Made by a program: the position numbers and the translations under genes
The notes under the pieces: generated by a model
Databases searched by the model: none
The model's input: only the letters and a program-made list of their open reading frames with translations
Told to the model about the DNA's origin: nothing
Assembly: GCA_964247055.1 (NCBI GenBank)
Contig: OZ176053.1
Coordinates: 10,230,001 to 10,294,000 of the forward strand
Direction: 5' to 3'
From: Paragordius varius
Lineage: Eukaryota > Animalia > Nematomorpha
Length of the DNA: 64,000 nt
Shown: one piece after another, positions 1-64,000 of the stretch
Layout: every line of letters begins with the position of its first letter
Position numbering within the stretch: position 1 is the stretch's first letter

Positions 1-123
1 TTATTTTACATGCATTATATGAAAAATTAGTTAATTATTTTTTGTTGTTAAAAACAATATAATATATAAAATATACCAAATAAATGCGATGATAAATTGC
101 ATAATTTTATATGTAAAGAATTA

Positions 124-3100
124 TTAATTAAAAACATTATCAATAGTAGTGGTATTGGTATTATTGCGACAAGTTATATCATAAGATTTCTTACGTTCCA
201 AGCATTTTGGAAATATACCCCAAATTTTGGGTGAAATACTTGGCTCCAAAATTATTTCGGATTCTGAAAAGGGGGTGCCTTTTACCCTAAAATCACTATT
301 GTTCTTATCGTTTATTTTATCGTCAACATAATAATTTATGGGGACAATATCCTTGCTTTTGGGTATTTGTGAGAATGAACCAATTTTTTTCTTGTATGAC
401 TGTCGATAACTTTGCCAAGTTTTAATGCAATAAAATAAGAGTAGGTTGAGCAAAAATATGAGCATGAGTATTAGGGCAATAACTAAAATGGTAAAATTTG
501 AGCGAGTTAAACAGTAATGGTTTTGGCCCCAACTTACAATACTCAAGTATAAACTACTTGTATTGTTTTCATCATTTTTTAGCTGGGCAGGTGTTACATA
601 AGGACGGGTTGGTACTTGTTCTTCTTCTCCGGCTTCTTCAGAAATAACAGCTTTGATGTGCCTTCGATCTCGATCTATAATAGAGGTTTTATAGATAGGT
701 AATAGAAAAACTACTATATCATTCACATTTCAAATTCACCTTTGAACAATCCAAATTCGCCCTTAAAAAATTCAAATTTAAATTATGTTTTTTTAAGATT
801 AAAAATTACCTTTATTTTATAATATTTTTAAAATATAAAATTTTGTTTAAATTTAATATGATGGAAAAAAATAATTAAACTATGTCGTAAAAATATATTT
901 CATATTGATGATGAGTTATATTATCCCGAAAACACAATTTATTTTTAGGGTTAAATTTGAATTGTTCAAGGGTGAATTTGTATTGTAAATGATACATAAT
1001 ACACAACACCTAAAAAATTTTGGTGGTCACTTATGAAATCAACAATATGGCAACTTATTCAGCGTTTGCTATATATGAGAATCTTAATATTGATTTAATT
1101 TCCAGAATTCTATAGAATCAATTCATTAATATGTTTATTGTGGTAGGCCTTGGATTTGACCCCAAATATATAATTTTTCATCAAGAAACAAAGAAATAAA
1201 GGCAAAAATTGATTTTATTTAAGCGTAAATTACTTGCTAAATTGAAATCTTCATAGACAACTTTAACACCACTTCTGGCTCGTTCGTCTTTAATAGATCT
1301 ACGTTTTCTGAATTTGATTATTTGTTGGCTTGTTTGATTACCACATCGTGGCTAAATAAATTGGAGAATTTTTAAGAAAATCAGAACAATTTTGAATAAT
1401 TTTTTCTTTGAATCTTTGGACAATAAATTAAATTTATAAAAACCATAAAAATTAAGATTATTTTACCAAATTACAATCGTATCCACAAATAGCAACTTTG
1501 CAATCAAAATACACGTTTTCGTCCTCAGGGAATTTGAAAACTGTAAAATGGGCATATACCGCTTTTCCTCCACCACGAGCCGTTAACACGGTTCTTTGTT
1601 GCTGAGACATAACATAAGGAGACACAGGACACCTTAGAAATTAATGGATAAATGATTATATAAGTAATAAATGTCTTAATTTATCAAAACATTAAATTCT
1701 TTCTAATAAATATTATATATAAACCTACAATTATTTGGAAAATTAAACCAATATTTTAAATCGATAAAAAAATTATATCAATACCCGGCAACATCAAACA
1801 ATGGTAGATTGCGAATACGTTTTCCATCATGGGCATAACAATCATTGATAAAGAAATTGTAATTATCTATTAATTATTTTTTGACAAAATAATATATAAT
1901 CCACAAAAATTAGAACCGAATTTCCAAATGGTAGTGTTTAAACCGTTAAATATAATTATTCAAAAATAAATCCTAAATTTTAAGAATATTTTTGCATTCA
2001 ATTTAATAACATTATTTATATGCCTTATATCACGTGAAAAACATATATATATACATTAACGATCATGAATGCATCGATCGACCAGTCAGAACCAACCATA
2101 TCATAATTTATCACAGACCAATTACTCTTACTAAAAAAAACATCCAATTTTGACTTTTAATTTTTGATTTAACCTTAAATATAATATCAATGAAATAAAA
2201 AGGAATTACTTGCACTGTGATCATCCAAATAAACCACCATAGTCGCTCCAGCACCAATTTTTAGCGTATCTATTGCCGTTTCTTGAGGATCGTTGCCTAA
2301 AATAATTTTCATTTGAGCTTTGGCTTTTCGTTCCGTCATGCCAGAAACAATGTTAGCTGCAGGTTTTCTGCCAGATCATAAAAAAATTAATTATAATATA
2401 TATAAGTTATTGGTAAATGACAATATAAATTTTTGTTACTCAGACATCATCTCCTTACTAACCAAATCAAATAGAATTCGTTATTAAGGAAATATTTTAA
2501 AGAAAATTATAAGAATTTTTAAAATTAGCATATTTTTTTAATCCATATTATTGATTTTTAGAAATAATAACATAATAGAGTAGGCTCAATTTCAATTTGC
2601 CCAAGGTTGTATAGTACAAACACAACGATATCTATCATAAGCAAACTATGAACTGACGTTTGGGGCATAGAGGAAAAAAACTTACTTAAATTTGAAAAGG
2701 AAAATATGTGCGTAAGGGGTAAAATCACAGGTCATTTAAATGACCTGCTTTCTTATCATTTCTAAAACCTTAAGTCATATAAGCCATATAGACCTAATTA
2801 AAGTATCTAATTCCTGCAAAATTCCATTTTAATAATTTAAGATTTAAGAAAACGATAATCATCTATTATTTTTATAACTCTAATTTAATTAAAATGTTGT
2901 AAATGGAACGGTTATTTGATGAACATAAAAAGTCGAAAATATTACTTGTTCTGGCTATTTATAACTATATACCCAACAGGGTGAAACCTCAAATATTCTG
3001 ATTTTTCATAGTATATATAAAAAATTTATTATTTTGTGGATATATTGATTACTCCTGGTGAAAGAAAAACAAATTGTTTTAACTTCAGTACTATGTGTCA

Positions 3101-5624
3101 ATTTTTTTGCTAAGACGTTTAAAAATTGTCAAAATCATATCGAGTTATATATTAACGGTAATTTTAAATACATACTCAACGATAATATGGTTTGAAACGT
3201 TTGTTGCGGGAATTTCCCTGAATAAACATCTAAGATTGTAGATACGATCCAAATCGGTTAGTAAATCTTCATCTTGTTCAAACAAGACTACTATTCGATT
3301 TTCATACCAAGCTATTTCCCTCTAATTAACAGTTTTAATATTATGACTTTTTAGTAAATATGGATGGAATTTTTAATCTTACGGAAAAAAAATCTTTTAT
3401 CACAAAAGGAATTAATTTTGTAACACAATCTGTTTATCTGCCTAAATCAGGGGTGTCCACATGCGGCCCTCCGAGATTTGATGTGCGGCCTGCGAAAAAA
3501 TTGATAATTTATAATTTGCAAAAATATGGTACAAAATCTTACCAAAATTGATTCTTAAACTTATTTTGTCAATAAGCCTATCCAATTGGCAACAAACTTG
3601 AAAACATTCTCATATTCTATTTTTGCATTTAAAAGTTTTTTTTTGTTTTAATTTTATGCTCATATGTATTTAAAAAGCGGTCTGACTGTTTTGAGTCGAA
3701 AATGCGGCGGTCGAAGCCATTTGGTTGGACACCCTGGTCTAAAAATCATGACTATCAAATTGGATTTTTTATTATTTTATTAATTTAGCATTATTTATCC
3801 GTTATTTTGTAATAATTTTTAATGTATATTTCTGAATATTATTTATAGCGAATCCAATCCAACATTTTCAAATACTATTAAATTTTAATTTTTCACTTAA
3901 GTAAACATATTACGGGTTTTAAAATAAGGTTCGTCCAATAATTAGCATAATTTAAGCGAAAACAATAAAAATTATTTTATTTAAAATACTTTTGAAATAA
4001 TATTATTTAAAATACTTTCGAAATAATATTATTTAATAGAGATAAACTTTTCATTAATTATTATTTAATACTATTAAATTATATCAATCGCGCATACGTT
4101 TGATTTGGGTAAAGTTCCACACCCATCCAATGGAAAATTGAAAAATATTTCCTGATATTCCCCAGAGCCACGTATTTTGCAAGCATCTTCACTAACATGA
4201 TTCTCGGCATAAATTATACCCTTGAATCCTTCACCAAACAACATTTTCATTTGCATCTCATTCTTAGTTTCATCACAATGAACCTCCACGTCTAATATGG
4301 TAAAAGTTGAAATTAATTTATGTAAAAAGATTTAAAACAAAATTTACAGTACTTAGTATTTCTGTTCGTTTTCCTTGTCGAAATCCGGGTGGACTATACG
4401 TGGTGTGTCTCGTTTCTCCATAAAATTCGGATAAATCAACCTTCTTTCCCTGCTTATTTAATATAATTCTAGTTTCGTTCACATCGTCTTTTGTTGCATT
4501 ATTAGTGAGTATATTTAGCTTTATAGCTTTTGATCCATTTGTGGCTCGAGGATGTTGCAATGAAAGTTGAGAATCAAGCGAAGGAATAGAAGATATATCC
4601 AATTTGGCAGTTTGGGTGGAGATTTGTCCCAGCATATATTGATCCTGGGATATCACATGAGAAGGTTCAAAAGATTTAGCATCTCCAAGGTTAGATGCCA
4701 ACATTTTTTCCGGATTTTTTCGGTTATTGTTTTCACTTAGTTTGGGTGTATCATACAGTTGAAATGAAATTGGTTGTTGATTATATTTTAGCGGAGGTTC
4801 TTTTATTAATTCATGACTATTCAGATTTTCAAGTGTATTCACACTGCTTTCCATATTTTGATCTTGAGTCAATTCTAAATCAGGCGTTTCATTAGGCGGA
4901 ACATTCTCCGAAGTGCCAGAATTATTTGGTGATAAGTTTGATTCTTCCTTTTTTTCTTTCGTCGTCTCATCAGTTTTAAGAGGAGTATCGATACTATCAG
5001 TCTTTTCTTCACCCGTTCCTTCCAAATTATCTTCTACATATTCAGCGTCTGGTTCTGCTGGAACATTTGATTCTGCCCACTCAGAATTCATTTCTGGATT
5101 CTCTGTGGAAACGTATAAACCATAACTTTCATCACGGTCACCATTTTCTAAAGTAGTTGAAGGGTCGCTTAGTTTAGTATCTGTTGTTATATTGACTCCC
5201 TTTTGTTCATTCGTTTCCTCTGATGGCCTAGATAATGTTAATAGTGTATCAGGAACACTATTTTGTTGTTGAGATAACTCATCATTTTCCCCTCGCTGAT
5301 TCAAATCTTCTTGTGCTAAATTCTGGCTTGAGCCCTGAGTATGTGGGTAATCATATTGATATCTAACATGATCGGGTACGGGTTGGTAACCCCATGAAAC
5401 AGGATTAGCAACTGGATTATTGATGTTTTGATTATTGTCAGAATTTCGGCTACTTTGAGCAAAATTAGTTAGCAAGGATTCGCTAAAATTGGGACCTATA
5501 TTTTGTCCAACATCATATTCATTTGTATTACCATAATATTGATTATAATTATTGTTGTAAGTTTGCCTAGCCTTTCGACCAATTTTTAGTTCACAGTTTA
5601 TAAAGATAGTTGGCAATATAAGTA

Positions 5625-5668
<44 letters not shown>

Positions 5669-6210
5669 TGGAAATGTAATCACATATAATATTTAAAGGT
5701 TAATGAACAGATCTGTAGGGATTAAAGTTATCAAACACTAGTAATCTTTAGTCTAGTTAAAAACAAGGCTTAAACTCAAACTGGCAAAAGGGTGTTTTGG
5801 TGGCTTTTACATATAAATTCGATACATTTACATCTTAAATTATCCCTAAATCAATTCATAATCACCCTTAAACAATTTTAATTTACCCTCAAAACTCTTG
5901 ATTTTACATTTATTCACCCAAAATAAATTATCAGTGTTTAACTAATTTGACTCCTTATTGATATGAAACATTTATTTATGGCATGGTTTATTGTTTCTTT
6001 ATTTATCAAAATTGTATTTTAAAAATATGGGTGTTTTTGATATTCAAAACATTGATTCGAATTTAAAATCTTCAAGTACTGATTGTCTCTAAAGTTCCTT
6101 AACGGCAGTTTTTAAGATTGTGTTAATTAACGCTACTCGAAGATGTGCCAAACTTAAATGATGATAAAAATTACCAAAATACAGAATTTCAGATTTTCGT
6201 GTCGAATCAT
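124..6210 (-). CDS. ZP-domain transmembrane protein (cuticlin/dusky-like), ~9 coding exons
   Basis: Exons approx 6175-6210, 4354-5625, 4102-4291, ~3176-3330, ~2209-2367, ~1766-1865, ~1470-1632, ~1229-1346, 124-~679, joined with GT-AG and consistent phases. Predicted signal peptide MIRHENLKFCIL+ILILPTIFINC, long N/Q/E-rich region, ZP-N (VEVHC..FKGIIYA..C..FPLDGCGT; ENRIVVLFEQDEDLLTDLDRIYNLRC), ZP-C (CYAHDG..LFDVAGCP..FTVFKFPEDENVYFDCKVAICGYDC), furin site RKRR, TM segment FTILVIALILMLIFLLNLLLFYC, cytoplasmic tail, TAA stop. Confidence 0.88.
715..995. mobile_element. MITE family A copy (TATACCATTTACA termini, 21-bp subterminal modules), in last ZP intron
   Basis: tatatcattcaca...tgtaaatgatac with AATTCAAATTCACCCTTGAAC-like modules; same internal sequence as the copies at 40001 and 48426. 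Confidence 0.8.
3448..3736. mobile_element. hAT (Charlie-like) MITE family B
   Basis: CAGGGGTGTCCA...TTGGACACCCTG, GCGGCC motifs, near-matching 8-bp flanks GCCTAAAT/GTCTAAAA. Confidence 0.8.
5629..5668. repeat. (TA)n microsatellite abutting the ZP exon 2 acceptor
   Basis: Read directly; other (TA)n tracts at ~6781-6802, ~11911-11935, ~42688-42704 and ~52717-52735. Confidence 0.9.
5820..6060. mobile_element. Degenerate MITE family A copy in ZP intron 1
   Basis: tacatttaca..atcacccttaaacaatttt..tttaccctcaaa..cacccaaaataaatta..tttatggcat, collinear with the copy at 40604; right end not recognisable. Confidence 0.5.
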
Positions 6211-7620
6211 GGTATGATGATAGTATAACTTAATTGATTGAAATAAATAATTTAAATAAATATAGGATCACAAATGTCCAATAATAAGAGGAAAAAAATT
6301 CCCACTTTAGTGCAAATATTTATTGAGAAATTAAGAAAAAATAAAGGTTAGGGATAACATACGACGATAGAGAGTGAAATTTTTGTGTTCGATATACTTA
6401 TAACAGATTTGTCAAACCGTTGTCATAAAATTATTATTATAATACATATATATATTTGCTTTTTAGTCTACGTGATTTCATTCTTTAACATATATACGAT
6501 GTTTAATAAAAATAAAATAATTTATGAATATATGTAAGTTACTGTATCAATTTTTATCACCTACTTTCTAATTTTTATAAATAAGGTATATTTTATGGGA
6601 ACACAAATCAGTTTATGAGTTGGGTCGGTCTCCTTCTCTGTTGTAATTTATCGATTAACTTTTTATTATTTATGTATAAAAAAATTTTTTTATTAAAAAA
6701 TTGAGGTATATTTCAATGTTAATTAACAACCAGTTCCGATTACCTTGTATCTCTGTCTTCCTGTACCTTTCGTCGCATATAATATATATATATATATATA
6801 TATTTTAATAAAAAATATATATATAAAATTTATTTAAGTACACCAATATACCGACGTTTTGATTAAATTAAATAAATATTAGTATTTTATTTGTGTAATT
6901 GCAATTTAAAAATAAATATAAAATTTATTTTATTCATATATTTAATTAAATTAATATAACATTCATAATCAATTAATTCAAAGTGAATTGATCTGCTCTA
7001 CTGCACTTCTAACATTGTTATTAACGTTAAAAAATTAGTGAAAAAATAAATATTTCTTAAGGAAAGAAAATGCCTAATATAATTTGTTATAAACTTCTTT
7101 TTAAGTAATATATTTTTATGTTTGATATGTGAAATGCATATAGCTAACTAGCTACTTGTAAAATAATTTAATGTTGACAAAAATATTTCACAGTTTGATT
7201 AACCTATAAAGATAACCTCAATCGTGACAAAGACAATATTACAAATAATAAATGGAAAGAAAGTCTTACAAAAGCGTAAAATAACCGTTTGATATTTGAA
7301 TATAAAACCATACTATGTCAACACTTCTAGCGAAAAATTTAACCATATTTTTGACCTATATAATAATACAATTGATAAACCACTTTATTTGCCTAATAAA
7401 TATAATAGTGTAAGGCTTGAGATCAATATTGTAATTTATATATTTTTATAATCCTTTTTACATTATCAGCTGTTATAATTACTATTAAAGCATGATATGC
7501 GGGCACTAGAATGCCTCGCTTAGGCCAAGTCAAAGACCATTAGTTTAAAACGAAAATTCCATTTTTTTAAATCTAAATATATATTCAGGGAAAATAAAAA
7601 AAGGATTTTCAAAAAGTTAC

Positions 7621-7815
7621 AAAACTGATATTGACAAACCTGGGGTCTATACAAAAAAAATGCAGCTTCGATAAGGTTTAGTTGGGTCAAACAATCAGAA
7701 AAATAATTACGAAAATTAATTAACGAACATAAAAACTGTTTAAGAAATTCCAATATAGAAAGCAGTGTAGCAGAGCATGCTTTGGATTACCATGAGACTG
7801 ATTTTAACATAGTAA
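7621..7815 (+). mobile_element. Penelope-like element GIY-YIG endonuclease remnant
   Basis: Frameshifted reading KPGVY..CSFDKV*LGQTIRKIITKI-EHKNCLRNSNIESSVAEHALDYHETDFN matches the GIY..YIG-T-R..EH..S..AEH..H pattern of Penelope-like elements. Confidence 0.7.
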
Positions 7816-9373
7816 CTTGTATTATTATGAAGATCTAGCGTAAATCTCGTGCTGCTACGCAGTCCGAGGAAGTCCTTCGGACTTCTGGGAAGGGGGGGAT
7901 GCTATTTGAAAAAATGGACAATATAATGATCCACATATGTGGATTATTTAGAAACATTATTTAACTATGATCTCATAGGAATTTTAAAACGGTGCATTCA
8001 TAATTTATTTTTTACTCGGGGCAAAGATAGATTTAAAAAATTATTTTTGTGGACTTTGTTTTTTGAAATAAATGGCATTTTACGGGGGGAGCAGGTAAAA
8101 AGAGGGCCTAAATTAAAAAAGTGAGCCAACTATGTTTGGCGCAATCGAAAATAAGTAAATAAAAATTATATTTGAAATTGAATGGTCCAACACGTTCTCC
8201 GGAAAATTGTCTCAAAGACACGATTTTTGTGGACTTCTTCCAAAAAAACCCGTTTTTTACACGGGGTGGGTCCGAACTGGGGGCTAATTTAAAAAAAAGG
8301 GCGAAGCTATTGTCGGGGCATTCCTTAATGATTATATTTTTTCGATATTTGGATTTGAATGGGTTTACCGGTTTTCCGGAAACAGATCACAAAGTCAGCA
8401 TTTTCCATTTTTATAAATATATAGATTATAGAGATCCAATTATTAGGGGAGCCTTGAAACTTTCTAAAATAATAATCTATACCAGGACGATGTATATATT
8501 ACAAATCTCTCGTGATTTTAACTTGGGAAACCAATGTATGCTTTCTTAGGAATTTATTTACAGCACTAATATTTTAATAGTTCTATAGATTCTTGGTACG
8601 CACTTATATAATCAGTTTGAAATAGAATTTCCTTTGAGAATTCGCTAGTCACAAATATTGTATTATTTTAAATTTTTTTAAATAAATTATTATTATATTT
8701 ATATACTTATAGCAATTAAAAATGTTTTATTAATAGAGGGCTTGTTTTTAGAATTTCGTTGTTTAGAGATTTTTTGAGGATTAATGTTATTTTGAATATA
8801 CGAGTGTGAAAAGACGCAAACGGATTTTCCATCATTTTATTTGCAATAACATAATTGCCAATTAAAATATTTGAAACATTACAAAAATGTTGCCACTTTT
8901 TCGTCTGTAAATGGTTCATACCAAAACGGTTTCAAAAAATTTGACCTTTCCATCCATATAAGCCCGGATATACCTCGAATTAAATTTAAATATAAATGAT
9001 TTTTGGTATTTTAATATTTTAATTTTCTCTAGAGATTCATTTAAAACATTACCAAGATTAGTAATGAAATGATCAAAAATAATAATTTTAGGTGAAAAAA
9101 ATGAAGAAGTTATTCTATCCTCAATTAGACAAAATCTCTGGATTAAACTATAAAAGAACTCCTAACAATTTAGAAATTAATTCCTGTCTGATTTTTCAAA
9201 AGATACGGTTATAACATTCCAGCGATACATAATAAAATTATTTAAACATATGTAATACAAATCATTTATCATGATTGGGATTATCTTATCGATGTAAATG
9301 TCGCAATCAATTAATTATTGATATAATAATTTGCATAAAATTTAGACAATATTTGGCTAAATCAAGGTACATT

Positions 9374-12300
9374 CTATTTTCCGATGCAAAAATCTTTAAA
9401 TAAATTATCCAAGATATAATCAGTGGATATTCCCAGATTCTGAACATCTCCTGCAAGAAAGGAGAGATTGCGTGAAGCCCTTTGTAACAAACGCGCTGCA
9501 ATCACTAAATTGTGTTCAGGTATAGTTGTAATGAGTTGTTTTTCATGTCCAGTGTTTTCCTGCATTTATATGTTTATTAGCATTGTTAATTGACAAAAAA
9601 TATTGTTTGGCTAGCCTTTTTAAAAAATTAAATCGTCAACAGAACTTAAAAGATTTGTTGAATATGTTTAAAATGTATAAATTTGAACGAAGCGGAAATG
9701 AAAACATAACAAAAGTATATATATATACTAAAACTTATACATTTTGTTGGATAATAAGACATTTTTACAGAATATTATTCGATACACGCCTTAAATCACT
9801 CATTTAAAATGAAAAAAGTGAGATTTTTTTATTATATACTAAATTTACCGATTAAAGTAATAATAGATTACAAACTAAAATCTACTTTTTTAAAACACTC
9901 ATGATTAAAACCTAGTTAAAAACATATTTATATAGAGTCGATAAATTATTATTTAAAATCTTTTTTGTCATATTCTTTTTGTTAATTGTTCATCATTAAC
10001 TTATTTGATTTGAAATATATTTCGGACAAAGCATAATATTAAAGGATTTGCTGAATGAAATAAAAAACATTTGAAAATTATTCAACCTATATTGGACACA
10101 CATATATATTATTGTCAAGAATGATTAGGAATTTTACCATATTTATATACATTTTAACCTGTGTTTAATATTTCTAACCTCTAATATCAGAAAATGAACA
10201 TCAAATAATAAAAGTGGCGGCTTACGTTTAAATGGTCATTTTGTGAGTATAAAAATTGTTCTAGATATTTCAGACACGATTTGATGTGAGTTTTCTGTCT
10301 ATGTGAATGCATAACCGGATTTCCTTGAGATAAATCCCCAAATCTAACGCAATAATCATTAGGATGTTATATTTTAATACGATAAATTTTTCATATATGA
10401 TATCAAAGCACATGAAAAATAAGGTTAGAGATTGCATATTAATGAATTATAAGCCGATATTATCATTTTCGACTCGGGTTAAATTTTTTTATAATCTCAC
10501 GCTAAAATTTATAATCTAACGCATGTTTTGTATTTATATTGGTCCATCGAATTCTCAAGCTATTAATTTTATCTGCGGTTTTTTTCTGTTTTTTACCTCA
10601 AAAGGTTATTCCATCAATTTATCAAAATTGAATTTGACGTAATCCTTTTTAAATAAATTATTGCTAATCACTGTATTGAGCTGCATAAAACTATTTTCAT
10701 TTGCTACAATCATTTATAATTAAAATTCTCATATTTACCATATTTTAGATCTTTCACTATTTTTTCCTTTGCCCACAAAAAACTTTTCAATGTGTTTTAA
10801 TTTAGAGTTCAAAATATTAAACTTAAAAAATAATTACTTTTGTTTAATATTTGCAGATAATTGTGTAACGAAATTCTCCATATTTGTCCCCGTAAGCCCA
10901 CAAACAAAAGCAATATTATCCATTTTCACAGGTAAGTTAATCGGAGAGGGCATTTGATCAATTTTATTGAAAAGATACATTTTAGGTTTGTACAATGATT
11001 CTAAGATACATAAAATTAATATATTAAAATTTTATTACTATATTAAATTAACTAAATGGTAATATATATTGCACGTAAAATATATGGTAGTTTAAATAAT
11101 GTTAAATATTTAGCTGTTTTAACATGGTATAAGCAAATTATATATAAATTATTTTTAAAAAATAGAAAAATTAAATCACCAGTTATATTGTATTCATTTT
11201 GCACGTATTTATCCAACATAGTTGGCAAAACATCCTTAATATTTTTATATTCTTTAAGGGTAGGGTAAATTTGTTGTTGAAAAAATTTACTGGTACAATC
11301 GATAACAAATATCACAATATCGGCATTTTCAAGGCTAAAATTAGGGCAAGAAATAATAAAAGAAAATTACTAATATAAAAAAAAAATTTACCAAATTTTG
11401 CTGCGTTTAATACCTTCTTGTTCAATAATTTCTGAATCATTATTTGTGTGAGTAGATTCTTTTCCTGCACAACAAAATAATTTTAAAACATTTAAAATAT
11501 GTATGCAAGTCATTACCATAAACTAAATTAAAGAGTGCAATCAACTTTACATACATAACAAGCTTAAAAACAGAGTGATTATAAAAGTATATTATTATAA
11601 TATATATGTTGCATAAGGTGAATTATCAAATGTCAAACAAATTATTTAAAAACAATTAAAAGCAAATTATGTAAGAGTATAGATATTTTAATATAAGGTT
11701 GTTTCTTAAATTTATAAACCTATTTTTTTAAAAAAAAATCCGTACCAAAATATCTGATTCCAGCAGTATCTGTAAAAATGACAGGATATCCATTTATATC
11801 CACGAAAGATTCAATCAAATCTCGTGTCGTCCCAGAATAAGGTGATACAATCGATTTATTTTGGCGGCATAAATAATTGAACAAAGTGCTTTTTCCGACA
11901 TTCGGGGCCCCTATATATATATATATATATATATTAAAATCCATAGATTTGGGGAAAAGCGGTTTAAAACAATATGTAACAATATAATGTTGAAAACTCC
12001 AATAGGTTAAAAACAATAACATTTTTACACTACAAATGTTATGTAAAAAGGGATGCCCAATGCATATTAAAATTTGTAGTTAGCAAAATACAATGATAAT
12101 TTAATACAAATATTACATATGCTTCTGTGTGGCGTCGTCAAATTAAAAATTAAATTTTTAGAAGGCCATGTTCATAGATAAATAGAGGGCTCTTGAAAGG
12201 AAACCCTAAACCTGCCGTCGTATCGAGTTTTTCTGGTTATCAATGCATTTAAGAATTTTTTGTTATAATAACATTTGCTTAATAATATATGACTGATGCA

Positions 12301-13418
12301 ACTAAAAACCGATGTTTACAAAACTATATAGTTTAATGGCCCTCACATATACATATAGCTATAATAAATTTATGATTGCAATCAATATTTAAAGATTAGG
12401 TATAATTTAAAATAATCCAAATTGAAAATATTATGATAACAAAGTTAAAAATAATCGTAAAATTGCAAATAAAAAACCTATAATTGCTATTTTTATGCCA
12501 TTTTGTAGAATTTGACCCCTGTTATCCACATCTTGCAAATACGCTTGCATATTTTTGTATAAATTCAAGACACGATTTATTATGGAATCAATTGTATTGG
12601 AGTGCTCTATATGATGATCCTCACTAAAATCGATCAACATTTCAATATCTGATTGGCACTAAAAATTACATTAATGTTAGTTTCTATATTTACGATAAGA
12701 TTGAGAATGAAATAAAAGTAGATTTTGATAAACCCTGAAAGAAAAGTGCATGACTCTTATGAATACAGTTATGTATACTGCTTATTATTCCTTAATGATT
12801 GGTTACAGTAAATTACAGTTAGAGAAAAATGATCTAAACACGTGGAGTTACTTTAATCAAATCCCTGCGCCAGTTAGAGTATAATTTTTTTAACTGTCCA
12901 CTGGTAATTCTTAAAGCTACTTTTCGTTGTTGTTCAGTTTCTGCAGAAAGCAGATCCGCCAATCCTTCAATTTGAGTTAAATCAAGTTTATTGTTAAAAT
13001 AAGCTCTTTCAATTAATTAATATTTCATTACCTTTTGGTGAATTCGCCTGGCTCGGCTAATTCGACACTTTCTAACGAATCCAATGCTTTGTACAGAGCT
13101 TTCTGAACGGCAGTTGAACCATGAATTTGAAACTCACAACAATCTTCTCCAGTGAAAGAATGAGGTTCTATGATTAAAGCTGATAAAACTTGTGTATAAT
13201 ATAAAAATTCCTTGATCAATGATTTCATTATCATTTGGCCAATATATATTGCATAAAAGAGCCTTCCGGGGTTCTATCCTTTTTCTTATCATCATATTTG
13301 CGATGCTCGTAACTAAGGGTCCAGAAACTCTGATAATACTTACCCCACATCTTCCAAATCCCGAAGAAAGACCGTAAATAGTGTGCAAACGCCTTATAAA
13401 TGTGTTAAATATTGGCAT
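9374..13418 (-). CDS. GTPBP3: Mitochondrial tRNA modification GTPase MnmE/TrmE (GTPBP3 orthologue), ~10 exons
   Basis: [22 protein letters not shown]; [17 protein letters not shown]; [35 protein letters not shown]; G1 [12 protein letters not shown]; G2 GTTRD; G3 DTAGIR; G4 NKID; invariant C-terminal FCIGK followed by TAG at 9374-9376. Confidence 0.95.
13006..13031 (-). other. 26-nt GT-AG intron (GTPBP3 intron 2)
   Basis: gtaatgaaatattaattaattgaaag; removal gives [15 protein letters not shown]. Confidence 0.9.
13168..13189 (-). other. 22-nt GT-AG intron (GTPBP3 intron 1)
   Basis: gttttatcagctttaatcatag; removal fixes the frameshift and gives [19 protein letters not shown] with MnmE spacing. 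Confidence 0.85.
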
Positions 13419-13819
13419 ACATTTTAACAGATTGGGTTGTAAAATATTTAAATTTTCTTGTAAGTAGTAGTCGAAATAAGCTGTTTTCTATAAATAGTAA
13501 TGTTATAATATTTTATTATTTTATTTAAAATATGTCCTCTTTGCCTAAGCTTTAGCTTTTATATGCATAAAATAATGAATGGCTAACATTTGAATATAAT
13601 TCATTCATATATTTATTTAATTCCTCTTTTAAATTTATGGAATTTTTTTTTATAAATTTACGATTTATCCTATGATTTATTTCACGTAACCCTTTATCTT
13701 GATTATTATCTAGTCAATCTCACCATATTCTAACCTATTCCATAGTATATTCTAGCAAGGTAGATCTTTCATGTTTTTACTAAATGATATTAAGTGACTA
13801 AACCATAATAGGTTCAGAT

Positions 13820-13985
13820 CAGGGGTGCAATAATGTAACTCTTTACTTAACAATCAATGGTGTTTGAGGAATTAAAGCAATAGATTTTGTTTTACCAGAT
13901 TTGATTAGGTTTTTAAAATTATAAAACTTCGCTTTTATTTTGTGTTTTTAATAATTTTACCCGGACCGCTTGTTGGACACCTTTG
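13820..13985. mobile_element. hAT MITE family B-related copy
   Basis: CAGGGGTGCAA...TTGGACACCTTTG; flanks GTTCAGAT/GTCTTGAT. Confidence 0.6.
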
Positions 13986-14487
13986 GTCTTGATATATATA
14001 GAAATATTTAAATACGAGCTTTTATGTTTTATTTTGAATATTATTCTTATGGATTTCATTAACAACATCAACTAGCAGTTATGTAATTATTTGTTAAAAT
14101 TGTATAAAAACTCAATGTTAGTATAACACTGCGCAAATCAGAGCGTATAAAAAAATATCCTGATTTACATATAATCTGATAGATAAATGTATCAGCATAT
14201 TCCTGTGCTTTTTTGTTTTAAGCCTTGAAATTCATTAAAAATCAATATAAATTTTGTGTGATTTATCCATGTCGAAAAACCGTAAAATTTGCATTATGCT
14301 AAATAAAATTCTTTAATAAAGCTAAAATCTTCACAAAAGACAATTAAAATGCATTAGCTGTATTTGTAAAAGCAAAATATATAAAATTTATATTAAGGTC
14401 CGGCCTCCCAAAATCTCAAGTTTTTGATGCGCTCTAAGCTAGTTTTATAAAATATAGAGATTTCGTTATATTTAATATATGCTTGAT

Positions 14488-14731
14488 AAGGGGGTGTTCA
14501 ACACGCGGACCCTTCAAGGCCTTATGTGCGGCTAGCGTTTTTAAGTCCATAATTTGTAAAAATATACTCATAAAATCTTATTAAAATTGATATTTCCAAA
14601 CAAATTTTATTAAATAATTCTATTCAATCGGCAAAAACTCAAAAAATTATTGTGTCTTCATTTTAAGTATGTTTGAAATCCTATAAGAGTCGAAAATGCG
14701 TCCGTGAAGTCATCTTTGTAGGATATCTCTG
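14488..14731. mobile_element. hAT MITE family B copy
   Basis: GGGGTGTTCAACACGCGGAC..ATGTGCGGC..GAGTCGAAAATGCG, collinear with 3448-3736. Confidence 0.7.
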
Positions 14732-15161
14732 TGCTAATTTATCACATCAAAAAATCATATTTATAAAAATGCATACTTTGTTTAAAAAATTTTGGAAAAA
14801 TTTTAGTGGTGCGGTATTGAAAATCAAACGATTTCGCGAAAAGAGAAAAACCAAATTTATAAACTTAATAAGTTATGTTTTAACTGTTTTCATTTTCCCT
14901 GAGTCTTTCATGGCAACATCCATTTAAAAACGCTTTTTAAAAATTATAATAATAATTTAAAGGACCATTGGCTTTTCTTTCATCCCATAATTTTTGGATT
15001 ATGCAATATTCTTCTCAAGGTGTAAACATCCTGGTTTTTTTATTATAAAATTTCAATTCATGGAAAAATTTTTTATTAGGAGGATGGAGTGGCAGAAAAG
15101 GAGGTGACTACTTTATGCTACATTATGCTAGCTTATTCACATTGTTGGTCAAATTGTAATA

Positions 15162-17027
15162 CTGTAGCATATGTAAGGTGACCAGATTTTTTGAAGGAAA
15201 AAGCGGGACAAATCTGAGAAGGGGAGGGGGGGTTATGAGGTGGGGTGTACAACCAAAAATTTTTATAAAAAAAATTTATTGTAGTATTTATTTATTTTTA
15301 ATTTTAACACAAATACATTATAAATATAAAAAAATATTTAATTCCTTGGTATATTTTTTATTTGAGTGGATGCGTTTTAGCAGATTGTCATCATTTTATA
15401 AATTATTGTAGAAGTCTTCACAAGAATTTGTCAAATTAAATTTGACAGATAAAATGGTAAAGTTTCAACATTTGAATTTGATTTTTCCTATGTCCATATC
15501 TGATTTACTGTGGAAAAAACGCGCTCAGTAGCAGCGTTGGTTCCACGTAAAGATAATGCAAATTCTACAATTTTTAAAATATTGTATGGAACATATGTTT
15601 CAAAATGATGAAATATTTTTAACCATTTCTTTTCTACTGTATTTTTTTCTGTTGTCCATAATTTAAGTTTTTCATTATTAATATATTTTATAACTAATGA
15701 TATTTTAGAAAAAAGCTATTTTCTGAAAGTTTACATTTTGGGAATTTTTGGCAGATGCAGAAATGATTTTTGAATATCGCACCAATTAAATTCTGTTAAA
15801 GTTATCCAATGAAAATGATCAATTTCATTAAATTGCACCGTCCAGTCTTCCAATAATCTTTACAGTTTGTATGAAACATTTTTAATAGTACAGGATATCT
15901 TGGCGTTTTATTAAGCCTTGTTTTTTTAAATTATTTATAATATTGCGGATGGTTACTGGTATAAAATTATTTTATGACCTTTCTTGACATTGGAATTTTA
16001 GGTTAACTTCATTGGCTACTTCGATGGCCGAATTTTGTCACTTTCTATCAATTTAATAACATGAAAGAGAAAAGCTTGATTATGTAGAAACTATAACCAT
16101 ATTGAAGAATCACTTTCAAAAAACTTTTCCAAAATTGTAGGACATTTATTTGTCCTGTGATAAAAAATTAGGATTTTAAAGGATCATTTTTTAAAATTCT
16201 TTCTATAGCTGGCAGAAGAGCAAACCAACGAGTTTTACAATATCCAAGCATTTTTTAATATTGAACTTCTGCATTTGCACAGAATTTCTTAGGCGTTTCA
16301 ACGCGCACCGTGTATATAAAAATAGGAATATACCTTAACAACTACATTTTCCACATCTAGGGGTAACAAATCTGCAGCTGTTTGAATAGCGTTGTGTGTT
16401 ATATGCGCTACATACCCAACGAATATTGTTTTGATTAAGATTATCTGCTAATTACAGAAAATTATTTTTTGTTCGCCTCCTTGCTTTTCCAACGAAGTTC
16501 GTATTGGTGTTGTCACCGCAATATGCGTTTAAATTATTTTTTCCTAGAATATTCATTATTTAAGTAAAATTATGTCGGAATTCGCACCGGGTAGAGATAT
16601 AAAATTTAAAATTTTAATTTTACTCCGGTTTCTGGACCAAAATATTTTATTAACGTAGTATGGCGATATGAAATTAATTTTCAGCAAATCTTTTTGTATT
16701 CAGAAAATGCATATGGCGAAAGGACAATGTATACAATGGCTTCAAATAAAAAACTTTTATTTAAAATTGATATAATTTTAAAGATAACTAATGATAAATT
16801 TAAACGGATAAAAAAAATAAATTTTTTATAAAAAATTTTAATGTATTTAAAAAATTTAATTTTATATAATCGTGAAAAAGCGGGACATTTCTAAAACGCA
16901 GCGGGACGCGGGACAAAGTGTGAAAAAGCGGGACGTCTGGTCACCTTAAGCATATGTTATGAAACAAATATTAAATTGTTTATTTCAAATTTCGTCGTTT
17001 TTCAATTATTTTTTTCATACGCTACTG
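15162..17027. mobile_element. Small TA-flanked MITE split by the hAT insertion
   Basis: Left end TA-CTGTAGCATATG and right end CATACGCTACTG-TA; matches the intact copy at 56287-56393. Confidence 0.7.
15174..16948 (-). mobile_element. Defective hAT DNA transposon (Blackjack-like termini), 1775 bp
   Basis: 13-bp TIR TAAGGTGACCAGA/TCTGGTCACCTTA, perfect 8-bp TSD AGCATATG (15166-15173, 16949-16956), subterminal GCGGGACA repeats, and a minus-strand remnant of the hAT dimerization motif IVEFALSLRGTNAATERVFSTVNQIWT*EKS at ~15470-15570. Confidence 0.92.
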
Positions 17028-17289
17028 TATTGCCATCAACTATAGTGTGAATGCAGCATAAATAATGATATTAGTTTGTTTCAAAAATCGAACATTTATG
17101 AATAGGTTACATTGTCGCAAATGACACAGACATCTTGACGTACAATGGATATAGATTCTTCTAAAAGGGTAAATCTCGCCATTGAACGTTTCCTCTTTGA
17201 TGCTATAATTCACAACACCCTGTATGCCAATCATACACAACAAAGAGATGTTTTTTACCTATAATAATATAAAGATACACCTTTATTAA

Positions 17290-18204
17290 AGCCTTTTACG
17301 ATAGGTGCCTGTCCTGACGGTGCCCGACCGAATATATTTTTTGCTATCAATGACTCGTCTAGACAATAGACTTTGTCCAAGGGTATACCGTTCACAAGAC
17401 AGGCATACTCAAATCATTTCTGAAAAACCAGCGAGGAATTGCGCTGTTCAGGTTCTAAAATACACCTTTTGCGCGTATAGTTGATTATTTTAAATATTTT
17501 ATAGTTTTTTATAATATATTTTCCATTCTGTTGGTAATTTATTGATAATCTCATCGACAGTCAATTGACAATCACTATCAAGGATTGTTTTGAATTGCCT
17601 GACTAGACATTCATTGCATTTTATTATCCTAACCTTTTTCAATGGCTCTTTCTCTATCCCCAGAGTCACATTTATGGAACTTATAGATATGTCATAAATC
17701 CACCCTCAACAAAATGACTAGACAATATTAAATTTCAGATTATCAATTTTGGAGAAATGAAAAACCTACCAGATATACGGAAATTACAGAAATTATGAAA
17801 TTATTATTTGGTCGATGAGATGCTTTACTCCAGGGATAGAAAATTATTAAAAAGAGAAAGCAAACCCAAAGGTATATTCTGGTGAAGCAGGTCAAAACAC
17901 TATTGATACTGATTGTGAATTGAATGTGGATTCAATTCTACATAAATTACCCACCGAATATAAAATGTCAAAAAAACTTTATATAAAATATTCGGAATAT
18001 TTAAGCATACGCGCAAGTGTTGTGTGTGTTAAACCTCAATAACGTAATTCTGCGCTGGTTATTCAGAAACGATTTGAATATGCCTGTCTTGTGAAGGGTA
18101 TATCCTTACACAAAATCTATTATTTGTATGAGTCAGGTTTTTCATTAATACCAAAAAATTTTTGGGGTCGGGCACCGTCCGGAGAGGCACCAATCGTTAA
18201 AGCT
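17290..18204. mobile_element. TTAA-flanked foldback DNA element (Kolobok-like termini)
   Basis: TTAA|AG...CT|TTAA; ~45-bp imperfect TIRs (AGCCTTTTACGATAGGTGCCTGTCCTGACGGTGCCCGACC vs reverse complement of the right end); a second inverted block at ~17383-17442 / ~18045-18105. Superfamily assignment is inferred from the TTAA TSD and RR termini. Confidence 0.75.
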
Positions 18205-20791
18205 TTAATAAATATATTGCTTTGTTTTATTTTATAAAAACGTCTCTCTCAATGTATGATTGCAGTCAATGGTTTTGCAAATATTTCAATAAAAATGGAC
18301 ATTTCAATGAAAATTTTTAAAACCATGTTCAAGATGCCTTTGTCACGAGAACGCACTATGTTTCATTTTGGATTATTCTTCACAACTTATCCCATTAAAA
18401 TCTTTTTCAAACAATTTAAATTGAATTGTGAAAATCAAGAACCTGGAAGCAACATTACAGAATTAAACGATTGTGCGATTAAATCTTATTATCTGAATTG
18501 AAATTTAAGATTTGTTGCTTTAAAAAAGGCTGGAAAATAATAACAGTTCAAACATCATTTTTTATAAGTTTTGCAAAAAAATCATGCCTTCACATTCCTT
18601 CTTTTGGTTTTTATTATATTTTATATGGAGGTGTTATTTTTTTGATTTTTAAACAAGTTTTTATACACATTAAACTAATTTTTTATAATGACTGTACGCT
18701 ATTTTTTGCTCTAGGTCCAACTTAAAGAAATGCACCAAAAAATGTATATCTTAAGCAAACTCAGATGTTTAATGGGTGGAATACGAAAAAAAAGCTAAAA
18801 TTCAAAATAACAGGCGACCCTTAATCCAAAAACCAATCAATGGATCAATATATCCGAGGCGCTTGGAAACATAATAACACATGAGAACATTTTTGAGACG
18901 TGTTGAAATAAATAAATTTGTAAATAAGATTAACAGAGGAGTCAGAAGGAATTAATGGTTAAAACAAAATCACTCTTAGGGAAATTTAAAGTATGCCCTC
19001 TTAATTTACACCAACAACTTCGTGTGGTATAATATCAGCCTGAATGCAAATTACCTAGGCTTTGCTCTCTAGGTTATATTTTTGATAATTTTCACGTTAT
19101 TACTCTAAATTTAAGTTTATATGACCAATCATCCACTTATCCTTTAGAATTTGGATTTTAAAATAACGAAGGACTTTCGTGTGTACATCGGCGATGTTGA
19201 TTGTCTTTTACTGAAGAGACTTCTATAGGTTGAGATGATTCGTATTATGGTACAATATCTAGATTTTATGCTGAGGTGATATGTTATTGTAAGACAACGG
19301 CAATATATTTATAGTTAATTCATACTCTATAAATATCTCGCTGAATATTTTTATATGAAATGAGCAATAAATTTGCATACGTTTCACAATAAAAAGAAAA
19401 GATTTTAACTGAATTTTTGGCCTATTTATCGTTAGGGGTTTTTTACTACAATAAAATAAAGGCATAGGGCTGTCGATAAAAAATCGAAACACAACTAGCC
19501 AAGTATACCATATAGATATATGTCATTATCTATAATATAACTTTTAAGGAAAATGATTTTTTTTTAAAAAATATGCATGTAATCAATCTTTTAAAAGTGT
19601 GTATACTACATCAAAAAGATATTATAAATACCTCTTCAAAAAGCTATGTCTCTAGTATTGCTATAAAAATTAGTAATTTCCAGGAGTTTCTAACATTTTT
19701 TCTCTTATGCTTTTCTTCATGGTGCAAGTACTTAATACGGAAAACTTTTTTTCTCTTTCGCCTTATATGCCACCACATGGAATCCATGAGGCCTAATACA
19801 TAGATTTTTAATTGAAATTACAAGGTAAATGGTATATATCGCTTGTTTGATCCTAAAGTGCTTATGCTTAATAAAAGATTATAATATTTTTAGTTATTAG
19901 ATACCGACTGGCGTCAATTGTTTATTCAGCAACACTTGTATGGAAGTGAACTAATTATTAGTGGTTATAATATATCCGTTTTGGAGAGAGGTAATACGTT
20001 ACCTTTGTAACAATTTTTTTTGCTAAATTTTAACAAATGGATCCATCTGAGAATTTAACCGTGTACTATTTTCTAAATCACATAATAAAAAAGTTTTGAA
20101 ACCTACTTAGGTGGTTTATTTGGCAACTACATTTTAAAGGGATATTTTAAAAAATAAAAATAATCTCTTTACTATGTTCAAGATTGTTATAAATTATATA
20201 CAGCCTGTCCGTGAGAGATTTTATTATTTAGAATCTTTTTAACTAGACTACGAAGGCATGTTCCAAAAACAACAAGGGCAAGAATTATTACATCTAAAAT
20301 GTGTCAATATTTATTGAGAACCTTTATTAGAATTTAATAAAATCGATATAGCTCGCTTTTATGGGTTTATTTTTTAAAAATGTCAGTTTAAAATTTATTT
20401 ACCAAATAAATTAGTTCATTACGATTTAATACTAGTTATGCGATTCAAAAATGGAAATTGATTTAACAAGTTTTTATACGGTATTCAAAAAGATCTGTAT
20501 TCACGAATTTAGCACAAAATATTAAAAAATTAATATTACCACTTCATAGTTAACACAATATAACAACAGATAAATATTATATTCTCTATACCCTTAACCC
20601 AAGAGTTTCTAAGAAAACAGTCAACGCCAGTAGGTTATATTTTGTATTTATAAACATTATTTCTAAATGGGTAATAAAATTGAATAAACGGCATATGCCA
20701 TAAGATTTAAATTTTATTTGAAATATGCTTCAATCCATGGGTTTCATGAAAATTTAAAGCGAAAAAAATTGTTTACGTTTAGAGCTTCGTG

Positions 20792-21289
20792 TATACCATT
20801 TGCACTTCAAAATGTCCTTGAACATTTCAAGTTGGTCCTTTGACTTTTTTGCTTTGTTTTTAATTTTTATCAATCAATATATCATTCATCTATTTTATCG
20901 TTTTTCTATTCTATGGTTTTTAACCTATTATCTATTATTTAACATTTATCTTAAATCAATATCAACTTTTAATCATTGAGAAACCATATATCTTTATTAA
21001 TTTCTTAAATTTATTTTAAATATTTTTAAGATTTTTAACACGTAATTAAAAAATATATAAATTTTCTGGGTTATTATTTATAATTTTTCACTTAAAACAA
21101 AGTTAATAATTTCGTTATTTTGGAAAATTCAAAAAAATCTGGAATGAATAAATATATAATAGATAAAGAAAATTGGTTAAAAGATAATAAAATAAAAAAA
21201 TACATGCAACAATTATGGTTAAATCAAAATTTACAAATTTTAAGGACCAACTTGAAATGTTCAAGGACCATTGAGGTGCAAATGTTATA
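20792..21289. mobile_element. ~500-bp MITE with ~50-bp TIRs related to family A termini
   Basis: TATACCATTTGCACTTCAAAATGTCCTTGAACATTTCAAGTTGGTCCTT ... AAGGACCAACTTGAAATGTTCAAGGACCATTGAGGTGCAAATGTTATA. Confidence 0.85.
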
Positions 21290-22219
21290 GTAAAAAAATA
21301 CTAAAAAAGGCATTATGTGGTTTAAACCATCGGCTATGAGTGTTCCCTAAAATAAAATCCTAATACCTCAGATATTCTTTATTTTTAAATTTAAATCATT
21401 GGATGCAGTATATTTTGAATTTCAAATATAAGATCTTAATAGGGTTAATTTTAAACCCAGACCACAAAAAGGAATATAAAGATGATTTAAAAGCAATTTT
21501 GTTAAATAAACATTTGAGGTGGCAGTTGAATACGGAAAATCGTTCGATATTTAGAGACTAAGTATTTTAGTATTGATAGTAGCGTGATCATATTAATATA
21601 ATGAGTTTAGTTAAACGGACATTAACTTTTGATATAGAGTGTAAACATATTAAATTACAGTAACACATTTATCATAGAATCAACTTAACTATCAAATGGG
21701 TATCTTCGTTCTAAAGCTTCAATTAAGGGTGGGAATGCCTTTACTGGCAGGCGACCGAGGATCTTACGATTGACGTTATACATTTTACTAGATACTCTCA
21801 AAATCAATCTTTGTTGTATGATTAAAATTATAAGTTCTTTTATATTACAACATTTATTTTTCATTATATATCGATATAATATATTTAATAAATTGAATAT
21901 TCATTTATTGTATACATTTTTAAATATATATATATAGCATTAAAATTCCATATCAATCATGTTTATAGTCTTCGGGATTTTTTTATGTCCTGATGCTTTC
22001 CTCACCGATTTGATCGGTGATGGAATTAAGCGGAAATCGTTCAATGGTAACTTTTATTGTTTTATTTCAAACGGAATAGAAAAACACTAATAAATCCAAG
22101 AAATAACTAAAACAAAAAATAAATATAGCATATCTAAAAGTTAAAAGTCTGTTTTATGACAAATTAATATTTGTATTGGGATTTGTACGGATTGTTGATT
22201 GATATTCCACTAATTTTAG

Positions 22220-25200
22220 TTTAACCCTTCTCATATCCACTTCATCCGTTTCTTCTAAAGTTTAACCCTTCTTCATATCCACTTCATCCGTTTCTTCTAA
22301 AGTTTAACCCTTCTTCATATCCACTTCATCCGTTTCTTCCAAAGTTTAACCCTTCTTCATATTCACTTCATCCGTTTCTTCCAAAGTTTAACCCTTCTTC
22401 AATCCACTTCATCCGTTTCTTCCAAAGTTTAACCCTTCTTCATATCCACTTCATCCTTTTATTCTACAGTTTAACCCTTCTTCATATCCACTTCATCCGT
22501 TTCTTCCAAAGTTTAACTCTTCTTCATATCCACTTCATCCGTTTCTTCCAAAGTTTAACCCTTCTTCATATCCACTTCATCCGTTTCTTCTACAGTTTAA
22601 CCCTTCTTCATATCCACTTCATCCGTTTCTTCTACAGTTTAACCCTTCTTCATATCCACTTCATCCGTTTCTTCCAAAGTTTAACCCTTCTTCATATCCA
22701 TTTCATCCGTTTCTTCCAAAGTTTAACCCTTCTTCATATCCACTTCATCCGTTTCTTCTCCAGTTTAACCCTTCTTCATATCCACTTCATCCGTTTCTTC
22801 TACAGTTTAACCCTTCTTCATATCCACTTCATCCGTTTCTTCCAAAGTTTAACCCTTCTTCATATCCATTTCATCCGTTTCTTCCAAAGTTTAACCCTTC
22901 TTCATATCCACTTCATCCGTTTCTTCTACAGTTTAACCCTTCTTCATATCCATTTCATCCGTTTCTTCCAAAGTTTAACCCTTCTTCATATCCACTTCAT
23001 CCGTTTCTTCCAAAGTTTAACCCTTCTTCATATCCACTTCATCCGTTTCTTCTACATTTTAACCCTTCTTCATACCACTTCATCCGTTTCTTCCAAAGTT
23101 TAACCCTTCTTCATATCCACTTCATCCGTTTCTTCTCCAGTTTAACCCTTCTTCATATCCACTTCATCCGTTTCTTCCAAAGTTTAACCCTTCTTCATAT
23201 CCACTTCATCCGTTTCTTCTCCAGTTTAACCCTTCTTCATATCCACTTCATCCGTTTCTTCCAAAGTTTAACCCTTCTTCATATCCACTTCATCCGTTTC
23301 TTCCAAAGTTTAACCCTTCTTCATATCCACTTCATCCGTTTCTTCCAAAGTTTAACCCTTCTTCATATCCATTTCATCCGTTTCTTCCAAAGTTTAACCC
23401 TTCTTCATATCCACTTCATCCGTTTCTTCTACAGTTTAACCCTTCTTCATATCCATTTCATCCGTTTCTTCCAAAGTTTAACCCTTCTTCATATCCACTT
23501 CATCCGTTTCTTCCAAAGTTTAACCCTTCTTCATATCCACTTCATCCGTTTCTTCTACATTTTAACCCTTCTTCATACCACTTCATCCGTTTCTTCCAAA
23601 GTTTAACCCTTCTTCATATCCACTTCATCCGTTTCTTCTCCAGTTTAACCCTTCTTCATATCCACTTCATCCGTTTCTTCCAAAGTTTAACCGTTCTTCA
23701 TATCCACTTCATCCGTTTCTTCCAAAGTTTAACCCTTCTTCATATCCACTTCATCCGTTTCTTCCAAAGTTTAACCCTTCTTCATATCCACTTCATCCAT
23801 TTCTTCTCCAGTTTAACCCTTCTTCATATCCACTTCATCCGTTTCTTCCAAAGTTTAACCCTTCTTCATATCCACTTCATCCGTTTCTTCTCCAGTTTAA
23901 CCCTTCTTCATATCCACTTCATCCGTTTCTTCCAAAGTTTAACCCTTCTTCATATCCACTTCATCCGTTTCTTCTCCAGTTTAACCCTTCTTCATATCCA
24001 TTTCATCCGTTTCTTCCAAAGTTTAACCCTTCTTCATATCCACTTCATCCGTTTCTTCCAAAGTTTAACCCTTCTTCATATCCACTTCATCCGTTTCTTC
24101 CAAAGTTTAACCCTTCTTCATATCCACTTCATCCGTTTCTTCTACAGTTTAACCCTTCTTCATATCCATTTCATCCGTTTCTTCCAAAGTTTAACCCTTC
24201 TTCATATCCACTTCATCCGTTTCTTCCAAAGTTTAACCCTTCTTCATATCCACTTCATCCGTTTCTTCCAAAGTTTAACCCTTCTTCATATCCACTTCAT
24301 CCGTTTCTTCTACAGTTTAACCCTTCTTCATATCCATTTCATCCGTTTCTTCCAAAGTTTAACCCTTCTTCATATCCACTTCATCCGTTTCTTCTCCAGT
24401 TTAACCCTTCTTCATATCCACTTCATCCGTTTCTTCTACAGTTTAACCCTTCTTCATATCCACTTCATCCGTTTCTTCCAAAGTTTAACCCTTCTTCATA
24501 TCCATTTCATCCGTTTCTTCCAAAGTTTAACCCTTCTTCATATCCACTTCATCCGTTTCTTCTCCAGTTTAACCCTTCTTCATATCCACTTCATCCGTTT
24601 CTTCTACAGTTTAACCCTTCTTCATATCCACTTCATCCGTTTCTTCCAAAGTTTAACCCTTCTTCATATCCATTTCATCCGTTTCTTCCAAAGTTTAACC
24701 CTTCTTCATATCCACTTCATCCGTTTCTTCTCCAGTTTAACCCTTCTTCATATCCACTTCATCCGTTTCTTCTACAGTTTAACCCTTCTTCATATCCACT
24801 TCATCCGTTTCTTCCAAAGTTTAACCCTTCTTCATATCCATTTCATCCGTTTCTTCCAAAGTTTAACCCTTCTTCATATCCACTTCATTCGTTTCTTCTC
24901 CGGTTTAACCCTTCTTCATATCCATTTCATCCGTTTCTTCTCCAGTGTAACCCTTCTTCATATCCACTTCATCCGTTTCTTCCAAAGTTTAACCCTTCTT
25001 CATATCCATTTCATCCGTTTCTTCCAAAGTTTAACCCTTCTTCATATCCACTTCATCCGTTTCTTCTCCAGTTTAACCCTTCTTCATATCCACTTCATCC
25101 GTTTCTTCTACAGTTTAACCCTTCTTCATATCCACTTCATCCGTTTCTTCCAAAGTTTAACCCTTCTTCATATCCATTTCATCCGTTTCTTCCAAAGTTT

Positions 25201-28200
25201 AACCCTTCTTCATATCCACTTCATCCGTTTCTTCTCCAGTTTAACCCTTCTTCATATCCACTTCATCCGTTTCTTCTACAGTTTAACCCTTCTTCATATC
25301 CACTTCATCCGTTTCTTCTACAGTTTAACCCTTCTTCATATCCACTTCATCCGTTTCTTCCAAAGTTTAACCCTTCTTCATATCCATTTCATCCGTTTCT
25401 TCCAAAGTTTAACCCTTCTTCATATCCACTTCATCCGTTTCTTCTCCAGTTTAACCCTTCTTCATATCCACTTCATCCGTTTCTTCTACAGTTTAACCCT
25501 TCTTCATATCCATTTCATCCGTTTCTTCCAAAGTTTAACCCTTCTTCATATCCACTTCATTCGTTTCTTCCAAAGTTTAACCCTTCTTCATATCCATTTC
25601 ATCCGTTTCTTCTACAGTTTAAATCTTCTTCATATCCATTTCATCCGTTTCTTCTCCAGTTTAACCCTTCTTCATATCCATTTCATCCGTTTCTTCTACA
25701 GTTTAACCCTTCTTCATATCCACTTCATCCGTTTCTTCCAAAGTTTAACCCTTCTTCATATCCATTTCATCCGTTTCTTCTCCAGTTTAACCCTTCTTCA
25801 TATCCATTTCATCCGTTTCTTCTCCAGTGTAACCCTTCTTCATATCCACTTCATCCGTTTCTTCCAAAGTTTAACCCTTCTTCATATCCATTTCATCCGT
25901 TTCTTCCAAAGTTTAACCCTTCTTCATATCCACTTCATCCGTTTCTTCCAAAGTTTAACCCTTCTTCATATCCACTTCATCCGTTTCTTCTACAGTTTAA
26001 CCCTTCTTCATATCCATTTCATCCGTTTCTTCCAAAGTTTAACCCTTCTTCATATCCACTTCATCCGTTTCTTCTCCAGTTTAACCCTTCTTCATATCCA
26101 CTTCATCCGTTTCTTCTCCAGTTTAACCCTTCTTCATATCCATTTCATCCGTTTCTTCCAAAGTTTAACCCTTCTTCATATCCACTTCATTCGTTTCTTC
26201 CAAAGTTTAACCCTTCTTCATATCCACTTCATCCGTTTCTTCCAAAGTTTAACCCTTCTTCATATCCATTTCATCCGTTTCTTCCAAAGTTTAACCCTTC
26301 TTCATATCCACTTCATCCGTTTCTTCTACAGTTTAACCCTTCTTCATATCCATTTCATCCGTTTCTTCCAAAGTTTAACCCTTCTTCATATCCACTTCAT
26401 CCGTTTCTTCTCCAGTTTAACCCTTCTTCATATCCACTTCATCCGTTTCTTCTACAGTTTAACCCTTCTTCATATCCACTTCATCCGTTTCTTCCAAAGT
26501 TTAACCCTTCTTCATATCCATTTCATCCGTTTCTTCCAAAGTTTAACCCTTCTTCATATCCACTTCATCCGTTTCTTCTACAGTTTAACCCTTCTTCATA
26601 TCCATTTCATCCGTTTCTTCCAAAGTTTAACCCTTCTTCATATCCACTTCATCCGTTTCTTCCAAAGTTTAACCCTTCTTCATATCCACTTCATCCGTTT
26701 CTTCTACATTTTAACCCTTCTTCATACCACTTCATCCGTTTCTTCCAAAGTTTAACCCTTCTTCATATCCACTTCATCCGTTTCTTCTCCAGTTTAACCC
26801 TTCTTCATATCCACTTCATCCGTTTCTTCCAAAGTTTAACCGTTCTTCATATCCACTTCATCCGTTTCTTCCAAAGTTTAACCCTTCTTCATATCCACTT
26901 CATCCGTTTCTTCCAAAGTTTAACCCTTCTTCATATCCACTTCATCCATTTCTTCTCCAGTTTAACCCTTCTTCATATCCACTTCATCCGTTTCTTCCAA
27001 AGTTTAACCCTTCTTCATATCCACTTCATCCGTTTCTTCTCCAGTTTAACCCTTCTTCATATCCACTTCATCCGTTTCTTCCAAAGTTTAACCCTTCTTC
27101 ATATCCACTTCATCCGTTTCTTCTCCAGTTTAACCCTTCTTCATATCCATTTCATCCGTTTCTTCTCCAGTTTAACCCTTCTTCATATCCACTTCATCCG
27201 TTTCTTCCAAAGTTTAACCCTTCTTCATATCCACTTCATCCGTTTCTTCCAAAGTTTAACCCTTCTTCATATCCACTTCATCCATTTCTTCTCCAGTTTA
27301 ACCCTTCTTCATATCCACTTCATCCGTTTCTTCCAAAGTTTAACCCTTCTTCATATCCACTTCATCCGTTTCTTCTCCAGTTTAACCCTTCTTCATATCC
27401 ACTTCATCCGTTTCTTCTACAGTTTAACCCTTCTTCATATCCACTTCATCCGTTTCTTCCAAAGTTTAACCCTTCTTCATATCCATTTCATCCGTTTCTT
27501 CCAAAGTTTAACCCTTCTTCATATCCACTTCATCCGTTTCTTCTCCAGTTTAACCCTTCTTCATATCCACTTCATCCGTTTCTTCCAAAGTTTAACCCTT
27601 CTTCATATCCACTTCATCCGTTTCTTCCAAAGTTTAACCCTTCTTCATATCCATTTCATCCGTTTCTTCTCCAGTTTAACCCTTCTTCATATCCATTTCA
27701 TCCGTTTCTTCTCCAGTGTAACCCTTCTTCATATCCACTTCATCCGTTTCTTCCAAAGTTTAACCCTTCTTCATATCCATTTCATCCGTTTCTTCCAAAG
27801 TTTAACCCTTCTTCATATCCACTTCATCCGTTTCTTCCAAAGTTTAACCCTTCTTCATATCCACTTCATCCGTTTCTTCTCCAGTTTAACCCTTCTTCAT
27901 ATCCACTTCATCCGTTTCTTCTCCAGTTTAACCCTTCTTCATATCCACTTCATCCGTTTCTTCTACAGTTTAACCCTTCTTCATATCCACTTCATCCGTT
28001 TCTTCCAAAGTTTAACCCTTCTTCATATCCATTTCATCCGTTTCTTCCAAAGTTTAACCCTTCTTCATATCCACTTCATCCGTTTCTTCTCCAGTTTAAC
28101 CCTTCTTCATATCCACTTCATCCGTTTCTTCTACAGTTTAACCCTTCTTCATATCCACTTCATCCGTTTCTTCCAAAGTTTAACCCTTCTTCATATCCAT

Positions 28201-31200
28201 TTCATCCGTTTCTTCCAAAGTTTAACCCTTCTTCATATCCACTTCATCCGTTTCTTCTACAGTTTAACCCTTCTTCATATCCATTTCATCCGTTTCTTCT
28301 CCAGTTTAACCCTTCTTCATATCCATTTCATCCGTTTCTTCTACAGTTTAACCCTTCTTCATATCCACTTCATCCGTTTCTTCCAAAGTTTAACCCTTCT
28401 TCATATCCATTTCATCCGTTTCTTCTCCAGTTTAACCCTTCTTCATATCCATTTCATCCGTTTCTTCTCCAGTGTAACCCTTCTTCATATCCACTTCATC
28501 CGTTTCTTCCAAAGTTTAACCCTTCTTCATATCCATTTCATCCGTTTCTTCCAAAGTTTAACCCTTCTTCATATCCACTTCATCCGTTTCTTCCAAAGTT
28601 TAACCCTTCTTCATATCCACTTCATGCGTTTCTTCTACAGTTTAACCCTTCTTCATATCCATTTCATCCGTTTCTTCCAAAGTTTAACCCTTCTTCATAT
28701 CCACTTCATCCGTTTCTTCTCCAGTTTAACCCTTCTTCATATCCACTTCATCCGTTTCTTCTCCAGTTTAACCCTTCTTCATATCCATTTCATCCGTTTC
28801 TTCCAAAGTTTAACCCTTCTTCATATCCACTTCATTCGTTTCTTCCAAAGTTTAACCCTTCTTCATATCCACTTCATCCGTTTCTTCCAAAGTTTAACCC
28901 TTCTTCATATCCATTTCATCCGTTTCTTCCAAAGTTTAACCCTTCTTCATATCCACTTCATCCGTTTCTTCTACAGTTTAACCCTTCTTCATATCCATTT
29001 CATCCGTTTCTTCCAAAGTTTAACCCTTCTTCATATCCACTTCATCCGTTTCTTCTCCAGTTTAACCCTTCTTCATATCCACTTCATCCGTTTCTTCTAC
29101 AGTTTAACCCTTCTTCATATCCACTTCATCCGTTTCTTCCAAAGTTTAACCCTTCTTCATATCCATTTCATCCGTTTCTTCCAAAGTTTAACCCTTCTTC
29201 ATATCCACTTCATCCGTTTCTTCTACAGTTTAACCCTTCTTCATATCCATTTCATCCGTTTCTTCCAAAGTTTAACCCTTCTTCATATCCACTTCATCCG
29301 TTTCTTCCAAAGTTTAACCCTTCTTCATATCCACTTCATCCGTTTCTTCTACATTTTAACCCTTCTTCATACCACTTCATCCGTTTCTTCCAAAGTTTAA
29401 CCCTTCTTCATATCCACTTCATCCGTTTCTTCTCCAGTTTAACCCTTCTTCATATCCACTTCATCCGTTTCTTCCAAAGTTTAACCGTTCTTCATATCCA
29501 CTTCATCCGTTTCTTCCAAAGTTTAACCCTTCTTCATATCCACTTCATCCGTTTCTTCCAAAGTTTAACCCTTCTTCATATCCACTTCATCCATTTCTTC
29601 TCCAGTTTAACCCTTCTTCATATCCACTTCATCCGTTTCTTCCAAAGTTTAACCCTTCTTCATATCCACTTCATCCGTTTCTTCTCCAGTTTAACCCTTC
29701 TTCATATCCACTTCATCCGTTTCTTCCAAAGTTTAACCCTTCTTCATATCCACTTCATCCGTTTCTTCTCCAGTTTAACCCTTCTTCATATCCACTTCAT
29801 CCGTTTCTTCCAAAGTTTAACCCTTCTTCATATCCATTTCATCCGTTTCTTCTCCAGTTTAACCCTTCTTCATATCCATTTCATCCGTTTCTTCTCCAGT
29901 GTAACCCTTCTTCATATCCACTTCATCCGTTTCTTCCAAAGTTTAACCCTTCTTCATATCCATTTCATCCGTTTCTTCCAAAGTTTAACCCTTCTTCATA
30001 TCCACTTCATCCGTTTCTTCCAAAGTTTAACCCTTCTTCATATCCACTTCATCCGTTTCTTCTCCAGTTTAACCCTTCTTCATATCCACTTCATCCGTTT
30101 CTTCTACAGTTTAACCCTTCTTCATATCCACTTCATCCGTTTCTTCCAAAGTTTAACCCTTCTTCATATCCATTTCATCCGTTTCTTCCAAAGTTTAACC
30201 CTTCTTCATATCCACTTCATCCGTTTCTTCTACAGTTTAACCCTTCTTCATATCCATTTCATCCGTTTCTTCCAAAGTTTAACCCTTCTTCATATCCACT
30301 TCATCCGTTTCTTCCAAAGTTTAACCCTTCTTCATATCCACTTCATCCGTTTCTTCTACATTTTAACCCTTCTTCATACCACTTCATCCGTTTCTTCCAA
30401 AGTTTAACCCTTCTTCATATCCACTTCATCCGTTTCTTCTCCAGTTTAACCCTTCTTCATATCCACTTCATCCGTTTCTTCCAAAGTTTAACCGTTCTTC
30501 ATATCCACTTCATCCGTTTCTTCCAAAGTTTAACCCTTCTTCATATCCACTTCATCCGTTTCTTCCAAAGTTTAACCCTTCTTCATATCCACTTCATCCA
30601 TTTCTTCTCCAGTTTAACCCTTCTTCATATCCACTTCATCCGTTTCTTCCAAAGTTTAACCCTTCTTCATATCCACTTCATCCGTTTCTTCTCCAGTTTA
30701 ACCCTTCTTCATATCCACTTCATCCGTTTCTTCCAAAGTTTAACCCTTCTTCATATCCACTTCATCCGTTTCTTCTCCAGTTTAACCCTTCTTCATATCC
30801 ATTTCATCCGTTTCTTCCAAAGTTTAACCCTTCTTCATATCCACTTCATCCGTTTCTTCCAAAGTTTAACCCTTCTTCATATCCACTTCATCCGTTTCTT
30901 CTACAGTTTAACCCTTCTTCATATCCATTTCATCCGTTTCTTCCAAAGTTTAACCCTTCTTCATATCCACTTCATCCGTTTCTTCTCCAGTTTAACCCTT
31001 CTTCATATCCACTTCATCCGTTTCTTCTACAGTTTAACCCTTCTTCATATCCACTTCATCCGTTTCTTCCAAAGTTTAACCCTTCTTCATATCCATTTCA
31101 TCCGTTTCTTCCAAAGTTTAACCCTTCTTCATATCCACTTCATCCGTTTCTTCTCCAGTTTAACCCTTCTTCATATCCACTTCATCCGTTTCTTCCAAAG

Positions 31201-34150
31201 TTTAACCCTTCTTCATATCCACTTCATCCGTTTCTTCCAAAGTTTAACCCTTCTTCATATCCACTTCATCCGTTTCTTCTAAAGTTTAACCCTTCTTCAT
31301 ATCCACTTCATCCGTTTCTTCTACGGTTTAACCCTTCTTCATATCCACTTCATTCGTTTCTCCAAAGTTTAACCATTCTTCATATCCACTTCATCCGTTT
31401 CTTCCAAAGTTTAACCCTTCTTCATATCCACTTCATCCGTTTCTTCTAAAGTTTAACCCTTCTTCATATCCACTTCATCCGTTTCTTCCAAAGTTTAACC
31501 CTTCTTCATATCCACTTCATTCGTTTCTCCAAAGTTTAACCATTCTTCATATCCACTTCATCCGTTTCTTCCAAAGTTTAACCCTTCTTCATATCCACTT
31601 CATCCGTTTCTTCTAAAGTTTAACCCTTCTTCATATCCACTTCATCCGTTTCTTCCAAAGTTTAACCCTTCTTCATATCCACTTCATCCGTTTCTTCCAA
31701 AGTTTAACCCTTCTTCAATCCACTTCATCCGTTTCTTCCAAAGTTTAACCCTTCTTCATATCCACTTCATCCGTTTCTTCCAAAGTTTAACCCTTCTTCA
31801 ATCCACTTCATCCGTTTCTTCCAAAGTTTAACCCTTCTTCATATCCACTTCATCCGTTTCTTCCAAAGTTTAACCCTTCTTCATATCCACTTCATTCGTT
31901 TCTTCCAAAGTTTAACCATTCTTCATATCCACTTCATTCGTTTCTTCTAAAGTTTAACCCTTCTTCATATCCACTTCATCCGTTTCTTCCAAAGTTTAAC
32001 CCTTCTTCATATTCACTTCATCCGTTTCTTCCAAAGTTTAACCCTTCTTCAATCCACTTCATCCGTTTCTTCCAAAGTTTAACCCTTCTTCATATCCACT
32101 TCATCCTTTTATTCTACAGTTTAACCCTTCTTCATATCCACTTCATCCGTTTCTTCCAAAGTTTAACCCTTCTTCATATCCACTTCATCCGTTTCTTCTC
32201 CAGTTTAACCCTTCTTCATATCCACTTCATCCGTTTCTTCCAAAGTTTAACCCTTCTTCATATCCACTTCATCCGTTTCTTCTAAAGTTTAACCCTTCTT
32301 CATATCCACTTCATCCGTTTCTTCTACGGTTTAACCCTTCTTCATATCCACTTCATCCGTTTCTTCCAAAGTTTAACCCTTCTTCATATCCACTTCATTC
32401 GTTTCTCCAAAGTTTAACCATTCTTCATATCCACTTCATTCGTTTCTTCTAAAGTTTAACCCTTCTTCATATCCACTTCATCCGTTTCTTCCAAAGTTTA
32501 ACCCTTCTTCATATTCACTTCATCCCTGTCTTCCAAAGTTTAACCCTTCTTCAATCCACTTCATCCGTTTCTTCCAAAGTTTAACCCTTCTTCATATCCA
32601 CTTCATCCTTTTATTCTACAGTTTAACCCTTCTTCATATCCACTTCATCCGTTTCTTCCAAAGTTTAACCCTTCTTCATATCCACTTCATCCGTTTCTTC
32701 TCCAGTTTAACCCTTCTTCATATCCACTTCATCCGTTTCTTCCAAAGTTTAACCCTTCTTCATATCCACTTCATCCGTTTCTTCTAAAGTTTAACCCTTC
32801 TTCATATCCACTTCATCCGTTTCTTCTACGGTTTAACCCTTCTTCATATCCACTTCATCCGTTTCTTCCAAAGTTTAACCCTTCTTCATATCCACTTCAT
32901 TCGTTTCTCCAAAGTTTAACCATTCTTCATATCCACTTCATCCGTTTCTTCCAAAGTTTAACCCTTCTTCATATCCACTTCATCCGTTTCTTCTAAAGTT
33001 TAACCCTTCTTCATATCCACTTCATCCGTTTCTTCCAAAGTTTAACCCTTCTTCAATCCACTTCATCCGTTTCTTCCAAAGTTTAACCCTTCTTCATATC
33101 CACTTCATCCGTTTCTTCCAAAGTTTAACCCTTCTTCAATCCACTTCATCCGTTTCTTCCAAAGTTTAACCCTTCTTCATATCCACTTCATCCGTTTCTT
33201 CCAAAGTTTAACCCTTCTTCATATCCACTTCATCCGTTTCTTCTACAGTTTAACCCTTCTTCATATCCACTTCATCCGTTTCTTCTACGGTTTAACCCTT
33301 CTTCATATCCACTTCATCCGTTTCTTCCAAAGTTTAACCCTTCTTCATATCCACTTCATTCGTTTCTCCAAAGTTTAACCATTCTTCATATCCACTTCAT
33401 CCGTTTCTTCCAAAGTTTAACCCTTCTTCATATCCACTTCATCCGTTTCTTCTAAAGTTTAACCCTTCTTCATATCCACTTCATCCGTTTCTTCCAAAGT
33501 TTAACCCTTCTTCAATCCACTTCATCCGTTTCTTCCAAAGTTTAACCCTTCTTCATATCCACTTCATCCGTTTCTTCCAAAGTTTAACCCTTCTTCAATC
33601 CACTTCATCCGTTTCTTCCAAAGTTTAACCCTTCTTCATATCCACTTCATCCGTTTCTTCCAAAGTTTAACCCTTCTTCATATCCACTTCATCCGTTTCT
33701 TCTAAAGTTTAACCCTTCTTCATATCCACTTCATCCGTTTCTTCCAAAGTTTAACCCTTCTTCATATCCACTTCATCCGTTTCTTCCAAAGTTTAACCCT
33801 TCTTCATATCCACTTCATCCGTTTCTTCCAAAGTTTAACCCTTCTTCATATCCACTTCATCCGTTTCTTCCAAAGTTTAACCCTTCTTCATATCCACTTC
33901 ATCCGTTTCTTCCAAAGTTTAACCCTTCTTCATATCCACTTCATCCGTTTCTTCCAAAGTTTAACCCTTCTTCATATCCACTTCATCCGTTTCTTCCAAA
34001 GTTTAACCCTTCTTCATATCCACTTCATCCGTTTCTTCTACAGTTTAACCCTTCTTCATATCCACTTCATCCGTTTCTTCCAAAGTTTAACCCTTCTTCA
34101 TATCCACTTCATCCGTTTCTTCCAAAGTTTAACCCTTCTTCAATCCACTT
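22220..34150. repeat. Tandem array of a 42-bp unit, ~284 copies (CCCTTCTTCATATCCACTTCATCCGTTTCTTCCAAAGTTTAA)
   Basis: Read directly; head-to-tail units with no spacers, a few recurrent variants (ccaaag/ctacag/ctccag/ctaaag; ccactt/ccattt) and occasional 41-bp units. Confidence 0.99.
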
Positions 34151-34590
34151 TATCCGTTTCTTTTAATGTTTCATCCTTCTTCATAACTACTTCCGCCGTT
34201 TCTTCTAAAGTATTAACTTCCTTCATATCCAGTTCTTCGTTATATTCCCTTCTATTCATCCCTTCGTTCGTTCTATTAAAGATTCAGTGTTCCATATCCA
34301 GTTAAACCCCTTCTATTAAAAATACACTCTTCTTCAAAATCCTCTTCCTCCTAAGACCCCACCCTTCTTCATATCCCCTTTATCCGTTTCAATTGGAGTT
34401 TACTCATAGTTTTCTAAAGTAGCACCCATATTCGTGTCCACTTTAGCCTTTGTTAAAATTTATTCATTCCTTCAACTCTATCTAAAAATACCCTCTCCTT
34501 CCGATTCACCCGTTTTAAGGGTTTCTTTCATAATTTTATTTTATCCGTTGATTAATTTCCACACTTGAAATAACATTCATTCAACAAATA
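34140..34590 (-). pseudogene. Decayed E/K/D-rich repetitive coding sequence grading into the 42-bp array
   Basis: The minus strand reads EGMNRREYNEELDMKEVNTLEETAEVVMKKDETLKETDKVD* in the same register as the array unit, preceded by frameshifted pieces (MKETLKTGESEGEGIFR, ETDKGDMKKGG, EEEDFEEECIFNRRG). Confidence 0.6.
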
Positions 34591-36941
34591 ACATTTTACA
34601 TACAAATTTTAGGCCTACATACATTACAAAATTAATGGAAAAATATATTTAGGTGTTACAAGTTTTATAGATACAACCTAGTATATTTAAAAATAATTTA
34701 CATTTATGTCGACAAACAGTATTGTTTCTAGAAATACCTTTTCATTTTTATTATATAAACTATAAAGTATTTTCTAACATTTGGGATATCCCATTTCATT
34801 AGTTCCATATATAATATCTTAAAATTCGGTATCGCGAAAAAATTTTTATACAATATCTGCAACGTTTATTTTATTTGATTATAATCATGTTACAAATTTC
34901 TAAAAATTAAAGAAAAAATTCAATCATTTTTGGGCATGATAATAGAAGCAATGAAAATCAATCAAAAACTGCATGATTTTATATTAAATAGAGTTCTATT
35001 ATTATTGGAAACCATTAACATTTTTTGCAACATATTATATTATATAAATAAATATAGATCCATTTAAAAATATGATATATCGGATGGCAATTATAAACAT
35101 AATATTTTAATATCAATTTAGAATATTAGTGAGTATAAGATAAAAATGAGCCCATATTAAGGCATATTATTTAAGCCAATATGGAAGTTGCCACAATTGA
35201 AACTCTCTTACTTAAACTAGATATAATTACCTTGTATTAGTTATTAGCATTGTCCCATACATAATCTGAATATAACCATAACCGCGAATAGACGGGTTTT
35301 CCATTACAATATTTTGTTGTTTAACATTTAAAATTTGATAAATGAGTACACTAAAAACAGTGGTTTAAAATAACGATGATAAGAACATTGTAAAAAATGA
35401 TTGTTGATTAACCAATATAATATGTTAAGTTTTAATGAAAAGTAATGTCAAAGTTATTTTGCGCTCCTTTCATATATTGTTGCATAAATTTTGATATATT
35501 AATTTAATTTTTTGTGATAAACAAAAGATGAATATAAAAAATATTATTACATCGTTAAAGCCCAAAATAATGTTAAAGGATGATTAAATTTAACATTTTT
35601 AGTGCGAATCGGTTAAAAAACAGGCTAAAGCAAAATTAAAAAGTAATGTATCCCGCAATGCGTACCCATTTATTTTTCCTTTTCATATATTCCTTCTGAA
35701 TGCGTAACCTTAAACCATTTCCAAAACAACTACTCTACTTTAAATTGAAATATACAAAAGATATGATTATTAATTAAAGTACCATAAGACAATATCACAT
35801 AATTTAAAAACTATAATAATTTTTTAAGATATTTTTATTTTCAAATAATAAATGCACTTCTCTGATCATTAACAGCTAATAGGATAAACATACCTATTTC
35901 AGCTGGATCGGCATTCAAATAGTTATTAAAAAACTATTAAATAGTTTTCCATAATATTTTTTAATTTAATTCAGCGCTTCGAACCGGGACAAAAAAGTGG
36001 TACCGGAACCGGCCTGGTTCCTAAAATTTCAAATAAAATTGGGGTGGTTTCTACCGGTTTCATTTTGGTTCCTAATTTTTAATCAATTGATTTTCATGCA
36101 ACATTTTTATTACAATAATAAAACAATATCAGCAATATGTTAAAATAAGTGTCACATTATATCAAATAGCGAGTTCTTGTTTTTTTATCTAATTAGCAGT
36201 AAATTCATGCATATATTATCTTAACCGCAATATGTACCTCTAATGTAACCTTACATCATAAAATTACAATATTTTTGCTAAATTGTGGCCAGAAAAATTT
36301 AGTTTGAGAGTTTCAGGCTAACGTGGGACGCTTTTTAGTCCCGTTGATATATACTGTAACTCATTTTTTTCCGTTATGGGCGATTGATTATGGACGCTAT
36401 ATTTTATGGTTTTGTTTATGCAAAATTCAAAGAGATACTTATTTTTTAAAAGTAATTATAAGAAGTCATAACCTGGATTTTCGTCATTTTCCCAAAGATA
36501 TGCTAGAAATTTTAAACATAAAACTCAATCATAATTTCCAGAATAAGAATCATTAATTGTAGTCGTTCTTGCATAATTTAATCCAAAAGGTATTGCTTCC
36601 AATACCCAAAAACGGATTGCCATGATTTAGAATCGTACATTGAAAAATGGATATTCTAAGTTGGTTTACCATTAAGAAATGTACCAACAACATTGTTTAT
36701 CATATTAATAACTCTTCCAAATTTTTATGGATATAATATATCACAAAATTTAACCACATTATATTTAAATTTTGAATATTTATGCTTCTAATATAATTAC
36801 TATTACATACACAGATAAATTAAAAATGTTTCAGATAGAATAATTTCTTCAATAAACTACGAAACAGTATTCAGAATTAAATTGATTTTCAGGTGACATA
36901 TACATGTTTTAATATGTACATTTATTTATCTAATATATTAA

Positions 36942-39900
36942 TTAAGGAATAGGTTTTGGATGTATAAGGATTTTAATTGGGCTTGCTAGCATAATATCAT
37001 CATTTTGTGCATTGTATAAAGGATTATCTTTTGGCAAAATAGAATTTAATTCCAAGATTAAGTTGAATTCGACATAAGCGGGATCTGGCATTGTAAAGAA
37101 AATAATTAATAAAAACTTTTAAATTTTTATAATATAATTTAATAAATAATTACCTGTCCATGGGTGTTCTGATTCAATATATATGTTATGTTGCACTTTG
37201 TAACCGTGTGAATTTGATTGTTTTATAAAACAATTTATTGGAATGGGATGACTAATACATTTTAAATCTGGATATTTTATCTAAAAAAGAAAAGAATGAA
37301 GTAATAGATTGCAAACCATTGCCTTTATACATATCATCTATGTAGCTTTAATTTTAAAACCATTATTTTTTAATCAACAATAAGCGTGATTAACTATTAT
37401 TTGGTCCATTAATTAAAAAAGTCTTAATTTTCTATTATACATATTTTTCAAAATTTAAATATACTTCAATTTACAAAATAACCAAAAAAACAAACTTTAA
37501 TCTTTATGTGTTGAAATAAATCTTCTATTTTATTCAATCCAAGCATATTATTATCATCGACACCATCTAGTCGTTTCTGTTCTGGTAGAAATTCTAAATT
37601 TATTTCTGGGGCTATATCAGCTAAAACTGTGGCTTTTAATGAAAAACCACTAATAAATTTATAGGATATATCACGATCCTTATTTTCCATGGGATGTAAT
37701 ATATGAGCCTTGATGTGATACAATAAAGGTAAAGATTTGGATAAAGTATTAGTATCCATATTTATTACGGCATTTTTTTCATACAACGCTTTTATATAAA
37801 ATTGATAAATTTCTGTGATTATATCGGTAACGATAGGGTTTAATAATTCTAATTTATAATGACAGGTATCTTGTTGGTTGTGTTCAAGATCATTTGTTTC
37901 AAAGTTATCTGATGTGTGAAAATTATCGTGTAATTTGGTCAAATTTATTTTTAAAGTATTTGATAAGCCCAGGAAGGTATATGATGCCTTGTAGAGAAAT
38001 TGATTGACCTATCATACACGAAAAAATATGTTTTTGAAAAAAGAAATATAAAAATAAATAATAGTAACATTTATAAGCAAAGAAATAATTGAATTCTTAT
38101 TTACCTTGTTGTAGGCAGATGGCTTAAAAGTTTTATTGATTGTGTTTTGTTCATTGAATATTTTATGTGCCCCAACATAAAAGGCTAAAATTAGAGCTGT
38201 AAAATCTGCACAAGAACCCAAGCATACAAGGGCATTATGTGCATAAATTGTGAAGTCAAACTCTTTTTGACAGCTTGATTTTGGACGTGAAAATTGAAAA
38301 GCGCCATATTTACTTGATATGGATGATATATTTTGACATGTATCAAGTAATGTTATTACACGTTTTTGGATCCAAAAATTATTTGAATCAATAAAATTAT
38401 CATATATTTGTGTCTGATACATTTGGCAAAGTTTGTAAACCATTTCAATGGCGACTTTGGATTTTTTGATGCAGCCGGGTTGTCTAATAAATGTATAAAA
38501 AAATAACACGTTTTAATGCATTTTTAAACAGAGAAAAAAGCATGCAAATTCAAATGATGCATGCATTGTTAAAAAGAATAGAAATGTCATAAGGGATCGG
38601 GTTTTTTCGATTTATTATAAGCTAATAAAAATTATTAATACACATTGTATAAATAACAAATAATTTGTGAAAATAGCATGAATAAATTGAAAAAGGGGTG
38701 GTCATTCGATTCGACAAGTTATTCATTTCTTTAGCACAAATAGCTAAAACAATAAAATTTAATTAAACCGATAATTATACCGTAAACTTATTTCTGTTTT
38801 AAATAATTGTGGGAAACATTGTCGTAAATAGGGCGAGTGTCGATCAATTACAAACGATGGAAGTAAACTCATTCCAGTGTATGGTGTGTCCTGCGACTCT
38901 AATTCATCAATGGCATTGAGAATTAGGACAAGAGTGGCAATATAAACAACATTTTGGGTAATATCTGGTTCTGTCGGATCAAAATGAAAATCCAAACATA
39001 AGTTTCTAAATAATATAAGCGAGTTAATTATTTTGGTTTATATATTAACAAACTATTAAGATCAAATATACAAGTAAAGGGTAATAATGTGTGAAAGAAA
39101 CCTAATATAACCCAGAGGATTAGACTTCAGAAAAAGTGAAAAGCGAGTTAATTTACTACGCCTAAGCTCACAATTAAACGATAGTATTAATAATTCAAAA
39201 TTTATAAAATTTGGTTCTTTTTATGTGAAAATTTGTATTTTATTATAGTTTTTTGTCATTAATTTTAGTTTTACTATATAAAAGAGTGATATTTATTAAC
39301 AGTTCTATTTTTCAAACTTAAACGGGTGAAACCAGTTTTTTAACTGGCTATAATTTTTCCAGTTGCTTAATAATTTTAAAATAATCCGCCTACAAAATTA
39401 ATTTGTATTTAATAATTACTTTCCCTCCCTAAGTAAAAGTTGTTTAATATCGCGTGTTTGTGGCCAAACACCAACAAGGCTATCATCTAATGTTTTATTT
39501 TTATCTAAATCTCCACCTTTTACATTGCTATTTTGATTTGCGGATGTGGTTAAAAGGTCAAAAGAAATGCGTTTAAATGATGTGTAAGGGGAATCGATAC
39601 AAAGGAGATCAGGTATTAATCGCATCACAAATGCACTGTGCAGGTAAGCGAAATCACGAAATGTTCTATGCATACATAGGGGAATTATATATTTTGTTTA
39701 TATGGTTTTAATACAAAATAAATTTTTTATCTTAGCTATATATATATTTATATATATTTATGGATTTTAAAAGCGTAAACGGTCTGACCGTTAATTTATA
39801 ATCTCAAAAAAATAATTTAAGCAAGTAACTTGTGTTTAATAATCTTAATAACTATAAGTAATAGCAATCTATATAAAAGCCACAAACCTTTTAACATTAT

Positions 39901-42900
39901 GTAAAATTTGAATTATCAATTTTTTACATATATTAGTATCCGTAACAAATATTAATCCTAATTCATAAAAATTATAGTCAGAATGCATTCATAATTAAAT
40001 TATACCATTTACAATTCAAATTCACCCTAAAACAATTCAAATTCACCCTTGAACAATTCAAATTCACTTTCAAATAAACTATATGTTTTTTGAGATGAAA
40101 AATTTCCTATATATTTTTTATAATTTTAAAAAATAAATTTTGTTTTAAATTAAAATAATACTGATAAAATAATAAACTATGCCATAAAGATTTATTTCAT
40201 ATTAATAGTGAGTTATATTAGTTTGAAAACACATAATTTATTTTTAGGGTAAATTTGAATTGTTCAAGGGTGAATTTGAATTGTTCGAGGGTGAATTTGA
40301 ACTGTAAATGGTATATCAACTCAAACAAAAATTTAAGAAAGATAGTAAAAATAAAACATATAATAATTAATCTGTACTCGCATATGGACTGAAAATCTTG
40401 TGGATATTTGATTAAATTATATAACAAGTATCGAACAACAAGGGCAGTGCTAGCAATATCAGTCACTTTGCATTGAGCCAAAATGGTTCGCAAAACTTTA
40501 CGGATTTCATCATCAAAATCCTAAAATACAATTTTATAAATTTAATAGAAATTGTATATGCCTTTATCCATCGCAATTTTACAATAAATTCCATAATTAT
40601 ATATATACCATTTACAGTTAAAATTCACCCTTAAACAATTCAAATTCAACCTAAAAATAAATTATGTGATTTCGAACTAATATAACTCATTATTAATATA
40701 ATTTATGGCATAATTTATTATTTTTTAAGTATTATTTTAATTAAAAACAAAATTTTATTTTTGTAAAAATAGAGATAAATCTTAAAACATATAATTTATT
40801 TGAGGGTGAATTTGAATCAAGGGTGAATTCGAATAATTTAAGGGTGAAAATTCTAAATGGTATATAAAAAATAATCAAAAAATAATATTTGAATACAAAT
40901 ATTATTGCTAAGGTTATCGTAAACCATTTAAAAAATTAGATTTAATCTTACACTAGTCAACAAGGTTTTGCACCAACCCATTATTTTTGCATTTTCTGAT
41001 ACCTAATGGCATGGAAAGGCCAAAACAAAAAAGAAAATTGAGGCCACCAATAGGATTTTTCCAAAATTTAATTTTTAAATTTGTATTTAATTCAAAAATA
41101 ACAATCATTCCTCGTGAACATATGTTTAAATATTCAAACAAGCAAGTCGATACAAGTAATATTCCATGCAGGGATAACAAATTCTAGGCATTAAATAAGA
41201 TACTAAACAAGTTAAGAGCCAGAGTATTAAAAATCTAAAAGGGGCTAATTTATAGTGTGATAGATATGGGCGGCTGCACAAGCTCTGCATATCCCCCAAG
41301 CGATCCTATAATTATGCCAGATATGGCAATGATAACAATAAGTAATCGTAAAGTCCGATAAGAGAGACTTGCAAGCAAAATCCGGTCAAATTGACATGTC
41401 AAATTAACCAATTTACAGAATAAAGTTAGATAAATTCTACAATTAAATTGAATATAAATTAGGTAAATACAAATGGTCCAACCCCATAACAGTAAATTCT
41501 ACTAAAAGTGGCTACACAACATCCATCTGAAATTCAAAATACAAAACAACGAATAATCTTAAAAAAATAAGGTATATCCACTAGGTATAAATAAAGGATT
41601 TTTTATAAGAACCAACTTAAGAGAAAAAATCTAATAAGTACTTGAAAGAACGAAATCTAACAAAAAAATATACCCTATCTGAAAGCCGAAGGTTTAAACC
41701 ATAGAATACCTTTTTTAGTATTTTTTTAAAAAAATTTTATATGTGTTAAAAATTCACTTGAAAAAAAAGACTAAATTTTGACGTTTAAGTCCCTACTATT
41801 TTTTTGTTTCTGATATTTAAATGACATATTTATATTCAAAAGATAGAGTTTAAAACGCTTTATTAAATGATGTTAAGTTTATAATATAATAACATTTTAT
41901 TATAAAATTATATTTAATTTTCTCTCGATTTTCTCTTGTTTTTAAAAAATTAAAAAACTATAAAATTTCAAAATTCTGATTGGCGGGATCAAAATTTTTT
42001 TCAAATTCGGTTTTATAACACTGAAATTAGTCATAATTTAAAAAGTTTGAGTGGTGGTGCTTAAAAATGTCCAAATTTGTCGACTAGTGTTATCAACAGA
42101 CCTCCAAAGCACTTAAAATTATTTCAATTTGATCGGCTCGAAAAGTTATTTGGTTATCATCTCTATGACTGTGCTTCCCATCCTTTTCAACCGGAACATG
42201 CGACACAATGGTTTCTAAACATAAAATATTTATAGAATTTAGCGTTTACCCATAGATAGAATTATATTGTTCCTTTTAAAGATTTTGTTATATAAAGTTT
42301 CTTTTAACAAACCTTAAATGTCTTAAAAATGAGTGTAATTTAAGATTTGGATATAACTTTACAATATCTTAAAAATGGTATTGTTTTGGCAATTAAAAAG
42401 ATATATAAGTAAAATATAAATACAAAAAGAAATTATTGTAACAATAATCAAACGAATATAATTTAAGTTTAATGTTAGATATTATTTTAATATAAACGGA
42501 TAATTTGGGTTCGCAAATTCGAATTAATGGCATGAAAACATTAAAAAATATCTCTTAACTTACAATTACAGTTAGGCCAAAACCTTAATAAATGGTAAAA
42601 ACAATTAAAATATTTTTTAATAGTACAATACTAAGCAAATAGAGGATTTACATGGCTACAATTTTAATTATCTTAAATTTAATAATAATATATATATATA
42701 TATACCCAGTCCAATGATAGCTTTCAAACGTACGCTAGCTAATTCATCATTAAACATATCCACAAAAAATTCAACCACTTTGTGGGCAAATATTGAGGAT
42801 AAATGATGTCCATGCTCTATACTCATATATTTTATCAATAGAGTGATAAGTATTATTAAAGTCAGTTTCCTTTTTATACATAAAAAAATAGGTCCATTAA

Positions 42901-45579
42901 TAGCAAATATTCCAAATATATTGTCTTAAAAGGTTATTACAACAACATATCCATTAAAAAATGCAACGGCATATTCATTCAAATTTCGCTTAACGTTAAT
43001 TAATTCGTTCCCAACTTATGTGAATAAATTTCGGTAATACTGTAAAAAAAATAATTAAAAGCAATTTTAAATTTAATACAATCTTAGCTAATAACTTCGA
43101 ATCCTCAGAAGAGAATTCTTTTTCAAGCCCTGTAAATTATAACTTGTTGAATATAAATTTGTTTTAGTTTTTTATATGATATTAACATTAAAAAGTACAT
43201 ATTCATATTTTGCTATTCTATTGTTACTGTTATTGATTTAAGTCAAATAAATTACTTATGTTTACAATTATCCATAAAACAAAACATTTAAGACAAATTC
43301 TACATATACCAGTAGTTTGGAAAAGACGCAATGCCAATTTTGTCATAGATTGAATAGTTAATATCCGGACTTGAGAGTCCTCGTCCTCTAACCCATGAAC
43401 AAAAGCACCAGCCTCAGCGCTAATTACATTTTCATCGACTAAAATTATATTTGCATACATGTTATTATAGATAATAATAATTTTTATCGTATTAAAAAGC
43501 CAATTATCACAATTAATCATATGATATATTGACTCTGTTTAGAAGGTTGTGAAATGAAACGGTTGACTTATTTTTATAATTATAACTAGCCATCATCATC
43601 ATTATTACAAATGTTCAATATATTTTAAATTAGCCAAACTAAAGTTATTCGTGCAAACTGGTTGTTGCAATAGTATTCAAATATATCAATAAATATTTGC
43701 CGATTTCTATTAATTAAATTTTTAATTAGGTTTATTTGAATTCACTAACCGGTCAGACTCATGCCCTTATTTGAACTAAAAATATATTCCTTATACCTAT
43801 AACTGCCAAGGTGCCATTAATATAAAATCATTTATTATCCTATATATATTGTAAAAACAATTTTCTTTCCTATCCAATTAGCTTTAAAAAAGAAAATAGA
43901 TTTGTATACTTATGCGTTCCATAGGTCTATCATTAGCCCCAGTTCGTCCCTCCCCAGTTATGTGACCAAGGCGAGTGCGTTCGTGGAAATCGCGTTTTCT
44001 CCGCATGTTAGAAACCAAAATGCGTTTATCCAAAGTCTGTAAAAGTAATTCCGAATTAATTGGCCAAAGGACATTGTCGCTGTCACTTGGCTCGGCAAAA
44101 TTTTGACAATCATCTAAATTTTTGAATTCTGCGAAAAAATATGTTAAAATAGAAAATGTTATTTGCTTGAAAGTAGATCGAATTAAGGTGAAAATATATT
44201 TTTTGCATCATATGTTGATTATTATATATTCACTTATAGCAAAAACAAAGAAAAAACAATTAAGCGATTACATATTGGATAATCTATTTGTGTAATATTT
44301 GTTCGAAAAATAAAAATGTAATTCCAAGAGGTGTTTTATTAATTAAAAAGAATATTAAAAAAATACTTGAAAAAAATTCCGAAGAAATCAATGAATCTTG
44401 TTGATTGATATTAGATTCAGATAACAGTTTAACAGCTAAGGCTCTGATATCAGGCGAAATATCATTAATAACTAATTTACAAATCCGCATAAAGGCATCG
44501 TCCACATAATTATTATAAGGTAAAGGTAACTCTAAAAACTTTTGTTCGGGGACATATACGGTGTTGGAACCTAAAAATTAAACAATTATTTTAATTAGGA
44601 AAATTGAGATATTAACGCATTATAACAATGTAAATTATAAAAAAATCAAGCCAGAATGCGTATAAAATAAAATATGTTTTTTGACTTTTATTGGTATCGA
44701 AGAAAATTTCAATGAATTAACATAAAATGTGATGCCTTATATAGAGTGATATAGGTAGTTGATGAAAAAACCAGTAAATCAAGATTGTATACTCGAAAAA
44801 TTAAGCAATATCGCCCATAAATAAAAAAATTCCATCTTGGCATTAAAAGTCAATTACTTAGGTCAATGGTACTCGCCAAAAATAACGGCTGCAAAAATAA
44901 TTATATTGTCATAAGGGGGGAGCCTCATATAACAGCATAAGTGTAGATATATACAAATTATTTAATTTCATAAAAAACATTTGAGCCACTAGGAGCCCGT
45001 GAGCTGCGGTTAGTACCACTTATATATATTATTGATGAAAATTCTAAAAATTTAAAATTCCTAAAACTTACCATTTATTAGTGTCAACATTTCATTTTGT
45101 AAATGACTTTTGATCATAGCTACATCATAATATAAATAATGTTCCAATAGCCTAAATTTTACAAAAAGGTAAACTTTGTTTTTAACATTATGGCCATTTG
45201 ATATAATAGTATGAGAGATAATTTACGAATCTTTTCCCAATCGTCTTGTAAAAGAATACAGGCTAACGGATAATTAAGATCATGATCCAATTTAAATAGC
45301 TTAAAGTGAATTTCAATCTAAAATAACAAATAAAAATACCAGACAACTAATAGACGAAGTCCGTATCCTGGGCTCTTGACTTAGAGAGAAGTGTATAAGA
45401 ATTATTTGCAAAAGTCTCTTATGGTTATTATCAAAAAATGTGCTAGTAGTTTGATATGATTTAACAGTTCGATCAAATTGGTTAATGTACAAATATGTTT
45501 CATGATAATCAATTGAATTTAAATTGATTAAATTTATTCCCTCACGAATAAATTCAATCAGTATTTGGTTGATATCCAT
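36942..45579 (-). CDS. INTS4: Integrator complex subunit 4 (HEAT-repeat), multi-exon; some internal boundaries approximate
   Basis: Collinear INTS4 motifs: LLQDDWEKIR, VDDAFMRIC, LQTLDKRILVSNMRRKR, AGAFVHGLEDEDSQVR, FFVDMFNDELASVRL, ITFRADQIEIILSALE-DFDDEIR, NLIKYPQDFQSI, FDPTEPD..YIATLVLILNA, IKYPD..HPWT, C-terminal PIKILIHPKPIP then TAA at 36942-36944. The start ATG at 45579 is the only in-frame ATG in the first open frame. Confidence 0.92.
40001..40315. mobile_element. MITE family A copy (INTS4 intron)
   Basis: TATACCATTTACAATT...ACTGTAAATGGTATA with repeated 21-bp modules; explains the spurious FKFTLEQ tail of ORF 40218..40493. Confidence 0.9.
40604..40864. mobile_element. MITE family A copy, opposite orientation (INTS4 intron)
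   Basis: TATACCATTTACAG...TCTAAATGGTATA; the internal sequence is the reverse of the copy at 40001. Confidence 0.88.
45152..45174 (-). other. 23-nt GT-AG intron (INTS4 intron 2)
   Basis: gtttacctttttgtaaaatttag removes an in-frame TAA and opens the frame to a GTAAGT donor at 45071; this is a poorly conserved part of the protein. Confidence 0.65.
45318..45339 (-). other. 22-nt GT-AG intron (INTS4 intron 1)
   Basis: gtatttttatttgttattttag; removal gives SISCL-IEIHFKL..LACILLQDDWEKIR. Confidence 0.85.
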
Positions 45580-45626
45580 GCGGATAATGTGGAGTTTCAC
45601 CTTGCCATGTGTTGCGCAAAATTTAA
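45580..45626. promoter_or_regulatory. 47-nt spacer between divergent start codons of INTS4 and XRCC3 (putative bidirectional promoter)
   Basis: INTS4 ATG at 45579 (-) and XRCC3 ATG at 45627 (+). Promoter function is inferred from position only. Confidence 0.6.
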
Positions 45627-47680
45627 ATGCGTCTTTTAGATTTAAATCTTGATCCAAAAATAAAGATAAAGCTACTTGGAGGTAATATCCTATTACATCA
45701 AAGGCAAGTTAAAAAACAAAGAAACTGATGAAATTTTACTCTATTCTACAGAGCATTTAAAGAAATTGACTAAACTTTCCTACGGAGAATGCGTTGAAAT
45801 TCAAAAGGCCCTCGCAACGCTCTCTTATAAATGCCATAATTTTGTAAAGGGCATATACATCGGTATTGATTTAATCGATAAGGCATTGGGAGGCGGCATA
45901 CGTTTAAAAACTGTTACCGAGATATCAGGGTGTTCAGGAACCGGAAAAACCCAATTTTGTTTACAATTGGCGGCAAAATTTCTTTTACAAAATACGAATG
46001 CGAATAGTTGTAAATTATTTATATAAGATAGATGTTTTATATATTAATACCGAAAATGCATTCCCTATAAATCGATGCAAACAAATATTAACCGCTTGCC
46101 AAATGTCTGGCCGACGGATGAATAATATAACCGAGTGCCTTTTGCTAGATCACATAGGAGACATAGTTTTATATGTATTAACTATTTAGAAAAGTTTGTG
46201 GTTTTGTCTGAAAAAGAAGATAAATTTACTGATAAATTCGGGGAAAAATATCAGTTTGATAATTATCGATTCAATTGCTTCGCTATTTCGGGGTGCAAAA
46301 ACACCCCAACTTGAATTAGAAAATTGTAATAACAACAATAAAACTGAAACAAATTCAAATTTTCAAATTACGAATGATATTCGAGAAATCGGAAGATGTC
46401 TTTTAGAATTGGTACAAAATAACAATTTGGCCGTTGTATGTATTAATCAAGTATTATTTTTGTTTTTTATAGGAAAATACCAAATAATGTTGTATTTTTT
46501 ATATTATTGTATTAAAAGCATACAAAGGATTAGTTTCATGTGAAAAAAAGTTATTTTTAGAAAATTTTTTTTTACCTTATTTAGTATTAATTTTTTATAT
46601 TTAATTTATCTGAGAGTAAATCCATAAAAACAAGTTTTTTTGCACAATGAATTATGCAAAATCTCCACTCAATAAAATTTTTATTGATATAACTTTTAAC
46701 ATAAATTTGTTATAACTATATTCTTCACAGGGCAAAATTATTAAATTTACTAATTAAAAATAAAATTTATTTGTCTTTTGAGTACTTCAATTTATTAAAT
46801 TAGGCCGGATTCGGTCCCCAAAATTGGCAAATAAATTAGAACAGAAACCATTTCACCGATAGCACACCTAATATATCTATCATACTGTATATGTATTCAA
46901 AAAATTAAATCAAGTTTAACAGCTCTCGTAAACGATAACTTGCTAACTCTAAAATACTTTAAAAATTTTTTCTTAAACATCGTTTTGGTCAGATTACTTT
47001 AATGCATACTTTACTATATATTATTCTGTTTTAAACAACTTATCTATACCGAAAAGTTATTGTTTAGGTCATAAAATTCAAGTTTTAACACTTAATCGAG
47101 CAAATAGTAATTTTGTAAATTTCTCGGATGATATTAGTCTAATTCAAAATTATTTTAATTCGAATTAATTTTTTGTTATTTTAGAAATCATTTTATTCTC
47201 TTTGTTTTAAAATTAAATTTAAACGATGGTTTTCTCGATTTATCATATCTATCTTTTTTTAAATCCTATTCTAGATAACAGATTTTTTTCACAATTAATG
47301 CCTTTCATAACTAGATGTCAGATATGATTGAGATGAACAAAAACACACCAAACTATCAATACTACAATGGTATGGGTTATTTCAAAGTGCTACATAACAA
47401 TGCAAAGTCCCAAGAATGTATAATGTTTGAAAATGAGCATAAAATACCGTGTTTGGGGTTAACATGGGCCAATTTTGTGACTACCCGTTTATTAATAACT
47501 AAAAATCCTACGTACGAATCCAACGATAATTTAACCGAACAACAAATGAATGATGACACGCTTAAAATAAATTATATTGCAAATCCGCGGTTTTTGCATG
47601 TAATATCTAGCCCATATGCATCTTATTCTATTACAAAATTTTACATAACTCCAGATGGCATTCGTGAAAACTATGTGTGA
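45627..47680 (+). CDS. XRCC3: RAD51 paralog XRCC3, 5 exons (45627-45681, 45704-46009, 46032-46165, 46190-~46450, 47315-47680)
   Basis: MRLLDLNLDPKI N-terminus, Walker A GCSGTGKTQFCLQL, YINTENAFP, DHIGDIKSLWFCLKKKINLLI (XRCC3-type [21 protein letters not shown]), Walker B IIIDSIASLFR, VVCINQ, IPCLGLTWANFVTTRLLI, SSPY. Confidence 0.9.
45682..45703 (+). other. 22-nt GT-AG intron (XRCC3 intron 1)
   Basis: gtaatatcctattacatcaaag joins ATG 45627 (MRLLDLNLDPKIKIKLLG) to GKLKNKETDEILLYS. Confidence 0.85.
46010..46031 (+). other. 22-nt GT-AG intron (XRCC3 intron 2; alternative donor at 46007 gives 25 nt)
   Basis: gtaaattatttatataagatag; removal fixes the frameshift and gives VLYINTENAFP. Confidence 0.85.
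46166..46189 (+). other. 24-nt GT-AG intron (XRCC3 intron 3)
   Basis: gttttatatgtattaactatttag ends in an in-frame TAG; removal gives a gap-free match to the XRCC3 motif. Confidence 0.88.
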
Positions 47681-48195
47681 ATAAACCGAAACCAGATTTT
47701 TAAACTGAATTTTGATCTCATTTATAAACTTTATACGGGCAGAATAATAAAAATTGATATATATTTAGATGGCTGATTATAACTCTAATGTGTTATTAAT
47801 CCTTGGCTGGTATATTATCAAAGTTTTTAAATCATTTTATTCTATATATCCAACTCCTGGTTAGAGTAATATGATGATTCAACTTTTTTCTTATTTATAT
47901 CAATTTAGACAATGTTAAGGGATAATAGCAGTTTTTAGCAAAACTTTTTTTAATGGAGTTCTGAAAGCGATATTATGTTTTTATACCAATATATCCATAA
48001 CTATAAATTTATTACAATTTCACATTAAAGCATATAAATAATAATAATAATGATGATAAAAAATCGGACATACAAAATAAATTAGAATATAGAACTATTA
48101 TATAAAAAGCCTAAAGGAACATTGTGGTGTGTTGTAGTATAAAATGGTAAAATATTTTTGGGAGTATTTGAGGCCGAGTCCAGCTTTTTTTCATA

Positions 48196-51100
48196 TCATC
48201 TGCTATTTAATCCAATCAAACATGACAGTGCATTATTCTGGCAATAATTAATCTTACGTTTTCCATCAAAGGCTCTTCTTAAACGGGGGGAATCATCCAT
48301 ATCATAGTAATATAATTCACGTTTAAACCGTTCATTTTTGTTGTTGCCCTGTTTTTAGAGGAGTGTTTTAATCATGTAAAATTATATATTTTTTGTGTCT
48401 CGCAAAAAATTGACTAAATTATATATATACCATTTACAATTCAAATTAACCCATAAACAATTCAAATTCACCCTCAAATAAAATATATGTTTTTAGATTA
48501 AAAACCAATATTTTTATATATTTTTTAAAAAATAAAAATTTTGTTTTAAATTTAAAAATACTGAAAAAATAATAAATAAAGCCATAATGATATATTTCTC
48601 ATTAATAATGAGTTATATTAGTTCGAAAACACATATTTTATTTTTAGGGTGAATTTGAATTGTTCAAGGGTGAATTTGAATTGTTCAAGGGTGAATTTGA
48701 ATTGTTCAAGAATGAATTTGAGCTGTAAATGGTATAGATTAAACGAATCTTGGACTATAACAAATTAGAATGAATTAATACTTTATAAAAACAATATGAA
48801 AAAAACCTTAATGCATCAACAGTGAGATTTTCCAGATTTTAACCATATATTTTTTTATATGGATTAAAGTTCTTAAAATTTTATCAAATATTTAAGATTA
48901 TTATAGCGAAATACCCAAAATGACTCTAATAATTTACAAAAAAAAGTTTTTGGGGTTTTATTAATTTTTCAACTGTTAATTATATCAAAGTTTTAATTAT
49001 ATTTCCTGTAATTTTTAGTTTATTTTTTGCTATAACAATTTATAATCATCTATAAATTTATATTTTAGGATGTTTAGCATTATCTTATCATAAAAAAACA
49101 GCTTAAATATTAATAAGTTTTAAAGGAAAAAATTAATATTTGTTATACTTTTAACAATTTAGGATTTTAGTTTGAATTTTTTATACGGTTAATTTTATGA
49201 TTTTATAGGCACACATGAACCGTAAAATATTAACGGGGAACATTTACTTATAATCGATTTATTTTGTTTGGTTTTTTTTTGAAACCATTAGTTTCCATTT
49301 GCTATGTGATTGCATATTACCATGCATGACCTGACTTATAAACGGACAGCGTTATTATTTTTTGACCGGTTACAAACCCAACTCTTTTAACCAAAGTATA
49401 TCAGAGGTTTGAATTACATCGCCCACAGAGGCTATAAACTAATTAGCCCATACTAATCCTACTATACTTTTCTGAATAAAGCCCTCAATTTTAATTATGA
49501 TCATTTAAAGTTAAAACACCTATGAGCCAAAAATGTTAAAAAGTTTAACTTAAACATTTTAAGAAAATACCATTTTGTAATTTAACATATACATTCTTCA
49601 AAACTTAAGAGTATAGTTTCAGGCATTTATTTATGACTGGTGTGAAGGAGTTTTAATGATGGACTATGATCGCTTATTTTAAAAAAGCTCTCAAAAATTT
49701 ACGTAAAAAATTCTTAAAACTTCCATGAGATTCTTGTATTTTTTACATAACTGACTTTAATTAATATACCATTTACATCAATTCACCCTTGAACACTACC
49801 AATTGATCATTGAACCACCCTAAAATTAAACCATTTTTGTAGATACAAAATACGTAGATTTTTTGATATTTTTAAAAAATGAAACACTGTTAACAATAGA
49901 GAAAAAGATGATAAATAAAACAATGAAGAAATATTTCATTTGAATAAGTAGTTAAATTAGCCCAAAAACATAACTCATTTTCAGGGTGAATTTAAAATGT
50001 TCAAGGATAATATTGAAATGATCAAGGGTAAATTTGAGCTGTAAATAGTATACTTTTGATAAAACAAACCCAACCCTAACGCAAAAGCTACTAACTCCTT
50101 GCGGATGTTATAAATAATATTTAAAATTTATCCATAGATTAGCCATATGCGGAAATCTCCCCCCGTTAACAGAACTTATTAGATTTCTAATGTGAAAACA
50201 GATTTACAAAATAAAATTGACAAAAGCAAAGAGCATAAGCAAATTTCGATTATGCATTCATGAGGCTAATTTTTTTGCATTTTTGAATTTGCATAATTGT
50301 GGGATTCTACGAAATAAATTAACATAACACATCAAAAATGTTTCTTTGAAGGGATTAATTTATAACGTTTTAGTTTAGCTTCTTCATATTGGATAGTTTT
50401 AAAATTTTTGATCCATTAGATAACTATTAAAAATATTAATTCGTTAGAGTCATTTCACTGTAAAAGCTTTAAAATTATATTTAGGAATCGTCAAGTTAAT
50501 AAATGGGCAATTAAAATTATCAACACTAACTATAAAATTAAATATGTCAATATATGCCTGACACTAAATATTTTATATTGTCAAATATGAAATCTTGAGA
50601 AAATAACGCATCTTTCCTGAAAACTTAACTCATTATTACGCACTCAATTACTTGTTACAGCTTTTAGGATTTTAAATGTCCCGTTAAATAATGTAAAATT
50701 TACCATATTTTCGGGAAAAAATATATTTTTAATTAAAAGGTAGGTGGAGTAGAGGCTTATCTGGCATTTCTGGCGCCCGGTGGTTGAATCCGTGATGACG
50801 CCCATTTCCTTCTTCGTGCAACCGCTTGCATTTAAAAAATAATCGAATTCAAACCGCACTCATAAATGGGTGATTTTTTATTTATTCTTTAAAACAAAAC
50901 TTTTAAATACCTATTTTTTGATATAAAATTAAAAAATTCTAAAATCCAGCGCTTTCAACTATGGCGCCCGGTGCATCAGCCCCCTTTCCCCCCTTCCCCC
51001 TTAGCTTCGCCTCTGAAAAGAAAACAATTTTGCATATTATTTTATACTCCTGGACTAATGATTTTTTTATTTTATTTAAAAAAAGGCGTGTTAACAATAA

Positions 51101-52162
51101 AACTAATAATTTTATTTATGATAAGGGTTATTGAATGTGTTTGAGGATGAAATCATTTTCGCTTAATATTTAACAAAAACATGGGGCATGGAGTACTAAA
51201 ACTATCTATTTGGATAGCCATTATGCATAGGAATAGTCGTTAATCAAAAATGTTTTATAGCAATCAGTTTTCGTAGATTTAAAAAATATAAAATTTTTAG
51301 GACAATACAAAGGTAAAATTTTATAAAAAGACGTACAGTTTTCTAAATTTTTACCTTTGTATAGGATTATTACTTCTTAAGAAGATGGCAAGGGTTGTAT
51401 ATCCCTACTAACTCTCAGAAATGTGTAACACTTGATACCTTTAATAAATGTTCATTTTTACTTTTTATATTTTATTTTTTTTAAGACTCATTCATTCTGT
51501 TGCGACAGATATGGAAGTTAGGGTGAGTCGCAGTTGAAGACCTAGTCATCAGAAAAAAATCACATATGATTTTCTATCGCTTATAATAACAAGAATCGAT
51601 TTTTTAGTTGAAGTAATACTTTGATGAAAATGCAAAGGCGTCTTTTGGCTTTTAATTTCTAAAGAGTCGATTTATGAATAATTTACAGATATTGAAAATG
51701 TACATAACGGTCATGGGCCCTAGGGGAGAGCGACCCGAGTTAGAAAAATACACAAGGCTAAATATTTTATCAACTATTCATTGGTTTGACAAAAATTTAC
51801 GATTAAGCCATATTTTTATAGATAATTACCTAACATAAATTGATTTTTATTCTAGCAAATAATGGTTTATAAGAGAGCTCATGCATTTAAATAAGCATTA
51901 GTTACAGCTATTATTGTGCCACTAAATATTTTCAACAACTCATATTCTAAGATGAGTGTGCCTGTCGATTCAATTCACATATAATTTTGATATAAAAACT
52001 ATTACTTACAGCCAAATTCGGATATCTCCAACCTATTACATGATTCCCGATCAGAGCTCGGCTTTGAACCAATTGTCCTTGTTTGAAGAGGAATACGAAA
52101 TTAAGAACTAAAACAACTTTCATCATTTGTAAGAAAAATTTGGATAATAAGCTAAACTTCAT
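48196..52162 (-). CDS. Allatostatin-C/somatostatin-like neuropeptide precursor, ~101 aa, 2 coding exons (52010-52162, 48196-48348)
   Basis: Exon A MKFSLLSKFFLQMMKVVLVLNFVFLFKQGQLVQSRALIGNHVIGWRYPNLA ends at a phase-0 GTAAGT donor. Exon B follows a phase-0 CAG acceptor and reads GNNKNERFKRELYYYDMDDSPRLRRAFDGKRKINYCQNNALSCLIGLNSR*, with dibasic sites and a C-x6-C ring ending NALSC. An additional middle exon cannot be excluded. Confidence 0.75.
48426..48736. mobile_element. MITE family A copy (neuropeptide gene intron)
   Basis: TATACCATTTACAA...GCTGTAAATGGTATA; GGGTGAATTTGAATTGTTCAA three times at the right end. Confidence 0.9.
49765..50052. mobile_element. MITE family A-related copy
   Basis: TATACCATTTACA...CTGTAAATAGTATA with degenerate 21-bp modules and a different core. 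Confidence 0.8.
50750..51015. mobile_element. hAT-like MITE with GGCGCCCGGTG motifs
   Basis: TAGAGGCTTATCT...TTAGCTTCGCCTCTG imperfect TIR, GGCGCCCGGTG twice; no clear TSD. Confidence 0.5.
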
Positions 52163-55100
52163 TGTCAAACCTGTTAATCATTATAATTTTACATAAAAAT
52201 TGATAATACAAACCCTAGATTATTTGGATTTAAAATAATTATTTAACAAAATTTTCCATTATCGATTTGCTTTAACTTCAAATATTTTTCTATTAATAAA
52301 ATTTAATCATAATACAAAAAACCGTACAATTAATATAAATTCCAACAAAAATGATAAAAATTACTTTTTGGTTGAATAGTTTTAAGCGGAGGTATGTGGA
52401 ATGGACTTACTTTGGTTATACGAAAATTAAATTAAATTTATAAATTTAATATAAAATTTATAAAGGATAATAATATTATGTGTGTGTGTCTGGTGGTTGA
52501 TTTATTGATAAGAAATTATGTTGCTTAACTCAGTTCTTACCAGAAGAAAACAGATAATATAATAAAAATTTAATAAATTAAATGTTTCTTTATTATGACA
52601 AATACAAAAAAATTTAGAAATTAAAATTTATTTTTTAGATAAACTCTAAAAGTTGTCTCCTTTTATATGTCATAACTGTTTTGTGTATTATTACTTGTGG
52701 TTCCCTATATTTGGCATATATATATATATATATATTTAATAAGATGATGCCAATGATACTCTAACAGTGTGGCAGAGAAGGCAAAAAATAATAATTTATC
52801 TTTTTTCATGTTTTATATGGTTCTGAATGTTTTCTAATAACCAATTCTTGTACTTAGTGTCACTTTCTAAAATCCGCTAATAAAATTTTAAAAATTTTTA
52901 ATTCTACCATTTATCAAAAATATGAAATTTTATGAATTTGATTGGATAGTATGATAGATTTTAATAAAATTAATTAAACAGGAAAATTGAAACCTATCCT
53001 ATCTGAAGTGGTGTAACTTAATATAGAATTTGCAAAGCTAAAAAAACTTATTATATAATAAGAAACGAAAGGTATATCGGACATGTTTACATATCTAATT
53101 AGTGGGTATTATCATTGAAAAAAATAATATTATTGTTTAGATAACTAATAAGAAAGAATATTTAATATGTGCTTCTATGCCTTTCTTCCTTATCTGTCAT
53201 TATAATATTATTTTGAAATCCCCCAGCAGAAAAATAATTTTTGCATTTCTAATATCATTATTAAATTTGAAGGAGGTGTATGCATGTACACCAGTATATT
53301 TACATATACAATTTTGATAAATATATTCACTTCTCTAAGTAAAGTAAATGATGTAATTACCTAAAATGAATTCTCTTAAGCTAGAGATATGGATGCGCAG
53401 ATTGTGTGATGAAAATATTAAAGTTTTGCCTATAGATATGATATACTATACAAACCAAACTTTAATAAAATTTTAGCGCTATAATGACATTTTTACATTA
53501 ATATGCTAATAATATATGGGTTCTATTTAAGCATTCAATTTACATATGAAAATAATTATAATTACAATAATATGAGGTTAAGGATATCGTATTCAACTAT
53601 ATAGATAGGTTTTAAGGGACTTTTTTATAAAAATCATATAGGAATATAAGTATATGTTAATAATGTGACCAATTGGGTTCCATGTTAGTTTTAAGTTTGT
53701 CATGGTGGTATAAAAACTTTGGAATCGGAAAAATGGGAATTACCTTATTACACAAAGAACCCAAAAAATTATTTTTGGCGGCTTTTTAAAAAATTTTCGT
53801 GGTACTTTGTGTTACAATTAGTTTGATATTTTAAGAGTTAGGCATTTAAAATGTAAATTATTCTAATAGATAACTTTAATAATGGCTTTCTAATTTTATA
53901 ATAAGAGCATATGATAATATTTTTTTAGATATAATAGGAGCCAGCATAAAAATATTTATTCTACTTAAAGACCCCATTTATTTATAAAATAAAACAATTT
54001 ATTTTTGATTTGAAACGCAGATGATGAGTTATTTTTAATTATCATAGTCATCTAAATATTTTTCATTGGTGCATCTTTTTGAGTGAATTAATGATAAAAA
54101 AATATCACAAATTCGATTCTGAAAGCTTGGTTGGATTAATTTATGAAACCAAACTATGTTATAAATATTTAATTTAAGACAAAAAGATGTGCGGATTTGA
54201 TAGGATATATTAGGTATTTTTTGAAATAATCAATTTTTTAAAAAATATTATTATGGCAGATCCCCACTAAGAGTTTATTATTAATGCATTCACTGAAAAA
54301 TGAGAACCGGTAAAAAAGGCATTGGTAACGAAAAGTTTTTCATGTCAAATTATTGAACCTTTCAAATATTAATCGAACATATTACGTTTTTATTGCCAGA
54401 CGTGATGGCAGGCTGACCTCCTTTAAAAATGACATTGATCGAAAACATACAAGATCTCATCGTTAACCGAAAAAATTAGAGTTTTTAGTTGTTAACTAAG
54501 AATAATTTTAAAAAATTAAAGTTTAATTTAAAAAATTTCTTTTTTTATAGCTATTATTTAACCATGTGAATTTAATTATGCACCATTTGAAATTACTGAA
54601 TTAGCCCTTTCAAATATATATATTTTTAATTTATAGAAGTTACTATAAAATGGTTAAACTTTTTTAAATAATACCCCATGAAAATCTTTATATTTAAATG
54701 CAAAATTTAATTATTTTACATTATAATATTGTGCAGTGTAACTTTGTTAACTGTATCAAAATTAAGAATAAATATAAAGATTTAGTTTCTTGAATGCTTG
54801 ACCGTCACTAATTTATTAAATATTATATACTTTTTATTTCCAAGTTCTTATTTTGTTTAGATACCAAATACTGTTAGAATATCTAAATCACTCCTATTGC
54901 TTTTGGGGTAATTTTATATTCCATAGCGATTTGAATATCTTAAAAAGTATTTGAGTATCCGAATTATGGCTTTGATGTTTTCTTCTTATATTTAAATGGC
55001 AGACGATGTTGACCGAATCGCGAAAAGTCCAGAAAAAACTTGATATAATATGATATTAATATCAGCTGTTCGTTTCAATTGTGTTTTGGAACTGTCCCAA

Positions 55101-56286
55101 TTTTATACTCTAGAAATCACAAAACTCTAAAAATATAAGCATTCTTATTTAATACATGATAACAATGTTTGATGATTAAATTTAATTAACTTATAAAACT
55201 GCAGTTTATTTAGAAAATCGAGCTCTGGGCTATAAAACTACCCCAATAAATAAATTAGGTCAAAAGAGTGAAAAGGTAATGAAGCGTTAATTGCACAGGC
55301 ATTCAAAATTACACCTTTAATTTCTCCCAATAGAACATGACTAATTTTTGGATTTTGGAAGCACCGAAAAAAAAACATATTTCAAAATTGGAAACACTGG
55401 ATAAAATGCTCGAGTCAATATTTTTAAATAGTATTATAATTGTTAATCACTTTTCCACTGCAATTTTTCATACAATTCTAATTTTAGGTCTAAACTAAAA
55501 AAATTCTTCCTACCTTATGACAAAACAAAAGATGGAATATAAAGGTTCAACTTTTTTTACATTAGCCAATGTACGATATATACGATATAATTATATTACC
55601 TATAATTATTATTGGCCAAATTATTTTTCGCACGATATATTCGTTGCAATTGAATTTATAATAAGACAAAATAACCTCATAATACAATTAATTTATTCGA
55701 GAAAGTAGTTGTGGTTAATCCTTCAAATCTGCATCATTAAACTTTATACAAAAACTATTGATTTGAAAATTTAATATCTAAATTGCTTGACACTAGCCAA
55801 AATAATGGATTAATTTTACTATAAAAATACCAAAACTATATTAATTAATTTTACAAAATGGTTGTTTGGTTAGATCCTAATTTAATGTTCTAGTATATAA
55901 ATTATTTATTCATGTTAGGTTTAAGGAGTTAGTTGAGTCTTGTAATGACGTTAAAATAGAATGAGCTGTCAAAATATGATTGTAATAACAATATTATTTT
56001 GTGGAAAATTCTACTCCTACAATATAACTTTAAATTTTATGTTAAAAAAACCTACAAAACTAAAATAAAATATGATGTCCCATTAATTATGTTAAAAGCA
56101 TATTAAATAATTAGTTGAAAGTAAGTGATGCTTTTTTTATAATTATCACAAATAAAAATATAAATTAATTTATCGCCTTTCACCTGTGTTTAAGTTTGTT
56201 TTAATAATAAAAATCCTCATGGGATCTATGGAAAGTCATATATTTGCATAATAATTATAATTATATTTATGTCAATTGTGATAATA

Positions 56287-56393
56287 CAGTAGCGTATGGT
56301 AAAAAACAACAAATGGTTGTAATAAATATTTTTTCCTATATTTTAACATTAATTTTCTTCATACAATAATTGACAATTTACCTTACGCTACTG
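56287..56393. mobile_element. ~107-bp TA-flanked MITE
   Basis: TIR CAGTAGCGTATGGTAAAA / TTTACCTTACGCTACTG, flanked by TA on both sides. Confidence 0.75.
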
Positions 56394-59300
56394 TAATTAA
56401 TTAAAAAGTGATTGGTTTATAGCTTCCTCAAATCATGATACTTGATATTAAATTTACGCATTCCAAATTTCAATTTCTAGAAATCTCATATTTTCTATAT
56501 TAAAAACTTTTTTGGCAGATATTTTGACGCCCTTTTAATGTTTTGAACATAGTTTAACACAGGACCGAATATGTATAAATGGTAATAAGTCATTCTCATA
56601 CTATGTAGATAAAATTATTTCGCTCGATAAAATTTTCGACTGAGGAATTACATTAGAAATCAGGCAAATATTTTAAGTATGCATGAAAACGAATCGAGTT
56701 TATGCCTATAAAATGCTGCCCAATATAATGGTATTGCTAGGAAAAGTTTTCTTTTGTTTTTATTATATAAGGAACATTTTTGGTTGGGACTATAAGTCGG
56801 TTTTCGAAAATTCCCAAGAATTCGTTACTGTTAGGGGTAATTTCCCCATTTTGGTTGTTTTTTCTAAAAACCACAAAATTACAAATTTGTTAAATACACC
56901 TTAATTAAATTTTAAAAATTGAAAAAAATGTTTACATAGTATTAAAAATTTGAAACATTAACAAATAAATAATCACAGGTTTCCATTCCAAAAAAATTTC
57001 TTTTCACGATATATTGGGGAAAAAAATAAAAAATCATATTATTCATTAGTTAAAGATAGTACGGAAACCGTGCAAACCAAGGTTATAACCAATATCCTTG
57101 TTCATCTTTCTGAAAAGACCCTAGGGCTTTAATAACCACTCCAGGTTTCATTTTTATATTTTTACCAGTTTTGGAAACCCATTTTAAACATAGTACATGG
57201 CTTTCGGTAAATATCCGATACATTTCTCAAATAATTTTGGTGATGCAATATGTAATATGGCTATTTTTTTTATAAATTTTTCCATTTACAAGAATAAATA
57301 TATTATGGCGTGCTTTTATCTATAATTAATTAGCGCAAAACTATTATTCAACCTCGTATTTTAAAATTTTTAACCGGCTTAACTATCATTTAAAGCCGGG
57401 GTGTTCAGCACCCTGGCAGAACCGACTTATCGTGATGGCCTAGCTAGAAATTTACATTATATATAATTTTTACAATTATAATTTAAACTAAATAAGGAAA
57501 GATAAAATTAACTATGCGGCTTGCTTGTTGGGCTTTTCTTAACTAAATGATCGGATAAACTAAAGATTTGTAAATAAAAATTAATAAATGTCCCCATCAG
57601 ACGCGTTAATTATTTTCGAATGGTTGGAACGGACTATAAAACAATGATAGTCATTAAAAATATCATTTATTATTATTAAATTGATCGCATCCGGGTGTAT
57701 ATATCCTAAGCGGTTTCCATATTAGGCACCCCTTATATTAAGCAAATGTATCATGCCACTCGTTCTTTAATTAAATTAAAGATTTTATTTTTATCCTAAC
57801 TATGCCAATTTTCGAGAACTTTTTTTTAAAAAAATTTGGGTTGATTAAATATATCGACATGTTATTTAATAAATTAATATAGTATAGGACTGGTAAAATC
57901 ACCCCTTTTTCCCATTCAATTATATTATACCCGCAAAAATTTTGACCGTCGTTACCACCTCTAATATGACCTGACATAATAAACATTCTATTTGTACCCC
58001 TACAATAAAAATCTTATTCAAATAATTTTAGAACCGCGGATCAAGCTGTGGATATTAAGCCATGTATTTTCTCCCACAATCTAGAATAGTATGGCGAAAG
58101 AGTTAAGTCTATATAAAAGTTTTGTTAATAAAGTAATGTATATATACATCAGGCAGACAAATTGTATTTATAGTAGCTAATTAACAAAAAATAATTTCCC
58201 ACATTAAAATACAAATAACCATACAGATACCAAATTAAATTTTAATACTTATTAACATTTTTTGATTATATTAACCACAAAAGGAACACCGTTAAAAATT
58301 AAGTTGTTTAAAAAAATAATTTAATAAGTTTCTTTGATACTTTTCGGTTTAGACAATATAGATATTTTTACTTTTATTTTTGGTCTTTCATACAAATTTA
58401 TAGTCCCACCGTCAATTTCATTTATGTATCAGAGTAATGTTATATTTTACCTTTTGCTAAATACTAATAAAAAGATAAAATTAATTACATTAAATACAAA
58501 TTTAAACTTTTTTCACTTTGACTTTATAATATAATTTTATTTTAATCTTTTAAACCCATAAATTACGACAACCGTTGACATTTCGGTTAGTAGAGATAAT
58601 AGGACGGCATTCCTTATTAATAAAAGACAATGTCATAAATTAAAGTTAATGTTGTATATAAAATCATCTTTTTCCAATTTATTCAAAGGTGAAAATTATT
58701 TTAAAAGTCGCGAGAATGGTCGTGAAATCATTTATATGCAAAATGCCATAAACTCTATTTGGAACTCATTTAATTTTTGAAACCATTAAAATTTGTATTG
58801 CCTTATAAAAAATATATTAGTAAAATAATTATTGAATAAGCATCTATAAATTTAATAAAATATTTGGACTTTAGCGCAATTAATATAATAAAGTTATTTT
58901 GTATATTAATAATCGCTTTTAAGCCCAAATTTATTTATTAATATATTTTATTGAATTATTTTTAAAATATGGAAATTAGGAATTACGCCTTTTCTCACTA
59001 AAGCTAAACCAATATGTAATTTTTTGTATGTTTTGAAAATGATTGTTAAGTCTTAAAAGCGATCACTTTTGATAGGTAAGAGAATAATTATAAAACATAA
59101 ATGTATATTCCTTCTGGATATGGTATAATACCATTCATGGTTATTTCAAAGATACATGAGTAAGTATACATTGCTAGAAAGTTTTTAATTATTGCCAATT
59201 AGTAAATACAACAAAGGGCAGTATTATTGGTTAATAATAGCAAAAAGTGAAAAAAATAACTATAAGCCAATAATACTGCATAACTTTTTAGCAATGTAAA

Positions 59301-60430
59301 CTTATTCATACTGTATAAATATAGTTCAGATTTTTGATTATTGATAAAACTTGTTTGTTAAACCAAACATTGATTTCTCACAAAACTAATAACAACAAAA
59401 TTTTGATATTAAATAAACATATTTTAGGTTGTAAATGCAGATTTTTAAATTTTATAAAAACAAAAAAATTATTACACCATATTAGTAAATAATTTTATAA
59501 AATCAAAAAATTAGAGGGTTAGTGGGAGTTTTGCGATAGTCAGGCCTACCCATTGGGAATCGTAATTATTATGGTTGAAACCGAATAGTAACACTGTTTA
59601 CCAATAGTCATGTGGTTTCGTTTTTGGGATTTAGCAATCACAAAAAAAGAGTCAGGTACTTTGAAAATTAAAAAAGATTAATACAATAAAGAATAAACGA
59701 TATCAAATCTGTCTCAATGTTTATAATATAGATAGATTATATACATATATATGATGGAAAAAGCGAGTAATTAATATATAAAATTTTTTGCATTGCAGCT
59801 GCTCGAGGATTGAAAATTTTTTTATACAATCACATGAACAATGTGGGTTTTAATAATATTACGGGGTTCTCTCCACTACTTTTTTAACATTTATAATTTA
59901 TACATTGCATACCTGGAATTATAATACGGTTTCAAAAATGACTTCGGTGATATAATTTAATATATTTTTTATTTTTTGGAAATTTTATAAAAATGTATTG
60001 AATTTACTTTTAAAAAGAATGGTGACCAATATTTAAACGCTTTAACAAATAATTAAGTGATGTTTACGGATTTAAAATTTTAATTACAAAAATTTAAAAT
60101 GAGCAATCAGCTTTTGGTTTAATAGTTATTATAAGTTATATAATTGGGTTTTTATACAATGATTACCTTTGTGGAAGATATTGATTAAAAATTAACTTTA
60201 TTAGCGAAACTTGATTTTTAAGCGGTAAACCCATCAATATTGGAATTTTATCGGTTTAAAACCTTTAACACAATTAATCGTAATGCCATATAAAATTTAT
60301 TTAAAATCATGTAAAATTTGCTACAAGAAAATGAGTTTTGTTTCATCAATTGCCTTACACAAGAGGTGATATCATCTGTTAAATCGAGCAGAATATTTGA
60401 TTTGAATTTGGCTCAGTTTCAGATATTTTT

Positions 60431-63400
60431 ATGGCTGCTGTTGATTCTATTGAATATATTTCAAAAGAAGTTGAAAAAAGTTTAACTGAAAACGTATACC
60501 ATTTTTAATGTAATTTGATAGGATGTTTTGCAAAGATATAAGAAAAATTTGACGCTAATAAACCCCAAATATTTGTTGATAACCAAGGTTTACGAATAAT
60601 AATGTTAGACTCAACTTGCGGACTATAAAAAAGCCCTTCAAAATTCTAAACTTTCTTTAAAAGAGCAAAACATAATAAGCAACTATTTGGAAGCCAATGT
60701 TCATCCCGACACAGGAAAGAAAATACACCCTTTATTCACGATGGGTGGTTATGTATGGTCTGGGATACCAATAGTTGCATGTCTCTTGTATTTTCATTCT
60801 CCTGCTTGGAAAACGTTTTTGAATGCTCACCAGAGTATGGCACATAAACCCTTGTATGCGACTTATCCAATTTTATTTTTTCAATGGTTGAATCAAACCC
60901 AAAATTCCCTATTTAATTATGCAAATCGCAATGCATCTGTAAGTGTCTCATATCATATTGTAATATTCTAATTGCATTAATTTTAATATACAGAAAACTA
61001 ACGAAAGTTCATTGCTTATAAGTTATATATTAGCCACTTCCAGTGCTATGGGAATTGCCATTGGTAACTATAATTATTTTTTTATTAATTGCTGCGCATT
61101 CATTAACATAATTTATATTTTTTTAAACAAATATTGTTAAGGTCTTGAGAAACTTTGTTCTACCACATCAACCAAAAGTCTTTTGATGCGAACTCTGAGT
61201 CCAGCGATTCCATTTCTCTCTGTAGGTTTATTTATTTAATTAATGTCCATTTATTTTAATATTCTAATGACAAATTTTGTAATGCGCATGCACCATCATC
61301 CAATTAATATTTAATTAGTTCTTGATATATAAGTTAAGTTATGTAAATATATTATTTTTATTCTATGTTATCATAAAATTACTTTTAATTTACGACTGCA
61401 ATTATATAAGTTTAAAATACATTAGTCTATGTAGATATATATTCTTTTATAAAGGTTATTTCAAAATTTGTCAGTATATATTATCTTTTTGTTCAATTAT
61501 CGCTAATTTTAGTCGCGATGTTTATAACTTATTACATAATATAAAGTTGTAATTTTTCTTACAGGCCTGCAACATAATTTTTAATTGGTTATTGATAATT
61601 TATTTTGGTGTTTCACATAGTACTAATCAAAATACTTTTTTCAAAAAATAATTGTGTAAATGCGTTTTTTGTAATAATGACATATTAAATAAGGTAGATG
61701 TGTACAGATTTTGATATAAATTATAAATGAACATCTTAGAGTTAAGAGATTTGCGAATAAATTTATTTCTTGTAAATAATTATTTTGTAACTATTTTCAC
61801 AAAATGCATTTTTGCTAAAACCTCTTGATTAGTTTTTATTTTGCGAAAAATTGTAGTTTTCGTTTTATATTATTTTTGTTTGTTAAGATTGGTGGTTTCG
61901 CACTTTTTTATTGAAAATTAATATTTAAATAGATAGTCCTTCAACTATAAGAGATGAAACTTCACCACTAACTTTTTAACAGTGTTTTTCGGGAAATTGT
62001 TTTGTTGTTTCTTTATAAATTGTAATAGGTTTTCCCTGATTTGTGCGCTTTTAATATGCCTTATCAAGAATACTTTTACGTCTTTATATCTTGACCATAA
62101 CACCACAAAAGTTTTAATAATTTTTAAACAATTTTATCAAATTGATTATGTTTACCGTTTTTAACAAACTTTTTTGATTGCTTATGTTGATATGTACCGA
62201 AACTACTTTTAACGAAATAAGATAATCAAAATTGATACAAAGAGGATGGTAATAAATTTTTCTTAAAACACGAATTTTTGTTTTTAAAGGTTTTATATTT
62301 TCCGTGTTCTTTTGATTGCCGTCACTCAATATGTTATAACTTTCCAGAAATATAATATTTTATCGAACGATTTGCTTTATAATAAATTTTTAGTTTTAGA
62401 AGGAATTAATTTATTTTTATATTCACCAATTTTGTCAGTTAATCAAAAACAATGATTGATAATACATGACATGTTAATGTTACGAATAAAATATTATTCT
62501 ATTAATCATTTTATTAGCTTCCGTGCCCGTTTTGTACTGACCACTTTTTTTGAGAAACAGTCTTCATTGTTTGTCCAATAATACACCATTTTCAAAAATT
62601 TACCCTTTAACTATTCTAATTCACCCTTGAACAAATCAAATTCTTCCTAAAAATAAATTATCTTTTTTTCGGGCTAATATAACTCATCATTAATTAGAAA
62701 ATATATTATGGCATAATTTATTATTTTTTCAGTATTAATTTAATTTTAAACAATTTTTTATAAACATAAAAAAATATAGTTAATTTTTAATTTAAAAAAC
62801 ACATTATTTATTTTAGGCTGAATTTGCATTGTTCAAGGGTAAAATTGTTCGAGGGTTAATTTAAACTGTAAATGGTATTATATAAGGAGTTGTAATAGAG
62901 ATAGGGTGGTACCTTTGTTAAATTTTGCACTTTTTGTTTTTTTACCATCGTATTCATTTTTCGGTTTTCTTCGGTGACCCACTCTTAAATTTAACTTTAA
63001 ATAAATTAACGATTCTAAAAAATTGGATGTTACCTTTTTAATTAACAAATACAACATAAATTAATATAATCGTTTATCTTTAAAATTATTTAGGGTATTT
63101 TCGAAAATAAAATTTTTCCTTATATATTTGGCTGGGTTAAGAATATTATACATATTAGTTTATACATGTATAGCATCAGCAAATGTTGTAAATTTGTTAA
63201 GCATGAGATATCCCGAATTAAAGAATGGCATTAAAGTTTTTACGCATGATGGAAAATATGTCGGAGTATCTAAAAAAGCGGCAAAAAAGGTTGAAACAGA
63301 AATTTTCATTTTTATATATACTATTAACTTTTAATCTAAAAAGATGGAAATTTTTATTTTTACAGTTAATTTCGTTATTAATTGGCAGGCGCTATTTGAA

Positions 63401-63991
63401 ACTGGTCTAACACGAGTCATTATACCGATCCCAATCTTGATTATACCACCTTTAATTACAAATTTTATGCAACACAGGTAATATTTATTTTAACTTTAAT
63501 TTGTTTTTTCGATTCATTTTCAATATGTAATTTTTTTTTACCAATTTTTATCCATCAGGAAAATTATAAAAAGGTATCCTCGATTAATGTTACCGATTAA
63601 CGTTTTGACAGTGAGTGCCTGTTTTACATTAGCTTTCCCGTTTGCATTATCTATTTTTCCTCAAACCTCAAAGGTAACTTAAGTTTACTAACTATTATTT
63701 TTTTGCTATAACATAATATTTAAATGAATTATTAATTTTACAATATTAATTAATTAATTATATTATCAGATTACTTAACATTTTATCTAAATAAAACCAA
63801 ATATTGGGTTTATATAGCGATCAATTAAGCTAAATTTTAAACCTTTTCGATAGGCTGTATCACATATTTCAATATATGGTATGAAATAATCTTGTTTTTA
63901 AATCTATTTCATTATATAGATTAAAACAAAAAGTATAGATGTAGCAAACCCTCCTAAAGATCCCTGGCTATATTACAACAAGGGCCTATAA
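60431..63991 (+). CDS. SFXN5: Sideroflexin (mitochondrial inner-membrane transporter), SFXN5-like, ~9 exons
   Basis: INPKYLL, HPDTGKKI, FFQWLNQTQNSLFNYANRNAS, SYILATSSAMGIA, IPFLSVASANVVNLLSMRYPELKNGIKV, ALFETGLTRVIIPIPILIIPP (SFXN5-type), FPFALSIFPQ, C-terminal YNKGL then TAA at 63989-63991. The 5' start is slightly uncertain. Confidence 0.92.
60494..60521 (+). other. 28-nt GT-AG intron (sideroflexin intron 1)
   Basis: gtataccatttttaatgtaatttgatag links the ATG 60431 exon in frame to DVLQRYKKNLTLINPKYLL. Confidence 0.75.
60588..60608 (+). other. 21-nt GT-AG intron (sideroflexin intron 2)
   Basis: gtttacgaataataatgttag contains in-frame TAA TAA..TAG; removal gives INPKYLLITK-TQLADYKKAL. Confidence 0.88.
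62582..62880. mobile_element. MITE family A copy (sideroflexin intron)
   Basis: tacaccattttca...actgtaaatggtatta; core collinear with the copy at 40604. Confidence 0.82.
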
Positions 63992-64000
63992 TACTGCATT

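Follow-up and report, generated by a model that had tools for sequence, protein, structure and literature searches.

Predicted introns of 21 to 28 nt occupy the first positions in four genes of the hairworm Paragordius varius

The gene models analyzed here support a class of tiny introns in Paragordius varius that, in four genes, is limited to the two or three introns nearest the gene start, none of them beginning farther than about 540 nt from the ATG; with four genes, intron rank, position in the coding sequence, and distance from the transcription start site are inseparable. All four genes lie in one window, the 64-kb stretch of DNA that was analyzed. Complete models, all of them single open frames, were obtained for GTPBP3, INTS4, an XRCC3-like RAD51 paralog, and sideroflexin (Table 1). 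They contain 33 predicted introns, 4 to 12 per gene, and GT-AG ends were found in all 33, including the 9 tiny ones. These nine measure 21 to 28 nt, start 55 to 539 nt from the ATG, and are the first two introns of GTPBP3, INTS4, and sideroflexin and the first three of the XRCC3-like gene. The remaining 24 introns are 55 to 1948 nt long and start 508 to 7475 nt from the ATG, and no intron among the 33 falls in the gap from 29 to 54 nt. The occupation of the first ranks by tiny introns in every gene gave an exact within-gene p of 3.8e-6 (four genes), and intron length correlated with distance from the ATG (Spearman rho = 0.63, 33 introns).

TABLE 1 Gene models and putative introns in the window (lengths in nt; offsets in nt from the ATG)
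Feature	Position	Strand	Length	Ends	Phase	Offset	Remarks
GTPBP3/MnmE-type gene	9374..13418	-					10 exons, 519 aa, open model; Pfam TrmE_N and MnmE_helical matches per exon; introns in order: 22, 26, 193, 567, 281, 57, 179, 494, 666
GTPBP3 intron 1	13168..13189	-	22	GT-AG	1	+229
GTPBP3 intron 2	13006..13031	-	26	GT-AG	2	+387
GTPBP3 intron 3	12659..12851	-	193			+567	First conventional; MnmE_helical 43 and 46 flank the junction
INTS4-like gene	37466..45579	-					13 exons, 924 aa, open model; introns in order: 22, 23, 501, 238, 471, 493, 491, 1581, 712, 414, 297, 96
INTS4 intron 1	45318..45339	-	22	GT-AG	0	+240	Alternatives 28 or 40 nt
INTS4 intron 2	45152..45174	-	23	GT-AG	2	+405	Alternative 35 nt; basis, ORF joining
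INTS4 intron 3	44571..45071	-	501			+508	First conventional; open model
XRCC3-like RAD51 paralog	45627..47680	+					5 exons, 373 aa, open model; introns in order: 22, 22, 24, 864
XRCC3 intron 1	45682..45703	+	22	GT-AG	1	+55
XRCC3 intron 2	46010..46031	+	22	GT-AG	1	+383	Alternatives 18-25 nt
XRCC3 intron 3	46166..46189	+	24	GT-AG	0	+539	Last codon is an in-frame TAG
XRCC3 intron 4	46451..47314	+	864			+824	First conventional; open model
Sideroflexin gene	60431..63991	+					9 exons, 334 aa, open model; Pfam SFXNs match, E = 1e-15; introns in order: 28, 21, 55, 78, 1948, 99, 81, 246
Sideroflexin intron 1	60494..60521	+	28	GT-AG	0	+63	Gordionus counterpart 40 nt, identical position and phase
Sideroflexin intron 2	60588..60608	+	21	GT-AG	0	+157	In-frame TAA inside; Gordionus counterpart 40 nt, identical position and phase
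Sideroflexin intron 3	60939..60993	+	55			+508	First of the larger class; position common to the 46-nt Gordionus intron 3

The initial annotation of this DNA had listed nine tiny introns with sizes and offsets that agree exactly with the open gene models. Its starts for the first conventional introns (567, 508, about 824, and 508 nt) and its range of about 55 nt to 2 kb for the downstream introns were likewise recovered, and its division into two size classes, with the tiny class only early in the four genes, is borne out by the size gap and the exact test. The switch that it placed at about 500 to 550 nt holds as an approximation, but not as a fixed point, since the two classes overlap: a tiny intron starts at +539, and conventional introns start from +508 in two genes. 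Because the tiny introns vary little in size (five of the nine were counted at exactly 22 nt) and the small downstream introns cluster at 55, 57, and 61 nt, the data suggest two floors of intron size, the upper one resting on three or four introns. No intron shorter than 55 nt was found among the 24 downstream introns and the intron of the ZP gene.

Judged from the sequence, the nine segments behave like genuine introns, a view supported by several of their properties. Retention of any one of them brings in a stop codon within 1 to 18 codons, and this holds for the seven introns with a length not divisible by three as well as for the two with a length that is; with n = 9, these figures fall short of significance. 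In eight of the nine, a TNAY motif places an A 7 to 12 nt from the 3' end, although such a motif is fairly frequent by chance in AT-rich sequence. In four of the nine, alternative in-frame GT-AG pairs of 18 to 40 nt exist, and the exact sizes of these four are therefore not fixed. Exons outside the training set had a coding score (codon log-odds) only in the proposed frame, and the downstream parts of all four models needed no further frame correction.

Support for the predicted tiny introns of GTPBP3 is strong and comes from the continuity of Pfam profiles. At intron 1, exon 1 matched TrmE_N 1-65 and exon 2 matched 68-110, the gap between them being exactly the split codon. At intron 2, exon 2 extended to position 110 of the 117 of TrmE_N, and residues 9-51 of exon 3 matched MnmE_helical 1-43. 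If retained, intron 1 would lead to a stop after 18 codons and intron 2 to a stop after 1 codon. The sequence of the C terminus was read as containing an FCIGK motif.

The INTS4 and XRCC3-like genes are arranged head to head, with a spacing of 47 bp from ATG to ATG, and the support for the candidate tiny introns of each is moderate. For INTS4, it is confined to ORF joining and codon statistics. Intron 1 connects a 131-codon ORF with a following ORF in a different frame, and the exons beside it had a coding score in the proposed frame only; the codon log-odds of exon 2 exceeded the 95th percentile of stop-free intronic segments. Homology support was searched for exons 1 to 3, and none was found for these. 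The identity of the gene was given by two adjacent exons whose best PDB matches were Integrator subunit 4, in collinear order (human 373-403 and 405-432; fly 475-503). Compared with the human protein, the model misses about 100 N-terminal residues, and a further exon may lie upstream, in which case the offsets would have a different zero point.

The exons of the XRCC3-like gene are collinear with the solved XRCC3 (8gja_B). Exon 2 matched the Walker A regions of XRCC3 and RAD51C (8gja_B 82-121), and the best PDB match of exon 4 was XRCC3 (8gja_B 185-221), with the alignment beginning at the third residue of the exon. Exon 3 was coding by codon score, and the stretch of about 47 residues that runs from exon 2 across exon 3 into exon 4 is in keeping with the gap from 121 to 185 in 8gja_B. 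Intron 1 connects an 18-codon ATG exon with exon 2; the coding log-odds was positive in the proposed frame, and retention of this intron would lead to a stop after 15 codons.

For sideroflexin, the predicted tiny introns are strongly supported by comparison with an orthologue from another hairworm, Gordionus sp. m RMFG-2023 (GCA_954871325.2), whose genome is AT-rich like that of P. varius (26.9% GC in the genome preprint). The Gordionus model P0068, informed by RNA and protein data, is 47% identical to the P. varius protein, and the two genes agree in the position and phase of all eight introns. Five internal exons are also equal in length (70, 84, 116, 89, and 115 nt). Retention of intron 1 in P. 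varius would give a stop after 4 codons. The RefSeq model of the Gordionus gene is without the first two exons. The Gordionus introns measure 40, 40, 46, 39, 42, 11944, 39, and 39 nt, so that the small class there, of 39 to 46 nt, is found toward the 5' as well as the 3' end (introns 1 to 5, 7, and 8); in this one gene, Gordionus has neither introns below 30 nt nor polarity. Relative to these, the 5' introns of P. varius are shorter and the 3' introns longer. Because the Gordionus gene carries introns of about 40 nt at both ends, the split between 21 to 28 nt and at least 55 nt looks specific to the P. varius lineage.

Repeats were found in part of the larger introns. Within-window repeats occurred in 3 of the 24 downstream introns (INTS4 introns 8 and 9 and sideroflexin intron 5), and sideroflexin intron 5 holds one very high-copy element; run X3 showed very high-copy elements. 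Many of the short downstream introns, of about 55 to 250 nt, are unique sequence, free of repeats. The earlier statement that downstream introns often carry MITEs is thus supported in part. GC3 was 0.286 versus 0.280, and thus gave no 5' signature of promoter-centered recombination or biased gene conversion.

Our best explanation, held tentatively and at somewhat less than even confidence, is that the segments are genuine introns that have shrunk and that their position-dependent floors come from two modes of splice-site pairing. The nine would be U2-type GT-AG spliceosomal introns reduced to a lower limit of about 21 to 22 nt, probably at ancestral intron positions, as the two that could be compared correspond to 40-nt introns in Gordionus. 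Later introns of the same transcripts would have a higher floor, about 55 to 60 nt, and could grow to kilobases. We infer that the two floors reflect two pairing modes along the nascent transcript. Near the cap and promoter, splice sites would be paired directly across the intron (intron definition), possibly with the aid of the cap-binding complex, and in this mode the 5' splice site, branch point, and 3' splice site could lie at minimal spacing, the branch motif being TNAY-like and 7 to 12 nt from the AG. Farther downstream, pairing would require a longer intron, and a deletion bias would push each class to its own floor. The promoter-proximal regime put forward in the initial annotation, acting through the cap-binding complex or through a zone of H3K4me3 and slow elongation, is one candidate cause. 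Since a tiny intron left in place always creates a premature stop, unspliced RNA would yield no full-length protein. A stronger version, which we regard as possible but rather doubtful, is that distance from the 5' end of the transcript itself sets the shortest removable intron, about 21 nt in the first half kilobase or so and about 55 nt beyond it in the same pre-mRNAs; the single floor of about 39 nt for the 5' and 3' introns of the Gordionus orthologue would place the origin of such a regime inside the hairworms.

That the segments are something other than introns (assembly indels, pseudogene frameshifts, or translational recoding sites) is highly improbable. Every one of them begins with GT, ends with AG, and falls within 21 to 28 nt; their removal restores frames with profile or orthologue continuity in genes that are otherwise intact, and two lie exactly at the annotated intron positions of another genus, Gordionus. 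In addition, where an independent DNA run from a near-identical organism covered the locus, it contained no deletions. What speaks for this reading, and weighs against the best explanation above, is that the RNA-labelled runs X4 to X6 gave neither a read nor a contig on 58600-64000, the sideroflexin stretch; on 43000-48000, the INTS4/XRCC3 stretch, the share of sampled words in these runs was 0.00. We also consider it unlikely that the polarity is an effect of sampling or ascertainment, with tiny introns spread along genes genome-wide and these four happening to show 5' ones. The sample is indeed four genes, a window attracts notice because it displays the pattern, and stop-free tiny introns with a length divisible by three would be invisible inside downstream exons. 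Three downstream donors have a possible GT-AG reading of 28 to 30 nt (45044-45071, 39390-39419, and 37988-38017) and are ambiguous candidates, in a number close to chance. However, the models are complete with no correction of the frame downstream, and the exact p value argues against such an effect.

Another possibility, which we find plausible in parts but on the whole not probable, accepts the introns and their polarity as real and places the cause in evolution. Introns of about 22 nt would be spliceable anywhere, and insertions (transposable elements, MITEs, or tandem duplications) would be excluded from the first 0.5 kb or so of housekeeping genes for example where promoter chromatin is open, bidirectional promoters overlap, or selection acts more efficiently. 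The 5' introns would then be taken to the floor by deletions while downstream ones drift upward. The repeats in long downstream introns and the very high-copy elements fit with this, as does the 47-bp divergent start region common to INTS4 and XRCC3, which makes the 5' ends of these two genes densely functional. The downstream introns of sideroflexin have also grown relative to those of Gordionus (39 to 81, 39 to 246, and 42 to 1948 nt), and the 5' ones have shrunk. Yet none of the 24 downstream introns, nor that of the ZP gene, is below 55 nt, even though many are repeat-free, and GC3 carries no mark of recombination or biased gene conversion at the 5' end. Moreover, introns near the 3' end of the Gordionus orthologue have stayed at about 39 nt; a 3' position thus does not intrinsically force introns to grow.

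A polarity of this kind has a precedent. Many genes of Schistosoma mansoni have small introns at the 5' end, in the first few exons, and larger ones downstream, and the small introns were missed by standard transcript assemblers (Protasio et al. 2012, PMC3254664); the belief in the initial annotation that a within-gene switch of this kind is undescribed was therefore overstated. P. varius resembles S. mansoni in having small introns in the first few positions and larger ones downstream, here in four genes of one window, but the two belong to different phyla, P. varius to Nematomorpha (Ecdysozoa) and S. mansoni to Platyhelminthes. The polarity in S. mansoni reportedly goes back to the 2009 genome paper. 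In flukes, small introns measure about 30 nt and more, so the class of 21 to 28 nt in P. varius lies below them, and in P. varius, unlike in flukes, an empty size range separates this class from the introns of 55 nt and more. P. varius carries the polarity of S. mansoni, with small introns 5' and large ones 3', to an extreme and into a new phylum.

Ultra-short introns are also a genome-wide feature of dicyemids, ciliates (Paramecium and Stentor), and nucleomorphs, where they have a narrow floor of about 15 to 30 nt, are GT-AG and AT-rich, and create premature stops when retained. The tiny introns of P. varius share their narrow length distribution, GT-AG ends, and AT richness; all nine also give stops on retention, although nine are too few for this to be significant. 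In those organisms, however, nearly all introns are tiny and genomes are compact, whereas the tiny introns of P. varius are restricted in position and occur in the same transcripts as kilobase introns, in a genome rich in repeats. An organism of the dicyemid or ciliate type, with a great majority of tiny introns, was rejected, as only 9 of 33 are tiny here and the rest are 55 to 1948 nt.

To our knowledge, introns below 30 nt are very rare in animals. The occurrence of tiny and kilobase introns in single transcripts of P. varius, sorted by position, offers a natural system for the question of minimal intron length, and these genes are a test case for whether proximity to the cap or promoter alters splice-site pairing. 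When the minimum intron length of a gene finder or RNA aligner is about 20 to 40 nt, many hairworm genes will come out truncated or frameshifted at the 5' end, and the apparent gene loss reported for Nematomorpha could be inflated by such misannotation. That flukes and hairworms show the same polarity points to convergence, and hence to a general, testable cause.

The initial annotation had proposed that nine introns of 21 to 28 nt are confined to the starts of four genes. Gene models for GTPBP3, an INTS4-like gene, an XRCC3-like gene and sideroflexin were built from a reading of the sequence together with six-frame ORFs (see the table). In this window, with a GC content of 26%, each of the four models was open throughout in one frame, with its only stop at the end, and the 33 introns were all of the GT-AG type. 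All of the sizes and ATG offsets proposed earlier were reproduced by the complete models: the tiny introns started 229, 387, 240, 405, 55, 383, 539, 63 and 157 nt from the ATG, and the first conventional introns at 567, 508, 824 and 508 nt.

Gene models and repeat features (window coordinates)
Feature	Position	Strand	Description	Intron lengths (nt)
GTPBP3	13418 to 9374	-	10 exons, 519 aa	22, 26, 193, 567, 281, 57, 179, 494, 666
INTS4-like	45579 to 37466	-	13 exons, 924 aa	22, 23, 501, 238, 471, 493, 491, 1581, 712, 414, 297, 96
XRCC3-like	45627 to 47680	+	5 exons, 373 aa	22, 22, 24, 864
Sideroflexin	60431 to 63991	+	9 exons, 334 aa	28, 21, 55, 78, 1948, 99, 81, 246
Transposon remnant	15178-16945		ORF with hAT-like C-terminal motif at 15491-15715 (-), flanked by inverted ends containing aaaagcgggac	
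More degraded transposase-like ORFs	17-18.2 kb			
Tandem array	22218-34235		12 kb with 287 copies of a 42-bp unit at 94% matches; strong C-over-G skew	
Short repeat family	39981-40520, 48621-48765, 49955-50107		One frame reads FKFTLEQ...	
Very high-copy short elements, MITE-like	59143-59323, 62582-62943		Contig depth in sequencing run X3 rises from ~2-6x to ~1000-10000x	

The tiny introns were the first 2, 2, 3 and 2 introns of GTPBP3, INTS4, XRCC3-like and sideroflexin, respectively. Given the intron counts, the exact probability of such a placement is 1/(36 x 66 x 4 x 28) = 3.8e-6. Over the 33 introns, length was correlated with genomic distance (Spearman rho = 0.63) and with CDS position (rho = 0.67), and the size range from 29 to 54 nt was empty. 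The proposed switch at about 500 to 550 nt held as a change in size and failed as a sharp boundary. Distances to the ATG ran from 55 to 539 nt for the starts of the tiny introns and from 508 to 7475 nt for those of the remainder, so that the two ranges overlap; the switch is therefore only approximate, and distance is inseparable from intron rank here.

The larger class had short members of its own (55, 57, 78, 81, 96 and 99 nt). All of these were unique sequence, which argues that this class does not consist merely of tiny introns inflated by transposons. A ZP-domain gene on the minus strand carried a GT-AG intron of 61 nt (4291-4351), also of unique sequence, right after an exon that measures 1.27 kb or more. 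The low values of the larger class bunched at about 55 to 61 nt, and the ZP intron fits a floor of about 55 to 60 nt for introns away from the 5' end. The first (signal-peptide) exon of the ZP gene was not found; ahead of the big exon at 5626 lies an intron containing (AT)n and repeats. Within-window repeats were detected in just three of the long introns. One of the two very high-copy elements sits inside sideroflexin intron 5, and copies of the FKFTLEQ... family occur in both intron 8 and intron 9 of INTS4 as well as in the region of the neuropeptide gene.

Homology and coding content were used to judge whether the tiny segments are introns. The case from sequence is strong for GTPBP3, where exon 1 matched positions 1 to 65 of Pfam TrmE_N and exon 2 positions 68 to 110, and where MnmE_helical opened at position 1 in exon 3, ended there at position 43 and resumed at 46 in exon 4. 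By these matches, the Pfam profile runs unbroken, with neither gain nor loss, over micro-introns 1 and 2 and intron 3. It is likewise strong for sideroflexin (see below). For the XRCC3-like gene, we consider the case moderate. Exon 2 aligned with solved structures of XRCC3 and RAD51C over their Walker A region (8gja_B residues 82 to 121), and the best PDB match of exon 4 was XRCC3 8gja_B 185 to 221. Exon 3 alone had no detectable homologue in Pfam and PDB searches; together with the split codons, it amounts to about 47 residues, which fits the gap between the 8gja_B matches. A moderate case can also be made for INTS4. Its identity came from two adjacent exons whose top PDB matches were, collinearly, Integrator subunit 4, and neither exons 1 to 3 nor the C-terminal exon had a match in Pfam or PDB searches. 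For exons lacking homology support, a codon model was trained on the other genes. The score was positive in the proposed frame for INTS4 exons 1 to 3 and for all XRCC3 exons, with the other two frames near zero or negative, and INTS4 exon 2 and XRCC3 exon 3 scored higher than 95% of the intronic segments free of stops.

Retention of any of the nine tiny introns would lead to a stop within 1 to 18 codons. Only two, of 24 and 21 nt, are divisible by three in length, and these contain an in-frame TAG and TAA, respectively. In eight of the nine, a TNAY motif lay 7 to 12 nt from the AG, a weak argument given the AT-richness of the DNA. No /RTATCCTT 5' splice sites of U12-type introns were seen in the sequences.

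The exact ends were less certain for four of the nine tiny introns, which had alternative in-frame GT-AG pairs, giving 28 or 40 nt for INTS4 intron 1, 35 nt for INTS4 intron 2, 18 to 25 nt for XRCC3 intron 2, and 20 or 29 nt for XRCC3 intron 3. At three donors further downstream, a reading as an intron of 28 to 30 nt was available as well (45044-45071, 39390-39419 and 37988-38017), by a rough estimate about the number expected by chance in sequence this AT-rich. A naive scan for ORF-joining GT-AG segments of 18 to 40 nt proved too permissive (311 matches versus about 105 in shuffles), and its matches fell mostly within real ORFs. Of the words sampled from 43000-48000, about 0.9 were present in sequencing runs X1 and X2, presumably DNA, and next to none in the RNA-labelled runs with the same species label. 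No RNA contig over sideroflexin was found in the three RNA-labelled runs for the stretch 58600-64000. Run X3, from a nearly identical organism and of low depth, was free of deletions wherever it covered that stretch.

INTS4 and XRCC3-like lie head-to-head at 45579-45627, with start codons a mere 47 bp apart, which leaves either extremely short 5' UTRs or transcripts that each overlap the first exon of the other gene. The INTS4 N terminus is about 100 residues shorter than that of human INTS4, and a further exon may lie upstream, yet no more than 47 bp separate its ATG from the divergent one of XRCC3. The sideroflexin ATG is preceded, at a distance of 9 nt, by an acceptor-like GTTTCAG (60415-60430). 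This motif might serve a 5'-UTR intron or trans-splicing, in which case the meaning of distance from the transcript start would change.

Intron polarity, with small introns 5' and larger ones 3', has already been published for flukes (Protasio et al., PMC3254664), so that the initial annotation overstated the case in taking the pattern to be undescribed. In the literature searched, no hairworm paper discussing introns was found, and the word "intron" is absent from the Gordionus genome preprint and from a comparative-genomics preprint on Nematomorpha and Mermithidae. Position-restricted introns of less than 30 nt, here in an animal genome rich in repeats, are most aptly regarded as a variant of the published polarity.

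As to its cause, for which the initial annotation had suggested the cap-binding complex or chromatin, two position-dependent floors on intron length, set by the mode of splicing, might account for the pattern, an explanation to which we give slightly less than even chances. It is favored because the tiny class spans a very narrow range (five of nine counted as exactly 22 nt), because an edge of its own near 55 nt seems to bound the downstream class, and because short downstream introns of unique sequence have not shrunk as far as 22 nt. A purely evolutionary account, with a promoter-proximal zone refractory to insertions and one spliceosomal floor, is plausible, if less likely. A version of this account with a promoter-centered recombination hotspot gained no support from GC3, which did not rise at the 5' end (0.286 over the initial 498 nt of the CDS versus 0.280 in the rest).

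Among 1.8 billion representative proteins, the best relative of the sideroflexin in the window was that of the hairworm Gordionus sp. m RMFG-2023, with 47% identity over the whole protein, which places the window in a different hairworm genus. The submitters' model of this protein (P0068, 375 aa), whose annotation drew on RNA-seq and protein evidence (BRAKER1/2), aligned exactly to the Gordionus locus (L001, GCA_954871325.2), with introns of 40, 40, 46, 39, 42, 11944, 39 and 39 nt in phases 0, 0, 0, 1, 1, 0, 2 and 0. The same eight phases were found in the independent window model, its intron positions coincided with those of Gordionus in the protein alignment, and five internal exons had equal lengths in both (70, 84, 116, 89 and 115 nt). 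Therefore, the 28- and 21-nt introns are counterparts of two 40-nt Gordionus introns. In Gordionus, small introns of 39 to 46 nt were present at both ends of the gene, and the size polarity was not seen in it; relative to these, introns 1 and 2 of the window gene were shorter by 12 to 19 nt, and the later ones were longer by 9 to 1900 nt. If AUGUSTUS has a default minimum of about 39 nt for introns, annotations of hairworms made with it would miss any that are shorter. This comparison, of one gene and thus on a thin basis, suggests that the two-class split may be derived in the Paragordius varius lineage. The RefSeq model of the Gordionus gene (XP_065315315.1, 299 aa, L001 10001-11014) starts at an internal Met and lacks exons 1 and 2, which the submitters' BRAKER model joins via the two 40-nt introns. 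Automatic annotation of hairworms is therefore likely to lose the 5' ends of genes, and standard pipelines appear to drop them.
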